Origin: Trichodelitschia bisporula
Lineage: Eukaryota
Assembly: GCA_010356995.1 (NCBI GenBank)
Contig: ML996687.1
Coordinates: 993,803 to 1,057,802 of the forward strand
Length of the DNA: 64,000 bases
Direction: 5' to 3'
Shown here: in pieces, positions 1 through 64,000 of the stretch
Numbering within the stretch: the stretch's first letter is position 1
Layout of the letters: every line of letters starts with the position of its first letter
Translations under genes and position numbers: made by a program
Notes under the pieces: model-generated
Databases searched by the model: none
What the model was told of the DNA's origin: nothing
Seen by the model: the letters and a program-made list of their open reading frames with translations, nothing else

Positions 1-1510
1 ATTGTCCCAAAGCTATACTGAAGAAAGGCAGAACTCTGCATCATACTTCCTCGGCGATGCCGCCAACGACTCCCTGCAACGCATCTACGGTGTCTCCTTC
101 CCAGACAAGAAGCTGATGGACGAGCATCTGAAGTACCTAGAAGAGGCTGCGAAGCGAGACCACAGGAAAATCGGCAAGGAGCAAGAGCTCTTCTTCTTCC
201 ACGAGCTCTCTCCGGGATCGTGTTTCTTTTTGCCACATGGAATGATCATCTACAACACTCTTCAGTCCTTCCTGCGGTCGGAGTACTGGAAGCGGGGCTA
301 TCAGGAAGTGAATACACCAAACATGTACAATGCTCAACTCTGGATGAAGTCCGGTCACTGGGAACACTACCAAGATGACATGTTTACCTTCACTGTCGAA
401 AAGCAGCCTTGGGCGTTGAAGCCAATGAACTGCCCTGGACACTGCCTCCTGTTTGCACATCGTGAGCGCAGCTATCGGGAGTTACCCTTGCGGATCGCAG
501 ATTTTGGTGTTCTACACCGCAACGAGGCCTCAGGTGCGCTCACTGGCCTGACACGTGTGCGGAGATTCCAGCAGGATGATACACACATTTTCTGCACTCA
601 AGACCAAATCACCGACGAGATTATTGGTCTCTTTGATTTCCTAGGCACTGTTTATGGCAAGTTCGGCTTTACTTTCAAGCTTAAGCTCTCCACCCGGCCG
701 GAAAAGTACCTCGGAAAGCTGGAAGAGTGGAACCTGGCAGAAGCCAAGCTTGAGGACGCTCTGAATCAATTCAAGGCCCAGAAAGGCGCTGAATGGGAGC
801 TCAATGTCGGCGATGGCGCCTTCTACGGACCTAAGATTGATATCACCATTTGCGACGCTCTTAGGCGGGAGTTTCAATGTGCCACCATTCAACTCGACTT
901 CCAACTTCCTCAGCGCTTTGACCTGGAGTACATGACAGCTGAGAATGCCCCAAAAGATTCTCAACAAGAAGCAAATGCTCCCGCGGAGACCGACAGCAAG
1001 AAGACCGAGCCTTCAGGGCCAAAGCCGGGCTATGCACGCCCGGTCATGATCCATCGCGCCATTTATGGTAGCTTCGAACGCTTCATCGGAATCCTCACGG
1101 AGCATTTCGGTGGCAAGTGGCCGTTCTGGCTGAGCCCACGTCAAGTGCTCGTCGTTCCGGTCATGCCTGCCGTGAATGACTATGTCGAGGAAGTCCGGAA
1201 GATCTTCCGGGATAAGGGCATGCATGTGGACATTGATGTCAGCGGCAACACCCTCCAGAAGAAGATTCGGACAGGTCAATTGGCCCAGTACAACTTCATC
1301 TTCGGTAAGGGTGCCATGGTCCTTTGTATCCGTATGCATGGCTAATGAGATGTAGTTGTGGGCGCCCAGGAGAAGGAGAGCCGCACAGTCAATATCCGAA
1401 ACAGAGATGACCCTGCCACTCAGGCCAAGGGTGAACTGGTTCCTCTTGAAGTGGCCATCGAGAAACTCACGGCACTGCGTGATACCCGGGTGTTGAAGAA
1501 TGCTATCTAG
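1..1510 (+). CDS. THS1: Cytosolic threonyl-tRNA synthetase (5' truncated by window; intron 1305-1355)
   Basis: Motifs [83 protein letters not shown] intron restores [18 protein letters not shown]; stop TAG at 1508-1510. Confidence 0.97.
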
Positions 1511-1979
1511 ACATCGGACTACAATAACCACTTGATGTCGGACACCCCTGACAATTCGGGTTTCTTCTCTAGCTGTGAGGGGCGCAGAGTTCACTGCTGT
1601 GTATGTTAGCCATCTACGGCTTACGCGGGCCCAGTCTCCCGTACTTGGATTCAAGGTAGCACATGATAATCGGTGCGAAACACTACGTCATAGGTGCGAT
1701 CACAGCATTATGTGACCTGAGAAAGCGTTCAATCGAGCGTCTCCCATGCAAGCGATGAGCCAACTTCAATTGTGACATATTTAACCCCTGACTTCAGGAG
1801 TGATACTAAGCACATGTCAGCGAACAATCATTTATTTCATGTTGCTGTAACCCGAAGATACTTTTGCATGGGCTTTAACCTATAATTGTCTATCTAACCG
1901 TGCTTCACCATCTTTATGAGCAGAACGAGAGAAAGATGTGAGCACCCTTCTCAGACCATCGGATCCTGCCCGCACCCCT

Positions 1980-4100
1980 CTAGAGAAATGCCTCGAGGTT
2001 GATCTCCAGTCCACTGACAGGATACCTGAGATGGTTAGTACGGGTGTATGGAGCCAAGGACAAGGGAACGTACGGCAGCTCGTAGTTCTTGAGCACCTCT
2101 GGATGTAGGATACCAAACTGCCCAATAGCATGCTCTTCGCCCTTGATGCGGACATGAATGGAAGCGGCATGGCCGTGGAAATACGTAGGATCTTTAATTG
2201 CGTCAGCAATGCAAAGAGATCCAAGATGAGTCACCAACCATCCAGTTCTTCAATCCAGTACTCGCTCTTACCCTCGGGTGCCTTCGATCCGTCGCCTACA
2301 AAGCTCACGTCCAGCACCAGCATGATGCGGTCCAGAAGCCCGTGCACAACTTGAAATCCGCTTGTCTTTCCATACCAGACGGCGCCCAGGCGACGTTCAT
2401 TGCGCGTCTTGCGCTCACGCTCCTCGGCTTTGAGCCCGACATCAGACACCTCGAAGACGCGCAACGGGACGGGCCGGTGCTTGTTCTCGCGCACCGTCTT
2501 CAGCAACCCCGGCAGTAAGCTGGTACGCACGACCTGGTACTCAAGGCTTTTGGGATTTTGCAGTCGGATGGCGGTTGTGCCGTCGTCCTTCCGGCGAAGC
2601 CACGCAAAGTTCTCGTCGTGCGAGCACAAAATGAGTGGCATCGCTTCCGTCCAGCCTGCCATGGCGGCTTCAACGCGCACCAGATCCGACAGCCGGTTGA
2701 TGGGGAGAGCAGCACCGACCGCGGCAGATTTGGACGGGTAGTAGCGCGGAAGGTTGTTGAAGCCGTAGGCCACTGCCAGGTCTTCCATGATATCGGCCTG
2801 GTGGAGGATATCTGCGCGAGTGATTGGGACGGACACATCAAGTGTGTCGGGATCCGCGGACGAAGACGCAGCGGAGAGGCTCATGCGCTTGAGGAGATCA
2901 CATTGTTCCTCCGGGGTCAAGGAGAGGCCAGTACACTCGTTCAGGTAAGACACAGAGGCTGACATCTTGCGGGCCGACAGGTTAGGTGTCGTCCGCGTCT
3001 CACCGTTGTGGTCAGAGATTATTGATACAGGCTCCACGGTACAAGCGTCGTCAGCGTATAGGCTGAACATGGCTACCATGATCTGATTGACAATCTCGAC
3101 CTTGGTCTTATCTGTGGCAGTGATCTCAATGAACACGTTCCTCGTGTCAAGCGTGATCTTTGAGTGGTTTCCGTTGATGATAGGCGGAAGGGACAGGACC
3201 ACATCGTTGCTATCGTAGATAACAGGATAGAGAGGCTTGTCGCGGATGATGTGAAGATAGCGGCCCAGGTGACGGTCTTTCTCGTAATAGGCCATGAGTT
3301 CCGTGCCCGTCATTTCCGTGGTCTGGTTAAGCGGCACGAATTTGATGTCATCAGGAGAGAGAGCCTTGTAATGAAAAGGTCCTTTGATGGTGTCAAGATC
3401 ATGGGTTCCGATAGAAACCAGCGTCCGCTGCCTGGCGAGATTGGCATGGAGCTTGTCCTGGAGCGCAATGAAGGATTCATAACGAGCTTTGGTGAAAGTG
3501 ATGTTGCGGATGATGGCGCAGGAAACCAGGCTACGCACATCTTTGGTCTGGCAGTTTTAGCACAGGGGAGACAACTCCCAAGGGCTCACTAACAGGTTCA
3601 TGAACGATCAGACTCTCCAACTTGCCACTCGGAGGCTCTATGAGCCGGTAGTTAGGAAAAGGTTTCCTCCCTAGGAAGACGTTGAGATTGAGAGCAATCC
3701 CCTCAAAGCACAGCATGTCATATCTTTCAAGTTAGACTTCAGTGACATCTATGGGGCGACGTGCATACCTGTTGGCCGGGATTTCGATCTTGAGCTGAGG
3801 TGGCTCCTGAACGCCGTTGACAATCGGGCGATCGGAATCGGTCGTCTGCCATGGTCAGAGTGCGCCAATGTGAAGGCGGAAAAATATACATCTTCATCGA
3901 GCTCGATGCCTGGCGGGGATAGGTCAGCCAAGCTACAGCGACCTCGCAGAGATACTTGCCGAATTCGAAGCATAGCTCATCAAATTCCTTTGTCGAATAA
4001 CTTCAAGTTTGTCAGCGGCAGCGCATATTTCTTTCAAAAAGTCGTACTCCCTGCCCAGAGCTTTGAAGAGCTCGGCTTTATCCACCGAAATAGTCGGCAT
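1980..4100 (-). CDS. FRS1: Phenylalanyl-tRNA synthetase beta subunit (7 introns)
   Basis: Spliced N-terminus MPTISVDK..EFDELCFEFGIELDED..KIEIPANRYDMLCFEG; LQDKLHANL, SLPPIING, PITRADILH, VRTSLLPGLLKT; C-terminus EINLEAFL. Confidence 0.96.
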
Positions 4101-4706
4101 CGTGAGAAGCGTCGCTCTGGTTCGTGGTGTAATTCCTATTTCCACAACGTGGCGGAATTATGGGGAACGGAGGCAGAATAAACGGACAAACACAGCAGAG
4201 TTGCAAAAGGCAGTCCTGGTGAATGTCTGTCAAGCTCAAGTTGCGATGCTTCCGGCGAATTTTGTTCGACTCATCGGACCGCAGATTGAGGCCAGTCAAA
4301 ACCCCAGGATGCCTGACAGGCTTTCGGGCATCACCCAGGCGACAAGGCACCAACATATTTTTTAAGGGACAAATGCACTCTTCTATGGCCCCGCCGAACC
4401 ATCACGAATTTTACGGCCTTCGAAATCATTTGTATCGTGCAGCACAGGGGAAGCTGATATTTGATATGCATGTCCGAGTTCGCAACCCGATCGTCCATTT
4501 TCTAGTGCACAATGCGCCATGACAAGCCAATGCAGGTAACATTATATCTTTCGCGCCATTGCCAGCATCTCCAGCCAGCAGTGTCATCCTTCCGCAGTGA
4601 TGAAACATAGCTTCAAAACAAGAATTTTCATACGTCATGCATATCGTCTTGGCATATCGTTCACTATGCATGCTTCCGTATCAACTGGATGAGGACGGAG
4701 AGATCA

Positions 4707-6347
4707 CTAGAGCGTCGGCTCGAGGGTTGTGCCACTGACGGTCGGTTAGCATCTCTCACAGTACCATAAGCTCCGAAATACATACGCAGTAATGGTAGCC
4801 CAGCCGATGAGCCTCCAATGGCGTTCTATCCGGCGAGACAGAGCGATCTTTTCACCCAACTCCGTGCAAGCTGGTGCAGTCAGGCTTAGACGGGCAATAT
4901 CTGCCTTCACACCCATAACCTTGGCACCGGTGGCCGTGCTGCCAATGTTGACCATCAGAATCTCATTCTTGGATAACTTGGCGACCTTGGCTTGCTTGCC
5001 ATCCGTAGTTTTCACGCCCAATAGCCGCCGCAACAGGAAGTAGTTGACTTCTAGCTCGGTGTAGATGGAAGGGAGGCGACCCTTGAGACCCAGGACGAAG
5101 CCAACCAGGCGATCAGCACGGCACAGAGTAGGATCCACGCGAGTTCCCACACCTATTATGCCATCAGCACTTCCTCAGTATGTTCTTAGAGTGTTACCCA
5201 CCGATGAGGCCGCCAGGGACGGCGAAGTTCAGATCGTTATGCTCAGCGAAGAGCGTCATAACGCGACTAAAGATCGGCTTGCACTTGATCTTCCCCTGGT
5301 CATCCTTGGACACGAGACCGGGACGGATCTCGATTTCATCGCCGATCTTGAGGACACCAGTCAGGATCGAGCCACCAGCAACGCCACCCTTGAGATCTTC
5401 AATCTCTGCACCAGGCTTGTTGACGTCAAAGCTCCGAATGACCATCATGTGCGGTGCGGCAGAGAAGTCGCGGACGGGGACGGGGATCCGGGTCACCAGA
5501 GCTTCATTGACCGCGTCGATGTTGAACTTCAGCTGGGCTGAAATCGGGATGACAGGGCTGCCATCAGCAACAGTACCGCGAATGAATTTGAGAATACTGG
5601 CATAGTGGGCTTCGGCACTATCCTCCTTCATTAGGTCAACCTTGTTTTGCAGAATGATAATATGATTCAGTTTCATGATATCAATAGCGGCCAAGTGCTC
5701 ACTCGTCTGCGGCTGAGGGCATGTTTCATTGCCAGCGATGAGGAGTAAAGCGGCATCCTGTCTAAATTAGAATCTAAAATCGACCGACCAAATAATGTAC
5801 TTACCATGACAGCGGCTCCGGACAACATGGTGCTCATAAGGATGTCGTGCCCAGGGCAGTCGACAAACGAGACGTGGCGAAGGAGGCGGAGGGTGCCCGT
5901 GCAGCCCTCACGCTCGCAGGGCAGAGAAACAGACTGATCGCTCTTGTAGCTGCGATAGCAGGTTGGGCGCGGGCACTCCTTGCTATCGCACTTGTAGATC
6001 TTCGCGTTCGCATATCCCAGCTTGATGGTGATGTTACGCTCGAGCTCATTCTTGAAGCGAACCGTCTGTACACCAGAGATGGCCTTGACCACGGTCGATT
6101 TTCCATGAGCGACATGGCCAATTGTGCCGATATTGATGGTGGCCTGGCGCGCAATGATTTCGGGTGACAGTGGCGTCATCTTGGTAAAGTCGATCTCGCT
6201 GGGGTGCACCTGCTCAGCCAGGTATGGGCGCTCGACCGGCGGAGGCGGAGGCTGGCTCGTCTTCATCGCAGACCGGATAGGGAGCTGCTCAGCCTCCGAC
6301 TCGGAGGAGGAGGAGTCGTCAATCTGTCGCTCGGGATCGGAATCCAT
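4707..6347 (-). CDS. GCD11: Translation initiation factor eIF2 gamma (3 introns)
   Basis: [67 protein letters not shown]; last exon [12 protein letters not shown]. Confidence 0.97.
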
Positions 6348-7299
6348 GATTGCGACTTGAGCGAGGAGCTGCGAAGGGTTTGCGTGGACGGCGTGAGGCG
6401 AAGGTGTGAAGTCGATCTAGTACCTCCGTAGGGGGGGTGCGGGGAAGTTTGGGGGGGATGGTCCTGGCAGAAGGTGGAGTTTCGTGAACTCAGTGAAAGG
6501 TCGTGGTGCTTGGATGAGGGGCAAGTTAGCGGGGGATGGGATGGCGGAGGAAGTGGTGGGTGAGGGATCGAAATTTAGAGTCACAGGCCTTGGGCTGGTC
6601 ATTGCTTGTAAGCGCCACATTTATTCTACCGAGCGCCACATATGGGGAAGGCACCCAGGTGCACGGACCACAACTTGATGCCAACGCCCATGATCTGTAG
6701 CACTGCTCTAGGTAAAGAAGTCAATGCGCAGTGCCTCCGCAAAAACGAGCCAAGTGAGGGCGCTGCGACTTTTGTCAAGTGACACTCACAGTACCACTCT
6801 CAGCCGCTACCCAACCGCTCTACTTGCGTCACTTCCTGTGACTTTGCTGCATACTTCGTACTACGTACTGTACTCCGTATGGTACCCCGTACTCCAACAA
6901 ACAACGGCCGAAAGGGCTTCGCCATCCATATCTTCATCATTACGGGTATCTTCTGACGGCTCACAACCTCGCAAATTGCCGAGATCTTCAAAGCGGAATG
7001 ATTCCTAGTGACCCTTATCGAGTACTCTGTCTGCACCTCGATCTCTACATGGCCGCCCGCAGCCGACAATCGGCCAATCCGTACCCAATCCCGCGTGCTG
7101 TCTTTCCCATTGGAGAAATTTCACCCCAAAGGCTGAGGTGGCTGCAAATTGACTACGTAGATGGTAGAAATCAAGGTTCTGGCATGCGTTTCAGCTGGCC
7201 AAAGTTTTATATCCCATCCCCTACCTCGTTGCTCTTCGACTTACAGTAGGCATCTTTGCGTCAACTTTCCCATCGCCTTTCTCCCATTTAGTCTCACAT

Positions 7300-8338
7300 A
7301 TGACGCGAAAGAGTATATTACCCACCTTCAACAAGCGTCAGGAGGCTGGCCCTCCGGCAGCTCCTACAGACCGACGTCTCGATCGCCTCAGCTTCGTGCC
7401 AAACTGGATTCGGAATGAGATAATTGCCTTCCTCGGCGAGTTCGTCGGCACATTCATGTTTCTCTTCAGCGCATTTGCTGCTGCTCAGGTCGCCAATGCT
7501 TCAGCGCCGACCACTGATAGCCAAACCGACACCCATTCCCTAACGCAGATTCCCAATACTTCGAATCTTCTTTACATCTCCTTGTCCTTCGGCTTCTCGT
7601 TGGCCGTCAGCGTTTGGGCCTTTTTCCGCGTCAGCGGTGGCCTTTTTAATCCTGTTGTCAGTTTGGATGGGGTACTACTGCATGTCCTCACTGACCCGTT
7701 GCTAGGTTGCACTCGGTCTTCTCCTGATCGGCGGCATTGCTCCTCTCCGAGCGGCCAATGTCTTCATCGCCCAGCTCATTTCCAGCATAGTCAGTGCCGC
7801 CATAGTCTCAGGTCTTTTTCCCGGGCCGCTCAACGTGTCGACTACACTCGGGGGCGGTGCTACCATCACTCAAGGCCTTTTCATCGAGATGTTTTTGACA
7901 TTCGGCCTAGTGTTCACAATCTTCATGCTCGCGGCCGAGAAACACAAGTCAACCTTTCTGGCCCCCATCGGCATCGGCCTCTCTCTCTTCGTTGCCGAGC
8001 TTACCGGGGTATACTTTACAGGAGGCGCCCTGAATCCCGCACGCGCCTTCGGGCCTGCCTGCATCACTGGCAACTTTCCCGGCTATCACTGGATCTATTG
8101 GCTGGGCCCGGTCATGGGCTCCTTGTTGGCCGTCGGCTTCTATAAAACCATAAAGTACGCCGAGTACGAGACGGCCAATCCGGGCCAGGATCTGGACGAA
8201 CAGGAGCGAGAGATGTTTGTTCCACCGTCCGACCCCGTTGTCGCTGCAGACGTCCAGAGACCCAATGTAGCAGCTGAGAGGATTGCCTCGGGCTCACCGC
8301 CGAGAATCTCGTCGCTGAGTGAGGAAATTAGGAAGTGA
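7300..8338 (+). CDS. Fungal orthodox aquaporin, MIP family (intron 7657-7705)
   Basis: GEFVGTFMFLF, YISLSFGFSL, SGGLFNPV, LFIEMFLT, AAEKHKSTFLAPIGIG, GGALNPARAFGP, HWIYWLGP. Confidence 0.93.
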
Positions 8339-8617
8339 TGCAACTGTGCGGAAGAGGGGGAAGCAGTGTCTCCAAACAAAACCATTGCATTCTTTTGCTG
8401 GGTACGACCGCCTTGATATTGAGATACCACTGTGCAATTTCACCGAGGTGCTTGGGGTTGGATGGTCTTTCTATGCGCTTTCCCCCATTCCCAAAGCAAA
8501 TGGGTGGGGGCGGAGCAACCTGTAATACCCATTTTTTTACCTTTTGAACGTAATACATTTGACTTTTGGTCATACGCCCGACGAAAACACTCACGCCACG
8601 ATACCTGCCACTCTCAT

Positions 8618-10774
8618 CTACTTGTGAGGAATCCCTTCCTCGGGGACCGGGACGACGTCCACAACTTCAGCCGCAGCCTTGTCCTGCTGTTTGCTAGTGT
8701 CGTCCTTCATGAAAGGGAAGGTCAAAACTTCTTTGATGCTGTAATGATCTATGAAGCAGCGTTAGTTTCCGAATCAAAAATTCTATTGCTCGAGGTAACT
8801 CACCAGTCAAGAACATGGTAATACGGTCAATGCCCATGCCCCATCCACCAGTTGGCGGCAAGCCGTACTCCAAGGCTTGGCAGAAAGTCTCATCAATAAG
8901 TTGCGCCTCATCATCGCCCTGTGCCTTCTGGTTGGCCTGTTCCTCAAAGCGAAGGCGCTGGTCAAAGGGGTCGTTCAACTCCGTGTATGCGTTAACAATC
9001 TCCTTCTTGCATACAAAAGCCTCGAACCGCTCACACAAGCCCTTCTTGCTGCGGTGGTACTTGGCCAAGGGACTCATCATCTGCGGGTGTCCCACGATGA
9101 AGGTCGGATTGGTGCACTTCTCCTCGATAAACTCACCCACAAGGCGATCGAGCATGCGCGCGTTCGTCAGAGGGGGCGGGCAGTCGACGTTCATCTTCTT
9201 GAGCACACGCTTCAGGAACTCTCCCGTCTCGGCTGTGTGGAGCTGGTCACCAGGGGGGAAGGTCTCCCCTACCGCTTCCTCGAGGGCTGGAATCATCTCG
9301 ATGCGCTTCCAGGGCTTCGCCCAGTTCACCTCGTAAACCTCTCCGTGCTGAGTGTGGAACTTTGTTTCGAAGCCACCCGTCACAGCCTGGACCATGCCCG
9401 AGACCATGTCTTCGGTCACCTCAAGGACGTCGTACATGTCCGCGTATGCCCAGTAAAACTCGCATGTCGTGAACTCCGGGTTGTGCGTCAGATCAATGCC
9501 CTCATTGCGGAACTGCCGCCCAATTTCGTACACGCGATTGAGTCCTCCCACGACCAACATCTTCAGGTATAGCTCCGGTGCTATCCGCATGAAAAGATCC
9601 ATGCCAAGTTCGTTGTGGTAGGTTTTGAACGGCTTGGCTGTGGCGCCGCCGGCAATCTTATTCATCATGGGAGTCTGCACCTCCAGGAAGTCCCGGGAGT
9701 CGAGGAACTGTCGAATGTACTTGACGATCTTGGATCGAGTAATGAAAGTGTTCCGAGTCGAATCGTTCATGATCAAATCAAGGAATCGCTGCCTGTGACG
9801 CTGCTCTTGGTCCTTGAAGCCGTAGTGGACCGTTGGCAGCTGACGTAGACACGGGGTCAAGAGCACCACTTCGGTTGCGAAGATGCTCAGCTCTCCAACG
9901 TCCCTCGACTTCGGCTGAGTACGTCCTGGATAACCGACCACGCCAATGATATCTCCTCGCTGAAGGTTCTCATACTTCTCGATCGGAGCGGTAGAGTCGG
10001 TACCTTCGAGCGTCTGGCACATGACCTGCAGCATGACGCCCTCTTCATTGGGTCAGCGATGACCTCAAGACCAGCGAGAAGTCGCAATTACCTGTTTTGA
10101 CATCGTAGAAGCGGAGATTCTTGCCATATGACCGCTTGGTTATGATCCGCGCACCCACACGAACCTCAATGTCCTGGGCCGATTCACCGTTCCCAAGATA
10201 GTCGAACCGCTGATGGAATTCGTGCGGGTTCGTAATGACGTTGAATTTATGGGGATATCTGGATTACTAGGTCAATTCTGCTTGTTTTCAGTCGGATATC
10301 CATACGGGTCAGGTAGGTGGGTCTCCCGCAACTTGTTGATTTCGCGACACCGCATCTCAAAATATTGCTGGCAAGGTCAGCATGCCGTTCGCCACCTGCT
10401 GCAGACGGCAAAGGACCCGAGACAAGCAAGCACAACAACAGCAAAGTCAAGCTCACATTTGGGTTCAGGTCCGCCATATCAGTCTCCGCTTTCTTCTTCT
10501 CCGGCTTTGGGGGCGCCGCAGCAGCCTTCTCAGCCTTCTTCGCGGCGGCTTGCCGAGCCTTCTGGCGCTTCTTGACTACGGGCGTTCAGTTTGTGCTTCT
10601 CCCAAGAAGCCTCATGAGAGCAGACTCACGCTCGCTCTTCGACACCATTTCCCCCGTCTCAGCGTCTAGTTGCATATTTGGCTGGGATTGCTCCCCAGAG
10701 GCTTCCGGGTTAAGGCTCGTAGAAGCGACCTTCTCGGCCACAGCCGCTACAGCTTTCTTCACAGCATCGGCCAT
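8618..10774 (-). CDS. KRS1: Cytosolic lysyl-tRNA synthetase, class II (about 5 introns)
   Basis: [73 protein letters not shown]-terminus EEGIPHK. Confidence 0.97.
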
Positions 10775-11415
10775 GCTGGGCAGATGTTGGAGGGTGGAGG
10801 AATATGGGGATATGGAAGAGGAATGGTGGGTAGATGCGGCTCTTCAGGAAATCTTGCCGCCGGGTTGGGGAGTCATAGTGGGAAAACCTCGGCGAATGAG
10901 GGGCAAGTGCGCAAGGAGGGGATACCGCGGGGCACGGCGGCACGTGACCCGCCTTGCGAGCCGAGTGCACGTCCCAAGCATGCTATGCGTGAAGCACTGC
11001 ATTAGACGCTTAGGGTAATTTGTTTGACCCTATTTGCTTATCTGCTATGAGGCCATAAACAGTGGCGTAGTACACAGTAGTTTCATTAATCACGCTTGTA
11101 GAGTCGGGCCTTCTCCCAGTCTGCCACTCTATAAACGGCTCAGGTCATGACACCGATCGCCAATATGAAACTAGGATCCAAAGCAACCCATCCAGGCGGT
11201 AAACAACTCTTTCTTGGTTAAGCCATTCTGGAGTTGTCTTCGCTTACAATTTTGCAGGCTCTTTCTGCTTCACAAGACAAGGCGTAATATAGCGCTCACG
11301 TTCAACGCCACTCGTAAGCCAGGTTAAGGGCAATTCCTTTTACCGAAAGCCCTGGCCCATAGTGAGACAAACTTGCCACCACCCTGAGGGATTAGGAGGA
11401 AGATATCATACAAAG

Positions 11416-13335
11416 CTATATCCTGACAAGAGGATAGGCCATCGGAGCGGTCAGGGAGTCGGATTGAGTACCTAAGCGGGGAAAACCACAGAGCAGACTG
11501 GTTGAAATATACACCCGGTAGGTTGTATCACTTTCTCCGCAGCCTACACTTACCATTCAAACTCGCCCTGAGCCTTGTGAAACACATACCTGCAAGCAAA
11601 TTTAGCGGGACGAGGCGTCATGAGAACATAATACTTACTCCTTGTTTCCTGTTGTTAGGATGCCGTCTTTCAGCACGCACTTCCACTAAATTGAGTTAGC
11701 ATGCGGAATGGGCACCGCTCAAGCAACGCTGTATGTACCTTGTTCTTCACGCGCTGAACCTTGTCGTATACACAGAGAACGGTCTCGCCAACAGGTCCAT
11801 CTTCGGCGTCCTCTCGGCTGTCGTTGAGCTCATCCTCATCGGTATCATCAAGGTCGGAGTTAATGGCATCCTCGTCATCCTGGTCAACGGGAGCCTTAAA
11901 CTCATCATCGGGACCGTCCGTTTGAGCGGCTCCGGCGGAGATCTGAAGAGTCGCCATCTGGCGGTGAACCGTCTTCCGCTTCTTCCGCAGTTCGCTGCGG
12001 GGCTGCATCAAGCCACTGTCTATAACAGCAACGGAGGCATCAAGCTGCGCACGCAAGATGTTGTCTGCAGAGATGCGTGCATCGTTGCTCGGTCGAGCAG
12101 CCATGACCGCGGCCCACTGAGTGTCATCATCACCAGCACCGTCTGTCTGGTTGGCACCGGGTTTCTGCTGCTGCTGCTGCTGCTGCTGCTGCGACGCATA
12201 TGACTGCTGTGGTGGGCGTTGCTGACCTTGGCCGGGAAGCTGAATTTGCTGGTGCTGCGGCCGGTGCTGAGGAAACTGAAGGCCGGCGCGCGGCGGCTGA
12301 GCCAGGCCAGTGTTGTGGATAGATGCATTAGCCTGGTTGCCGAATTGTTGCTGCAGAAGCGTGGTCGCACGCTGCTGGGCTTCAGTTGCGGCGAACTGCT
12401 GACGGTACCCACTCATCTGCGGAAGCTGAGCGCCATTCTCGTACTTTGCCTCCTCCTTAATCCGAGGTTCAGTATTCATCCGGCTTTGCTGCATCGTCTG
12501 CATTATTGGCATCGAATTCATCCCTGGCTCAGACTTCGCAGGCACGTTACTGGGCACCGTCGGCGTACTGGTCATCTGGGGTTGAGGTGGCGGCAGCGGG
12601 TCCCAAGGACATTGAGCGACATGCAGCCGAGTTATGTTTTCCTGCCAGCGCTGCACGACATCAATTAGCGTTTGAAGATATCAGTTAAGGTTGCTCGTCG
12701 ACAGAACAGCCAAATGAGAAGACGAGGCTGAGAAGGGAAATCACATGACATGATGGACAAACGGGGTTTAGCGCGAAAGGAAGAATGACAAGCAAACCAT
12801 ATAAAGCCGAGTCTCATAACAGGGCAAGCCCGCCCGCCCCCCAAAAGTTCAGAAGCGACCTGGCCGAGCCCCGCTTCCGCAGCCCCCCTTCTCCCAAATT
12901 CCCAACGCAGCGTCAGGTCGACATATCGCCAACACCGACACACACACGGAAGATGAGAAAAGAAAAGAGCAGGCAGAAATGAAGAGAAGGGAATGGTGGG
13001 TACTTCATGATGGATGATGATGATGGACGATGAAAGTGGCCATGCGCCATGATGGGCGCATTCAACCAACGACGATGGGATAAGAGTCACGGACTTGCCA
13101 CCTACCTGCTTGATCTCATGAAGCGTTTGCTGGTCAACGCCCGCTTCCTCAAAGTCATTCTGCGACAGCTGCATGACCTTGTCGATGATCTGAGCATAGA
13201 TCGCACCCTGCAATCCGCGTAAACCGCCAGTTAGCAAACGTCTGACGAGCGCTCGCGATACGTGTGCACCCGGACGATGACGCGAAGCGACGATGCCGTG
13301 AAGCGGACTGTACTGACCACCGCAGTGTTCGACAT
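11416..13335 (-). CDS. TOA1: TFIIA large (alpha/beta) subunit; multi-exon, with a 455-nt intron; stop at 11550 if the last intron is retained
   Basis: N-terminus IYAQIIDKV..DFEEAGVDQQTL; Q-rich linker; QTDG motifs; DAINSDLDD; CVYDKVQRVKNKWKCVLKDGI..YVFHKAQGEFEW. Confidence 0.93.
12165..12191 (-). repeat. (CAG)9 coding polyglutamine tract in TFIIA
   Basis: (CTG)n on + strand, translating as QQQQQQQQQ on the - strand. Confidence 0.9.
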
Positions 13336-14237
13336 CTTGACGCACTAGTTCTCCGGCCGACTCAAGGATTGCCCGATACGCTGCTGGCGTCGACTGCGAA
13401 AGGCGTCGTGCGCAAGCGGTGCCCGTTGGTTGCGACCGCGAAGACCCAGGGCGGCTTGAGCGCCGGCAGGTTGCCACCTACCGTAGCGGAACGACGGAAT
13501 ACCTCGATCTTGCAAAGCCGTATCTGTATTTGAACTGCGTGCTCGATCTACCGTGTACTTGCGTAGCGGAGCACAAGGGTTGCGATTCCGCTGCGGTATT
13601 TGGGTTCCTTGGGGGGAGGATGCACTTGGATGGTGCGAAGCGGCTCGAAGGTTTGGAAGGGGTATTCTCGCTGACTAAGACCCATTCACCTCTGATTCGG
13701 CTTGGCGGCTTGGCAAATATCCGCCTGCCCAGTGTACCTCCGCACTTTCGTACCAACGTACTGTGGTAGCAGGTGGTCAGCGACAGTCTAGGAATAGAAG
13801 ACACTCTTCCTGAACATGCTTGAATGTCCTGGTATCCTCAAGTAATGTGTCTTCACTATTGAAGAGTTGCTGAGGTGGATCCCGGCCTGTGAGCACGTGA
13901 CACCCGGTTTACTTGGCACAGACCATACTCTTTCATTATTGCCTCTGGCGGCTTCTGGGAGCATGCCTGCATGCCTCTCTCTCTGCCTGAGGCCCTGGGG
14001 TGTTTGCCTAAATTTATTCCAGGCAGCAGTCGGATATATGTCCCAGAGTACGCAGTAAGGGACTACCAGTTCCCCTCTCTCACATCACAAGCTCAACTTA
14101 GCCAACCTTCCTCTCCCTGCCAGCTTTACACATTACTGACCGACCCCGCACTGCGGTTCGACAGTTTCGCCATCGCCTCTGAACCTACTGTTCCCTAAAG
14201 AGCTTTCTACGTCGCGTCTTCCGACGCCGCCGCCATC

Positions 14238-17036
14238 ATGTCTAGCCGCAAGGACTTTCTCAACCAACCTGCCCCTGAAAACTATGTTGCGGGCCTTGGT
14301 CGCGGTGCAACAGGATTCACGACGCGCTCGGATCTTGGGCCGGCTAGAGAAGGCCCTAGCGAGGAGCAGCTCAAGGAAGCCCTCGCACGTCGCGCGAAGC
14401 AGCTCGAACTCGGCACTCCTACGGCCTACGGCGTACCGGATCGAAAAGATGACGATGATGACGACGAGCGATTCCAGGATCCAGACAATGAAGTTGGTCT
14501 TTTCGCCAACGGTTTGTACGACAAAGAAGATGATGAGGCGGATAGGATATATCAGTCCGTTGATGAGCGGATGGAGAAGCGTCGGAAGGCGCGGCGTGAA
14601 GCTCGCGAGAGGAAAGAACGGGAGGAATACGAAGCAAAAAATCCCAAGATTTCCCAGCAATTTGCCGACGCTAAACGCGCGCTGTCAACTATCACCGACG
14701 ACGAGTGGGCGAACATTCCGGAAGTCGGGGATTTGACAGGCAGGAACAGGCGTGCGAGGATCAGTCGGATGCAGCAGCGGTTCTATGCCGTTCCAGACAG
14801 CGTTATCGCCGGCGCACGCGACTCTTCACAGATTGAAACTAGCATCTCTGCTGACGATGCCAACGGATCGAACGACGCGGCAGATGGTACTATGACCAAC
14901 TTTGCTCAGATCGGTGCAGCTCGTGAAAAGCAGCTTCAGGTCCGGTTGGACCAAGCGGAACGAGGGTCCGCTACGGAAACAATATCGGGAACGTCCACCA
15001 GTATCGATCCTCGAGGCTACCTCACGAGCTTGTCGAAATCGGAGATAAAGGCCGGTGAAGCGAACATCGGTGACATAGCGAGAACAAGGCAGCTTTTGGA
15101 GTCCGTCACTAACAGCAATCCCACTCACCCTCCTGGCTGGATATCGGCTGCGCGCCTTGAAGAAGTTGCTGGCAAGATTGTGGCTGCTAGAAGCCAGATC
15201 ATGCGAGGCTGCAAAAATTGTCCAAAGAGCGAAGACGTGTGGCTGGAGGCCATTCGGCTCCATATGGGCGGAAATAATCATAACGCCAAAATCATTGCGG
15301 CGGACGCCATCAAAGCCAATCCCAAGAGCGTGAAGCTATGGATTGCTGCCATGGAACTTGAGAGCGACCCTAGAGCAAAGAAACGTGTGCTTCGGCAAGC
15401 TCTTGATCACAACTCCAAGTCGGTTGTTCTGTGGAAAGCGGCCAGCAACTTGGAGGAGGATCCTGCCGATGCTAGATTGCTTCTTGCCAAGGCAACGGAG
15501 TGCATACCTCTCAGTATCGAGCTTTGGCTAGCACTGGCTCGATTGGAGACACCGGAGAATGCCCGCGCCGTGCTTAACAAGGCTCGTCGTGCCATTCCAA
15601 CGTCCTACGAGGTGTGGATCGCAGCTTGCCGACTGGAGGAGCAAACCAGTAACGGAGCAATGGTGCGTAAGGTGATGGAACGCGGCATCAAATCACTAGC
15701 CAAGGAGTCGGCCATGTTGAAGCGTGAGGAGTGGATAGCTGAGGCCGAGAAGGCTGAGTCCGAGGGAGCCTACGGCACCTGCAACGCCATCATTGAAAAT
15801 ACACTTGGCTGGGAGTTGGAGGAGGATGACGACAGGAAGGACATATGGCTTAACGACGCAAAAGACTGCATCAATCGGGGACGCTTTGAGACTGCTCGAG
15901 CAATATACGCCTATGCGCTGCGCGTCTTCGTCAACAAAAAGTCGGTGTGGCAGGCGGCTGCGGACCTGGAGTATAGTCACGGCACAAGAGAGAAACTGCT
16001 TAGCATTCTAGACAAGGCGGTCGAAGCCTGTCCACAGTCGGATGAGCTCTGGCTCCAGCTCGCAAAAGAGAAGCGCAAAAATGACGAAATCGACGATGCC
16101 CGGCTGGTGCTGGCCAAGGCTTTCCAGCAAAACCCAAGCGAAAATATCTGGCTTGCGGCCGTTAAGCTTGAGGCAGACAGCAATGATTTTGACCAAGCTC
16201 GTGAGTTGCTCACCCGAGCTCGACAGGAAGCCGGCACAGATCGCGTCTGGATCAAGAGCGTGGCATTCGAGCGCCAGTTGGAGAACCACGGTGCCGCTTT
16301 GGACCTCGTTAACCAAGGCCTGCAAATCTACCCTAACTGTGCGAAGCTCTGGATGATGAAGGGTCAAATATACGAGGCCAAAGGTATGGTTCCCAAAGCA
16401 CGAGAAGCCTACAATACCGGCACTCGCGCATGTCCCAAATCGGTCCCACTCTGGCTCCTCGCGAGCCGCATCGAGGAGAAGGCGGGAATCACAGTCAAGG
16501 CACGCTCAGTGCTTGATCGCGCTCGGCTTGCAGTCCCCAAAAATGCGGCACTGTGGGCCGAGAGCGTTCGTCTCGAGCGGCGTGCTGGCAATATCCCAGC
16601 TGCAAACAACCTAATGGCGCAAGCATTGCAAGAGTTGCCCAAGTCTGGACTGTTGTGGTCGGAAAAGATTATGCATCTTGAGCAGCGCACCCAACGGAAG
16701 GCCCGTGTGCTCGAGGCCATTCGCCTAGTGGAAAACGACAAACATCTGTTCACTGCAGTCGGACGCATATTCTGGGCGGAGCGCCGACTCGAGAAGGCAG
16801 CAAATTGGTTTGAGCGCGCTCTGGTAGTGGATTCGGACTGGGGCGACACCTGGGCTTGGTACTACAAGTTCTTGATGGAATATGGCACGGAGGAGAAGAA
16901 GGAAGACGTGCTTGCAAAGTGTGCGATGGCGGAGCCAAAGCACGGCGAAGTGTGGCAGAGGATCTCAAAAGATCCAAAGAACGCAGGGAAGAAGCCGGAG
17001 GAGATTCTACTCATGGTGGTGGCCGAGCTCAAGTGA
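14238..17036 (+). CDS. PRP6: Pre-mRNA splicing factor Prp6/Prp1 (U5-102K), intronless
   Basis: YVAGLGRGATGFTTRSDLGPAR, DDEADRIY, IPEVGDLT, HAT/TPR repeats, C-terminal EPKHGEVWQ. Confidence 0.97.
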   Translation: MSSRKDFLNQPAPENYVAGLGRGATGFTTRSDLGPAREGPSEEQLKEALARRAKQLELGTPTAYGVPDRKDDDDDDERFQDPDNEVGLFANGLYDKEDDEADRIYQSVDERMEKRRKARREARERKEREEYEAKNPKISQQFADAKRALSTITDDEWANIPEVGDLTGRNRRARISRMQQRFYAVPDSVIAGARDSSQIETSISADDANGSNDAADGTMTNFAQIGAAREKQLQVRLDQAERGSATETISGTSTSIDPRGYLTSLSKSEIKAGEANIGDIARTRQLLESVTNSNPTHPPGWISAARLEEVAGKIVAARSQIMRGCKNCPKSEDVWLEAIRLHMGGNNHNAKIIAADAIKANPKSVKLWIAAMELESDPRAKKRVLRQALDHNSKSVVLWKAASNLEEDPADARLLLAKATECIPLSIELWLALARLETPENARAVLNKARRAIPTSYEVWIAACRLEEQTSNGAMVRKVMERGIKSLAKESAMLKREEWIAEAEKAESEGAYGTCNAIIENTLGWELEEDDDRKDIWLNDAKDCINRGRFETARAIYAYALRVFVNKKSVWQAAADLEYSHGTREKLLSILDKAVEACPQSDELWLQLAKEKRKNDEIDDARLVLAKAFQQNPSENIWLAAVKLEADSNDFDQARELLTRARQEAGTDRVWIKSVAFERQLENHGAALDLVNQGLQIYPNCAKLWMMKGQIYEAKGMVPKAREAYNTGTRACPKSVPLWLLASRIEEKAGITVKARSVLDRARLAVPKNAALWAESVRLERRAGNIPAANNLMAQALQELPKSGLLWSEKIMHLEQRTQRKARVLEAIRLVENDKHLFTAVGRIFWAERRLEKAANWFERALVVDSDWGDTWAWYYKFLMEYGTEEKKEDVLAKCAMAEPKHGEVWQRISKDPKNAGKKPEEILLMVVAELK

Positions 17037-17476
17037 GCGGCAGGAAACTCGATGTAAATTAGGGTAGATTATGAGTTCCCGCATAGGAGCTGAGGGAATC
17101 CATATCTATAAAGAACTCACTAGTTCGTGATAGCATGCTAGCAGGTCAATGTGTACGAGTATAATACTTTATGTTGACGAATGCCTTGATAACCTACAGT
17201 AGCTTTACTGGTCAGTTGCACTTATCGTTGTCGCCGGGCTCTTTCCATCAGCCCTTCGCCCCGTTTGCTCGCTTGAGCTACCCCACCATTTCGAAGTACC
17301 GTACAGTCATCCAATGTCCTAGAACTGACACGCTCAGTGACTCCGCCGACACATTGACAGTCACGGATTCCGCGCGTTTAAGCACTCCCCTACCCTGTTG
17401 GCGCTTAATTTATTTTCCTGGCATTGTCCTGACGCTCCCTGCGGGTCCGCACTCTCACCCCCACCACCTCTTAGCT

Positions 17477-17483
17477 TGACTCA
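17477..17483. promoter_or_regulatory. Gcn4/CpcA site TGACTCA upstream of AsnRS
   Basis: Exact consensus; a second TGACTC at 17338-17343. Confidence 0.6.
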
Positions 17484-17514
17484 TCCAACGCTCCTGCACG
17501 TCCGAAGTGGTCAA

Positions 17515-19435
17515 ATGGCCAGCCAAACCCCAATTGCGCTCCCTATACGCACAAAATCTTCCCAGCAGTCTTCCGGAGCTATGGCTGAACCCAAGAGCAT
17601 AGTGTACGTCGACGAGGACGTCGGCGTCGACGAAGCGAGCGTGCCCGGCACCGAGGCCCAGCCGTTCAAGACTGTCGTGTTTGCTTATATCCAGACCCAA
17701 GGAGCTGCCGATTATCTGACGCGGAAGTCGAAAACGGGAACCGTTCTCGAGGGTGCAGACAAGAGTGCCTTGCTCGAATGGAAGCCTGCTGCGAAAAGCG
17801 TACGACTTTGCTCGACCCCATCTGCACCAGCCCTGCGTGAAGCTAACATGACGTGTTAGGCTCTCAAAAAGGCCGTCAACGCTTTACAGCAACACCAGAA
17901 GAAGGCAGCCCGTGAAAAGGAACTGGCCGTCCAGCGGCAAAAAGAAGATAAAGCGCGTCATGCGGCATTTGAAGAAGCGAAGAAGATTGTGATAGAGGAA
18001 GATAGCTCTCTTCCCAAGGCGAAGCGGATACGTCTGGACGACCAAGAGGACATCAAACTCCGAAGCGCCTCTGCGGCAGGTGACAGCGTGGAGGAGCGTG
18101 GTACCCGCATCCGGGTGTTCGGTCGGGTGCACAACCTACGCAAGCAAAAGGATGTCATCTTCATTGAACTCAAGGATGGCTATGGCAAGATGCAGTGCCT
18201 GCTCACTGGCAAGCTGGCCAAAACGTACGACGCTTTGACTTTGACCCGCGAGACTTCTATTGAGATTTACGGCGAGCTCTACGAAGTCCCCCCTGGTGCG
18301 AAGGCCTCCCTCAACCGCGAACTGCATGCGGACTATTTCCGGATAGAGCCGATCTGGAAGGCCGCCGGTGGTGAGGATGCCATCACTACACGCGTCGCCC
18401 CCGGCGCCGATCCGACTACTCTTCTCAACCTGCGCCATCTGACCCTGCGCGGTGATAAGGCTTCGGCAGTCATGCTCGTACGCGACTATATTGAACATGC
18501 CTTTTTGAGCGTGTATCGCTCCCTGCGTATGCGCAAAGTGAGCCCGCCGGCCCTGGTGCAGACGCAGGTTGAGGGCGGAGCTACACTTTTCAAATTCGAC
18601 TATTACGGCGAGACGTCCTTTCTCACTCAATCATCGCAGTTGTACCTTGAAACTTGTCTGCCGTCTATGGGCGACGTTTACTGTATCGAGAAGTCGTTCC
18701 GGGCCGAAAAGTCGCTCACTCGCCGCCATCTGAGCGAGTACACCCACATTGAGGCCGAACTTGACTTCATCTCTTTCGACGATCTGCTTGACCATATCGA
18801 GCTTGTTATCAGCCGCGTGATTGAGATGATCCTCGGGGACCCGGAGACTGCGAGTCACATCAAGCGTCTGAACCCTTCGTTCGAAGTCCCGAAGCTGCCG
18901 TTCTTGCGCATGAGGTACTCTGATGCAATCGACTGGCTCAACGAACATGGCATTGAGAATGAGGATGGTAAAACACATGCCTTTGGAGACGATATCGCCG
19001 AGGCGGCTGAGCGGCGGATGACCGATATTCTTAACCAGACTGTCCTCCTGACGCATTTCCCAGTCGAGATCAAGGCGTTTTACATGCAAAAGGACAAGAA
19101 CGACCCTCGGGTTACAGAGAGTGTTGATGTACTCGTGCCGGGTGTGGGCGAGGTCGTCGGCGGCAGCATGAGGATGGATGACTACAACGAACTGATGGCG
19201 GCCTACAAGCGGGAAGGCATCGACCCCGAGCCGTACTACTGGTACATTGACCAGCGGAAGTAAGCATTGCCCTCCCTTGTGCGTTTATTGATGCTCACAC
19301 TGCTTCAGGTACGGATCTTCGCCACATGGAGGCTATGGGCTCGGTCTGGAGCGCTTCTTGGCCTGGATCTGTGGGCTCCACACTGTACGCGAGGCTTGCC
19401 TCTACCCGAGATACATGAACCGCTGCACGCCATAG
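17515..19435 (+). CDS. DED81: Cytosolic asparaginyl-tRNA synthetase (introns 17800-17859, 19260-19308; alternative start 17581)
   Basis: [82 protein letters not shown]. Confidence 0.97.
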
Positions 19436-20702
19436 AGGGATAGTATAATGCCGACAGCGCATCTTCTACGGACATGGCTGATTCTCCTTGCTATGACTAG
19501 CCCCCGGAGTATATAAATCACTGCTAATGCCCGACCTCTTGGTCGGTCTGGATAAAACCCGGATAGAAGTCGGGCTTGTGACTCTTGCTTCGGTGCATAT
19601 GTAACTGGCTGATACGTCGACTCCCATGGTTGCCTGGGGTCCGATGTCCTTGAGAATACGCTGCGCTTGGTGAGATTATCCAGCGATACCTCCATTTTCA
19701 CAAGGCTCCCTTTGGAAGTTAGAGCGCCTCTGGGCGCCAGAAGGTAAACTATTGGAGTGAAGAGCTATCGCTTGTACTTAGAGCCTCAGCACCCCGCCTT
19801 GCCAGTGGTAGAATCCTCTAAAGACGAGCCACGTACTGCACACTTGGATTGTTGGAGTGGGTTTGGCTCCGGTTCTAATGTCTCTTCCCCCCTTCGCCAT
19901 ATTCCCCCAGTCACGGTAATTTTGACGAGGCCCACGGAACTTGTCGCAGAGTGCACGTGTAGAGGGTACAGATGAGGTTACGAAGGCGCCATAATTGGCA
20001 CATTGTGCATTCCTCAGTGTGGCACAGTGTGATGTGAACAGATACGTTATAAGCATGGCATTCCTGAAAACATGGAGTATTGGAGCACGGAACACGTTGG
20101 CGGCACTTGATACCATGCTCGGGTGCAAAAGAGAGACAGCGAAAACTGCCAGGCGGAAGGGATGCGACACGCCATCCGGCAAAGACCTGAGGTCGAGCTG
20201 TCTTTGTGGCACTGCTTGAGTGGTCATCTGCTCCCCCTACTGGTAGGCAGATCAATTGGGAGAGAGGGAAACATATAAGGTTATGGCGGGCACGGGCAGC
20301 TGCCGTCAGGTCCGAGATACACCTGAACACTTCAAAAGAAAGGTACGAGGCAAAGGCGAAGGCAGCATGAATTCCCTCTTCATCCCGCAGCGCTGTTTTG
20401 AGGGCGCGAGGTCGTTCGGTGTGGAATCTGAAGTGAGGCACGTTTCGCCGATACGAGCGCCCTTACGCCTCAGGCACCCACAGCTTTCGCGTCCTACCAC
20501 AGCCACAAACGGACCTGCGCCACAAAAGTTCCCCCGGGGCGACAACTTCGCAGGTCCGTCACGACCGCGACCAGCTCCCACAGCTCTGTCGGCCACTTCA
20601 TCAACACTACAACTTCATCAAGTCGCATCCTCCTCTTCCACCTCTGTACCTTCAGAAACACCTTTGCTTCCTTCTTCCCTGCGCAACCCCTCAACATACG
20701 CC

Positions 20703-21607
20703 ATGTCGTCCGCCAGTAAAGCCGCTTCGGGCCCGGAATATGAGCTCCAAGCGGTCATCCGCCGCCTCCGCACACTCCTCACATCCCGCGACTACGCATC
20801 AGCCGCATCGCTGCTGACCCAGGGCAAGGCCCATCTCCTGCGCCTCAACGCCCTGCTGCCATCATCGAACACACCACGCGCACACCTCATTCTCGCGCGT
20901 GAGGTGCTGGAGGCTGGCGCGCTGACGTCGCTACATTTGCGCGACATGGATGCCTTTGTGCGCTACGTTCAACAACTGCAAGGCTTCTACGTGCTGCCAG
21001 AGTCAGTGCTCCCGCGCCAGGGCGATAATGCGAGCAAGATTACCGGCCTGTACATGCTGCTGCTGCTAAGCCGCGGTGACTACGCAGCGTTCCATACGGT
21101 ACTGGAGACATTGGAGGTGGGCGGAGATGACCGTCCTGGCCGTGTTGAGGACGACAAGTTCATTCAGTACCCAGTGCGGTTGGAGCAGGCTCTCATGGAG
21201 GGCAGCTACGATCGTGTGTGGGGAGAGACCAAGGGCAATCGGGTTCCGGCGGAGGAGTTCAGTATCTTCTCAGAAGTCAGTGCTTGCTACGGGCGATTTG
21301 GACGTGACATATAGCTAACAGCCAACAGGTCCTGGTCAACACAATTCGCCTCGAGATTGCGTCATGTTCCGAGCAAGCCTACCCTTCCGTGCCTATCTCC
21401 AACGCCAAAAACCTCTTCTTCCTGGAATCCGAGGGTCAAGTGGTCGAGTTCGCAAAAGAGCGGGGCTGGACCGTACGGGATGGTCGGATATACTTCCCGC
21501 ACCAGGAGCAGGAAGGGCTAGCTAGCGAAAAGGACATCCTCACCACCAGCAAGCAGGTCATAGAGAACACGTTGGGGTACACGCGGGAACTGGAGACGAT
21601 TGTGTGA
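20703..21607 (+). CDS. RPN12: 26S proteasome lid subunit Rpn12 (intron 21276-21328)
   Basis: AREVLEAGAL, ITGLYMLLLLS, FHTVLE, YPVRLEQALMEGSYDRVW, TIRLEIASCSEQAY; C-terminus YTRELETIV. Confidence 0.94.
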
Positions 21608-21996
21608 AAGGGTAGCGGGTGATAATGGATCATGGGTGCTAGGGGGGTAGAGGGCGTCTGTCACAATTATACATCAACATTTTAGCGATTCAGAGCACAC
21701 ATTGCGCTCCACATTGGTGATTGCAGTCTTCAGCGATACCTCCCTTACCTCTCATCACTTTCCTTCACAGTGGCCATATAATTATTACACATTGCAGACA
21801 GGTGGTCGCTAACAGGCAATGGTTACTCCACATAAAGCGAAAACAGCTGCTCTGCGCTACAGAACTGGCCCTGACAGCACTTCCACATCACTTCCGTACG
21901 TCACCAGGTGACTAGCCTTTCTTTTTGGGGTTGAAAAACACTTGCGCCCCAACACCGTCCATGCCCCCCTGATATAGACCCACACCATGCTCGCAT

Positions 21997-23037
21997 CTAC
22001 GCTTCCGCAACAACACCTTCATCACTCTCGCTATCGTCAGAATCACCGCTGACCTCCTGGTTCTCGCGCTCCCGCTTGTCCATGAGAGCCTGAAGTTCCG
22101 CCTCGTCGTTCTCCGTCACAGCCTTGGGCGCCATCCGGACAACGCAGCTCCCGCCACTTTTGGTGATACTCTCTTCAATCTCCTTAATTGCCTCCTCAAG
22201 CATACCGATGCCCTGCTTCTTATCGAGGCACTGGCTCGTGAGGACGTAGAGAGGCGGGCTGACGAGCTTGACCTTGACTTGCGTCTCGGGCGTGTTATTC
22301 GCCTCAGCACGGCGAAGAGCGTCCTTGACGGCATCGATACCTTCGTACCCAAAGCACGTAACCTCAACATCGGCGCGCACCTTGGTCGGCTGTGGCGTCA
22401 GGCGCTTGCCAATGTACGACTGGAGCTCCTGCTTGACCACTTCACTGGGGAATGTGATATCATTCCACACATCCGGATTGGTGATGGAAAGCTTAAATGC
22501 GTCAATGGCATGCCCGTACTTTTTGTTCAGCGGCCAACCAATGGACTCGTAGAGCTTCTCCATCGGCGTGTCGGTCTTCTCAGCCACGTGGCGCATGATA
22601 GAGTGCACCATCTTAGACTTGTTATAGCGCTCCTCGCACTTGACGATATCTTCAGCGGACACGCGACGCTTGGAAAGGTCGATGTATCCTATGCAGGGCG
22701 TGTCAGACTGTGAGCGCGGGACAGATCGTATTGCAACCTACCCTTCTCCTTGTCGACACGAAGCACGACGACCACCTCATTACGGCCAACGCGGATGAGC
22801 TTTTGGATGCTGCGTATGCGTCTGCGCGAAAGTTCGCTGAGGAGGATCATGCCGTCGATATTGTCGTATTCTAGGAGCTTGACGTAGGCGCCCATCTCGG
22901 CGATCTAAAGCCTGGATCAGTACATGGCAAAATTTGCATGCAAATAAATAAAGCATTACCTGCTTGACGTTCACCATGACATGGCTCTCGACCTCAGGGT
23001 ACTTTTCCTCGTAGTACCGGCAGTTGGTTAGCGACAT
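21997..23037 (-). CDS. SUI2: Translation initiation factor eIF2 alpha (2 introns)
   Basis: [34 protein letters not shown] (Ser51 motif), [17 protein letters not shown]. Confidence 0.98.
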
Positions 23038-23290
23038 GGCGCCAATGTTTGACCGAAGATAGAGGTCGGGTAGAGGGGGGAAGTGCTGCAGCAGGAGAAG
23101 TCCTGGGGGCAAGATGAGGACTTGAAAGGTGAGCGGCGGGTAAAGGGTGAGATGTTGAGGAGTTGGAAAGGTAAAGGTGTAGTGGGTTGGTGGAGGGGTT
23201 CGTGACTGGTAGTGGGGATGTGGGGCAAAATCTTGACTGTGCCAAGATTTTGCTCGATGAGCTCCGGTGCCAGTGGTGGCATCTGCCAAG

Positions 23291-23390
23291 GGCTACCCCC
23301 GAAAAAGTCGTGGCCGCCCCCACCTCCGACTTTTGCTGAGTCATACAGACTGTTCACCGGGGTGAGCGGCCACGACTTTTTGGGGTAGCC
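23291..23390. repeat. ~25-bp inverted repeat enclosing a TGAGTCA site (23337-23343), upstream of eIF2 alpha
   Basis: GGCTACCCC(CG)AAAAAGTCGTGGCCGC (23291-23317) is the reverse complement of GCGGCCACGACTTTTTGGGGTAGCC (23366-23390) apart from a 2-nt bulge. Confidence 0.85.
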
Positions 23391-23648
23391 ATTGTGTACT
23401 GATGAGTCCATCATGTATCTTCCAAGCTCTTGTAGCAAAGCTGGACTTTAGCCGATGGATTAATTTGACACTACAATCAAAGATGAACGCCGTGCGCCTC
23501 ATTGGTATTCGGGACTACCTGACCTTTATCATATGAGGCGAATCCCACACCTGCGCGTCCCCAACCAGCCACCTCAAATCTGCGCTAAAAGCCCGATCGC
23601 CCTTCAAATGCAGTCGAAACTCGCCAGCACCTGCTGCATCCCGCAAGC

Positions 23649-24660
23649 CTAGTCCATAGAAGTCACCACATTCGAGAACTCGCCCTTCGTGAGCTTGGTG
23701 TCCCAGAAAATAGGGTTCATGTCACTGAAGCCATGCTTAACCCAGCCATCCTCCTTGACATGGTACAGGTTGATGGAACCACCGGAATAGGCGTCACGAT
23801 GCATAGCGGCAAGGATGCTGCGGCGCCCGAGATCGAGAGCTTCCTGCTCGGTCAGGTCGTAGCGATACTCGGCATCGAGCACGCCATAGGCAAACGTCTG
23901 GCCCGAACCAACGCAGAAGAGGTTACCAGCAAGGCGCGTTCCATCACTGTCAATGTAGTAGAGCGCGGGCCCTTCTTGGGGGGTAACACCGGCGCACATG
24001 GTGCCCTAAAAGCGCATATTAGCTTGTGGTCTTCTCCACAGCTCCGTCAAAAGACAAGATGTACCATGCTCAGGCCCATGCCCTTGTACGAGTAAACTAG
24101 GTTGGCGAGGATCTTGGAGGCCGCGGCCACGGAGATACGGCGCTTATGCCGCAGCTCATGGAGCCGGCACTGCATGCCCAGGTAGGCGAGCCAGTACTGG
24201 CAATCCTGAACATTTGCATCAGTAACCTTTCCGGCGGTATACATTCCCATCAACGTACGGCCGCGCCACCTGCCATAGTCCCGAGCAGGCAGTTGTTGAT
24301 CTCGATAACCTTCTTGACGGTCTGACTGGCTATCCAGCTCCCAGCCGTCGCTCTGGAATCTGTGCACACTATGATGCCGCCCTGGAAGCGGAAGGCGAGT
24401 GTCGTGGTGCCGTGGGCAATCTTGATGGGGCAGTTGGGGTTGGAGTAGTCGTCCGTCATCGCTCGTAACCAGGCCGAGGGCTGCCTCAGAGGTTAGAAGA
24501 ACCTGGAAGCAGCTTAAATGGGACATACCTGAGCCACTGGTGGGAGAGCAAACTTCAGCGACAGCGGCGGCGTGACCTCTGACAGCTCCTGCTGCTCATC
24601 TTGCGAATATCCTTCGCTGGCATACGCCGGCTGGCTGTACTGGGCGACTAGCGAGTCCAT
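23649..24660 (-). CDS. PRE2: 20S proteasome beta5 subunit (3 introns)
   Basis: Propeptide then [55 protein letters not shown]. Confidence 0.97.
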
Positions 24661-25069
24661 CGTTACAGATTTGGGTGGGGGAGGAGGAAGACGCAAGGGG
24701 TAACTAGTGCAGGTGGACAATGTGCCAAAGAAGATGGTCACCGGATTCGGGAGATGGGTTGGGCTGACCGTAGGTGTGTTGAAGCTCTACAGTAGCTCCC
24801 CAAACGTGACGCGCCTCCAGCGGTTGCCTTGCAGCTGCCAAGACCTTGCTAGGCGATAAGGCTCACAATCAGATTAAGGTATAATGCACGTGACAATAGT
24901 TCCTTTTCAAGAATCAGCACTCAGAAGCTGGAACAATGGAAGATATTGACAATAGCATCTGCTCAATTAGAACTAAATGGCCGTCACGCGTCGGTCTGAA
25001 GCTCTCAGACCTGTATATCAAGAAAACTAAAACGCCCGCAATGATGCTGCACTGGAAACAAAGGGCCCT

Positions 25070-26464
25070 CTAATGAATTCGATCCAGACGCGACTTGTTG
25101 AGCGCAATCTCATCATCAACGCGATCCACTTTCCCTCCAATGCGTTCAATGTGACGGTTCTGAGACTCAACCTCCTGTCCCATGGCCTTAGCAAGTCCGT
25201 TCAGCCCGCGCACCGCGCCGTGGAGTTGGTGCAAGTTGCTGTCAATCTCATCTTCCATAGCCTCATCCTCAGAGTCTGCCTCGAATTGGTACTTGGCCCG
25301 GTCTGCTAGGCTAGCCTTCGTCCGGGCTGCCGCAGGCACGCGGCCCGCTTCACGTGAAAGGTCCTGCTGTCGCGCAGCAGTGGACCAGGCGGCAGCACGA
25401 GTGGCATCTCTCATCTCTCGGTCTTTGCGCGCCTGTTCAAGGACGGTTTGCTCGCGCTCAGCAGTGCGTTTGGAAGAGCTGTTACTTGTCAGTTCTCTTG
25501 CCAGGCAGCATGTAATTTTTTTTTCGGAAACTTACGTGAATGGGTTCGAGACGTGCACTGCAAACATGCTGCGGTTCAGCGTCTTGATCTCCCTAGCCTT
25601 TTCTGCAGCCAACCGGTTCTGATTACTGGCTAGATCCAGGTTGCGTTCAGTGTTGTGGATCCGTTCTCCTTGGGCACCCAGCCGTTCGAGAGTAGCACGC
25701 CCGGTCTCCTCCGCCTGTGCAGCAATACGGAGCGCATTGCGTGTGGATGAGACATCCTGCTGCTTTACAAATCGAATCTCTTGTTTGGCAGCCAGAATAT
25801 CTTCCTCCTCCTGCTCCTCGGCGGTCAGTTGCCGGTCAGCGTACGCACCATATCCGGCATTGCTACCATATGCAGACCCATCGGTGCCGCCACCATCTTG
25901 ACCTGGTGCGGGTGACGCCGAGCCCGTGATATCTTGCTGAACAGCACTCTGGCCTCCGTACCGGCCAGCGCCGCCAGCATATCTTCCTGCTCCGCCAGCA
26001 CCTAGGGATTGAGGTGCTGGTTGCTGCTGTCCCGGGGGGGGTGCCGGTCCTCCGCCATACCGCCCAACAGGCGGAGGTGTGGGATTCCCACTGGTTTGCC
26101 CATCAAGTGCGCCTTGTCCCGGGGCCCGGCCAAACCCGCCATACCCGCTGTTTCCATAACGAGACCCAGCGGCCTCCGCCTGCGAAGCACCATACCGGCT
26201 TGCACCCCCACCAGCACCATATCCACCGTAATTGGCGCTCCCGGCGCCGTAGCGATCTTGCTGACCCCCGCCGTAGCCCCCTGGCGGAACCGGGGACTTC
26301 TCCTGGCGGACACGGTCGACTGAACTGTTGTTGCTGCTAGCATACGGCGGTGGGGGAGCGCCTGTAGTGTACGGGTCTGGGTCGGACTGCTGCGCATATG
26401 GGTTTGAGGGTGCGGGCGACTTCGACCCTCCGTCTTTGTCTTTGCGGAAGCCGAATTTCTTCAT
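25070..26464 (-). CDS. SEC9: t-SNARE Sec9 (SNAP-25-like; 1 intron)
   Basis: G/Y-rich N-terminus; EEEDILAAKQEIRFVKQQDVSSTRNAL, LNRSMFAVHVSNPF, YQFEADSEDEAMEDEIDSNL; two SNARE coils. Confidence 0.93.
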
Positions 26465-26912
26465 GATGGCGATGAGTGTGAGTCGTAGGAGACGGTGTCA
26501 ATCAGAAGGAAGACAAAGAGTTTGGGCACGAGAAGCACCGTGGAGAAGTAAGAGTGCGGAGATGAAAGGGGAGATGTGGAGCATGAAGTGTGTCAATTGA
26601 GGGGAGGCTGAGCTGCTCCAAGCCCAAGTGTCAGCCTGTCAGCGTGCAGAAAGACTTGGCATTTGCCACAGTCTCTCACTGCACAGCCACAGGTTGTTTT
26701 AGGCAGGGGGTGCACTGAAATGGAGAGAACTCGGAATATTATTCAGACAGAACATATGGGACACGGGAAATCTGGCTAAGTGCCGCTCATCTTTGCATTC
26801 ATGTCAATATTCTGTAGAGTGACACAAGTCACCTCAATCGAGAGTTCTCTGCGCTCCGGTGCACAAAGGAGTGCATTCACCGCTGAACAAATGACCCAAG
26901 CACGAAACTCCT

Positions 26913-29900
26913 CTATTCATCTTCCTCTTCCCCTTCTTCCTCGTCCTCCGCCTCTTCGTCCTCACCCTCTTCGTCGTCATCTTCATCAGCAACCTCATCA
27001 GCCTCGTCTACACCACCCATCTCTTCGATTTTTAACCATTCCTCCCACTCAGGGAACAGATCCTCGTCCGCCTCGTAGCCTTCGGTGCCCGGGGGAACAC
27101 CCACAAGGCGGGCCACGCGCCCACGGCCGCTCTTCTCTAAGCCCGCCTTCCATGCGGCAACACATCCTGGAGCAAGGCTAGGCTTGTAAGTGAGAGCGAA
27201 TAAAACGGCTTCGGCTTCACGGCCAGTCTGCTGCAAGAGCTCCAGGCAACCCGGGACGTTGCCGAGAAGCCACAAACACTCAAACCGCACGTTGTACGCT
27301 GCGACTTCCTGTGCCCGCTCCGCCAGACGCGCGAATCCCTCTTTATCGCTTGAGGCGGAGTATAGAAGAAGAAGGCTGCCCAAGTCTTTCGCATTCCAGA
27401 AGCACTCCTCAGCCAGGGACACGTTCCACGCCGTGAGCGCGGCGTCCCCAACAACCCGCCATTTGTGCTCCTCGTGTTTCTCGCGGGCCAACTCGAGGGC
27501 TTCGTCAAGCTTGCCTAGAGACAGCGCCAAGTCAAAGCGATGTTCGGGATCCGTAGCAACGGACAGAGCCTCCTCCTTGTAGCCCTGTCCCTCCAGGAAA
27601 CGAGCAATTTTACCCTTTTGATCATCTGGAATGTCGGGTAACATCGCGGTTGCGGCATCAAGCTCACCACGCAAAACCAGGGTCTGATATTCTACCACAT
27701 TAAGCGAAAGCGAGTAAGACGTGATCCCGAGGTCCTTGTCGCAAATGTAGATGCGTGAGTCGCGAGGGAGATAGCCTAGGATGTACATCGGCTGATCAAA
27801 ATGGGAGACAGTGTTGACGCGGTCACCAACCAGGTAATTCAACCTGTTGGTTGAAGTCGTGTACACGAAGCAGTCACCAACCCATGAGCCAGATGTTACG
27901 GTTTCTGGCTGATCGGTGATGACTTCGAAGGCACTCTCAACGCCATCATCATCAACAGAGCCCTCCGCAACGGCGACGTCATAGGCTTCGCGCGAAAACC
28001 GCAGCACGTAAAAAGTGTCCTCGCAGGCAAGCGCCACTGTTTCTATTAGCGATGGCCATTTGGTCTCACGGCACTTACCAAGCTCTCCGTTCTCGGACCA
28101 GAAAACATTCCGAGGCTCAACCTCGATGCGGCGGCACAGTTCACCGCTGTTCCAGTCAAACAGGCCAACTCCGCCCTGGCCCTTCACACCAAGCAGTGCA
28201 CCGCCGAATAGCCCATCAGCCTGGAACCCAACGTTGAGGCTAGACCTCTCCTTGAAGTTGCGATACAGCTTCACGCTAGTACCCGATTCTCGGATCGCAT
28301 AGTCCTTATCGTTCTCCTTAGAGCCCCAGGCGAAATCTAATCCTGACCCGAAAGCTTGATTGCGAAGCGCGAGGGATGTATAAATAATCCACTCGCCATC
28401 TCCACAGACAGCAACGAACCGACCGTTTGGCGAATGGTGAAGGGACTGTGGATAGATTTCGGTGGACCCCAGCTCTTTCGTAGGGAGAACAAGACGGTCG
28501 CCGTCCTTCAGGTCCTTCTCGACCCCCTTGATGGTTGTTGTAAGGATGTCGGTATGGCGCGCATAGATAACCTTCCCGGATGCATCCATTGAGACGGCTG
28601 GCTGCTCACGGCCCATCTTGATGACGACCATGCCATCGTCGAAGCCAATCGCGATGTGCTGTTTGCCGCGTTGATATGCCACACACCACGCACGCTCCAA
28701 GCCATAGTTGAGACTTTGTTCCAACCGGTACGTGTTAGAATGCCAGAGCTTTACCGTCCCATCCTGCGAAAAGTGAGTACAAACGTAAATCATCCTCGTA
28801 GAGACGTACTTCAGAGCCGGATATCACAACCGGGAGCTCGGGGTGATAGCACGCGAACGAGACGTTCGATGTATGGCCTTCCAAAGTCGCAATTAGGCCC
28901 TTGGTAGTGTAATCCCAGATCTTGACTGTTCTGTCGTCGGATGTGGTGAGCAGGTATGGTTTGTCGCTGTGGGGATAGAAGTCGACGGCATTGACGCCCT
29001 TGACTTCGTGAGCTTCGAGAGTGAAGTTGGCGCTGGGGCTCCCAAGCCGCCACATTTTGACGGTGCGATCTTTGCATTAAGTTAGTGACGAACTTGCAGA
29101 GTCTCCTTAAATCATACCCAAGCATGCAGAGGCAAAGGTGTTCGTGCTTTAATATGTTAGCGGTGTAGTGGTTCGGGAGCGCGAGGTTCATACTCTTTCG
29201 GATTGAACGCTACGCTCATGACATAGTGCGAGTGACCCTCGAAGACCTGGATGCACTTCCAGTTCTTTTCCCAGTCCCAGAGTTTGATGGTCATGTCGTC
29301 AGAGGCCGTCAAACAGAAAGGCTGCGTAGGATGGATGGCAATGGCGCTAAAGTTATGTTAGAACAAAGTGACATTTAGACCTCAGCCTACATACCGAATA
29401 TAGTCCGGATGCGCTTCGAATTGGGTGACCTGTATCTTTAGAAGCTATTCTGCACAATGCAGCGCTTAACGGACCTTCTCAGATGTGTTGTCTAACGACT
29501 TGGTTAACACTGAGCTTGACCAACAGTCCAGACATCTTACAATTGATACACCGGAGCTGGAAGTCATCACTGCCCGCTACTATCCAGTTCTTCCTCGCGA
29601 TGAATCGACCCGCCCGAACCGGCTAACAATTGCCTTCAGTTAGCATCCAGGTCGCGCATAGCCTTGCAATGTATATGTGGACATACCACATCCGTGAGCT
29701 CGAACGTCCGAACGATCGAGCCTGTCTCATAGGACCTATAGCCAGTAATCAGACTCTTTGTCCCTGCGCGTTATATGCACCGCCTTTGAAGGTCGTACCA
29801 GATGTGGACATGGCCTTTGCAATTGAAAGTCAGTACTTGCTCTCACACAGTGCAACTTTTTCGCAGTAGCATTACGTACCAGAGTAGAGCGTGGTCAGCA

Positions 29901-30236
29901 CCCAGGGTTCTTCACACGCCGTCAGTTGAACACTTGGAACTTGGGTACATATGGGCGCAAATACCGGTCGGATGGAAATCTATCCCCCTGCTTTCAGTTA
30001 GAAATTATCGTCAAGGCAGCTGAGCCGGTCCGAGAACCAAGAGGCATATCAGGACACGGAGCACTTACTTCACGCGCTCGCTGCGCGCAAACAGCTGTCT
30101 CTGCGGGTTCGGATACATATTAGCCACTACCCTTTCACTGTCACAAGATCCAGCTGAGGGCTGTAGATCCCTCCTCGAAGCAAATCCATTTGTATTGTAG
30201 AGACTGGGGAAAGCGCACCTTAACGTCGAGCCGCAT
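26913..30236 (-). CDS. SEC27: Coatomer (COPI) beta' subunit (13 introns)
   Basis: Spliced [49 protein letters not shown]40 repeats; [17 protein letters not shown]; acidic tail. Confidence 0.96.
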
Positions 30237-30615
30237 CGTGCTGGACGGCGGGAGCAAGAAGAGGGTCGCGCAAGAGGGTTTCGTGGTATTACCCTCTTTC
30301 CTTTGAGGAATAGAGGTAATCGTGCGGGCGTAATCAGAGTCTAAGACGTCGGGTTCGAGGGAATGGTGAGAAAATGTGTAAATGCTGCAAGCTCGAGGGG
30401 AACGTAGTATGGATGCAGCAATGTGGGCATATGTGGGCGGTGTGTGTATTGCCAGATGTGGCTTGATCCCGAAGTGTCCTCAGCCTCACAAGCCTGAGGC
30501 GCCCACTGACTCTATTCACGCTTCCAGACTTTCAAGAGCCAAGAAGAAATCAGGTTATCAGAATTACGAATGACATCTTTGGTTTGATTAAGCTGGGGTT
30601 ATGAGATTCAACTCC

Positions 30616-31796
30616 TTAATCTTCATTTTGGTCCTTCACATCATCCCAAGCCCTGCTGAACACATCACCATACTCCTGCTTGCCGTTACGCCATCCCCAT
30701 GCCACACAGTAGTGCCTCGCTAAAAGACGCCATTCTTCCAATTCATCCAACATTTCGCAACGGCTGATCCGTTCCCTCTCCTTCGCGTCTATCCATTGCT
30801 CAAAAGCAAAGTCCACGTCCACGGCGCCTTGCCCCCCTGCAAACCCGGCGGTTTGAAGGCGGGTAGTCTGGGCACTTAGCGATGCATACTTTTCCAGAGT
30901 TTGCATATGTATGCCCCGTGACGCGAGATTTGCGACCATGACTTTTCCAAAGGCGTCAAACGGTCGGATTGGTTCATAAAGTATGAGGGAGAGGGGTGTG
31001 GGGGAGGGAACGAGGCTCCTAGTCAGAGCAGAAAGAACTGAATCTGCCGCGCTCGGGGACAGGTATATAAGACAGCATTCCGAGAGAACAAGCGTGGGTA
31101 TGTCGGGGGAGAGATTCGGAAGGGAGAGTGGCTGGGGGGTCTGGGAAGACTGAACAAGAGCGCGAAGGTCAACGGGATGAATGTTGTACGTAGGCGAGGC
31201 GAGACGCGTGCCATCTGACGAAAAGGCTATGTCGTCGGCATCTTTCACATGCCCCTGAAGAGCCTTGAGAAGAGGCGGATTCCGCTTGAGAGTGCTAATC
31301 TTGGAGGCCGTATTGGCGGCAAAATCCAACTCATGGTACACAAGCGGAAGTGAAGGATTCTCAGCAACAAGGCGGAAATAGCGGGTGTCTGACCCAGCAC
31401 CTAGAGATATTATCTGCTTTTTCTGCGAGCAGTGCGTCATGAGAAAGCGCCGTACGAGCATATCAATGGCAGTTGTGCGAACATATGTTCCTGGCTGATG
31501 TAAATACAGTGCTGTCCATATTACAAACAAACCCCACCTCTATTGATGATAGGATACTTCTTAGGAACTGGCCCCGGTGTGAAGAACTTGGCAAACTGGT
31601 CGTCAAGATAGCCCAGAGCAACCGCATTCATCCGGGAGACTGATGCATCCTGATCGGTCCGCTGCACCACTTGATCTTGGGCTTCCGTTCCTTGTTCGCT
31701 GGCAGCAAAGCCGCCTTTCCGTCCACGACCTCGACCGGGATGTGAGGAACGAAAAGTGTTAAGGTTTGGGATGTCGGAACCCCTAGGAGTAGACAT
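30616..31796 (-). CDS. PPM1: Leucine carboxyl methyltransferase 1 (PP2A methyltransferase; 1 intron)
   Basis: VQRTDQDASVSR, PIINRGTYVRT, QIISLGAGSDTR, SECCLIYL, EMLDELEEW..HYC. No Kelch domain, so not Ppm2/Tyw4. Confidence 0.92.
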
Positions 31797-32060
31797 AGCC
31801 GGATGTGCAGACGATGATGTTGGAAGACTGCTGTGGGTAATAGAGGTGTTGTTTGTCCTGGGAATGCAGACCAGATAGCTGAGGTGGCAGAACTCGCGCG
31901 ACGGGTGTGGCTTGAAAGGCGGTAAATGAGAGGCGCCCCGTTCGCGGTGGCCAGCCCTTCAAGATTCTTTAGTCTAGAGTTCAGTTCGCCGCCGACTGTC
32001 GCTACAGTACTCCGTACAATTCCTCCTTTGCGACTCCGGCAACCCTCCTCACTCACAACC

Positions 32061-32849
32061 ATGGATGACACTGGCGAAGCTCAGCGCGAATGCGTCAAAC
32101 TCTGGCGTGTTTGGCGCACTGTACGTCAGATGTGCAAAGATCGGGTTCGATGAACTTCGTCCATATTGCGCCCTCGTTTTGCTCACAGTCGCAGGGTTAC
32201 GAAGTCCTCGATAGCGAGATAAACATCACCCTTGACGAGTTCAGGTCTAGGTTTGCTGATGTAACAGGCTTTCCTGAGTACGTACAGCTCCATCTGGTTT
32301 GTTCAACGCTAACCATCTACTAGACGCAAGCAACTCAACTTCTCGCTGCGGCCTACAGATGCCATGATCGCGAAATACACCGAGATTCCGACCCCTTCAC
32401 GGCCCAACCCCCCGGAACCTCATATTGGCAACATGTGGGTGGAGTTCAACGGCGAGAGCAACCTTGGTGTGAAGCCCATCCGTCTGTTCGCCCAGCACAT
32501 CGATCAGAACAACTTCTTCAGCGGGATTCTCATCACCACCGTCCCAGTTACAAGTGCGGCGCTCAAGATCACGACTACTTTGGCGCCTCGTACCATCGAG
32601 ATTTTTCAGGAGCAGGACTTGCTTGTGAATATCACGAAGCATGAGCTGGTCCCTAAGCATGTACTGCTAAGCCCTGAGGAGAAGGCCAAGTTGCTTGAAC
32701 GATACCGCCTGAAGGAGACCCAACTCCCGCGCATCCAGAGAACCGACCCGGTGGCGAGGTATCTTGGTTTGCGGCGCGGCCAGGTGGTCAAGATTATCCG
32801 CAAATCTGAGACCGCCGGGCGATATGCATCCTACCGGTGGTGCATCTAG
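32061..32849 (+). CDS. RPB5: RNA polymerase I/II/III common subunit Rpb5 (ABC27; 2 introns)
   Basis: LWRVWRTVRQMCKDRGY, LLVNITKHELVPKH, QLPRIQRTDPVARYLG, RKSETAGRYASYRWC. Confidence 0.97.
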
Positions 32850-33108
32850 GTGAAAAGTTCGGAGTTTCGGTGTTCGGGAGGCTAGGGTGCATAGTGAAGG
32901 GAGTTAGTTTGGCTCTGCGTCAAATAGTTTGCCTTACCTCCTCACAGGCGTTGTGTACGAATAGAATCAGCGAAGAGGGGATTGCCCCAAATGATTGATC
33001 ATTTCTGTTGTAAAGCCATTCCTTCTACATACCATCTCGAATATGCGTCCTCTATTACCCGTGCGCTTCAGAGATGTGTGCAGCAAAGATAACGCAAGCA
33101 TTAGGTCG

Positions 33109-34107
33109 TTAGGTTTGCTCCGACGTTCCGCTCACATCGATTTCCTCTCCCGCCCTCTTCCCGTCTTGCACAGTCTGTAATACCCCTCGGGTTATCATAT
33201 CCCGACCGGCCAGTCCATCGACTCTGGCTCCATATGCCCCTTCGACCATCCCTACTACCCTCCCCACCCACTCTTTGGTCTTCTTAGTCTCTCTGGAGCC
33301 CGCATCTCCCGCCCTCCAGCAATCCATAACAGTCCCGCCGATTTTCTCCATGAAACTGCCGAATCCCCCCTCACCTCCTCCGGCAGCATAGCTCTTGAAC
33401 GGTCCCCAAACAGCCCAACGCGGGCCCATGCTGCTCTCTACAACACGATCGATGTCCTGCACATCTGCAACCCCTTGTTCGGCCAACACCATTGCTTCCC
33501 TCAAGAGTGCAAAGGCAAGCCGGTTTGCCACAAAACCGACGCACTCTTTTTTCAACACTACAGGTTCGCGGCCCCACGCGCGCCAAAGTTCCACAGTCTG
33601 TTTTATCACTTCGGCATGCGTCGCAGGCGAGGGAACGAGTTCCAGCAGCGGCATGATATGTGGCGGGTTGTAAGGGTGCACAACGAGCAAACGGCCTGCG
33701 TCTCGCATATTGACGCTCTGTGTTGAAGCAGGGATTCCGCTCGTGCTGGACCAGAAAATTGCGGTAGGCGGAGCATGGGCTTCGACGACAGGCCATAGCG
33801 CAGTTTTGAAAGAGGCGGACTCAGGGCCCTGTTCTTGGACTATATCGCATTGCTGAAGAGCAGCCGGAAGGGTGGCATCCGTGGTGGAAAGGTTGAGCTG
33901 AGAAATTATTGCCGTGGCATCACTATCCACGGGAAGGTATTGCGGCAAAGTGGTAGAAAGGTAGGCTTGCAAATCCGGCCTGGTATCGTGAATGGTAATA
34001 CGCGACGGAGGGGAATGTGTAAGATGAAAAGCAGCAAAAGAAAGTCCGATCGTGCCAGCCCCTATGAGGGTTATGCGTGGCTTCTCTAAAGCTGCCTTAA
34101 AGTCCAT
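33109..34107 (-). CDS. 3-hydroxyacyl-CoA dehydrogenase family protein (lambda-crystallin/carnitine dehydrogenase-like), intronless
   Basis: Rossmann LIGAGTIG, VQEQGPE, SSTSGIP, HPYNPPHIMPLLE, GFVANRL, MGPRWAVWGP. Confidence 0.88.
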   Translation of the reverse strand: MDFKAALEKPRITLIGAGTIGLSFAAFHLTHSPPSRITIHDTRPDLQAYLSTTLPQYLPVDSDATAIISQLNLSTTDATLPAALQQCDIVQEQGPESASFKTALWPVVEAHAPPTAIFWSSTSGIPASTQSVNMRDAGRLLVVHPYNPPHIMPLLELVPSPATHAEVIKQTVELWRAWGREPVVLKKECVGFVANRLAFALLREAMVLAEQGVADVQDIDRVVESSMGPRWAVWGPFKSYAAGGGEGGFGSFMEKIGGTVMDCWRAGDAGSRETKKTKEWVGRVVGMVEGAYGARVDGLAGRDMITRGVLQTVQDGKRAGEEIDVSGTSEQT

Positions 34108-34500
34108 GATGAGATGTGTTACGGGTTGATTACAGGAGTACCGGTGCTTGGGTGGATTGTCAAGTGAAGTATGCCAAAACTTTCGCAGTCCCATGTCCGG
34201 GGAGCATACGGATCTACCTACCCGTGCTGCAATGTGGGGTAGCGGGGTGACAGGCCAGGGGTACGTTAGGCGCTCGTCCGAAGCAGACATGACTTTTATC
34301 CAACTGTAGACTAGGCGGCAGGCATGCAAGCATTTCGGAACCTCAAAGCGTGCAGAAACGCACGAGATTGATATTTGAGTATTGCCGGCCTTACGATGCT
34401 GCTCATCTTATTTGCAGAAGGCAATCAAAGCATCGAAACAATGTAAAACATGCAGGTTGAGATGGATTCCCCAGGGTTCCTAATATCTTGATCCAGTCGG

Positions 34501-35217
34501 CTAGATTTTCAGCGGCAGGAAGTTGGCACACCCGATGCGCGTCTTATCTGAAGTGTGGACGACAACGCTCCGGTTAGCAATGTAAGCCTCGTCGCCAGGG
34601 GCCAAGGAGGAGTATAAGTCAATGAATCTGCAGTGGCTCAGTTAGGGTGACCAATGCCCAAAGGGGGCTGAAGGCAGACTTACGACTTCTCAACAGCTCC
34701 GCTAGTCGTGATGTTGCCATACTTCCCGCTTAGATCTCCAACCTGGCAGGAATCCTTGTCTGAGGCGTTACACGCTGGGACTTCACCCCGAGCCCACGGA
34801 TCCAGGTGAGCCTTCGCGTCGGCACAGGCGCCGCTCTGGGAGGGCCGTTATGAAACTTTCACAGGACATATGCTCATCATACTCACAGCTGGTACAGGTT
34901 GATCGTGGACATGATACACTAAGGTCAATTAAACCAATTTCGAAAAGAGGGTCGATCAGGTACTTACTGAAGGGGCCACCAGTTGCTGGGAGACCAGAGA
35001 TCTTGATGCTGAACAGCACGCCCTGACCACTAGGGGCAGTTGAAGCAAGGACCGAACCCTGGATTTTGGCAGTCGGCGGGAAGTTGGCCACAAAAGCGGC
35101 ACCCTTAGGGTTAGTCTTAGTCCGCGCAGCGGGAACGGCCTTTGGGGAGTCTCCCGGTCCATGGGGACTGGCTAAGGCCAGGGAAGCGATGAGGGAGACG
35201 ACGAAGGCGGTCTTCAT
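34501..35217 (-). CDS. Secreted Cu-only (SOD5-like) superoxide dismutase (3 introns)
   Basis: Signal peptide MKTAFVVSLIASLALA; spliced GGPFMYHVHDQPVP..C..AHLDP..C..CQVGDLSGKYG..RSVVVH..RIGCANF. Confidence 0.88.
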
Positions 35218-36124
35218 GATTGCTGATGACTTGCGCGGTGTAGGTTGGACTTCAAGATTGAACTGAGTTACTACGGTAGATCAGGGGAAGCCGAATTTCT
35301 TATACCAACAGAAAGCCGGATTTTGACTTTGCATGAACCCCGTCGGGTCCTTGATTAAGATGGGAGAATCGTCCGTAACCAAGGCCAACAGAGCTGGGCG
35401 ACGGGTGGGAAATAGAATGACGATATCAGGTGTGAGAACGGAGAGATTGGCGGTGGATCCAATGCTTGAAAATGCGCCGGCAATGAACAGTCAATGTGCC
35501 ATTGGTACGGACCGGATTGATATATTAGACGTGATCATTGCTCCAGGGACCGAGTGTCCGATTGATGAAGAAGCTCTATGCGAGAGTAAGTCTGAGCGGA
35601 TTGGCAGTCAAAGCAAGCACAACAATGAGCTTGGAAGAATGCCATTTTGTATGGGACAGCATAGGCCATGCGCTTAGCAAGGGAACATGATACGAGGTTT
35701 AAAGGGCATAGGTTCGTCCGCGAGCTATTGGAGGCTGAAGCCAGTTGACGTTGGGAGTAAGGGATTCTGGGCAAGGCTCCAAGGCTCTAAGGAATTAAGG
35801 CATAGAGGCCTATACCTAGGCAGCAATGGCATGAGGCGACGAGGCAGGGAGGGGCATCTTCGCCAAGCGCTTCTTTCCCCCGCTTCTCTGCTATGCACGT
35901 CACGGGCGCGCAGGGCGGCAGGAAGATATTGCACCCGAGTGCTTTTTGCCCCCCCACCCTCCTCAAGGCACCAATTCATTCACGTACCTTCACGCTTTCA
36001 CCTTCCACTTCTCCTTGAAGTCTCCATCTCCCACCTCCAAGTTTCCTTGAACTCGTTGGCATCAACACAACATAAGTAGAGGCGTCCATTCCGCTCCTCG
36101 GACATTTCCCTGGTTGCTGTCAAA

Positions 36125-38480
36125 ATGTCGGACCTCAACTCTTGGGAAGGTAGGTACCCCGCCATATCAAACTGCGTGCGGACCACCACTTACCCTGCCG
36201 TAGACGACAAAGATGCCCAGGACGATCATCTCGCCCAACAGGCGCAGCGGAACCTGAACATTGGAAATGCGCAGGCTCCTACTTTCCACCCAGGAGCATC
36301 AAGCTTCCAACCTAATGCCAGTACCTTTCAGCCGCAGTACCAACAATACGCTCAGTACGGCACGTACAACCAAGCTGGGTATGGTGGCCAGAACTACAGC
36401 TACGGACAGCAATCACAGCAGCCGTATCGGGCGCCCGGATTTCAGCAATATGGTTACGGTCAGCAATACAACCCCCCTCAAGGGTACGGCTACAGTCAAC
36501 CGCAAAACGCGCAGCAGTTTACACCAGGCCTGCAATCTCAGCCGCCCCAGCAGCAGCAGCAGCAACCTGTGCAAATCGCCAAACGTCCTGCCCAAGGTCA
36601 ACAACCAGCGGCTGCACCGCAGAAGTCTGGTACAGAAGCTACCACCTCGACTGGCGCCCCGAAGGCCAAAGTCTTGTCAATCGGTGGTGATGGTTCAGCC
36701 AAGATAGAGAAAGCTGCGACCACCAAGGTTCTCAGCATCGGAACGCCCGCGACCAAACAGGAACCCTCTGCTAAGGCCGAAGTCAAGCGGGATGCGCCCG
36801 CTGCCGGATCAAAAGCCGCCGCAAACAAGGCCATTGAGAAGACTGGGGAGTTGAAAGCTGCGCCAGGGGCAGCATCCGGGAAGTCCTCACCAGCGCCCTC
36901 GTCGGGACGTAACTCGCCAAGTCAGGCTACCGATCGGGCAGCTGCACGTGAAGCAGACGCAGTGCTCAAAGAGCAGGCCGTAGATGTTGACGAAGAAATC
37001 CTGAATGAGGTGTACGGAAAGGTGAGCATGTTGTACACCTCACAACATTGGATCTAAAAGTTGAGTAGGAACACGTGAACGTCATCTTCTTGGGCCACGT
37101 TGATGCCGGAAAGTCGACATTAGGCGGATCCATTCTTTATGCCACCGGCATGGTTGATGAGCGGACCATGGACAAATACAAACGGGAAGCTAAAGATGCC
37201 GGCCGTGAGACCTGGTATCTTTCATGGGCTCTTGATCTCACCAAGGAGGAGCGTTCGAAGGGCAAGACTGTCGAAGTTGGTAGGGGCTTCTTCGAGACAG
37301 AAAAGCGCCGCTACTCCATTCTTGACGCACCTGGCCACAAGACCTTCGTGCCTAGCATGATCGGCGGAGCTTCCCAAGCTGATGGTAAGACCCCATTACT
37401 GGTTGTCTAGCTTAGTGATTGACCTTTACAAGTTGGCGTTCTCGTCATCTCTGCGCGCAAAGGCGAGTATGAGACAGGATTTGAAAAAGGCGGCCAAACC
37501 CGGGAACATGCCGTCCTTGCGAAAACCCAAGGTGTCAACAAGCTTGTGGTGGTTATTAACAAGATGGATGATCCGACTGTCGAATGGAGCGAAGATCGGT
37601 ACAAAGAATGCTCAACGAAACTCACCACCTTCTTGAAGGGTGTTGGATACAATCCCAAGACAGACCTGATGTTCATGCCGATCAGCGGCCAGGCTTGTCT
37701 TGGAATCAAGGAACGCATTCCTAAGGACATCTGCAAGTGGTACGACGGGCCGTCTCTGCTCGAGTACCTTGACAGCATGCAGGCTCTCGAGCGTAAAGTC
37801 AATGCTCCGTTCATGATGCCTATCTCGGCCAAATACAAAGACATGGGTACCATGATCGAGGGAAAGATCGAGGCTGGAGTGATCAAGAAGGACGCCACAT
37901 ATCTCATGATGCCTAACCGAGAGAAAATTTCGATTTCAGCACTGTATGGTGAGACTGAGGACGAGATTTCTCAGGCAATTTGCGGTGAGCAGGTTCGAAT
38001 CCGGATCCGTGGTGTCGAGGAGGAAGATATTGCGCCCGGCTTCGTTCTGTGCTCCATGAAGCGCCCTGTTCACTGCGTCAACGCCTTTGAGGCACAGGTC
38101 AGTTGCTTCCCTAGCGGATGTCGAGACATGATTACTGATGTGTCTTACAGATCGTACTTTTGGAACTTCGTTCCATCTTGAGCGCCGGTTTCAACTGTGT
38201 TATGCATGTTCATGGCGCGACTGAAGAGGTGACCTTCGCCGCACTGCTTCACAAGCTCGAGAAGGGTACGGGGCGCAAGAGCAAGAAGCCACCTGGCTTT
38301 GCGACCAAGGGCATGAGCATCATCGCCCGCCTTGAAGTTATCAGCGGCGGTGGAGCCATCTGCGTCGAGCGTTTTGAGGACTATCCTCAGTTAGGACGCT
38401 TTACGCTGCGTGATCAAGGGCAGACCATCGCGATCGGGAAGATCACGAAGCTCATTACGGACAAGGGTCCTGATGCTTGA
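36125..38480 (+). CDS. SUP35: Translation termination factor eRF3 (4 introns)
   Basis: Q/Y/G-rich N-domain, charged M-domain, HVNVIFLGHVDAGKSTLGG, GKTVEVGR, DAPGH, NKMDD, LGRFTLRDQGQTIAIGK. Confidence 0.97.
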
Positions 38481-38865
38481 ATGATTATATGCGGCACGGC
38501 GTCAACTGGTTTTCATGGTTAAACTCGGCGAGACTGGCGGTCTGGAAAATGGCCACGCTGTGCATCTGCTTGAGACGTGTTCGGACCTGGAAGACTAGCA
38601 GCCGGAATGGCCCTCAGCGTATGTACGTGGTGTAGCTTATGGAGCGTGATTTGCTCTGCAGAATAGTTTTAGCGGGGAAGCCCTCAGGGTTCTTCAAAGG
38701 TTAGAAAAGCAAATAGAGCAGCACATGATTGTCTTTAAAATTGATTTCATTCTCAACCGATGCTTGATAAAAGCTCATGCATACAAATCCACTACCACCT
38801 GCCAACAGTATGTGACCCTCTTTCTCACCCGGGACCCCCTAACGCCATGCAAATTTCAGTCCAAT

Positions 38866-40400
38866 CTACATGCCCAGCTGGGCCGTCTCCAGAATACGCA
38901 GTACAGCGGGAACGGAGCTCGGCGGGAGACTCCCGTACTCAGTAACAACCAGCTTGACGTACTCAGCGGGGGTAACATCGTAAAGAATGTTGAGCACCTG
39001 CAGCCCCGGCGTTTCAGTCCATGTCTTGAGAAGCTGCTCACGAGCCGGTCCGCCGCCTATATAGCCGAGAAGTTCATCCGCAGGAGCCACTTCATTGCCG
39101 ACAATAGAGTCGAGGGCAACGCGATCCGTGAACTTCACACTTTGACAGCATACTATGACTGGGACGTCATGTTCATGCGCATGCATGGCCACAATGGCCG
39201 TGCCTACTCGTGAGAATAGGCGGCCGTTTGCCATCATCGCATGTGCCCCTAGGAAGATGCGGTTGGCTTCGGCCACGGCATGGGAAGCTGCAGATATCGG
39301 CATATATTGAGTAGGGATGCCAGCAGCGGCGAGGTCCTTCGCCATACGGCGACCCTCGAACAATGGTTTTGAATCCAAAACAATGACGTTGAAGGATGTG
39401 CCCGCGTTGTGTGCGGCGAGAAGCGTCTTAAGCACCAAAGAAGATTTGGCGAAGGTGAGTATCGTCTCGCCGGGAAGAATCCTCGCAGATGCAGCTTGTG
39501 CAATGACCGTGTCGGCGGCGCTAATGCGCTCGTGCAAGAAGGTGTCTATGGCGGCTACCAACGTGCGCTTAGCAATGGGCTCCGGAACACTGGGATCGAT
39601 CTTGATGATCTGGTCTTTTAGGAACCGAATGCTATTCCCCATAGAGATGCTTATAGGCCGACAGGCTTTAAGGAACTCGATTTGAGGAGAGAGGTGATGC
39701 GCGGTGAGGTGTCGCGCAAGAGAAGTTCCCTGCGGCGTTGTGTATGATTTTATCACCTGGGTCGTTAGCGAGAATTTCAAATGACACAGGAAGAGATACT
39801 TACACTCTTGAACGCTTGCAGCATTCCAACGCACCTCGCCGTGCTGCCACAGACTTCGTAGCTTGACATTTGAAGCCCTAGCGCCAGCACGGAAGGGTGG
39901 ACTTCCTTTGGCGCATTTTCGATTGTGTGTCGGCGAGCATTTCCGTAAAGATGACCGAACAGACCGACGCGCTTTTTTGGTCCGGAGGGGGGCGCAGCTG
40001 GCGCGGGGGCACTGACTGAAGCTCGGCGGGAAGCTTGTGTGGACTTTGCGGATATTTTCAAGCTCGAGGCTTGCCCGGCGCTTTTGCTACCGCCATGCTC
40101 CTGTTGCGGCTGCAGCTGCCTCTTTTGTTTCCCCGGCTGCTCCCCCGGTTGCTGAATAGGAGGTGGAGTGGCCTCCGACTTCTTCGCGGCCCGCTTCGCA
40201 GCCTTTTCAGCCTGCTTGAGCTTCTTCAATTCCGCACCGGAGAGCTTCTTTGGCGCAGCGGCCTGGGTATCGGGGCCGGAGGGACTATTCGCAGCGGCAG
40301 CTTGCATCGGACCGTCACGAGCGGGAATTGCGCTGTCGGGGGCTGTTGGCGCCACGATAGAAGGAAGAGGAGAACTCGGAGACATATTGGTGTTTTCCAT
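38866..40400 (-). CDS. GCD2: Translation initiation factor eIF2B delta (1 intron)
   Basis: LSGAELKK..AEKAAKRA, VHPSVLALG, GSTARC, RPISISMGNSIR, DSKPLFEG, LGAHAMMANG, SRVGTA, YDVTP. Confidence 0.94.
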
Positions 40401-40794
40401 GTCGTCGATGTGGTGTTGCAGAGAAGTCGAAGAGGAGGGGTAATGGCGGGGGTGGAGATTTTGGAGAGTCACCGATGATTGCCAAGCGTTAGGGTCCGTG
40501 TTCTGTGAAGGAGTACCGTAAATGATCCTAGTCGGTGGCGTGGGTGGCTGGTGAATCGGCGAAACCCCGGAGGTTCTAAAAACGGTGGGGCTTTCTGCAC
40601 CGTGCGCATCGCTGCACGCTAAGAAAATGCCAAGAGATATGATGGAATTCATGCGGGTTTCGGTGCGCAAACTCGTGACTGAACGGGCAACGACTTGATC
40701 TTTAGCCACATACTTTACAACAACACTTACTTAAACCCCGCCCTAGCTCATCAGCTCCCGGTTTTCTTTTGTACATCTATCGAGCTCGTTTAAC

Positions 40795-42501
40795 ATGCCA
40801 GAACCGTCGCGTGGTCGGGCGAAGAAGGTTGTTGCGCCTCGTGGCAAAGGTCGGCGCACTCAAGCAGAGCGCGACCAAATCTCCCAGCTGCAGGCCGAAC
40901 GTACGCGGGAGAAGGAGACCCAATACGCTGAGGAGCAGGATGCTGCGAGGCGGGCTGCAGAGCGCGCCGAGCGCTTTCGCAGCAGAGGTAGAGGAGCAGG
41001 CCGTGGACGTGGCCGGGGTGGTTTCATGGGCGAAGCAACATCTGCCGTTCAAGGACCACTTTCCGCCGGATCCGTGATAGGAGGTTTGTGTTTGCCGTTC
41101 GTCAATATATAAATCCGTTGCTAACCGTCAAATGGCCATATTTCCGTCGGGAAGTCATTCCCGAGACCTTGGATGTCAAATCAGAAGCCAGCATCCTTTA
41201 ACGTCAAGCGGGAAGCCATCACTGCAATCAAGTCCGAGGGAGGCTCTTCTGGAAATGATGGAATGGCCTTTTCAAGGCTCAATATCGAAGATGGCGGCTA
41301 CATATCCTCGGACCCTGATGAGCCGGCTGAAGGGCCCCGTGAAGATGTCGACTTCATCAATCTCGCCGATGAATCGGATTCGGACCAGGTCAAGTCCGCT
41401 GCGTTGGGAGGGGCACGTGGTCATCGAAGCGCGTCAGCCTTTGCCCCAGTACGTATTATCCGAGTGGAGCACAAAGACAGAGCTCCTCCCATCAACCCGG
41501 AGATCAGCGCGGGAGCTTCCAAGAAGGAGCCGGACGATGCAGCAGAAGATACCGGAGCTCCTTCATCAAGCAAAGGGAAACAGCGTGCCAAAGATGTAGT
41601 GGTCATCAAAACCGAGCGCAAGTGGCATGGTGTCTATTCCTCGGATGACGACGAAGCAGTGAAGGTCAAAGACGAGCCAATGGAGGATGTCACGTCTTCC
41701 GCGCGACCTCCAGTAGTTAAGGAGCCATTATCAGCTCCTACGTCGCCCAACAAGTCGAAGATCAAATTGCCCCGCGCCCACCACAAAAACAAGCCCTTTT
41801 TACTCACCGAGGAAGACCGCGCCGAGTACGCCCGAAAGTTGCGCCAAACAGAGCTTCTTCTGGCAGAACTGGGACCTGTGTCTGCAGCGGAACCTACAAC
41901 GACCGGAGAAGATTCTGCTCCGCCGCCACCTGACCCACGCGCTGACCGAGTCTACTGGTTCCAGTTCCCGCCCAAGATGCCCGATCTCCTACCAAACGAG
42001 CCGATTGCGATCAAAGACGATGCTCCTGTTGCCGCTACACATGCTGGTACCGCTCCCGAAGAAACCGTCCCTGGAAAACCCGAACCCTCGGCTGCAGATG
42101 GGAACGCTCCTGTTACTGTAGGCGCAGCCGACGCAAAGGCCACTACACCGAACAAGGAACGTCCAGAGCATCTGCCTAAACTCGCATCGGGAAACGTTGG
42201 GAAGATGCGTGTCCATAAGAGCGGAAAGGTCACCATGGATTGGGGCGGTACGAGCTTCCAAGTCAAGATGGGAGTTGAATGGTCGCATCTGCAAGACGTG
42301 GTTCTGGTCAAGTCGCATGAAAAGGACAAGGAGCGCAGTGCGAATACGGCGGCTGGCCCAGACGATGGGAGCTCTGCTGGTGCTGGTTCTAGAGCGGCTG
42401 GTGCTGCTAGCCGGAAGGGCGGCATCAGCGGGGACACATATGCCTTTGGACAGGTCAAGGGCATGTTCGTGGTCACGCCCGATTGGGATGAGTTGTTGTA
42501 G
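40795..42501 (+). CDS. RPC53: RNA polymerase III subunit C53/Rpc4 (intron near 41084, acceptor uncertain)
   Basis: C-terminal Rpc4 domain YWFQFPPKMPDL..GNVGKMRVHKSGKVTMDWGG..GQVKGMFVVTPDW; RG-rich N-terminal exon. Confidence 0.87.
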
Positions 42502-43192
42502 CTGGGCGAGAGGACACATGTATGTACGGCTTTATGGGCAATGGAACCGGGATAAAAGTCTCCACATACTCGTATGTCACGGCGACCTGATAGTGCTGCG
42601 GGGTAGTAGATACGACTGCTTGGCCTCATCCATAGGGCTCATGGGAAAGGCGTATAGAGTCAAAATGTACAAAGTAGGTAATCATGATAAAACTGCGAAG
42701 AAACGAAGCTTTTTTTTCATGTTGCCGGTATCAACGGACGTTGAGAAGAGTGGAAAAAAAGAGCCTAGCCTAGCCGGGGCAGTGGTGCAACAGACCAACA
42801 GGATGTACGGTAAAGCTGTACGTATGCGTAGGGCCGCTCGGGCGGGGACCCCCGGGGCGTCAGTCATCCGTCCGATGTCGCCATTTACTTTTTTAAAAAC
42901 CCCGCCAGTACTGGGTCCAAGCGCACCTTTCGGCAACCTTAAAACCTCTAGCATTTCAACGCTTTTGATTCTCATCCTCCTCATCCCTCTTCAAAACCCC
43001 TCCAACCCCTCTACCTGGCCAATTCCCAAATAGCCCTCCTTCTTCTCCCTCCGCCCGCCTGTCAAAAAGGTACGGACTACAGTCCTACATATCTCTAGTG
43101 TCTTTCGCCGACACTGTGAATCTCGTATTCTTGTATCTCTAACATCTCCTCGTCTTCTCTCCAGATACTTCTCACCGCCTCTACACTTCACG

Positions 43193-44533
43193 ATGGTCTC
43201 TGCCAACGGCACCAGCCCCAAGGGCACCTTCCTTTTCACATCCGAGTCTGTTGGTGAGGGTCATCCCGAGTAAGTTGAAAACACCGAGATTGTTTCCCCT
43301 CAGTCAGTAATGGTACATTTACTGACCTCTGCCGTAGTAAAATTGCGTATGTGTTAAGTCCCAGTCTCGTCCCGGCCGCCCACACTTACCCCTCCCCAGC
43401 GATCAAGTCTCGGATGCCGTTCTCGATGCTTGCCTGGCGAATGACCCCCTTTCCAAGGTGGCCTGCGAGACGGCGACCAAGACTGGCATGATCATGGTCT
43501 TCGGTGAAATCACCACCAAGTCCCCGCTTGATTACCAGAAGATTATTCGCGATGCTATCAAGGACATTGGCTACGATGACTCGTCCAAGGGCTTTGACTA
43601 CAAGACCTGTAACGTCTTGGTGGCCATCGAGCAGCAGTCACCCGATATTGCTCAGGGTCTGCACTACGAGAAGGCCCTTGAGGATCTTGGTGCCGGTGAC
43701 CAGGGTATCATGTTTGGCTATGCGACTGATGAGACCCCGGAGATGCTTCCCTTGACCCTTCTGCTCGCTCACAAGCTGAATTCTGCTATGAGTGATGCCC
43801 GTCGGTCCGGCAGGCTGCCTTGGTTGCGCCCGGACACAAAGACTCAGGTCACGGTCGAGTATGAGAACAACAACGGCGCCGTGGTACCCAGGCGTGTCGA
43901 CACCGTGGTTGTCAGCGCTCAGCACGGCCCCGAAATTACCACCGAGCAGCTGCGCAAGGAGATCAAGGAGAAGATCATCAATGAGGTCATCCCCGCCAAG
44001 TACCTCGATGATAAGACCGTCTACCATGTTTGTTTACCACACGTTTCTATTTTCCCAAAACTAATCGCATACAGATTCAACCCTCTGGGCTCTTCATCAT
44101 CGGCGGCCCTCAAGGTGACGCCGGTCTGACTGGCCGCAAGATCATTGTTGACACATACGGCGGCTGGGGCGCGCACGGTGGTGGCGCTTTCTCCGGGAAG
44201 GACTACTCAAAGGTTGATCGTTCTGCTGCCTACCTTGGTCGCTGGATTGCCAAGTCTCTTGTTGCTGCCGGCCTCGCTCGCCGCGCTCTCGTCCAGCTGT
44301 CATACGCTATCGGTGTCGCGGAACCCCTCTCACTGTTTGTTGAGACGTACGGTACGTCCGAGAAGACCTCGGATGAGCTTGTGGAAATCATTCGCAAGAA
44401 CTTCGACATGCGTCCAGGTGTCATCGTCCAGGAGCTCGACCTCGCCAAGCCCATCTACTTCCAGACTGCGAAGAACGGCCACTTCACCAACCAGAACTTT
44501 TCGTGGGAGAAGCCTAAGAAGCTTGTTCTGTAA
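43193..44533 (+). CDS. SAM1: S-adenosylmethionine synthetase (9-nt micro-exon 43338-43346; probable 5'UTR intron 43070-43164)
   Basis: [64 protein letters not shown]. Confidence 0.98.
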
Positions 44534-45425
44534 ACGCATCAACGGTTGATTTTCTCCAGGCGAAATTTAGGGACGTCACGTCACGGCATTTGTTCTCAGT
44601 TTGACACGGATTTCAGAGGGATATACCACAAAAGCAGAATTCGAGTTATTCAACATAGACCCTGGGAGCGGTCCATGGACGCTATTTTGACGGCGGGTTC
44701 TCCATTCACGAGCGACGGCGTTAGGGAGAAATTTCAACATCTCCCGGGAAGTGCGGCGCCATTCCGTGGGGCTCTGGTGCTTTTTCTTTGATTTGGCTTT
44801 GTCAGTAGACAATTGCATGGTTGCTCGGAGGATTGTTCCAACAAGCATCCCTAAGGCGTGCGAGTCTTGGTGGAATATCCGAGTGGGAGATCTGTGGATA
44901 GTAGGATCAAAGATGAATGGAATCCTCCGCCACTCAACGTGCGCGCGAGATGATGCCTATCACAGTGCTTTGACTTGCCCCTGGTTGCATGAGTGATGGC
45001 TGAATTGGAATGTTCAAGCCGATTTCTTGCGAATTGTGCGTCGTAGGGCCTGTCACTGGGGTTTGATTGGATACGGGCGTTCTTTTCTATGCTGACTTCA
45101 GCCGATAATTGCTAGCAGCTGAGAAATGGCGCAACTACTCGATATGACACTGTGATGTGATAGTCCTCCCAGGAATACTGTACCCAAAAACAGTTTTGAA
45201 GTGGAGGCTGCTGGTTGTCCGAGGTCAAGGGTAATCAAGCTCCTCGAACACTAAGACTTAAGCTGGTGCTATCATAGTCACGGCATTAAAGGCATACATA
45301 GTATTTGGAATCACAAAGCATTCCGCTTCTACATTGATGGGCACATCTTCAGATTTACACCCTTAGGGATGTCAAACAGCAGTACACAGAAGTTAACATG
45401 AACTCTTTGGCCTCGCCTCAACCAC

Positions 45426-48400
45426 TCAAACTGCCAGCAACTTCCCGATACCCTCCCACTTCACACTCTGCCATCCATGCGCAACCCGTTCCTCGTATAT
45501 CGCAGCGTGTGCCAGCGACTCCTTCCACCTAAAGTCCTCAGGTGTCAGCCCCAGCGGCCTATACACCTTAACGGTGCCTGTCCCCAGGCGCACGGGCTGT
45601 CCCATGATGATGTTCTCTGAAACGCCGTCAATAGGGTCCGTCTTCATCTTCGTCGCCGCGCCGAAGAGATGGTCGGGTGTCTTTTCGAACGACGCGAGCT
45701 GCAGCACTGAGTCGCGGTTCTTGGCCATGCCAAACCGCGTAATGCCTAAAACTTCGCCCTTGGACGTCATGGTGTTAGCTAACAGCTGGATGTGGTGGTT
45801 GTCGATGTCCATCTGGCCCATAACGGAGTGCATCTCTGAGATGATGACACTTTTGGCCGCCTCGATGCCGAGCGTATCAAGTGCCTCCATGACACTGTTT
45901 GTTTTCGTTGCGTATCCATTCACGCCCTCGGTCGTCATGCACGCCTTGAGGCCGTATCCCTCGACCAACAACTGAAGCTCTTCTAGACCGTCCTTGTTGG
46001 CCACATCTGACCGCCGAATGATGGCGCGCACTGTTTCCGGGTAGCCCTTGACTACCACATTCTCGAGCAAGCGGCGAATCTCATGGACGGTAACGTAGTG
46101 CGGGTTGGTCTTTTTCTTACGACGCGCCTTAGCCTTAGCTAAGGGCGCGTCCTGCTCCTCGTCGTCATCAATGTCCATAGCGTCAATCATGTCTTCGCTC
46201 TCGCCACCGACTTCAGTCGGCGTAACGCGTATGTGGCGTGATCCGTATATCTCAACATTGCTTTCATTGAGCTTGAGACCCTTGGCCTTGACGACTGCGC
46301 GCGCAATATCGTGTAGGGACAAATCAAGCTGAAGTTTCGCGATACGGTCCGTGTCAATACGAATATTGATGTAGGCACGAGATGAGCTCCAAACGTCTTC
46401 GATGTGCTCGGCGATATCGTGAATGTACGTTTTTTCGATGCGTCCTTTGACAATATGGGCCACCTGTTCCGAGGTCTTATTCTCCAGCTCACAAGTGATG
46501 ACGGGTGTACTGATCTTTCTCGCAGCGTTGATGATTTCCTTGATACGCGGCACACCCTGAGTGATACTCATGCCAGCGACACCGGCGAAATGGAAGGTTT
46601 TGAGTGTCATCTGCGTGCCAGGTTCACCGATGGACTGTGCTGCGACGACACCGACAGCGTGGCCTGGTTGTACGACAGCCTTTTCGTACTTGTGGAAGCA
46701 GAGGTCCAGGAATTTGTCCAATCCCTCCTGGGTGATTTTCAAAATGTTGTCCACCATGGCCTGGTTAGCCTTTCCATCAATGCCCAACTGACTCGCGAAT
46801 TCGACGAACGTATTCTGGTCCACCTGGCTGCTTGTTCTCTTACCAGACATGGCATGGTCATTTGGGAGTATGTATGTCTCGCGAAGCTTGACGATGCGCT
46901 TCACTTTGCCGCGCAGGAAGTCGACAATCTGGTCAAGGAAGAGCCGAGCGGCTTCGTGGTTGTCGACACCTTCATCTCTCATGTCTCTCTGATCCAGTTC
47001 CTCGCCCAGCAGTGTCGTCCGGCGGTAACGTAGGCGCCTTTCTGCGATCCTCTTGTCGATATGGGCCTGTATGACACCGGGAGTCAATCCGACTTGGTTT
47101 GGGCTATGAGTGCTCTGGAGAACATGCATGAAAGTGCGCTCGAAATTGACTGGCTTTCCTTTCCCTTCGAGGTCTGCGGGATCAAGAGAGTCGTCACCGA
47201 AAGCAAATTCAATCACCCCTCCGCTCGACGTTCTGACAGTGTTATCATAGAAGATCGATCCATCCTCAAGAGATTTGACGAGCCGACGGGACATGTAACC
47301 TGTCTCGGCGGTTTTGACCGCAGTATCAACTAGACCTTCACGGCCAGACATGGCGTGAAATATGAATTCCGTAGGAGAAAGGCCCGTGAAGAAACTATTT
47401 TCGACAAATCCTTTTGAGAGAGGATCTCGAGCACCTTTGGGGAAATGGGGCGTCGTCCGATCCTGAAAGCCATTGACCACGCGTTTCCCGCCAATCATCT
47501 GCTGTCCCACACTGGCAACCATTTGGGAGACGTTGATCAATGAACCTTTGGAACCGCTTTTGGCCATGATAACCGGGGAGTTCCAGCGGCGGAGTTCTTG
47601 AAAGCACACCTCACCCGCATCCTGGCGGACTTGCGAGAGAATTCCGGAGAGTTTGTTTTCCAGCGTCAATTCTTCATCGCAACCGGGATCGCGGCCGAGC
47701 TTGCCCTCTTTGAAAGCGATGATGATGGCATTGCATTTCGCCTTGGCTGCGTCCATAAGCTTCTGCTTTTTACTCACGAGAGTAGGACTCGGATAGACAT
47801 CTCCTATACCGATGGAAAATCCTTGCTGTCCCAACCATCTGGAAGACAGTCTTGCCAGTCGATTCATTCCCTCACAAGCGTATCCCTCTCCAAAATCGCG
47901 AAGCATGATAAAGAACAGGGATGATTTCTTGCCGTCACCGATGATTGACTTGTCCATGACGCCGCACATGACTTCCGAGTTTCGGACAACGAGGTACGCG
48001 TCGTCCTCGTTCAGATCGGGTGGCACACCTGGTCTCAGCTTGTATTCTCGGCATTCAGCTTCGAGATTGACCATGACCGGACACTTTTTGTTGGGCCGCA
48101 TCAGGACGTTGAAGAGCTGCTTTCCACTCCACAGCCTCATAGGCTTCAGGATGCAAGGTGGGGGAAGCTCGTAGCTCTGGAACTCTCCCGTCTCGGGATC
48201 ATGGAATCCATGCGCGTGAAACATGTAGCCCATGGCTTGAGCAAACTGTGCCCTGTTGAAGAACTTGTCTTTCGCACTCAACAAGTAGGCTGCGGTGATG
48301 AAGTCCTGGATGGGGGCAATAATCGGAGCGCCGTTTTTGGGAGTGACTAAGTTGTGTTTCACGCCCATTAGCTCTAGGGCTTCCGTTCTGGCCTCTTCTG

Positions 48401-50047
48401 TCTGAGGAATGTGGATATTCATCTCGTCACCGTCGAAATCTGCGTTGTACGGGTTACATACACTTTCGTTCATGCGAAATGTTCGCCCCTGCAATACTCG
48501 CACCTTATGGGCCAAGATACTGAGCTTGTGAAGGGAGGGCTGGCGATTAAAAAGGGCAATGTCTCCATGGTAGACGTGGCGTTCTACTACGTCCCCAATT
48601 TCAAGATATTTCGCCTCCTGGCGCAGTTTCTCGGGTCCCAGTCTTGCCATGACGCGCAAAGACTTAGTGATACCGGACTTCTTGATGATCTGGTTTGCGC
48701 CGGGCCAGTTCTCGGGACCATTCCGCACTCTCTCGCGCATGAGCTTGATATTGTGATCTGTGACGCGTTCCGGGTAGGTCAATATCTTGGCAACCTGAGT
48801 GGGGATTCCAACTTCTTCGACTGAAAGATTGGGATCCGGTCCAATGACCGTGCGGGCTGAAAAGTTGACACGTTTGCCGGAAAGATTTCCTCTGAATCGG
48901 CCTTGCTTGCCCTTCAGTCTAGAGCAGAAGCTGCGAATCGCCTTGCCGTACTCTGTCTTATTCAGCCCGGGCGCATGGCTGTTGACGTACATGGCAATAT
49001 GGTCCTGTAGCTTTTCGTACAAGTCCATTGCCACACCGATATGCTCATCACTCTGAAGCGCGGCACGGAGACGGGCGTTGAGGTCAACGATCTCACAGAG
49101 TTTGGTACTCAGGTCGTCCTCAGTAGTGCCTTGATCGCCAGGAACTGAGGGCCGAATAGTTGTGGGCGGGACAGGAAGTAATGTCCAGAGGTAGGATTCC
49201 GGACGTCCTTTATGTGAGTCCAGACCAAGAAGCTCGCAGTCCTCGGCTGATATGCGCTCGAATAAACGATACACTTTGTTCGCGGGCAAATCGTCGACAG
49301 CCCTCTTGATGTGCTTTTCCATGTCGGGAGATTCTTTGACATACGTACGGAAAGACTTGTCAAACCTGACCTTGTCGGGGGGGGGGACCTTGCTCTTGGC
49401 CGACGACTTGTTGAATGAGTCAAATGGCATATGGACGATCTTACAGGCATGACCGGCAACCTTTCGAACAGGTCCATTCGAAGCCCCGCAGTGTGGGCAA
49501 TTGTGGACCTTTCTACATTCAGACTGCAAGCTCTTCAGGTGCCGAGCTTTCTGAAAGCTATCCTGGCCAGGTCGCCGCATAGCCTGAAGCCGAGAGCGCC
49601 GGTCGTCGTCCTCCAGGAGTACCTGAGAGCATGTTTTGCAGATTTGGCTTAGGATGTCGACGGTAAAGCTGAGGAAGCCGATGTGGAAGCAGGGAAACTC
49701 GAGGCGAATGTGGCCCCAGTGACCGTTGCAGGCCTTTTGGTCCATTCCACAAGTCTGGCAGGCGTCTACCTTGCTGGCAGCGCCTAATCTTGGGTCCAGA
49801 GGTCCGTTGTGAGTTTGCCGGCGAACAGGCATCAAGTCATAGAGATTTTTATCCGCAACCTCAACTTGGGACTGTTCAACAACTTGACTTTCAGACCTGG
49901 TAATATCCATTAGCTGGGAAAAGGAGATGCTGACAGCCATAACACCCACATGACTCCAAACTCCAAGGCTCCGAACCGCATAGGTGTTTCATCCACCACC
50001 TGCTGCTTGGGCTCATGGCCCGGATACGGCTTCAATCGCCGATACAT
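45426..50047 (-). CDS. RPO31: RNA polymerase III largest subunit C160/Rpc1 (one 5' intron)
   Basis: CNGHWGHI, RLKGKQGRFRGNLSGKRV, FNRQPSLHKLS, YNADFDGDEMN, TQMTLKTFHFAGVA, GEVLGITRFGM (Pol III-type); no CTD heptads. Confidence 0.96.
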
Positions 50048-50129
50048 TTCTCCTCACTTGCGAAAAAGCTGGCCAGTGCCACCCGAAAGCACCCTTTGAC
50101 TTGACGCAGAGAGAAGCGCGAAAGGCAAC

Positions 50130-50136
50130 TGAGTCA
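50130..50136. promoter_or_regulatory. Gcn4/CpcA site TGAGTCA upstream of RPO31
   Basis: Exact consensus about 83 bp upstream of the ATG. Confidence 0.45.
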
Positions 50137-50561
50137 ACGAAGATGGCAGGTAGAGATCAGTGAAAGACGTGACGGCAGAGTTTTTTTCAAGTTAGATGTG
50201 CCTGATGAGAGTGACAGGCTATGAGAATTGCTGTTCAAAACATTGTAGCCACTGACAGTCATTCCTGTCCTTCAACTCTGGCGTGGCGGCGACCCGATGG
50301 AAAGTTTTGGTTAAGGTCTTGGCATCAACGCGGGTTTGCGCACTTTATCGATAAGCCCTAGCTAGAACTATTGTGGCAAGCGCTAATGCACCTCCTCGCA
50401 CCATTACAAACCTCCAAACATTCACAAAGATGGAAGTTCAGCCTCATCCTTCAATTTCACTATCTACGTTTCGCTTCTACGCCATAATACTATAACTCTC
50501 CTAAGCTCCATCCCATTTGGTACACCGCAACTGCGCTTGGAAAGTATCTAACGATGATCCG

Positions 50562-53500
50562 TTAACCCCAGGTTCCGCCTCCCCCCCGTCCCTGGCGACG
50601 TTGTGCGCTCAGCCGCCAGTCATCTTCGCCTGCAAAGCGATTATGCAGGGGTTGGATGCGCTCAGCCTTCTTACGCTTGCTCAAGCGATCGTTCGGGGCG
50701 ACACGGAAGAAGGTTGGCGCCGCCTCTACGAGCCACCTGGGCTCAATGGCAGTGACATTGTGCATATACTCCTTGGTCGTTTCCACGAGTGAGTGGTAGA
50801 TAACGTGCTCGGCCGGCTTGCCGAAGAGAGCTGATGAAGGATGCATGTACACTGGGGTACCTTCAACAAGCGTCGTGAAGTTGCCCTCTGGGCTCTTTCG
50901 TGCTGCGTTGCGGAAGAAACCCGAGCATAGTGCCTGGCGCACCTTGGTCGTGTCCCGTCCACAAGATGCAACGCGCAGCCGATGCCGTTCAAAAATTCCT
51001 AGCAGTTGCTGCCGCACATCCTGCACCCGCTTCATGGCCCGCGGCTGGATGAAGTTCTCGTAGCACCACGGGGTGCTGAATTTGCTCATCTTCCAAGCAT
51101 TGTACACATTCAGCAATGTCAAATGATCGCCATGCTGATCGTGGAATTTTGCCTTTTTCTGATCGGCTTGCTGCTGCTTTTCCTTTGGCCGATGAAAGAC
51201 GGTCTGAGTTGCTGAGATCATGGCCACTATGGTGAGCATCTCGTCCGCACAGTCAAACTGAACAGATATGATAAGCGCTTTGGCCAATGAAGGATCCATG
51301 GGGAAATCGGCCATTTGCCGACCTAAACGGGTAAGGAGACCCTCTTCATCCAGTGCTGACAGTGCATAGAGCTCTTCCAAAGCGGTGAGGGTCGTATTGG
51401 TTGGAGGAGGGTCCATAAAGTCGAAATGCAGCAAATCGTTGATTCCCATGGCCTTGAGCATCAAGATTGTGTGCGACAGATTCTGACGCTGAATCTCCGG
51501 AATGGTGGTCGGAAGCATTTCGGATTGGAAGGCCGTTTCAGTGTACAGACGGAAACACTTGCCAGGTCCAGTTCTCCCAGCCCTGCCCGCTCTCTGCTTC
51601 GCCTGTGCCTGCGATATTGGCGTCACCTGTAAGCGGTCCATACCGAGTTTTGAATCGTATGCGGTCTGCTTAACAAAGCCAGGATCTACGACGTAATAGA
51701 TACCATCGATAGTAATGGAAGTCTCGGCAATGTTGGTTGCAATAACGACCTTTCGACTTCCCGGAGGCGCTGGGTCGAAGATGCGGCTGGCTACTTCGCT
51801 TGGAAGGGCGCCATAGATAGGCAAAATCATGAGCTCTGGGACGGCTGGCCCAAGCGCCTTCATCCGTTCATGTAGAATTTCGCAGCTCGTGTCGATCTCC
51901 TCCTTACCCGTCAAGAACAGCAAAATGTCACCAGGAGGTTCGGTAAGATGGATTTGCATGACGGTGGTAAGGGCTGAATCGAGGTAGTCCGACTCCGGCT
52001 CCCGGGAGTACATGATCTCGACCGGGTACGTTCGGCCCGGAATGGAAAAAATTGGACATTGGTTGAAGTACTCAGAGAACTTATCAGCATCAAGCGTAGC
52101 CGACGTAACGATAAGCTTCATATCGGGTCGCCTTTTCAGCGTCTTCTTGAGCAAGCCGAACAAAACGTCCGTAGCAATCGTTCTCTCGTGAGCTTCGTCC
52201 AACATGATGACCGAATACTTGTTCAGCATTGGATCGAGGAGAATCTCGCGCTGAAGGATGCCGTCCGTCATGTACTTGATCTTGGTGTCCGGAGTGGTGC
52301 AGTCCTCGAAGCGGATGGTATAGCCGACCTCATGGCCTAGTTTGCAGCCAACTTCGTCTGCCACACGCTGAGCAACTGACATGGCCGCAACACGACGAGG
52401 CTGCGTGCAGCCAATCATGCCCTCATTGGCATACCCATCTTCAGCGAGGTATTGCGTAAGCTGTGTCGTCTTTCCTGAGCCAGTATCACCAACAACGATA
52501 AGAAGCTGATTTGCCCTGACGGCTTCGAGGAGTTGCTTGCGGAACTTGAATACGGGAAGGCTTTCACGCTGGTCTTTAATGCTCATGTTTGTTCGCTTGC
52601 CAGTTGATGGCTCCTTGCCTTGCATGATGCGCTTCCACTCTGGGAGAGGCTCGTTGCTTTGCGCGGCTTGGGCATTCCGCAAACCCGACGCAAACTGACG
52701 TTGCTCGGGTGCTACGAGGGGATCTTGCCATTGGGCATTAAGATCGACCTGAGCGGCGCGCTGAGCTGCCTTGTCCTGAGCTTCTTGTTGCCGTAGGTCT
52801 CTGCGCTCTTTGGCAAGCGATTCGCCTGCGATCGCAGCGCGGTTGAGAGATCCATCCGGGGCCTTGACCACGCGGATCGGAGACAGTTCGAGCGACTGTT
52901 TGGTCTGACCTGCAAGGAAAGGCGGCTCCTCCTCGCGAACCTCGATGTCGACATCCTCCTCTTCTTCGATTTCACCATGTCCATTGAGGGCGGCGGTAAA
53001 GTCATCGTCGATGTCGGGGTGATCCTCTCGGGAGATTGCTCCAGATGCGATCAGCTGTTTGATCTCCCACCTCTCGGGGGACGTAAGCCGCTTTCTCTGG
53101 CGTCCAGAATTCTTGAAGCCGTCTTCGATGACCGGAACATCGGAAATGGGGTCCCCAAACCGTCCGTTGGATGCCCCACCCAGGCCTTCTCCATTTGCGC
53201 CAGTGCCAATTCTGAGCTGTGGAGCAAGATCTCTACCGGTGACCTGGTCTACTTCCTTCATGGAGAGGCTGATGCGGGTACCCTCGATCTTGATAACCTT
53301 GACTTTTACTTCCTGGTTTCGAGACACCAAATCCGAAGGATGATTCACTCTCGCCCCCTCTTGCATGGCCGTGACATGAACCAGTCCGTCAATTTTGTCT
53401 CGTACGCCTTGGAGATTGACAAAAACGCCAAAATCTTTCACCCCTGTGACCCTGCCACTATAGACCTTGAAAAGGACGGGGGCATCGTCGATCTCCGGCG

Positions 53501-54224
53501 TAGGTGGTCGACGAAACTCGTCCTCGCTATCGCTCCGCCTTCGCCGTGTCTTCCGGCTCTTTCTTCCCCCGTCCTCGTCTCTTTCTCTTCTCACTGTCTT
53601 CGTTCTCCCAAAGTCGTCCTCGAAAATGTAATCATCGTTCCTCGAACCCTTCCCGTTCCGGCGCGGACTGCGTTCCCGATTGCGTGATTCGCTTCTGTAT
53701 CGCTTATGCGGACGTCCTCGAGACTCATCATACGGGCTACGACTCCGCTTTCGAGCTGTGGTGTCCACCTTCGTCATGGGAGGAGGTGCCGACTTCCCGG
53801 CCAAACTCTCCAGCATGGCAAAGGTGTCATCCAGTACGTCCATCTTGGGATCATCAAGGGGCACTGGGTCTGCATCCGGAATAGCCAGTCCACGAAAAAC
53901 CTTAGCCTTGCGTGCAGTCTCGTCATCTCTTTCCTCCCTGACGCGCGCCATATCCTCGTGTACAGCTTTCTCGCTCTTCCCTTTGTCCTTGTAAGCCGGA
54001 TGCATGGTCCATACCAAGCGGTCGATACTCTGGACCAAGCTGCGCGGAAACTCGGCTCCCATGGCATCCAGGGCGGCTTGGAACGCGTCGAGACTGTCGC
54101 ATTTCGCGTGCTGGGCAATGATGAATTCCGCGAGGGTTTTGTCCGTAATGCCGAGATGGTTCTGGAGTTCCGAGGTTACTTTGGTCACCAGAGAGAGGAG
54201 CTCTAGAGATGCAAGATCGTCCAT
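50562..54224 (-). CDS. PRP22: DEAH-box helicase Prp22/DHX8, intronless
   Basis: MDDLASLELLSLV start, S1 domain, SPERWEIKQL, GDTGSGKTTQ, DEAH, SAT, QRAGRAGR. Confidence 0.97.
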   Translation of the reverse strand: MDDLASLELLSLVTKVTSELQNHLGITDKTLAEFIIAQHAKCDSLDAFQAALDAMGAEFPRSLVQSIDRLVWTMHPAYKDKGKSEKAVHEDMARVREERDDETARKAKVFRGLAIPDADPVPLDDPKMDVLDDTFAMLESLAGKSAPPPMTKVDTTARKRSRSPYDESRGRPHKRYRSESRNRERSPRRNGKGSRNDDYIFEDDFGRTKTVRRERDEDGGRKSRKTRRRRSDSEDEFRRPPTPEIDDAPVLFKVYSGRVTGVKDFGVFVNLQGVRDKIDGLVHVTAMQEGARVNHPSDLVSRNQEVKVKVIKIEGTRISLSMKEVDQVTGRDLAPQLRIGTGANGEGLGGASNGRFGDPISDVPVIEDGFKNSGRQRKRLTSPERWEIKQLIASGAISREDHPDIDDDFTAALNGHGEIEEEEDVDIEVREEEPPFLAGQTKQSLELSPIRVVKAPDGSLNRAAIAGESLAKERRDLRQQEAQDKAAQRAAQVDLNAQWQDPLVAPEQRQFASGLRNAQAAQSNEPLPEWKRIMQGKEPSTGKRTNMSIKDQRESLPVFKFRKQLLEAVRANQLLIVVGDTGSGKTTQLTQYLAEDGYANEGMIGCTQPRRVAAMSVAQRVADEVGCKLGHEVGYTIRFEDCTTPDTKIKYMTDGILQREILLDPMLNKYSVIMLDEAHERTIATDVLFGLLKKTLKRRPDMKLIVTSATLDADKFSEYFNQCPIFSIPGRTYPVEIMYSREPESDYLDSALTTVMQIHLTEPPGDILLFLTGKEEIDTSCEILHERMKALGPAVPELMILPIYGALPSEVASRIFDPAPPGSRKVVIATNIAETSITIDGIYYVVDPGFVKQTAYDSKLGMDRLQVTPISQAQAKQRAGRAGRTGPGKCFRLYTETAFQSEMLPTTIPEIQRQNLSHTILMLKAMGINDLLHFDFMDPPPTNTTLTALEELYALSALDEEGLLTRLGRQMADFPMDPSLAKALIISVQFDCADEMLTIVAMISATQTVFHRPKEKQQQADQKKAKFHDQHGDHLTLLNVYNAWKMSKFSTPWCYENFIQPRAMKRVQDVRQQLLGIFERHRLRVASCGRDTTKVRQALCSGFFRNAARKSPEGNFTTLVEGTPVYMHPSSALFGKPAEHVIYHSLVETTKEYMHNVTAIEPRWLVEAAPTFFRVAPNDRLSKRKKAERIQPLHNRFAGEDDWRLSAQRRQGRGGGGTWG

Positions 54225-54754
54225 GGTGGAGTATGCGCCCGTGGGGCTCGCAAATCGGATTGCAAGCGCGAAGGTCGATGGCAAAAGTCCCCTGTTGCCC
54301 GAAGCTCGCGAAGCACGGCGAAAGGTCCTCGGTACTCGGTGAAACTTTGCTCCAGTTGACCTCGTCAAGCAGGCGTCTCGACAAAAGAGCTTTCTCGGGT
54401 CAAATTGAAGCTTCGGTGCTGATGTGCACAAATGGAGATACAGTATTCTTTGGCTTATAGGGGAAACAAAGTGGTGTACACAAAGGTGAAATGCATTTGA
54501 AATCGCCTGTTTAAGATTGAGAGTGTTCCACTGTTCTGTGCTGTACTCGTACAGTAACCGGGCAGCAGATGCTCTAATCCGTACTGATGACTGAACAGAT
54601 ACCTTTCCAACTTTACTACGCCAATCTAGCGGTGAACTGGGCATCAGTTGGGTAACAACTTTCCATCAATTGAAGAAATTTTGAGAGGCGCAAAAAGTGG
54701 AACAAAAGGCGGTTTGATGAAGGAGCAGAACTGCAAAATAGCAGTTGCGGCCGA

Positions 54755-54846
54755 GATTCGAACACCAGAGCCGCTGAATCCCCTGCCTCGCCAAGCCCCC
54801 AAAGGCGGCCAAGCGCGGGGCAAAGTTGGGTATGAGTGTTCGAATC
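54755..54846. promoter_or_regulatory. Inverted pair of B-box-like motifs (GTGTTCGAATC) in the PRP22/BRF1 divergent promoter
   Basis: GATTCGAACAC at 54755-54765 and GTGTTCGAATC at 54836-54846; both fit GTTCRANNC. Confidence 0.5.
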
Positions 54847-55117
54847 GTCCCCAACTCGACCAAAAATTCAACCTCACGCAGCACCACGTCACCTCTCCTC
54901 ACCCACTTCCCTCATCACATTCACCTCTCCCAATCAACCTTCATTCAACATCAGCCTCCCCGTTTCCCATAATTCACTTGCATTGAAGCCTTTTGGAGTC
55001 CTACATTCCAGGCTCGCCTTCGACATTCTTTCACTTGAAGAAAGCCTCCAAGAAGCTCAGACTAAACTTAACCGTCTCCGAATACCTCCACAAAACTTTG
55101 CACCACCATATCCGATA

Positions 55118-57580
55118 ATGTCCGGGCCGAACCCAATATCACGGCCTCGGCCGCTTCGTGAGCGAATTGGTGGTCTCAGGAGCTCTCCCAGCCTTAGAGG
55201 TTCACCCGCTCCTGCTCCTCCAGTGAGTCTTATCACTGCTGTCGCCGCACGCCGCAAGGCAGCTCGTACATGCCCGAACTGTTCGACTCCAGACATCGGC
55301 GAACTTGAAGGCCAGGTAGTGTGTTTGAACTGTGGTGCTATCATCAGTGACTCTGTCATCGTCAACGAGATCGCCTTCGATGAAGCACCGTCTGGAGCTG
55401 CCCATGTCCAAGGAACAACTGTTCATGATGGCCAGCGCGGTGCCAGGTCGGTAGCTGTCGGCTTTCGGAGAGGGGGACGGTCGAGTGAGGAAACGGCAGA
55501 GAACGCTCTTCGCATCGGTAAGTGTTAGCCCGATGTCATCCCTGATTTACGCGCTCACGAGTACCAGGCAAGGAGGAAATCACTCGTCTGGCTAATGCTC
55601 TCCACATCAACGGAATGGTTGAGAAGGCTTACATGCTCTACCAAATTGCCCGCATCCATCAGTTCCAGCGGCCGATTAAAGAGAATGCCGCCATCTGTCT
55701 CTATGTTTCCTGCAGACAAACCAAGGGTAATACGACTATGCTCATTGACTTTGCCGAGCAAATTCGGGTCAGTTATCCCTATGAATCCGTTTAAATTTTG
55801 ACGCTAACATTGCTAGCAAAACGTATATGACTTGGGTGCCACATACAAGAGTTTCATCAAGGCCGTATCTCTCGAAGATGAGCTCGATCCTATCCCTATC
55901 ATCGAAATTGAGCCCCTACTCCTGAAGTACGCGAAACGATTGGAGTTCGGCGATGCAACTCGGCAAGTGGCTGCCGACGCCGCTTCCATTCTCGCCCGTA
56001 TGGACCGCGACTGGATGGTTACCGGACGTCAGCCCTTCGCCCTTTGCGGCGCATGCTTGATTCTGGCGGCCCGCATGAACAACTTCCGCCGTTCAATCCG
56101 CGAAGTCGTTTTCATTGTCCGTGCCGGCGATGTCACCATCTTGAAGCGTCTCAAAGAATTCCAACGTACCACTGCAGGGCGCTTGACCGTCCAACAGTTT
56201 CGCGACGTTGGCTTGCGTCTCAAAGAGCAAGCTGATCCGCCTTGCTTTACGGAGAAGCGTTACAAGAATATGCGGAAGCGCAAGCGGGGTGTTGCCATGT
56301 TTGACGTGGGCACGTCTACTCGCGATGCCACCGTCGACCTCACTGGATCTTCGACTTCCGGATCTCCGGCTCCTAGGCGCGATGCGGACGGGTTCGTAAT
56401 ACCAGATGTGCCAATTGATCCATCTCTTGTCTCCCCGGCAAATAATGCTGAGGCAGAAAACAGAGCACCTACTGCGCAAATGGCAACTCGCGTGTCTACC
56501 AAAGGTTCTAGAACTTCCAAGGGTACCACTCCAGACGGGAGCCCGGAAGTCGCAACTCCAGAGGAACAAATGGACGAGGTGCTTGAGGAAATCGAAGGAC
56601 CATCGACTAAGAAGCGGCGTACGCGCAAGAAGGAGAAGCCGGATCCCCTAGTTATCCAAGCGGAAGACCTTCTAGATGATAATGAACTCGGCGAGCTCGA
56701 AGCGCAAATTAGCCAGATCGTTGACCGACACATTACTGAAGACGCCTACATCCTTTCGGAAGCGCGAGCCAAGGCTCTTGCCGACGCGGAAAAGGCTAAA
56801 GTGGCGGTCGACTCCCGAAGAAGGAAGGTTCGCCACACTGAGGAAATCGACCCAGAAGAGTTCGACGACGATCCTGAGGTGAACAATTGCTTACTCAATG
56901 AGCGCGAAGCCGAAGTCAAGGAGCGCATCTGGGTGACTTCGAACTGGGAATGGCTGCGCGAGCAGCAAGCCAAGGCACTTGCTGCGCAACTGGACGAGGC
57001 GAAGGGCAAGAAGAAGAAGACGCCGGGCACAAGCCGCAGACGTCTTAAGGATGACAATGACCAGGAACCCGCGGCGACGCCTGCTGAGGCTAGTCGTCGT
57101 ATGTTGGAAAAGCGCAGCTACCGCGCGGCTTTCAGCAAACATCTAAACTATGACAAGCTTATGAAGATCTATGGGCGGGACGAGGGCGACGACGATGACA
57201 ACGACGACAACGACGACAATGCTAGTCGGGCCACGAGCCCTGCACAGACGGTGGATGGGAGCGTTGAGCCCGAATCTGCTCCGGAAAGATTCCAGATCAC
57301 TCGGACAAAAAAGCCGCAGCAGCAGCTTCCAACTCCCGCGACGACCCAAGAAGCATCTCGGGTAGTGGACCGCGACGAGGTGGTAGAGGAGGAAGATGCT
57401 GACATAGGAGCACCAAACAACACCGGAGGAGAAGTCGAGATTCTGGAAGAGCTCAGCGACCTTGACGACGAGGCTGAGCCGGGAGTAGACGATACCATGT
57501 TGGATGATGATGATATGGAAGATGCATTTGAATCCGAGGATGAGGTGTATGATGATGAGGATGGTGAGGAGTTCGGCTAG
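55118..57580 (+). CDS. BRF1: TFIIIB subunit Brf1 (2 introns)
   Basis: Zn ribbon CPNC..CLNCG, cyclin folds, RMDRDWMVTGRQP..GACLILAARMNNFRR, DDDPEVNNCLL..KERIW, FSKHLNY. Confidence 0.95.
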
Positions 57581-57820
57581 GCTTGCACTTGGGCTGCGTT
57601 TGGAGCATCAAGGCGGCCTAAGCTACGGCTAGATAGACATTTGCATCTCAGTCTTATATGCTGCTCAATAACAGAAGTCGCTGTGCATGTCTACGGCCCA
57701 GTCTATCACTAACGATGCGCGAGCGTTCCAACCCTGTCACTACGAGCTTTTTAGTTAACAGGCCGTGCGGGCCACCCTCAGCTTGCTAAATGAAGTCACA
57801 TGCGAGTAAGTTGACCGCCT

Positions 57821-59653
57821 TCACTTTTCAATCTTTAGTCCCTTCACGCCCTGCGACACTTCACCAAAAGCCGGCAACGAGGCCGCCCCGGCTCCCTCGG
57901 CAACCGCCTTCTTCGCTTCAGTCGGCGCTTTTACGCCCGCCTTGGCCTTTGCCTTGGTGCTGGTGCTGTCCTTCGGCAGCTCACGCACCCAGGGGAGGAA
58001 CTCGGGTTGGCCGGGGATGTACTTCCGCAGCACTTCGGGCACAATCATACCGTCCGGCGTCTGGTAGTTCTCCATGATGCAGCACAGGCACCGCTCTGTG
58101 GCCGTCAACGTAGAGTTGAGCGCGTGCACATACTCCTTACGCGCGGAAGTCTGCTTCTTGATACCGAAGCGGATTTCGAGCTCGCGCGTCTGGTAGTCTG
58201 TGCAATTCGAGCACGATACAAGTTCCTTGTACTCGCCCTGGAAGGGGAACCATGCTTCAAGATCGTACCTATTCCAGTTTAGCGATGTGAAACTATCGAC
58301 TCAGGGGGGTTCTCACTTCTTGGCTGCCGCGTTATTCAAGGCTCCCGAAACGATTGCCACTACGCGATATGGCAGCCCAAGGGACTTGTAGAACTCCTCG
58401 CTGACATTGATCATGTCCTCGAAAGCTTCCCATGACTTCTCGGGGTGCGTAAGGAGGAATTGCTCAATCTAAAGCTGGTCAGCTAAGGTCCTGCATCACG
58501 CCACAGCACTTACCTTTTCGAACTGATGTATGCGGAAGATGCCCCACGCGTCCTTCCCGTGAGACCCTGCCTCTTTCCGAAAGCAGGTGCTATAGCCGGC
58601 ATACTTGACGGGGAGATCAGCCACTTGTAGCCACTCGTCCGAGTGCTTCAAAAGGTCAGCAAACGTTCATAGCACGGATAAGGTGAACCTCACTAAGGCT
58701 GAGAGGGGCTGTTCACTCGTGGCAATCAAGTACTTGTCCGACGTCGGATCGTTGTCGTCCTCCGTGACTTTGTAAAGCTCTTCGTCAAACTGCTCCAGTT
58801 GCGCTGTCTTCGCCATCTGGTCTCGTAACATCATGTAAGGTGGGGCGTTGGGCTGGTATCCTTTATTGTAAAGGAACTCGAGGCCGTAGTTGACAAGCGC
58901 CACTCCGTTGGTCAGTACGTTCGAGATAGCGGTTAGGAAAGCTTACAATTGAGAAAGAGTCCCATTCCCGTCAAGCAATAGCCACGATGTCCCACAACTT
59001 TCACACCACGTTCCGAGTCGTAACCGCCGAGACGATGAAGAACCTCATGATGTGACAAGCAGTCCTTCTTCTCCACTGTCACGCCCTCAGGAACCCATTT
59101 GCGGATAACCGCGTTGTCGTCTTCGGTCAAGCTGCACGGCCTGTTTCAGCACACATCTTATGGATGGGGTCAATTTTCACTAGTTACCTGAATGGGACAG
59201 AGTCATGGACGTAGTTTCCGACGGTTTTCGCCTTTGAGTGAAGAAGCTTGAGCTTCTCATGCGCGACGTCCTCCTGCGCCTTCTTTTGATTCGTAAGCTC
59301 CTCCTTCTCTTTCAGCAAGTCGTCTGCATCCTGCTTAGCCTAAGGAAGTCGTAGAGTCAGTGGATAGCGGCAAGTGAGACCTCGACAGGCGGACCTTTTT
59401 CTTCTGGCCAATTTGCTTCTGGATTTCGTTGATCTTGCTACCGATTTGTGTGGCGGCGTATTGCGCTGAATGTCAGGATTAGCCTTTTCTTATACCTCGG
59501 GGCTACAGGTGCAAACAAACTTCTCCTATGGTCCTCGAACATCTCAATGATCTGGTCTACAATCTCGACAGGAGCCCCGCGTCGGCGCTGCGACTCCCGG
59601 ATCTTCTCCGGGTTGCCACCACGCTCGACGATGAAGTCCTGGATTTCAATCAT
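57821..59653 (-). CDS. SES1: Cytosolic seryl-tRNA synthetase (about 7 introns)
   Basis: [83 protein letters not shown]. Confidence 0.97.
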
Positions 59654-59768
59654 GATGAAAATAAGGTCGGACGGCTGGTATGAGAGAACTGAGGTATGTT
59701 GTAGGGAGCGGAATGGGAGGACGCGAGGAGGTACGATGTACTTGAGGTGTCTGGAGGGGCAGTTCGGT

Positions 59769-59775
59769 TGACTCA
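59769..59775. promoter_or_regulatory. Gcn4/CpcA site TGACTCA upstream of SerRS
   Basis: Exact consensus about 116 bp upstream of the ATG. Confidence 0.6.
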
Positions 59776-60263
59776 GCCCTGGCTTCGCAGCCCCTCGGTT
59801 GAAAGCGCCACATCCACGCCACCTTAGGTGCGCCACGGCTGAAACCTCATGCGCCAGCTCTCGAGTTTGCTCTGCTTTTTGAAAAACCTAAAACATCTCT
59901 CATCACGCATGCTTTTTGGTGCTATCTCTCATCCGGCCTTATACGGAGATTGTTGCAGTTTGCATTTCATTTAGGTCATCAGCCGTCCTAATGACGGACC
60001 AGTCGTAGCCAATTTAAGGCGACTATTCCAGCAGCATTCCGAGAACTCTTTCACTTTAGCATTCCATTGTATTCGAAAGCATTATTTCCAACCTCACGAT
60101 CATCCTGCGAGTCATTTCAGCCTGCTCTTAGAAGATATCTTCTCGTACCTCGCCCAACAGCTGAATCCTCGACTCATCAACTATCTCATCAACTGTCCCA
60201 TAGGACTTAATGTTTGAACCGACAGCAGCCCAGCACTCTTTGGTGACGTTCGGTGACCCCATT

Positions 60264-60284
60264 AATAATAATAATAATAATAAT
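60264..60284. repeat. (AAT)7 microsatellite
   Basis: Seen directly in the sequence. Confidence 0.9.
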
Positions 60285-60296
60285 AGCTTAATTACG

Positions 60297-60545
60297 CCCA
60301 GGCTTGTTTTAGCTAGCCGTATGGTCGGGTCTCACCACTTTCGGAGTGGGTTTGACCGATTTCTTTGGTTCTACACGGCAAAAACCCTCCCTGGAAGGGT
60401 TGAGGAGAAGCCCTGGAAGTCGTCCTTTGGAGAGGGGCATGTGAGCCCCACGCCTTTTACATGTGTTTATCGTCTTTTCTTTGCACCATTCTTGTGTGTC
60501 CCAAGCGAGAACTTGGCTGCACGCCGAGAAACTGAGAAACACTCC
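60297..60545 (+). ncRNA. Candidate structured non-coding RNA, family unassigned (H/ACA-like 3' end)
   Basis: Several adjacent hairpins containing + strand G-U pairs; terminal hairpin followed by ACA at 60539-60541. Confidence 0.4.
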
Positions 60546-60824
60546 ATATCCCAATTAAACCCCAATTCGGTCACCCCATTCGCACGGGTTCTCGGATAAT
60601 TTGGAATCAACCAGCGAGGCAATGAGCATTACGCGATGCGAATACAAATCTAAGAAAAAGAGGATCGAGCCGGCAACAGGTGAAGAGCTTTTGGAACTCG
60701 TAAGCCTCTATATCCACACTAGTACGCCATAGCCATCATGGAACCATGGCCACACTAATTTAAACGAACTCGTCCCGCTTCGCTTGGTATCGCTCAATTC
60801 TCCCCTCACTGCCTAAATATGTAC

Positions 60825-62543
60825 CTAGTTCTTATCGAACCTGACGGCAGGCTGCTCCTCCACAAACTTCAGATCCACCTTATGGCCGAGCAACTCACGA
60901 ATATTGCTAACCTTGTACCGGATCATCGTGGGCCGTTCCAGACTCAGACCGAAACCATACACACGCATGTTGGGAGGCAGGCCCATGGGCTCTAGCATCT
61001 CTGGCCGGAACATCCCACTGTTGCCAATTTCAACCCATTTCCCAAGGCCAATGTGGTAACCGAAGATCTCCATGCTCGGTTCGGTGTAGGGATTGTATGC
61101 TGGCTTGAAGCGGAGGTCTTCGATGCCCAGCTTGCTAAAGAAGTCTTCAAGGAACTTCATCAGCCCGCCCAGCGTCAGTCCGAAATCGGCGATGACGCCC
61201 TCGACTTGGTGGAATTCGGCCAAGTGGGTGGCGTCAACACTCTCGTTGCGGAAGACACGATCGATCGAGAAGTAGCGCGCCGGACGCGGGTCTTCGGCCA
61301 AGCGGTGTAATACCCATGTGGATATAGCAGTTGTGTGCGTGCGTAGCACTAGCCTCAGACACTCGTCCTCACTCCAGTTGTACCGATAACCAATTGAGCC
61401 AAAGGCACCCTTCTCGTGGACTGCACGAACCCCATCCCAGTACTCTTGGTAGTTGCGCGGCTTGGTGGGGCGGGGTGTGGGTTCAGCGAACAGCTTCCGG
61501 GAACTCTCTTCCATGGCGGCCATCGCCTCTTCAGCATGTGGATCTGGGCGCGGGCGGTCCGCTCGAGGAGGATCTGAAATGAAGAAGGTGTCCTGCATAT
61601 CACGGGCTGGATGTTGCTGGGGAACGAAGAGAGCGTCGAAGTTCCAGAAACCAGAGTCAACGAAGCTACGACCCTGCGTTAGCGGTTCTCAGCTCTGCAC
61701 GAAGTTTGGAGGACGCACTGGTTCGTGGGCATCTCGACGAAGCCCTGGTTGAAGAAGATATTTCGGAACTCTGCGCGAACCTTGTTCAGTGGATGCAGAG
61801 CTCCAGGATTTTGCCCTCCACCCAGTGCCTTGAAGTTGTATGGCTTGAAGTTAGCCGTCTGCCAGGCACCGCTCGCAAGCATGTCGGCCGTGATGTCGGT
61901 AACCTCCACAGGGATCTCCCGCGCGTACTTCGGGCCCTTGCGCGCGACATAGCTGATGACTTTGCCGACTGTGACAAGCTTGCGCTTTTTAAGATCCGCG
62001 AGCGTCTTAGCATCCGGCGTGGCCTTCGACTCTTGAATCTGTGCGAGCAGCTCCCGAGCAGTATCCTGAACACTTTCCACGACCGATACTAAAAATTCAC
62101 CCTCCTTTTTGATCCATTTATTCCGCATGGCTTTGCCCTGGCCGACACCGGCTGATTCGCCAACTTCATTCTACGCGCAGTCAGTTATCTGCCGCTATGC
62201 GAGCAAAAGAACTTCATACCCCCAACTCCTTCATCGGCAGGCGCCCTTTGCTCTTCACAGCCTCCCAGACTTTGAATTCGTGGCTCCCGGACGCAGCAAT
62301 GAGGGCTCCCTCCTTAGTCAAGAGGACGCGCTCAGATTCTTTGGTATCGTACTCCACCATGGCACGCGACGCCAGCCGATCCAGAGCTGCCTTAACATCT
62401 TGTTGTTGGACCCCGGGAAGCGCTTCATCAGTTTTGATTTCCGGAGTGCTGGAGAGGAGATCGAGGACCTTTTGCGTTGTCGAGGCCGTATCTGCGACGG
62501 GCAGTGGGGGAGGAACCGGGGCAGGCCCGCGCGTGCCAGGCAT
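60825..62543 (-). CDS. FRS2: Phenylalanyl-tRNA synthetase alpha subunit (2 introns)
   Basis: [78 protein letters not shown]. Confidence 0.97.
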
Positions 62544-62701
62544 TGTGGTGTGCGGGAACAGGTGAACCTGTTACAATTCTAATCCCGATTTGCTCACTTG
62601 AGGAATAATTGTTGGGCGGAGCGGGGGAAGTCTGACGCTAAGTTGGGGTAGAGTTCGAACGAGCTTCAGTGACTCTGTGGGTTCGTGGAGCTTTTTGGGG
62701 G

Positions 62702-62708
62702 TGAGTCA
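62702..62708. promoter_or_regulatory. Gcn4/CpcA site TGAGTCA upstream of PheRS alpha
   Basis: Exact consensus about 160 bp upstream of the ATG; extra TGACTC at 62670-62675. Confidence 0.6.
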
Positions 62709-63030
62709 GCCCGCACGCACGGGCGCCGGCGGGGTAATATGGGCAGGAACGAGGCTTGACTAGCCTTGCCGCACATAGGGCTGAATGCGCCACAACATCA
62801 TTTTGAAGCTCGTTTCTATTGGAGTTCAGGAAGCAAACGTCAGAGATGGCTCTCGTACCCGTTCTGTAGTAACAAGTAAAAACACCCGACAGGAAATATC
62901 ACATCTATGATGTGAGTTTCATGGTCGAGCTTTACATCTACCGAACCATGCAAAATCAAAAGTGATATAGAACACCGTTGAACCACTTGTGTTTGCCTGC
63001 ACGTGCATCGGAGTGCCCACACAGCATTGC

Positions 63031-64000
63031 CTACATCGCACCCGCTTCTTGCTGCGACTGCTTCCACTTCTGTGCCATAGCCAGCAGGTTCGAAAGCTTG
63101 GCCTCCCGCTCGTCGTCGGCAGGGAATAACCAATCCATGTACTCCTCGAAAGTATCGTCGTCCAGCTTCCTCCGCTTCTTTACACGGCTGGGCATCTGCT
63201 TTTCCACCTTTGCCAGATCTGCGGCTGTTCCGTGAGTAGTCTCGAACGACTTCCACGCATTGAGAAGAACCACACGCTGTTCATGGGTTAAACGTAGTCC
63301 ATATGCAAAGGTTTGAAGGGGGCTCACCTCTTCTTTGAGTTCCTGTTCTTTCATGACTTTGTAAGCCCTTTCGAAGACAGCCCTTGCACGCTTTTTGGCA
63401 TCATTGCTAATGGGCTTCTCCTCATCCTCGTTCTCGTCTTCCTCTTCGCCTTCGTCCGGAACGTTGATCTCAAAATGAGCGTAAGATATCCAGACCTTGA
63501 CATGAGATGTCTTCTGTAACAGCCGCTCGTACAGCTGCCGAGCGCGGTCGTATTCTTGTTGCTCAGTCTCAAAGTCGATGAACTCCTTCCAGACAAGTTC
63601 GGGCATGTCGAGCATTTCCTGATCAATGGCAAGCTCGAAGATAGCGCGAGTGCGATCGGAATCGTCGAGACCGCGTTCTAGTTCGGCAAAAGCCTTCCAG
63701 GCTTCCGCATTTGCAGGGTTCCAGCTGACGTACTTTTCATAGAGCTTCCGACACCTGTCAAATTCGTAGAGCTTGATCTCAAGCTCAATGTACCCTTTGT
63801 ACAGCTTGTCCTTCGGGCACATGCCAATAGCCTGACCAAGGGTTTTCCGAGCTGCCTGGAGTTGCATTTGACGTATCTCGAATCGCGCCTTGTTCAGCCA
63901 AACCTTAGCGAAAGTGAATTTCTTGTGAGGTATGAGCTTGATGCACTCTTGGTAGATCTGAGCCACCCGGTCCATGTCCCGAGGGGTCGTCTCCTCCCAG
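63031..64000 (-). CDS. CLF1: Crooked-neck/Clf1 (Syf3) NTC splicing factor, 3' part only (1 intron seen)
   Basis: [70 protein letters not shown]. Confidence 0.94.

Follow-up and report, generated by a model that had tools for sequence, protein, structure and literature searches.

The window that we analyzed, a 64-kb stretch of the genome of Trichodelitschia bisporula, a free-living, dung-inhabiting member of the Dothideomycetes, contains 26 genes, which are listed in Table 1 in their order along the DNA, from ThrRS to SEC27 in the first half and from PPM1 to CLF1 in the second. They were identified with Pfam profiles on stop-to-stop open reading frames (ORFs) and lie in mixed orientation at about 2.46 kb per gene, with spacers of ordinary length. 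Judged by protein family and by the closest match among solved structures, 22 of the 26 have counterparts that we take to be essential in yeast on the basis of SGD and its deletion project, with SEC9 counted as a lead only; the earlier note on this DNA had likewise given 22 essential orthologues, and its core observation holds. Ten of the 22 belong to translation, five to transcription, three to splicing, two to the proteasome and two to secretion, and 18 of all 26 genes have a role in the production or processing of RNA or protein. PPM1 is presumably non-essential in yeast. Ordinary genes, for example those for transport, regulation, secondary metabolism or functions particular to the lineage, hardly occur, and no mating-type gene, biosynthetic gene, tRNA or shared repeat was found within the 64 kb.

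Table 1. Genes of the 64-kb window; positions are counted from its first nucleotide
Gene product	Position	Strand	Support (Pfam unless stated)	Remarks
ThrRS, cytoplasmic type (THS1-like)	1..1507	+	tRNA-synt_2b, HGTP_anticodon	C-terminal part only; continues past left edge
PheRS beta (FRS1-like)	1983..4157	-	B3_4, B5, tRNA_synthFbeta, PhetRS_B1	several exons
eIF2 gamma (GCD11-like)	4749..6416	-	eIF2_C, GTP_EFTU, GTP_EFTU_D2	at least 3 exons
Aquaporin (MIP family)	7168..8335	+	MIP, two exon ORFs	not essential-type
LysRS, class II (KRS1-like)	8697..10585	-	tRNA-synt_2	
TFIIA large subunit (TOA1-like)	11553..13477	-	TFIIA, three exon ORFs	CTG/CAG repeat at 12165-12197
PRP6/Prp1 U4/U6.U5 tri-snRNP factor	14238..17036	+	PRP1_N, HAT/TPR repeats	one exon
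AsnRS, cytoplasmic type (DED81-like)	17341..19432	+	AsnRS_N, tRNA_anti-codon, tRNA-synt_2	
RPN12, proteasome lid	19829..21673	+	CSN8_PSD8_EIF3K	span is the transcript, from run contigs
eIF2 alpha (SUI2-like)	21886..23292	-	EIF_2_alpha, S1	
Proteasome beta5 (PRE2-like)	23652..24595	-	Proteasome	at least 4 exons
Probable SNAP-25/Sec9-type t-SNARE (SEC9-like)	25073..26517	-	ESM-Atlas	lead only
COPI beta' (SEC27-like)	26771..30400	-	COPA/B propeller, TPR_COPA_B, WD40	many short 5' exons
Leucine carboxyl methyltransferase (PPM1-like)	30574..31958	-	LCM	covered by X3/X4 contigs
RPB5, RNA polymerase common subunit	31926..32846	+	RNA_pol_Rpb5_C, RNA_pol_Rpb5_N	
3-Hydroxyacyl-CoA-dehydrogenase-family enzyme (lambda-crystallin-like)	33112..34407	-	3HCDH_N, 3HCDH	not essential-type
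eRF3 (SUP35-like)	35976..38477	+	GTP_EFTU, GTP_EFTU_D2, GTP-eEF1A_C	Gln-rich N-terminal region
eIF2B delta (GCD2-like)	38869..40730	-	IF-2B	
RPC4, RNA polymerase III (RPC53-like)	41173..42501	+	RNA_pol_Rpc4	
S-adenosylmethionine synthetase	43341..44530	+	S-AdoMet_synt_N, _M, _C	small first exon not located
RPC1, RNA polymerase III largest subunit (RPO31-like)	45429..49988	-	RNA_pol_Rpb1 domains 1-5	
PRP22 DEAH-box splicing helicase	50565..54644	-	S1, DEAD, Helicase_C, HA2, OB_NTP_bind	long N-terminal extension
BRF1, TFIIIB subunit	55205..57577	+	Zn_Ribbon_TF, TFIIB repeats, BRF1	
SerRS, cytoplasmic type (SES1-like)	57824..59887	-	tRNA-synt_2b (three exon ORFs), Seryl_tRNA_N	several exons
PheRS alpha (FRS2-like)	60828..62570	-	tRNA-synt_2d, PheRS_DBD2, PheRS_DBD3	
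CLF1/crooked-neck splicing factor	63034..64000	-	HAT repeats	C-terminal half only; continues past right edge

Three Pfam scans were made, covering the 204 of 359 stop-to-stop ORFs of at least 70 aa that reach at least 95 aa, 238 ORFs of at least 50 aa lying outside the positive exons, and 112 ORFs of 25 to 49 aa in the six largest gaps; the third contributed nothing but the last exon of TOA1 and that of DED81. The earlier note had counted 27 genes, nearly all of which were recovered, and our count is 26, with its superoxide dismutase absent: the segment at 59.9-60.8 kb looks non-coding, no scan gave a Sod_Cu or Sod_Fe match, and no signature motif appeared in six frames.

Orthology was refined with ten PDB sequence searches. 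ThrRS and SerRS matched cytoplasmic enzymes better than mitochondrial ones (543 versus 333 bits and 190 versus 58 bits, respectively), the best match of AsnRS was cytoplasmic AsnRS (453 bits), and LysRS matched chains (643 bits for the best, 568 bits for another) that are all lysine--tRNA ligases or lysyl-tRNA synthetases, named without compartment. eRF3 was separated from Hbs1 (324 versus 141 bits) and eIF2B delta from the alpha subunit (259 versus 62 bits); the best match of RPN12 was yeast Rpn12 (79 bits), proteasome beta5 matched yeast Pre2 (171 bits), CLF1 matched Clf1 (243 bits), cwf4 (357 bits) and a best chain at 463 bits, and the best matches of the 3HCDH-type dehydrogenase reached about 95 bits. 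The best relatives of PRP22 are named PRP22/DHX8, at 79-88% identity over residues 400-1367. The ORF pair listed as SEC9-like is a probable t-SNARE and a lead only: it has no match to Pfam, its ESM-Atlas neighbours are SNAP-25/Sec9 t-SNARE clusters (scores 0.93-0.95), and its last exon has a codon-usage score of 0.27.

Non-random gene content

The gene content of the window is far from random. At assumed backgrounds of 9%, 20% and 50% essential genes, the probability of finding at least 22 among 26 is 1e-19, 2.7e-12 and 2.7e-4, respectively, and of the roughly 21 genes for aaRS subunits, six lie inside this one 26-gene window (P ~9e-12). We consider the likelihood negligible that chance produced this picture, or that a normal window merely seems enriched because only conserved genes are recognizable. 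Gene finding does rest on Pfam, which favours conserved families, but the intergenic gaps are too small to hold more genes of an ordinary kind and the ORFs in them have non-coding scores, the identical method applied to the SEC27 flanks of relatives yields ordinary families together with long ORFs without any family, and P stays at or below the last of the values above for any background up to 50%. In addition, SEC27 and RPC1 have GenBank accession numbers that are 9 apart, which, provided that accessions run in gene order, places 8 annotated models where we see 7 genes and leaves room for at most about one extra model among eight; the earlier statement that the window holds no hypothetical proteins is nearly right, with one extra annotated model possible in this interval.

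Contiguity, copy number and transcription

The window is contiguous, real nuclear DNA of T. bisporula. Its contiguity, which the earlier note had wanted confirmed, is borne out by an independent assembly of public reads, in which a single 48,164-nt Logan contig (run X1, depth 449) reproduces the 20 kb at 19001-39000 with 0 differences; from its coordinates, this contig should reach from ~12.2 to ~60.3 kb, and it ends at low-complexity repeats. An artefact that joined genes dispersed in the species, whether through chimerism of the assembly or through a rearrangement confined to the culture that was sequenced, strikes us as very improbable. It would find some room in the fact that all DNA evidence carries one organism label and that runs X1 and X2 are one sample, possibly the source of the assembly; against it stand the use of a different assembler for the 20-kb match, the X2 contigs of 9.5, 2.4 and 14.9 kb that tile the same interval and break inside genes, with no break at a gene junction, and the X1 depth, which resembles the 414 of another contig. 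Contigs from a second study (runs X3 and X4) also bridge two gene junctions, RPN12/SUI2 and RPB5/HADH, and a chimera would not select essential genes.

At the protein level, the SEC27 exons are identical to a protein named Trichodelitschia bisporula coatomer beta', RPC1 is 100% identical to a protein named T. bisporula RPC1 on a 2,035,263-bp contig, and the 932-aa PRP6 protein has an exact copy in the protein collection, on a contig of the same length. SEC27 and RPC1 are single-copy, each with one T. bisporula entry among the best 120 matches. The block is apparently transcribed, judging from the intron-less X3/X4 contigs, which omit at least 15 short GT..AG or CT..AC intervals, as spliced transcripts would, including 21275-21329 (GT..AG) in RPN12, two short CT..AC intervals in eIF2 alpha, three intervals of 48-59 nt in proteasome beta5 and four GT..AG intervals in eRF3. 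In the SEC9-like gene, an X4 contig spans 25536-26517, with a joint at 25478/25536.

Gene order in relatives and possible origins

The synteny comparison that the earlier note had proposed was run on relatives, where none of 80 related fungal contigs (43 with at least 5 kb of flank on one side; flanks summing to 722 kb) has SEC27 next to any of the 25 remaining genes of the window. The orthologues of SEC27, RPC1 and PRP22 lie on different contigs in 35 of 35 clean same-species comparisons (15/15, 12/12 and 8/8), a test that relies on contig sizes reported for protein clusters and on comparison assemblies many of which are fragmented. The SEC27 flanks in 11 of the 80 loci hold 46 family-bearing genes, an ordinary mix, and relatives have kept small syntenies that are absent from the window, as with glutamate-5-kinase, ATP23 and SEC27 in two loci (L003 and L028). 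By these sequence comparisons the arrangement in the window looks derived, and because of this some directional process would be required.

It is conceivable that repeated deletions or breaks passively stripped out dispensable genes and left the genes whose loss is lethal adjoining one another, with no selection for clustering. The remaining genes are indeed chiefly of the undeletable class, and mixed orientation, the lack of a common regulatory motif (below) and ordinary spacer lengths are what one would expect without a functional tie. Evolution, however, never removes conserved non-essential genes either, and these are far more numerous than the essential ones; they too should persist, yet the window has only 4 among 26. 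Moreover, since SEC27, RPC1 and PRP22 lie on separate contigs in every comparison species, deletion inside one ancestral region is insufficient. The spacers of the 64-kb window contain no transposon, pseudogene or AT-rich debris, and run contigs totalling about 29-31 Mb speak against a genome that is reduced overall. On this evidence, we regard passive stripping as rather unlikely.

Alternatively, the whole scaffold or genome might be ordered by function or indispensability, and the window would then sample a far larger compartment. The block runs off both edges, as the earlier note had stated, with essential-type genes at the left (ThrRS) and the right (CLF1) and no boundary seen. Essential orthologues number roughly 900, as an order of magnitude, and 900 genes at 2.46 kb would fill ~2.2 Mb, near the size of the 2,035,263-bp contig, which is arithmetic and not evidence. 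Such a compartment nevertheless appears distinctly unlikely, as no architecture of this kind is reported in the searched text and supplement rows of the paper publishing the T. bisporula genome.

Our best explanation, which we hold tentatively and rate somewhat short of probable, is that the window represents an island of housekeeping genes, specific to this lineage and maintained by selection. Many rearrangements would have gathered constitutively needed single-copy genes from different ancestral chromosomes, and the resulting block may act as a permanently active chromatin stretch that is intolerant of rearrangement, in which a break, insertion or deletion anywhere would strike an indispensable gene and be purged by selection. 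Such an island could secure steady expression and the co-inheritance of stoichiometric partners, those held together here being both PheRS subunits, eIF2 alpha and gamma with eIF2B delta, and RPC1, RPC4 and BRF1. We infer this assembly route and these chromatin and recombination properties, and likewise that selection, not a passive process, made and maintains the island. No account of such an island was found in the literature searched, in line with the earlier note, which knew of none.

The promoters gave no sign of co-regulation, an observation that speaks against the island, and the earlier idea of a co-regulated domain is unsupported: in the 18 promoter segments of the window, no k-mer was shared beyond the level seen in dinucleotide shuffles, and motifs of the RRPE type were almost entirely lacking. 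GATGAG occurs only 20 times in the window promoters, versus 11.9 expected. We also know of no efficient mechanism by which many essential genes could each change chromosome with their introns and promoters intact, a lack that likewise counts against the island reading.

Comparison with known gene clusters

Pal and Hurst are said to have found in 2003 that essential genes of yeast cluster in regions of low recombination. There, too, essential genes lie closer than by chance and selection on gene order is the proposed cause; however, the yeast clustering is a weak genome-wide tendency with small runs, whereas T. bisporula has one block, with 22 of 26 genes, that is not shared with relatives. The yeast DAL cluster, which Wong and Wolfe reportedly showed in 2005 to have formed by adaptive gene relocation, was similarly assembled in one lineage by relocating genes from dispersed sites, but its six genes all belong to a single catabolic pathway that is dispensable, with arguments from toxic intermediates or epistasis, unlike the indispensable genes from several processes found here.

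Clusters of housekeeping genes in mammalian genomes were reportedly described by Lercher et al. in 2002. Such clusters, or RIDGEs, bring broadly expressed genes into common chromosomal domains and are megabase domains of modest enrichment defined by expression (PMC3108615), whereas the T. bisporula island is defined by indispensability. Co-regulated ribosome-biogenesis and ribosomal-protein genes pair adjacently, and functional clusters occur in the Dikarya, according to two papers (PMC10218983, PMC2871058); here as well expression-machinery genes adjoin and stoichiometric expression is the proposed benefit, but those cases involve two or a few genes that have promoters or motifs in common, in contrast to 26 genes with no motif detected in T. 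bisporula.

The ancestral collinear blocks of fission yeasts, as described in PMC8537764, are enriched in essential genes, have ~8 genes on average and show conservation across species, with 53% versus 42% essential genes for GO classes within blocks and already 26% for non-enriched GO classes. The published selective benefits of clustering essential genes are weak effects with far smaller enrichments, the fission-yeast blocks being one example, which tells against the island reading. Relative to these blocks, that of T. bisporula is specific to its lineage, has at least three times the length and consists of essential-type genes to about 85%.

Gene content and orthology

All stop-to-stop frames of the window were translated (359 ORFs of at least 70 aa), and Pfam was searched with three ORF sets: 204 of at least 95 aa, 238 of at least 50 aa that all lie outside exons already positive, and 112 of 25–49 aa from the six largest gaps. 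Across the whole window these scans gave a total of 26 genes, at 2.46 kb per gene, in the following order: ThrRS, PheRS-beta, eIF2-gamma, aquaporin, LysRS, TFIIA large subunit and PRP6 (1–7); AsnRS, RPN12, eIF2-alpha, proteasome beta5, a SEC9-like gene and COPI beta' (SEC27) (8–13); PPM1 (PP2A methyltransferase), RPB5, a 3-hydroxyacyl-CoA-dehydrogenase-family enzyme (HADH), eRF3, eIF2B-delta and RPC4 (RPC53) (14–19); and SAM synthetase, RPC1 (RPO31), PRP22, BRF1, SerRS, PheRS-alpha and CLF1 (20–26). By function, ten genes belong to translation, five to transcription, three to splicing, two to the proteasome, two to secretion and four to other categories; transcription, splicing and translation thus make up 18 of the 26, and the remainder are proteasome, secretion and unrelated enzyme genes. 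The earlier note had counted 27 genes by including a superoxide dismutase, for which we found no Sod_Cu or Sod_Fe match at any of the three ORF sizes; six signature motifs, sought in all six frames, were likewise absent. The stretch at 59.9–60.8 kb holds short frames only, which look non-coding by codon usage. The SEC9 assignment is provisional: an ESM-Atlas lead connects the gene to Sec9/SNAP-25 t-SNARE clusters (0.93–0.95), it is covered by run contigs and its last exon has a coding-like codon score, but it has no Pfam match. Elsewhere the gaps contain no further recognisable gene; the scan of 25–49-aa ORFs did no more than supply TOA1 and DED81 with a final exon each, and gap ORFs score like non-coding controls on a codon-usage measure that separates the two classes only moderately. 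In GenBank, SEC27 and RPC1 have accession numbers nine apart, which, if numbering follows gene order, places eight annotated models where we see seven genes, leaving room for about one small hidden model at most. The window is uniform in composition, with a GC content of 0.51–0.57 and no AT-rich island across all 32 two-kb windows, and it contains no N letters, no tRNA genes, no Rfam family at gathering score and no repeats longer than 43 nt.

Ten sequence searches against solved structures were used to separate essential paralogues from dispensable relatives. ThrRS matched cytoplasmic enzymes at 543 bits versus 333 for mitochondrial ones, and SerRS at 190 versus 58; AsnRS matched the cytoplasmic form (453 bits), and LysRS gave 643 bits for the best lysine--tRNA ligase chain and 568 for the next. 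The eRF3 gene scored 324 bits against eRF3 and 141 against Hbs1, eIF2B-delta 259 against the delta and 62 against the alpha subunit, RPN12 79 against yeast Rpn12, and proteasome beta5 171 against yeast Pre2. CLF1 reached 463 bits with its best chain, 357 with S. pombe cwf4 and 243 with yeast Clf1. The dehydrogenase resembles lambda-crystallin/3HCDH enzymes (about 95 bits). From their families and structure matches we take 22 of the window genes to have essential yeast counterparts (SGD, deletion project), which are dispersed over the yeast chromosomes.

Contiguity and arrangement in relatives

The SEC27 exons are identical to the coatomer beta' protein of Trichodelitschia bisporula, the RPC1 frame shows 100% identity to RPC1 of this species, and the SEC27, RPC1 and PRP6 proteins are all recorded on a single contig of 2,035,263 bp. 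We aligned contigs from four public sequencing runs with one organism label (X1 to X4) to window positions 19001–39000. X1 covers all 20 kb with 0 differences in one Logan contig of 48,164 nt and depth 449, whose coordinates suggest a span of about 12.2–60.3 kb, with a CTG repeat at one end and a low-complexity run at the other. In X2, which shares its sample with X1, contigs of 9.5, 2.4 and 14.9 kb tile the same interval; their ends, one set by a minor T>G variant and others in SEC9, fall within genes and not at gene junctions. The contigs of X3 and X4, from another study, skip intervals of 47–59 nt bounded by GT..AG or CT..AC (at least 15 listed, and 15 more), as expected of spliced transcripts, and our guess is that these are RNA runs, although no run is recorded as such; they bridge the RPN12/SUI2 and RPB5/HADH junctions. 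The deposited assembly may itself derive from X1 and X2, so that the support they lend is that of an independent assembler working on a single isolate. Searches for junction repeats or linkers that would point to concatenation or mobile-element capture returned short low-complexity matches only, and no window scan matched Pfam transposon, captain-like or reverse-transcriptase families. Overall, we regard an assembly artefact as highly improbable.

Metagenome contigs were then compared by means of a 14-sequence SEC27 alignment, which matched 597 stretches, 533 of them encoding relatives. The best 80 of these 533 (51–83% identity) were kept; 43 loci have at least 5 kb of flank on one side or more, 21 on both, and the flanks total 722 kb. 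With 39 exon ORFs covering all 26 window genes as tblastn queries, SEC27 was recovered in 80 of 80 loci and the other 25 genes in none. The synteny in related species that the earlier note had asked after was not found: no locus among the 80 has a window neighbour beside SEC27, and the gene order is not shared. Conversely, small syntenies common to the relatives are absent from the window. Among the metagenome contigs, two from different fungi (L003, 1477–8225; L028, 7276–12761) carry glutamate-5-kinase, ATP23 peptidase and SEC27 in the same order, three (L011, L021, L035) have a mannitol dehydrogenase close to SEC27, and two (L005, L038) share a kinase and ADA2.

We also compared the recorded contig sizes of named orthologous proteins within species, many of the comparison assemblies being fragmented and several of their scaffolds 1–3.7 Mb long; rows with multiple strains or assemblies were left out (for example Elasticomyces, Emmonsia, Paecilomyces and the SEC27 row of Coniosporium). 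The same contig size was found in 0 of 15 species for SEC27 and RPC1, 0 of 12 for RPC1 and PRP22 and 0 of 8 for SEC27 and PRP22, so that the three genes are on different contigs in all 35 comparisons, whereas in T. bisporula they lie within 27 kb. Since the tested orthologues are apart in relatives, the arrangement appears to be derived, its genes coming from different ancestral chromosomes. The nearest relatives are distant, the next best SEC27 being 73% and the next best RPC1 63% identical.

Excess of essential genes and its possible causes

Given 22 essential-type genes among 26, the binomial tail probability comes to 1e-19 for a background of 9%, 2.7e-12 for 20% and 2.7e-4 for 50%. For six of about 21 aminoacyl-tRNA synthetase subunit genes to fall in a single window of 26 genes, P is ~9e-12; the 9% background and the total of 10,000 genes behind these figures are assumptions rather than values measured in T. 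bisporula. For an empirical background, SEC27 flanks were annotated in 11 fungal metagenome loci. The first batch comprised 122 of 213 ORFs from five of eight loci (SEC27-overlapping ORFs and all of L014, L026 and L051 were left out), the second 80 of 155 ORFs (leaving out SEC27-overlapping ORFs, every one of the 44 from L031, and the L003 portion mirroring L002). In these flanks we counted 46 genes with an assigned family, besides several long ORFs without one; the families include permeases, a sugar transporter, kinases, ADA2, Sin3, a Zn2Cys6 factor, mannitol dehydrogenase, MTHFR and TIM, as well as DHODH, ATP23, glutamate-5-kinase, NDUFA5, mS21, THO1, aquarius, PDI, ORC4 and others. By our own reckoning two to about five of the 46 are of essential type, and for practical purposes chance and recognition bias are excluded as explanations of the excess in the window.

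Clustering of essential or housekeeping genes is so far a faint statistical signal, and fungal gene order outside metabolic clusters is usually treated as nearly neutral. The clustering studied by Pal and Hurst in 2003, reportedly a weak tendency, is a local excess of essential genes over the background of their own genome, located where meiotic recombination is low; in the window the excess is huge against the assumed backgrounds and against the flanks of relatives. Conserved collinear blocks keep their order across species, unlike the window, whose order is absent from the relatives compared; according to a passage in PMC8537764, such blocks in fission yeast average about 8 genes and are 53% versus 42% essential. 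Passages in PMC10218983 and PMC2871058 describe expression-machinery genes as adjacent pairs. The earlier note knew of no prior description, and our full-text literature search, which had most subscription journals outside its coverage, found none this large, pure and lineage-specific.

The co-regulation proposed at first gains no support from the promoters. Across 11.6 kb in 18 promoter segments, the sharing of 7- and 8-mers never went beyond that seen in 200 dinucleotide shuffles. GATGAG was counted 20 times versus 11.9 expected; PAC is weak, and RRPE-type motifs are nearly absent. In this the window differs from RiBi/RP pairs and metabolic clusters, which have a shared cis motif or co-expression.

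Three other kinds of system were considered and rejected. Self-resistance copies in a biosynthetic cluster do not fit, as no window scan matched a core biosynthetic family (PKS, NRPS, terpene synthase, P450), and SEC27 and RPC1 are not extra copies (a single T. bisporula entry each among the 120 best matches). Mating-type regions can shelter essential genes, as the Cryptococcus MAT locus does, but the window has no MAT-type family, with no Pfam match to HMG-box, alpha-box, homeodomain or pheromone-receptor families. Finally, such a density of essential genes would be normal in highly reduced genomes (microsporidia, nucleomorphs), an explanation that the earlier note had allowed for. Compaction, few introns and small size are not what we find: the window has many introns of 47–59 nt and the gene spacing stated above, the run contigs sum to 29–31 Mb, long low-complexity protein extensions likewise speak against reduction, and the proteins are those of a dung saprobe of the Dothideomycetes, among which a passage in the genome paper of the species (PMC7082219) places T. 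bisporula.

Once chance, recognition bias and artefact are set aside, the arrangement needs a directional process. Our tentative reading is a lineage-specific housekeeping island, made and kept by selection. Such an island would be a constitutively active, break-intolerant domain, which could give indispensable single-copy genes steady, balanced expression and let them be inherited together. Passive distillation, in which a region is pared down to the genes that cannot be deleted, seems unlikely to us, because hardly any conserved non-essential gene is present and the genes are of multi-chromosomal origin. Alternatively, the ordering might extend over the whole scaffold or genome, with the window as a sample of it; at the window's density all essential orthologues would occupy about 2.2 Mb, near the size of the contig, yet this is arithmetic and not evidence, and we think this ordering quite improbable. 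If true, it would be of greater interest. A bolder reading, which we consider possible but rather doubtful, is adaptive relocation, in which a large share of the indispensable gene-expression genes, once spread over several ancestral chromosomes, moved into a single compartment that might take up much of a 2-Mb chromosome. Such a compartment would be a eukaryotic counterpart of the bacterial core chromosome as against dispensable replicons, a natural "essential-gene array" that leaves the remaining genome free to vary. The remaining probability goes to causes not yet thought of.

With about 85% of its 26 genes indispensable, the block would, if the island is real, be the strongest case yet for eukaryotic genes sorted by indispensability, be it by selection or by an unknown mutational process. 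It would offer a tractable system for old ideas about expression-noise domains, the relation of recombination to gene order, the dosage balance of complexes and protection from deletion, and synthetic genomics, which seeks to build essential-gene arrays, would gain a natural model for them.

Local sequence features

Several smaller features were recorded along the way.

Local features of the window (positions in nt)
Position	Location	Observation	Possible reading
12165–12197	TFIIA large subunit	CTG/CAG run encoding a Gln-rich tract	
23141		Minor T>G in X2, depth 26.9 of 198.8, giving a small assembly bubble; absent from X1, X3 and X4	
23298–23385	Between eIF2-alpha 5' end and PRE2 3' end	Inverted repeat, 27-nt arms (85% complementary), 34-nt spacer; an X3 contig runs across it	Putative dispersed short palindromic element, alternatively a UTR hairpin
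~28043–28078	SEC27	12 residues read through by the open frame, absent from the deposited protein	In-frame intron of ~36 nt implied by the sequence comparison
29431–29541 and 29736–29879	SEC27 5' region, minus strand	X3/X4 joins with 15 and 14 unplaced letters	Putative micro-exons of ~14–15 nt, each between two short introns
36539–36567	eRF3 N-terminal region	CTG/CAG run encoding a Gln-rich tract	
50565–54644	PRP22	~400-residue N-terminal extension ahead of the S1 domain	

The helicase part of PRP22 has no T. bisporula entry among its 120 best matches (the best is 88%), although the collection includes SEC27, RPC1 and PRP6; a deposited model of the gene could be lacking or could differ. An intron of about 36 nt, as putatively present in SEC27, would be unusually short for a fungus; a piece of an X3 contig stops nearby, at 28036. 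A 22-nt piece of one arm of the inverted repeat recurs in another contig of the same genome, 12.6 kb long. The Gln-rich N-terminal region of eRF3 recalls, to our mind, the prion-forming region of yeast Sup35.

Follow-up and report, generated by a model that had tools for sequence, protein, structure and literature searches.

Six aminoacyl-tRNA synthetase genes of the dung fungus Trichodelitschia bisporula, a Dothideomycete, lie within an unbroken 64-kb run of ~26 genes, about 22 of which are core housekeeping genes (the six synthetases and ~16 others). The run, at least 64 kb long, fills the window, the whole stretch of 64,000 nucleotides analysed here. The 359 stop-to-stop open reading frames (ORFs) of at least 70 aa found in the window have been scanned against Pfam, and sorted into the 26 genes of Table 1. 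Besides the synthetases, the run holds genes for translation factors (eIF2-alpha, eIF2-gamma, eIF2B-delta, eRF3), transcription (Pol III subunits RPC1 and RPC4, BRF1, RPB5, TFIIA), splicing (PRP6, PRP22, CLF1), and the proteasome or secretion (RPN12, PRE2, beta'-COP, a SEC9-like SNARE). Functions in tRNA, translation or Pol III account for 14 of the 26 genes, the shared subunit RPB5 included. Four genes are off-theme, and encode an aquaporin, LCMT1, a 3-hydroxyacyl-CoA dehydrogenase and S-adenosylmethionine (SAM) synthetase. Almost all core genes have yeast orthologues which, going by yeast data, we take to be essential. Genes feature spliceosomal introns, reside on both strands and are not polycistronic. 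Spacers are short (149–1034 bp, 15.5 kb in total, gene bounds being approximate), and no dispersed repeats, transposons, tRNA genes or Rfam families were found across the 64-kb window.

Table 1. Genes of the T. bisporula run, in window coordinates
Gene	Position	Strand	Evidence and remarks
ThrRS, cytosolic, class IIa, 3' part	1..1510 (Pfam scan 2-1342)	+	tRNA-synt_2b, HGTP_anticodon; truncated by window start; stop 1510; intron 1304-1354
PheRS-beta, class IIc	1883..4100, ends approximate (Pfam scan about 1983-3556)	-	B3_4, B5, tRNA_synthFbeta
eIF2 gamma	4749..6500, 5' end approximate	-	Pfam eIF2_C, GTP_EFTU, GTP_EFTU_D2 on three collinear ORFs; introns 5150-5198, 5757-5803
Aquaporin (MIP family), not housekeeping machinery	7168..8335	+	Pfam MIP; intron 7657-7705
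LysRS, cytosolic, class IIb	8618..10774 (Pfam scan 8697-10052)	-	tRNA-synt_2, E 7e-84; five introns; start and stop located
TFIIA large subunit (TOA1)	11673..13200, 5' end approximate	-	Pfam TFIIA E 1.2e-47
Splicing factor PRP1/PRP6	14199..17033	+	Pfam PRP1_N, HAT/TPR repeats; X3 contig spans 14151-17048
AsnRS, cytosolic, class IIb	17581..19435 (Pfam scan 17860-19260)	+	AsnRS_N, OB fold tRNA_anti-codon, tRNA-synt_2; introns 17800-17859, 19260-19308
26S proteasome lid RPN12	20247..21604, start approximate	+	Pfam CSN8_PSD8_EIF3K; PDB RPN12/PSMD8 E 3.8e-21
eIF2 alpha	22000..22904	-	Pfam EIF_2_alpha, S1
20S proteasome beta5 (PRE2)	23652..24492	-	Pfam Proteasome, three collinear ORFs; PDB yeast PRE2/beta5 E about 6e-50
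Candidate SEC9/SNAP-25-type t-SNARE	25073..26497	-	ESM Atlas clusters
COPI beta' (SEC27)	26916..29209, 5' end approximate	-	Pfam B-prop_COPA_B_2nd, TPR_COPA_B, WD40
Leucine carboxyl methyltransferase, LCMT1/PPM1 type	30619..32080	-	Pfam LCM; PDB LCMT1 E 2.8e-31 vs LCMT2 4.3e-17
RPB5, common to RNA polymerases I/II/III	32069..32846	+	Pfam RNA_pol_Rpb5_C E 6e-36, RNA_pol_Rpb5_N
3-hydroxyacyl-CoA dehydrogenase (metabolic)	33112..34407	-	Pfam 3HCDH_N, 3HCDH
eRF3 (SUP35), long N-terminal extension	35327..38477, start uncertain	+	Pfam GTP_EFTU, D2, GTP-eEF1A_C
eIF2B delta (GCD2)	38869..40730	-	Pfam IF-2B
Pol III RPC4	41125..42498	+	Pfam RNA_pol_Rpc4 E 2.6e-32
S-adenosylmethionine synthetase	43341..44530	+	Pfam S-AdoMet_synt_N, _M, _C
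Pol III largest subunit RPC1	45429..49988	-	Pfam Rpb1 domains 1-5
Spliceosomal DEAH helicase PRP22/DHX8	50565..54665	-	Pfam S1, DEAD, Helicase_C, HA2, OB_NTP_bind
TFIIIB subunit BRF1	55250..57577, start approximate	+	Pfam BRF1, TFIIB, Zn_Ribbon_TF
SerRS, cytosolic, class IIa	57824 to about 59650, 5' end approximate	-	tRNA-synt_2b pieces, Seryl_tRNA_N
PheRS-alpha, class IIc	60828 to about 62570	-	tRNA-synt_2d E 3.7e-73, PheRS_DBD2, PheRS_DBD3
Splicing factor CLF1/crooked neck, 3' part	63034..64000, continues past window end	-	Pfam HAT repeats

A sequence-only reading had placed the six synthetases in the window, assigned all of them to class II, and noted neither class I nor mitochondrial enzymes. 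Pfam families bear this out at each locus, and no class I synthetase family is matched at E <= 1e-5 among the 359 ORFs. All six are ordinary cytosolic genes that T. bisporula inherited vertically; the cytosolic type has been assigned for ThrRS, SerRS, AsnRS and LysRS, and is probable, by domain make-up, for the two PheRS subunits. The best PDB match of ThrRS is the human cytoplasmic enzyme (E 4.5e-162, vs 2.7e-98 for yeast mitochondrial ThrRS). SerRS, made of many small collinear exons (tRNA-synt_2b profile positions 25-67, 66-114 and 114-179, plus Seryl_tRNA_N), matches Candida cytoplasmic SerRS at E 2.9e-55, vs about 1e-15 for mitochondrial SerRS. AsnRS is typed by the presence of the AsnRS_N domain. 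An exon of LysRS is 100% identical to the NCBI protein KAF2405251, named lysyl-tRNA synthetase, and several orthologues among the matches listed carry the name 'cytoplasmic'; the ORF at 10317-11015 (plus strand) at the same locus was judged not to be a gene. Exons of AsnRS and RPC1 are likewise 100% identical to KAF2405254 and KAF2405268, respectively.

Orthologue identity was checked against PDB structures for RPC1, eRF3, eIF2B-delta, PRP22, CLF1, RPN12, PRE2, ThrRS, SerRS and LCMT1. RPC1 scores 1424 bits with yeast RPC1, vs 760 with Rpb1 and 493 with RPA190, and PRP22 scores 1435 bits with DHX8 and 1080 with yeast PRP22, vs at most 802 with other DEAH helicases. The eRF3 match (E 4.8e-96) is far better than those to Hbs1 (1e-23 to 5e-40), as is that to eIF2B-delta (5e-76) relative to the alpha and beta subunits (about 1e-15). 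CLF1 matches Cwf4, CRNKL1 and CLF1 (E 5e-138 to 7e-71). The gene at 25073..26497 has no Pfam family at E <= 0.01; ESM Atlas clusters named SEC9 (0.88) and S9/SNAP-25 t-SNARE (0.93–0.95) provide a lead to its possible identity.

Contiguity of the first 20 kb has been analyzed with Logan contigs, assembled de novo. Positions 1-12156 are covered by one DNA contig of 18,981 bp, and positions 12201-20000 by one of 48,164 bp, ~40 kb of which extend beyond position 20000; neither has a different letter in the regions covered. Coverage of 1-20000 is interrupted only by a CTG repeat (12157-12200); one Logan contig also has a G-run, near 13610, of another length than in the window. The DNA runs and the assembly probably go back to one sample, and the former are therefore not independent. 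Transcript contigs from two runs of another sample (X3 and X4) lack GT..AG introns of 45–89 nt, which shows that the region is transcribed and spliced. Introns are missing from these contigs in ThrRS, PheRS-beta (four introns), eIF2-gamma, aquaporin, LysRS and AsnRS, and splicing is thus documented for the four synthetase genes residing in 1-20000. The contigs also reveal a 17-nt micro-exon in PheRS-beta. The match of the spliced contigs to the window is at least 99% in 33 of 36. The T. bisporula NCBI proteins for LysRS, AsnRS and RPC1 are one-member clusters, all encoded by one contig of 2,035,263 bp, with accession endings (...251, ...254, ...268) that run in window gene order. The sequence-only reading had considered that second copies elsewhere would turn the region into a duplicated segment. 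No second T. bisporula LysRS, AsnRS or RPC1 appeared among the best 120 matches of each, which supports single copy for the three genes. Their identity to 13–16 other fungi is unremarkable and typical of ordinary orthologues, the nearest being Tothia, Venturia, Microthyrium and Verruconis. Misassembly or duplication of the segment, with working genes residing elsewhere, could draw on the shared origin of the DNA runs, the break and the G-run discrepancy; it is largely refuted by the contigs, the transcripts and the copy number data, and is very improbable.

The probability that 26 consecutive genes include at least six synthetase genes is 3e-12 to 1.6e-9, assuming 8,000–12,000 genes and 21–38 synthetase genes. 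The probability that at least 21 of the 26 have an orthologue of the essential type, a class based on yeast data, is at most 5e-11, even if such genes make 20% of the genome. The finding was picked out of a very large scan, and some selection effect has to be allowed for; multiplied by roughly 250,000 scan windows, the values are still far below 1, and random gene order can practically be dismissed as the source of the run. The functional clustering of tRNA charging proposed from the sequence is accordingly real as clustering, and too narrow as a description. The synthetases are interleaved with ~16 other core housekeeping genes, so that the unit is better described as a neighbourhood of essential genes in a wider sense. 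Tested post hoc, the restriction to class II has a nominal p of 0.0085 (6 of 21 genes) or 0.016 (5 of 20 enzymes); no mechanism for it came to light, and it is probably an incidental by-product.

The arrangement is not conserved in relatives. LysRS, AsnRS and RPC1 reside on three separate contigs in seven of the eight other Dothideomycetes having all three (Tothia, Delitschia, Patellaria, Saccharata, Lineolata, Myriangium, Eremomyces); in the eighth, Lindgomyces, LysRS and AsnRS are on one 3.5-Mb contig, separated by 266 accession numbers. In Aspergillus fumigatus, 18 name-matched genes are spread over chromosomes 1 to 6, the closest pair being 42 gene ids apart. Some loose older linkage exists: in four Phyllosticta species, 29–38 accession numbers separate LysRS from RPC1, and on A. 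fumigatus chromosome 2 an interval of 125 gene ids holds AsnRS, Prp1 and eRF3. In five further fungal LysRS loci analyzed with Pfam, neighbours are ordinary and do not form a run of core machinery genes. The only machinery-related neighbours there are Hsp70 (locus L058) and NTP_transferase genes (L002, L003, L007); the latter also have a sub-cutoff, eIF2B-epsilon-like LbH_EIF2B match, and are read as putative GMPPB genes. One of 80 loci, the metagenome locus L002, has a neighbour in common with the window, an aquaporin (MIP) gene near LysRS, which differs in relative position and orientation. The run is best read as lineage-specific, with one genome of the order behind it.

Regions rich in translation genes are found in giant viruses, nucleomorphs and the ribosomal-protein superoperons of bacteria. 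Many genes of the gene-expression machinery sit there side by side, as in T. bisporula. In contrast, the run lies in ordinary nuclear DNA of a free-living fungus (genome ~30 Mb by contig totals), has introns, mixed strands and no polycistronic layout, and is made of vertically inherited fungal orthologues. Some biosynthetic gene clusters carry a spare, resistant copy of the target synthetase, and feature, as the run does, a synthetase gene in an unexpected genomic context. The run differs from these in having no biosynthetic enzymes and six different synthetases rather than one, and the genes tested are ordinary orthologues and the sole copies seen among the best 120 matches. Adjacent pairs of genes of the RiBi/RRB regulon, with PAC and RRPE motifs, have reportedly been described in yeasts by Wade et al. 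in 2006, and by Arnone and McAlear in 2011-2012. Regulon members typically include synthetases, initiation factors and Pol I/III subunits. The run contains the same kinds of genes, and the PAC core GATGAG is in excess in its spacers. Most known cases involve two directly adjacent genes, in contrast to a run of 26 genes with weak motif support, and the run also includes splicing, proteasome, COPI and TFIIA genes, which are outside the regulon.

Pal and Hurst in 2003, and Batada and Hurst in 2007, are said to have connected the clustering of essential genes in yeast with low rates of recombination or low noise in expression. Unrelated essential genes adjoin more than by chance in yeast as in T. 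bisporula, and the causes proposed are a chromatin or expression setting common to the genes and poor tolerance of disruption. The yeast clusters reflect a weak genome-wide tendency and form short runs, in contrast to roughly 22 of 26 consecutive genes in one lineage. Two studies on the S. cerevisiae clusters (PMC2694357, PMC2258174) reportedly address the same links. The T. bisporula run, unlike the yeast clusters, is additionally enriched in translation and Pol III genes. Mesosynteny has reportedly been found in Dothideomycetes by Hane et al. in 2011. T. bisporula belongs to this class, and frequent inversions, as far as the class is described in the text of Ohm et al. 2012, are a plausible means of changing neighbours. 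Only two blocks of at least five genes are common to most of 18 Dothideomycete genomes, and neither, by the description given there, is a translation block (Ohm et al. 2012, PMC3516569). Such blocks are shared by most genomes, in contrast to the run.

Promoter-type spacers (12.5 kb) contain 27 GATGAG hexamers, vs 7.3 +/- 2.7 in shuffled sequences, and none of 1000 shuffles reached 27. The hexamer, which in yeast forms the core of the PAC box, was found in 12 of 18 such spacers; it occurs 66 times in the whole window and can encode Asp-Glu, and since spacer bounds are approximate, some of the spacers counted may hold coding sequence. GATGAGC is weakly enriched (20 vs 13.4 expected; 5 of 100 shuffles reach 20), and Gcn4-type TGASTCA sites show no enrichment (7 vs 10.6 expected). 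Near-consensus PAC-like sites are found at 23256, upstream of eIF2-alpha, and at 40746, between eIF2B-delta and RPC4. Motif support for shared regulation is weak. These data bear on the view that genes for making tRNA (RPC1, RPC4, BRF1), for charging it (the six synthetases) and for its delivery to ribosomes or its replacement there (eIF2 alpha and gamma, eIF2B delta, eRF3) stay linked to ensure coordinated, growth-rate-linked expression, the rest being passengers. The GATGAG excess and the two PAC-like sites would fit, as would the share of tRNA, translation and Pol III genes, which is far above that among essential genes as estimated from yeast numbers. Yet these genes form no sub-block, and are interleaved with three spliceosome, one TFIIA, two proteasome, one COPI and one SNARE-like gene. 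The window has no tRNA gene, and class I synthetases, which would belong to the same regulon, are missing. A dedicated tRNA and translation cluster is unlikely.

A neutral ratchet, equally doubtful, would need no benefit of clustering. Under frequent inversions, adjoining compact essential genes would seldom be separated again because a breakpoint in a short spacer is harmful, and would therefore pile up. The short spacers, the lack of repeats and the many inversions said to reshuffle gene order in the text of Ohm et al. 2012 (PMC3516569) are as expected, and the changed placement of the aquaporin gene relative to L002 is what local inversions would give. The process should yield similar runs in other Dothideomycetes, but the five other LysRS loci are ordinary; it also requires interchromosomal transfers, and leaves unexplained why translation and Pol III genes are in excess even relative to other essential genes. 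Tight linkage may alternatively ensure that matched alleles of genes with touching products are inherited together. The run does contain sets belonging to the same complex (PheRS alpha and beta; eIF2 alpha, gamma and eIF2B delta; RPN12 and PRE2; RPC1, RPC4, BRF1 and RPB5; PRP6, PRP22 and CLF1). Many partners, such as eIF2 beta and the remaining Pol III and proteasome subunits, are nonetheless missing from the window, there is no sign of diverged haplotypes, suppressed recombination or a mating-type locus here, and the forces predicted by theory are weak. Such a supergene is improbable.

The reading we tentatively prefer is that of a neighbourhood of essential, growth-coupled genes, built within the lineage and then kept by selection. 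Against it, genes found on six A. fumigatus chromosomes had to converge, and rearrangement in Dothideomycetes is mostly intrachromosomal by the description in Ohm et al. 2012 (PMC3516569). For a lineage-built neighbourhood, we infer that the genes may have been brought together by many small rearrangements typical of Dothideomycetes. Selection would then retain the run, for example as a shared, constitutively open, growth-coupled expression domain, or because tightly packed essential genes may leave little tolerance for breakpoints and insertions between them. Clustering of essential genes in yeast is a weak statistical tendency, and so dense a run in one lineage asks for forces stronger than any described so far.

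Six aminoacyl-tRNA synthetase genes mark the window, and are part of a run of about 26 consecutive genes. From left to right, the run includes genes for ThrRS, PheRS-beta, eIF2-gamma, an aquaporin, LysRS, the TFIIA large subunit, PRP6, AsnRS, RPN12, eIF2-alpha, the proteasome subunit beta5 (PRE2), a SEC9/SNAP-25-type protein (a lead only), COPI beta', LCMT1, RPB5, a 3-hydroxyacyl-CoA dehydrogenase, eRF3, eIF2B-delta, RPC4, SAM synthetase, RPC1, PRP22, BRF1, SerRS, PheRS-alpha, and CLF1. Families were assigned by Pfam, and comparison with solved structures set the identity at the paralogue level for RPC1, eRF3, eIF2B-delta, PRP22, CLF1, RPN12, PRE2 and LCMT1. Fourteen genes serve tRNA, translation and Pol III functions, 3 are spliceosomal, 2 proteasomal, 2 secretory, and one encodes TFIIA. 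These classes are intermixed along the run, and form no sub-blocks. We take 21 or 22 of the 26 genes to be orthologues of yeast genes essential for life. Spacers measure, by approximate bounds, about 15.5 kb in total, and genes fill the rest of the window. The LCMT1/RPB5 and eIF2B-delta/RPC4 pairs are divergent, and their short spacers are candidate bidirectional promoters. Positions of single features are reported in the table.

Location of features in the window
Feature	Position	Description
Single de novo DNA contig	1–12156	contig of 18,981 bp
ThrRS/PheRS-beta	1303–2071	convergent pair crossed by single transcript contigs
PheRS-beta micro-exon	3845–3957	apparent exon of 17 nt between two introns
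Aquaporin/LysRS	7706–8804	convergent pair crossed by single transcript contigs
ORF of 233 aa	10317–11015	+ strand; overlies LysRS 5' exons
CTG x9	12165–12192	inside the TFIIA gene
De novo DNA contig	12201–20000	contig of 48,164 bp, ~40 kb of it beyond 20000
G-run	13605–13612	divergent TFIIA/PRP6 spacer; 6 G in the window
Inverted repeat	23294–23390	arms of ~27–30 nt, 85% complementary, 34 nt apart
TGAGTCA	23337–23343	loop of the inverted repeat
LCMT1/RPB5 spacer	32001–32149	~149 bp, approximate bounds
CAG run	36541–36564	long N-terminal extension of eRF3
eIF2B-delta/RPC4 spacer		~424 bp, approximate bounds

The six synthetase genes named in the sequence-only reading were all found in place by a Pfam scan of the whole window, carried out on 359 stop-to-stop ORFs of at least 70 aa; ThrRS is cut by the window start. 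They had been described as class II enzymes, and each indeed features a class II catalytic core domain, main exons scoring above the Pfam cut-offs. Core domains are tRNA-synt_2b in ThrRS and SerRS, tRNA-synt_2 in LysRS and AsnRS, and tRNA-synt_2d in PheRS-alpha, while PheRS-beta features tRNA_synthFbeta, B5 and B3_4. The placement of the six genes into subclasses follows textbook knowledge. Many small exons make up SerRS, with all of its Pfam pieces present and in collinear order. The absence of class I enzymes from the window holds as well, as none of the 359 ORFs matched a class I synthetase family. A cytosolic type is supported for four genes. For ThrRS and SerRS, matches to cytoplasmic enzymes were much stronger than those to mitochondrial enzymes; the AsnRS_N domain is present in AsnRS, and orthologues of LysRS are named cytoplasmic. 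By its B3_4, B5 and DBD domains, the two-subunit PheRS of the window is presumably the cytosolic form. That only class II enzymes are present has a nominal, post hoc p of 0.0085 when counted by genes (6 of 21), or of 0.016 when counted by enzymes (5 of 20), and no mechanism behind it was found. These genes had been viewed as a functional cluster for tRNA charging. This view holds in part: the six are together, but the feature is wider, functional classes being interleaved across some 26 genes.

G+C content is flat across the window (52–56%), and reading frames are interrupted in the style of a eukaryote with short introns. The long exon of LysRS is 100% identical to the T. bisporula lysyl-tRNA synthetase at NCBI, encoded on a 2,035,263-bp contig, and AsnRS and RPC1 are likewise 100% identical to T. 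bisporula NCBI proteins from the 2,035,263-bp contig. The order of accessions KAF2405251 (LysRS), KAF2405254 (AsnRS) and KAF2405268 (RPC1) is the order of the genes in the window; by accession numbers 13 annotated genes lie between AsnRS and RPC1, versus the 12 named here. Positions 1–20000 were compared with contigs from two public DNA runs (X1 and X2), probably of the source sample, and from two runs of another sample (X3 and X4). That the latter are RNA is a guess, and they were used solely for the absence of introns from their contigs. Two de novo DNA contigs span nearly all the compared region, and the sole break of Logan DNA contigs falls at the CTG run. GT..AG introns of 45–89 nt in the ThrRS, PheRS-beta, eIF2-gamma, aquaporin, LysRS and AsnRS genes are missing from X3 and X4 contigs, and these six genes are therefore considered transcribed and spliced.

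The same contigs revealed additional details. The 17 nt of the apparent PheRS-beta micro-exon are found at the joint in transcript contigs. The 3' ends of the ThrRS/PheRS-beta and aquaporin/LysRS pairs abut or overlap, since single transcript contigs cross each pair. The 233-aa ORF was rejected as a gene because of its position relative to the LysRS exons seen in transcript contigs. The G-run next to TFIIA is longer by 8 G in the X1 DNA contig, and X2 and X3 contigs end there, so that homopolymer length is uncertain in the assembly at this site. The CAG run in eRF3 is complementary to the CTG run of the TFIIA gene, and the extension hosting it is, in our view, reminiscent of the Q-rich region of yeast Sup35.

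The run is not conserved as a syntenic block of Dothideomycetes or Pezizomycotina. LysRS, AsnRS and RPC1, used as markers, each have a contig of their own in 7 of the 8 other Dothideomycetes in which all three were found. LysRS and AsnRS share a multi-megabase contig in Lindgomyces, where 266 accession numbers separate them, and in Zopfia, where 318 do; marker accession numbers are thousands apart in Tothia, Patellaria and Myriangium. Metagenomes were scanned by LysRS alignment, and 80 loci were kept. One only, the fungus-like locus L002, has any neighbour in common with the window, an aquaporin gene which differs in position and orientation. Around LysRS, the five longest fungus-like loci carry ordinary genes, among them those for COX15, a transketolase-family and a dynamin-family protein, a 2OG oxygenase, a GMPPB-like nucleotidyl transferase, an alternative oxidase, a copper ATPase, an aspartyl protease, and Hsp70. 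The GMPPB-like gene adjoins LysRS, or is near to it, in L002 and in two other fungus-like loci, L003 and L007. For about 20 kb the last two are collinear, from the transketolase-family gene through COX15, the dynamin-family gene, LysRS and the 2OG oxygenase gene to the GMPPB-like gene. Surroundings of this type look like an older LysRS neighbourhood, lost in the window.

In A. fumigatus, 18 genes matched by annotation names alone, a comparison leaving aside Prp22, Rpb5, eIF2-gamma and beta'-COP, are spread over chromosomes 1 to 6 according to the gene ids given in PMC4551469. By the same ids, the closest pair is AsnRS/Prp1, 42 ids apart, and several run genes are found together on chromosomes 2 and 3. 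Phyllosticta is a second lineage in which LysRS and RPC1 are loosely linked. Identified through the proteins P0025 and P0292 and the members of their clusters, the two genes are separated by 29–38 accession numbers in four species of the genus, and by 136–137 in P. citriasiana. Some loose older linkage, as seen in Phyllosticta and A. fumigatus, counts against a purely new origin of the run.

No second T. bisporula protein was found among the best 120 matches of LysRS, AsnRS or RPC1, each of which forms a one-member cluster on one contig. Identities to 13–16 other fungi are ordinary, and the nearest relatives are Tothia, Venturia, Microthyrium and Verruconis. RPC1 was considered as a divergent copy, since it is 53–63% identical to its relatives, but other species are equally far from one another. 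A nucleomorph, microsporidian or giant-virus origin was rejected on the grounds that the genes have introns and their products are ordinary orthologues of Dothideomycete proteins. An intron near residue 88/89 of LysRS is seemingly common to three other fungal loci, a weak observation as tblastn reads through short introns; a shared intron would fit movement as genomic DNA. A biosynthetic-cluster context, as for a resistance copy of a synthetase, was not found. PKS, NRPS, terpene and tailoring-enzyme families are missing from the window in the Pfam scan, and extra synthetase copies were not seen for LysRS and AsnRS among the best 120 matches of each. As to Starship-like or transposon-borne cargo, neither a transposase family nor any border made by a transposon or repeat was identified within the window, beyond which the ends of the run lie. 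Repeat families of 24 nt or more are absent from the window, low-complexity runs apart, and the four tandem arrays are all short.

Neither tRNA genes nor Rfam families were identified in the window. The hexamer GATGAG, known as the PAC-box core in yeast, occurs 27 times in promoter-type spacers versus 7.3 ± 2.7 in shuffles, an excess of about fourfold not reached in any of 1000 shuffles; gene bounds are approximate here, and the hexamer is frequent window-wide (66 occurrences). It was found in 12 of 18 promoter-type spacers. The longer GATGAGC is weakly enriched (20 versus 13.4 expected), and the Gcn4/CpcA-type TGASTCA motif is not in excess (7 versus 10.6 expected). These data hint at shared regulation across the run, which may exist. 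The spacer between the 3' end of PRE2 and the 5' end of eIF2-alpha hosts an inverted repeat, which could be a regulatory palindrome or the relic of a small element.

Several explanations of the run may be compared. Under the assumption of 8,000–12,000 genes and 21–38 synthetase genes, the probability of at least 6 synthetase genes in a 26-gene run is 3e-12 to 1.6e-9. At least 21 of 26 essential-type genes, called from yeast orthologues, would be met with a probability of at most 5e-11, even with a 20% background. Chance gene order is given a negligible weight. An artefact, or a duplicate segment, is regarded as highly improbable; contigs, one-member clusters and ordinary identities to other fungi are the data that bear on it. 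Also very unlikely is that the run reflects linkage of co-adapted subunits, though both PheRS subunits and several eIF2 and Pol III components reside in it. Unlikely, to a lesser degree, is a dedicated tRNA and translation cluster, to which 14 genes would belong, and spliceosomal, proteasomal and secretory genes would not. A neutral aggregation ratchet, by which the genes would have come together with no advantage from their clustering, is held to be unlikely to the same degree.

We tentatively favour a neighbourhood, specific to this lineage, of housekeeping genes that are essential and growth-coupled, gathered by rearrangement and then retained. Gathering would be due to the frequent small rearrangements that Ohm et al. 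(2012, PMC3516569) describe in Dothideomycetes. Retention might depend on a shared expression or chromatin environment, on intolerance to breakpoints between compact essential genes, or both. More doubtful is that the lineage actively built an indispensable gene-expression supergene. It would have drawn essential genes, each in single copy, off six or more ancestral chromosomes into one chromatin domain free of repeats. This domain would reach past the window and be centred on the making, charging and delivery of tRNA, as a eukaryotic counterpart to the translation superoperon region of bacteria. Selection would keep such a supergene together, acting either on shared regulation or on the protection that it gives from rearrangement, recombination or genome-defence damage.

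Fungal gene order beyond secondary-metabolite clusters is usually treated as near-random over long times, and for essential or housekeeping genes no more than a weak statistical signal of clustering is known, to our knowledge. The concepts nearest to the run are the clustering of essential genes and the pairing of ribosome-biogenesis genes in yeast. These are weak tendencies or pairs, whereas the window features a run of 26 genes. Conserved blocks of at least five genes across most of 18 Dothideomycetes are two only in the account of Ohm et al. (2012, PMC3516569), and neither is, by their description, a translation block. Literature searches, outside subscription journals and the supplements of comparative-genomics papers, turned up no account of a fungal supercluster of synthetase or housekeeping genes. 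The run is a new, extreme case within a known type of gene-order bias, and has so far been seen in a single genome. A stretch in which core machinery accounts for about 22 of 26 consecutive genes, gathered in one lineage and scattered in its relatives, would make an unusually clean natural case. Such a case could inform on the forces which move and hold essential genes, such as chromatin domains, expression noise, recombination, rearrangement tolerance and genome defence, on the speed at which essential genes gather, and on whether tRNA and translation genes are expressed differently when co-located.

Follow-up and report, generated by a model that had tools for sequence, protein, structure and literature searches.

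Why do several genes of the RNA polymerase III (Pol III) system lie close together in the genome of Trichodelitschia bisporula, and does their proximity amount to a functional unit? The initial annotation of this locus had read four such genes, together with nearby aminoacyl-tRNA synthetase genes, as an operon-like module for tRNA supply. Considering all the results below, we regard it as the best explanation overall, with a probability of roughly 70%, that these are ordinary, separately transcribed genes whose juxtaposition is lineage-specific and which form part of a housekeeping block. The window denotes the whole 64-kb stretch that was analyzed, and its features are listed in Table 1.

Table 1. 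Gene models in the window, in order of position, with the evidence for each.
Feature	Position	Strand	Evidence and remarks
ThrRS, PheRS beta, eIF2 gamma, aquaporin, LysRS, TFIIA large subunit, Prp6	1-30615 (left part)		Pfam/PDB searches
AsnRS, Rpn12, eIF2 alpha, 20S proteasome subunit, Sec9, beta'-COP	1-30615 (left part)		Pfam/PDB searches
Leucine carboxyl methyltransferase (LCMT, Ppm1-like), approximate model	30616-31798	-	Pfam LCM 69.7 bits; start codon 31796, read from frame
Rpb5 (ABC27)	exons 32061-32120, 32189-32277, 32324-32849	+	Pfam RNA_pol_Rpb5_C 122.4 bits
3-hydroxyacyl-CoA dehydrogenase family	33109-34407	-	Pfam 3HCDH_N 106.7 bits, 3HCDH 43.2 bits; no relation to Pol III
eRF3 (Sup35-like)	36125-38181, last C-terminal exon(s) lie beyond	+	PDB phmmer 324 bits; Pfam GTP_EFTU, D2
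eIF2B delta	38866-40402, intron 39755-39801	-	PDB 259 bits; spliced RNA contigs; start codon 40400
RPC4/C53, Pol III-specific	exons 40795-41082, 41134-42501	+	Pfam RNA_pol_Rpc4; tblastn P0241; spliced RNA contigs
SAM synthetase	exons 43192-43269, 43338-43346, 43400-44027, 44075-44533	+	Pfam N, M, C domains; RNA joints
RPC1/C160 (Rpo31), largest Pol III subunit	CDS 50047-49948, 49894-45426; intron 49895-49947	-	Pfam, PDB, tblastn P0001 100%, RNA joint
Prp22/DHX8 spliceosomal DEAH helicase with S1 domain	50562-54644	-	PDB, Pfam, RNA contig without joints
Brf1 (TFIIIB subunit)	exons 55118-55516, 55567-55766, 55816-57580	+	Pfam; tblastn P0121 100%; RNA joints
SerRS, PheRS alpha, HAT-repeat splicing factor (Clf1/Syf-like)	57821-64000 (right part)	-	Pfam; HAT-repeat factor truncated by window end

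Profile and protein matches confirmed that Rpb5, RPC4/C53, RPC1/C160 and Brf1 all lie within 26 kb (32061-57580), a span that runs exactly from the start codon of Rpb5 to the stop codon of Brf1. Rpb5 is common to Pol I, II and III; its N domain is split across three exons, each fragment of which falls alone below the Pfam cut-off, and its introns have GTACGT...YAG ends as read in the sequence. RPC4/C53 was recognized by its RNA_pol_Rpc4 domain (112.5 bits against a Pfam cut-off of 26.5), and its homologues carry the JGI name "RNA polymerase III subunit RPC4." The largest subunit was assigned to the RPC1 class from a PDB search in which yeast RPC1 (5fj8_A) scored 1423.6 bits over residues 32-1492, compared with 760 for Rpb1 and 493 for RPA190, and from a Pfam content of Rpb1 domains 1-5 only, without the C-terminal heptad-repeat tail. 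Brf1 exceeded the Pfam cut-offs with its BRF1 domain (88.9 bits) and TFIIB repeat (55.8 bits), while the zinc ribbon (Zn_Ribbon_TF) in the exon-1 ORF reached 24.6 bits, below the cut-off of 29. RPC1, Brf1 and RPC4 of the window are 100% identical to annotated T. bisporula proteins (NCBI), and a single Trichodelitschia entry occurred among the 120 RPC1 matches listed, so that RPC1 is single copy on record.

The genes for eRF3, eIF2B delta and SAM synthetase, which had been described as interspersed with this set, were all found between the Pol III genes by PDB and Pfam matches. The translation of eRF3 has an N-terminal region rich in Q/N/Y/G followed by the GTPase, and the second exon of the SAM synthetase gene is a micro-exon of 9 bases, located in the sequence. 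Two further genes between the Pol III genes, absent from the initial annotation, encode a 3-hydroxyacyl-CoA dehydrogenase and Prp22, the latter scoring 1434.9 bits with DHX8 and 1080 with yeast Prp22 in the PDB search.

The term "operon-like" is not supported for this arrangement; an operon would place its genes on the same strand under one primary transcript. From Rpb5 to Brf1 the strands run + - + - + + - - +, and separate RNA contigs were obtained for eIF2B delta, RPC4, SAM synthetase and RPC1, all spliced, and for Prp22 (in X3), without joints; the joints have GT..AG or CT..AC ends. Brf1 lies on RNA contigs that continue into SerRS, and these contigs are unstranded, so that transcript ends are not provable from them. 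All RNA contigs (X3 and X4) represent one sample from a second study.

A co-regulated module, in which selection for local control would hold together Pol III transcription, methyl-donor supply, tRNA charging and delivery, appears unlikely to us. Such a module would draw on the four Pol III-system genes, the six synthetase genes, and those of eIF2 alpha and gamma, eIF2B delta, eRF3 and SAM synthetase in the window, and the occurrence of three head-to-head pairs, whose start codons are separated by 264-473 bp, would suit local control. These pairs, however, are LCMT/Rpb5 (264 bp from start codon to start codon), eIF2B delta/RPC4 (394 bp) and Prp22/Brf1 (473 bp); three of the four Pol III genes are thus head-to-head, and each partner is a non-Pol III gene. 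A common upstream motif, as a regulon with a shared cis-element should have, was not found by word count, a crude measure that degenerate motifs would escape. No k-mer rose above shuffled controls in 19 upstream regions or in those of the four Pol III genes, and 7-mers present in at least three of these four regions were in marginal excess (12, against 5.9 ± 2.7 in shuffles). The PAC and RRPE cores were not enriched in the window (CGATGAG, 9 against 11.1 expected; AAAATTTT, 0 against 0.85 expected). No tRNA genes, Rfam matches or repeat families were found in the 64 kb, and the missing tRNA genes likewise argue against a module.

Gene order in other fungi also speaks against it. In none of the 15 other named species with at least two comparable genes did any two of RPC1, Brf1 and RPC4 share a contig. 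By-eye comparison of the three match lists (120 matches each) revealed one contig size in common, 2,035,263, which is that of the Trichodelitschia contig; contig size is a mere proxy for contig identity, and fragmented assemblies may split one chromosome over two contigs. The sizes for the three genes were 1,312,579, 1,310,703 and 164,957 in Verruconis gallopava, and 1,680,911, 1,251,688 and 2,270,476 in Acrodontium crateriforme. When 33 window ORF proteins were compared with 80 RPC1-centered metagenome loci by tblastn, the 32 proteins other than RPC1 were absent from every one of the 17 loci that reached 41% identity or more. The closest of these (L001) has 63% RPC1 identity and 10 kb per flank with unrelated neighbors, and the neighbors in L001-L003 are an ordinary mix of Cdc20, M18 peptidase, HAD, FHA, CHAT, actin, DDHD, SRAP, kinase and other genes. 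The initial annotation had proposed linkage in relatives as a check on its reading; none was present among the 15 species or the 17 loci, which is half of what it had said would count against it. The juxtaposition of Pol III genes is probably lineage-specific, and conserved synteny is absent from the relatives compared. Since the closest comparable relatives among the matches listed have at most 63% RPC1 identity, a younger linkage conserved within Phaeotrichales may exist.

Random gene order fails to explain the arrangement. In simulations that assumed both the gene total (10,000) and the category counts, with the Pol III category picked post hoc, three of 18 Pol III-specific genes fell within five consecutive genes with p ~3e-4 per genome, and six of ~40 synthetase genes fell within 27 genes with p ~2e-9 per window. 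As random order is very unlikely, which the module reading could also claim in its favor, a force or a history other than neutral shuffling is probably involved. Pure coincidence, that is, the extreme tail of neutral shuffling spotted post hoc among many windows and categories, would accord with an arrangement that is not conserved, with word-count tests that found no regulatory signal, and with categories set only after the genes were seen. We nevertheless consider it improbable, since the synthetase value by itself, like that of the Pol III trio, is too small to be offset by a scan of ~250,000 windows, and several independent complexes each have at least two subunits in one 64-kb stretch.

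An artefact, either a mis-joined order or a contaminant with a reduced genome, would explain the locus in another way. Against it, a contig of 48,164 bases produced by another assembler (Logan, run X1) covers 38200-58100 and shows 0 differences; it is not an independent check, because the assembled DNA may itself derive from X1, and the sole DNA runs containing the stretch may be the assembly's own source. The RNA contigs from the second study are 100% identical to the window, with a single contig bridging Prp22, Brf1 and SerRS. In addition, RPC1, Brf1 and RPC4 have their best relatives exclusively among Dothideomycetes, as expected, and a single RPC1 of the species is on record among the matches listed. 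An artefact is very improbable.

The sub-cluster is best understood from the whole window. Six class II aminoacyl-tRNA synthetase genes are present in the 64 kb, along with eIF2 alpha and gamma. The tRNA-supply reading was right in that the co-location is real and in that functions which use tRNA or belong to Pol III are far more frequent in the neighborhood than random order would give; its "operon-like" and "module" parts are not supported. It was also selective, as the same block contains three spliceosome genes (Prp6, Prp22 and Clf1-like), two proteasome genes (Rpn12 and the 20S subunit), the secretion genes Sec9 and beta'-COP, and genes for TFIIA, an aquaporin and the dehydrogenase, members that further weigh against a tRNA module. 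At least two genes per complex occur for PheRS (alpha/beta), eIF2 (alpha/gamma, with eIF2B delta), the proteasome (Rpn12/20S subunit), the Pol III system (C160, C53, ABC27 and Brf1) and the spliceosome (Prp6, Prp22 and Clf1-like). We take ~22 of the ~26 identified window genes to be orthologues of yeast-essential genes. The common trait of the block is core housekeeping, with most members presumably essential in yeast, and not tRNA supply, and a lineage-specific island of presumably mostly essential genes, rather than its Pol III subset, is the actual anomaly. It is possible, and we suggest only tentatively, that this island of at least 64 kb, with about four-fifths of its genes indispensable and five complexes represented by at least two subunits, was drawn from several ancestral chromosomes and kept by selection, which may have acted for low recombination, protection against deletion or balanced expression of partners.

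On the reading that we prefer, of ordinary genes in a housekeeping block, the four Pol III genes would be ordinary single-copy genes transcribed by Pol II, each having an upstream region and introns to itself, and would not make up a transcription unit. Because three of them are head-to-head with non-Pol III partners, any sharing of local control would most likely be pairwise, via bidirectional promoters, and coordination with growth would probably occur in trans, by analogy with the Pol III genes of other fungi. The sub-cluster would belong to a larger block, at least 64 kb long and made up almost entirely of core housekeeping genes. This block was most likely built by the frequent rearrangements typical of the fungal class, and may then have persisted because breakpoints would rarely be tolerated where indispensable genes are densely packed and separated by short spacers. 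As a Pol III "module" the locus has little significance, its genes being standard, separately expressed and unlinked in relatives. If a packing of indispensable genes and same-complex partners well in excess of chance were confirmed genome-wide, it would represent a natural extreme case for selection on gene order in operon-less eukaryotes, and recombination avoidance, dosage or noise balance and resistance to rearrangement would become testable as candidate causes.

Several known systems resemble the locus in part. The archaeal operon rpoH-rpoB-rpoA, with EF1-alpha downstream, is superficially echoed by the order Rpb5...eRF3...RPC1, and many of the archaeal loci fetched contain homologues of Rpb5, the largest RNA polymerase subunit and an EF1-alpha-family GTPase within ~10 kb. 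The archaeal case is a true same-strand operon, whereas in the window both strands are used, unrelated genes intervene and, in the other fungi compared, linkage is missing; a relic of archaeal gene order was rejected. In yeast, co-regulated ribosome-biogenesis genes reportedly occur in adjacent pairs with PAC and RRPE promoter motifs, as described by Arnone and McAlear. The window is similar in that growth genes, Pol III subunits and synthetases among them, adjoin, often head-to-head, but different in that neither the PAC core nor the RRPE core is enriched and no other common word was found. Teichmann and Veitia are said to have described, in 2004, how genes encoding subunits of the same complex are linked, in terms of dosage balance.

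Expression noise is synchronized between neighboring genes, according to PMC6785257. The window resembles both cases in that several complexes have at least two subunit genes there; the published effects are weak statistical trends on gene pairs, whereas the window is a run of dozens of genes, for which any effect of linkage on expression would be hypothetical. Essential genes of S. cerevisiae cluster in regions of low recombination (Pal and Hurst, cited in PMC8537764), and in fission yeasts the ancestral collinear blocks are dense in essential genes, with GO enrichment that tracks essential-gene density and not function or co-expression (PMC8537764). The window is like these clusters in having independently transcribed genes of mixed functions whose common trait is presumably indispensability and not one pathway. 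The fission-yeast blocks contain about eight genes on average and are shared between species (PMC8537764), whereas the window has at least ~27 genes and its tested part is unconserved in the relatives compared. A selected island, if true, would extend gene-order selection in fungi well beyond the gene pairs and the blocks of about eight genes cited here.

The initial annotation placed four genes of the RNA polymerase III (Pol III) system within 26 kb, and all four, namely Rpb5 (shared by Pol I, II and III), RPC4 (C53), RPC1 (C160, the largest subunit) and Brf1, proved to be real genes at matching coordinates, the named span beginning at the Rpb5 start codon and ending at the Brf1 stop codon. 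RPC1 of the window aligned over its full length with yeast RPC1 at 1423.6 bits, compared with 760 bits for Rpb1 and 493 bits for RPA190, and the large-subunit gene is on this sequence comparison of the Pol III type. RPC1, Brf1 and RPC4 were 100% identical to the Trichodelitschia bisporula records at NCBI, all three on one contig of 2,035,263 bases. A duplicate or foreign RPC1 was ruled out, as the species had one entry among the matches listed and the best relatives were the expected Dothideomycetes. The reported interleaving with eRF3, eIF2B delta and SAM synthetase held, and a 3-hydroxyacyl-CoA dehydrogenase and the helicase Prp22/DHX8, which also lie between the four genes, had been missed.

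Gene order along the window, with coordinates and strands in the sub-cluster and start-codon distances of head-to-head pairs
No.	Gene	Strand	Coordinates	Head-to-head partner
1	ThrRS, cytoplasmic			
2	PheRS beta			
3	eIF2 gamma			
4	Aquaporin			
5	LysRS			
6	TFIIA large subunit			
7	Prp6			
8	AsnRS			
9	Rpn12			
10	eIF2 alpha			
11	20S proteasome subunit			
12	Sec9			
13	beta'-COP			
14	LCMT (leucine carboxyl methyltransferase)			Rpb5, 264 bp
15	Rpb5	+	32061-32120, 32189-32277, 32324-32849	LCMT, 264 bp
16	Dehydrogenase	-		
17	eRF3	+		
18	eIF2B delta	-		RPC4, 394 bp
19	RPC4	+	40795-41082, 41134-42501	eIF2B delta, 394 bp
20	SAM synthetase	+		
21	RPC1	-	50047-49948, 49894-45426	
22	Prp22	-		Brf1, 473 bp
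23	Brf1	+	55118-55516, 55567-55766, 55816-57580	Prp22, 473 bp
24	SerRS			
25	PheRS alpha			
26	Clf1-like HAT-repeat factor			

The window has a G+C content of 53%, zero N and no repeat family. In-frame stops of AsnRS and eRF3 fell in short introns with ends of the form GTAYGN...CTAAC...YAG, and an alternative genetic code was dropped, since all of these stops are intronic; their position in ordinary introns points to the standard code of a filamentous ascomycete. A 48,164-base Logan contig of the DNA run X1 covered 38200-58100 with 0 differences, which gives no independent support for the gene order because X1 may be the source of the assembly. Contigs of X3 and X4, two runs of another study, were identical to the window, and one of 8,303 bases bridged Prp22, Brf1 and SerRS. 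An element of 43 bases that separates eIF2B delta from RPC4 (40396-40438) recurred with 2 differences on other contigs of the DNA runs, and assemblies break at it, which marks it as a short dispersed repeat of the genome. The repeat scan of the window was empty except for one CAG-type low-complexity match, which linked a run in the eRF3 N-terminal region to another at 12172-12214 within the TFIIA gene. This part of eRF3 (36125-37057) has many Q, N, Y and G residues and contains imperfect repeats, in which it resembles the prion-forming domain of yeast Sup35. Three ORFs of 165-233 codons lying between annotated genes (3675-4178, 10317-11015 and 34786-35280) matched no Pfam family.

The description of the sub-cluster as operon-like did not survive comparison with the gene orientations and the RNA data, as the genes lie on both strands and appear on separate spliced RNA contigs. 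X3 and X4 were taken as RNA by inference and not by record, spliced joints being seen in both. eIF2B delta, RPC4, SAM synthetase, RPC1 and, in X3, Prp22 were each found on a separate RNA contig, whereas the RNA contigs of Brf1 extended to SerRS, those in X4 reaching Prp22 on the other side as well; introns with GT..AG ends had been removed on each of these contigs. As the contigs carry neither strand nor transcript ends, they establish separate spliced messages and not their exact boundaries. Three of the four Pol III-system genes face a gene outside that system head-to-head. Brf1 and SerRS are arranged tail-to-tail (57580-57821), their stop codons about 240 bp apart, and the 3′ ends probably overlap, given RNA contigs that cross both. 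In SAM synthetase, a 9-base micro-exon (43338-43346), flanked by introns of 68 and 53 bases, encodes KIC of the conserved GHPDKICDQ motif and was present in spliced RNA contigs from two runs.

Word counts gave no signal of shared control. The window contains 9 copies of the PAC core, where 11.1 would be expected, and 0 of the RRPE core, where the expectation is 0.85. Across 19 upstream regions totalling 9,530 bp, no 6-, 7- or 8-mer was shared by more regions than after Markov shuffling. No word of at least 7 bases was common to the four Pol III upstream regions, and the excess of 7-mers found in at least three of them was marginal (12, compared with 5.9 ± 2.7 in shuffles). Scans of the window for tRNA genes and Rfam families found none of either.

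Conserved linkage in relatives, which the initial annotation proposed to look for, was absent in the 15 named species and 17 metagenome loci compared. In the first comparison, the contigs of 120 listed matches each for RPC1, Brf1 and RPC4 were compared by eye, and only the Trichodelitschia contig was common to any two of these lists. Contig identity was judged by reported size, which is a proxy, and separate contigs of fragmented assemblies may belong to one chromosome; on this basis, same-contig pairs were found in 0 of 15 other named species with at least two comparable genes (Tothia fuscella, Verruconis gallopava, Lineolata rhizophorae, Viridothelium virens, Acrodontium crateriforme, Bathelium mastoideum, Coniosporium apollinis, Dothistroma septosporum, Pyrenophora seminiperda, Candelina mexicana, Dothideomycetes sp. 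NU459, Meristemomyces frigidus, Venturia effusa, V. nashicola and Aureobasidium uvarum). Venturia inaequalis, Aureobasidium melanogenum, A. pullulans, Elasticomyces and Hortaea were set aside as ambiguous, with different strains or large multi-member clusters. Where sequential locus tags were present, those of the three genes were hundreds to thousands apart. The comparable relatives are distant, as the next best RPC1 among the matches listed was only 63% identical (58-62% in Tothia, Microthyrium, Verruconis and Venturia); pairwise identities within this group were similar, and Trichodelitschia RPC1 is therefore not unusually fast-evolving. In the second comparison, the RPC1 alignment was scanned over metagenome contigs, giving 80 loci that were searched by tblastn with 33 window ORF proteins. 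None of the other 32 proteins was found in any of the 17 RPC1 loci with at least 41% identity, among them L001 (63% identity, 10 kb on each side, from a 223-kb contig), and the RPC1 neighbours in L001-L003 were an ordinary mixture.

The metagenome loci included many from archaea, in which rpoH...rpoA...EF1-alpha is a known operon order. Many archaeal loci (L015-L080) carried the Rpb5 homologue rpoH about 3.5 kb upstream of the largest-subunit gene and an EF1-alpha-family gene about 6-10 kb downstream, and this order was all they showed. A relic of that order was considered as an origin of the sub-cluster and rejected, given the lack of linkage in the other fungi compared.

The Pol III trio is a portion of a larger gene block, which extends beyond 64 kb, since a gene of this type is truncated at either end of the window. 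We take about 22 of the 26 window genes to be essential in yeast, from deletion data. The block encodes two or more subunits of each of five complexes and six synthetases, all class II (ThrRS, PheRS beta, LysRS, AsnRS, SerRS and PheRS alpha) and none class I. The two PheRS subunit genes lie about 57 kb apart, and eIF2 alpha, eIF2 gamma and eIF2B delta share the window with the synthetases. Random gene order does not account for the arrangement either, on an assumed total of 8,000-12,000 genes (run contigs sum to about 29-31 Mb) and category sizes taken from the yeast system, the categories having been picked after the data were seen. Random genomes would place three of 18 Pol III-specific genes within five consecutive genes at a frequency of about 1.6e-4 to 4e-4, and four of 26 genes within twelve at about 3e-5 to 1.4e-4; the probability that one stretch of 27 genes contains six of about 40 synthetase genes was about 7e-10 to 7e-9.

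Taken together, these results best support a reading in which indispensable genes, each expressed independently, lie side by side in this lineage specifically, rather than the tRNA-supply module first suggested or a Pol III module. Our literature search turned up neither a report of clustered Pol III or synthetase genes in fungi nor any account of gene order in T. bisporula; the genome paper (PMC7082219) names the species once, the terms "synteny", "mesosynteny" and "gene order" are absent from its text, and no gene counts are given in the 9 supplementary-table rows for the species. In the literature consulted, the nearest ideas are the clustering of essential genes in recombination-cold regions and the collinear blocks dense in essential genes of fission yeasts (both PMC8537764), together with linkage that balances or synchronises the expression of partners (PMC6785257).
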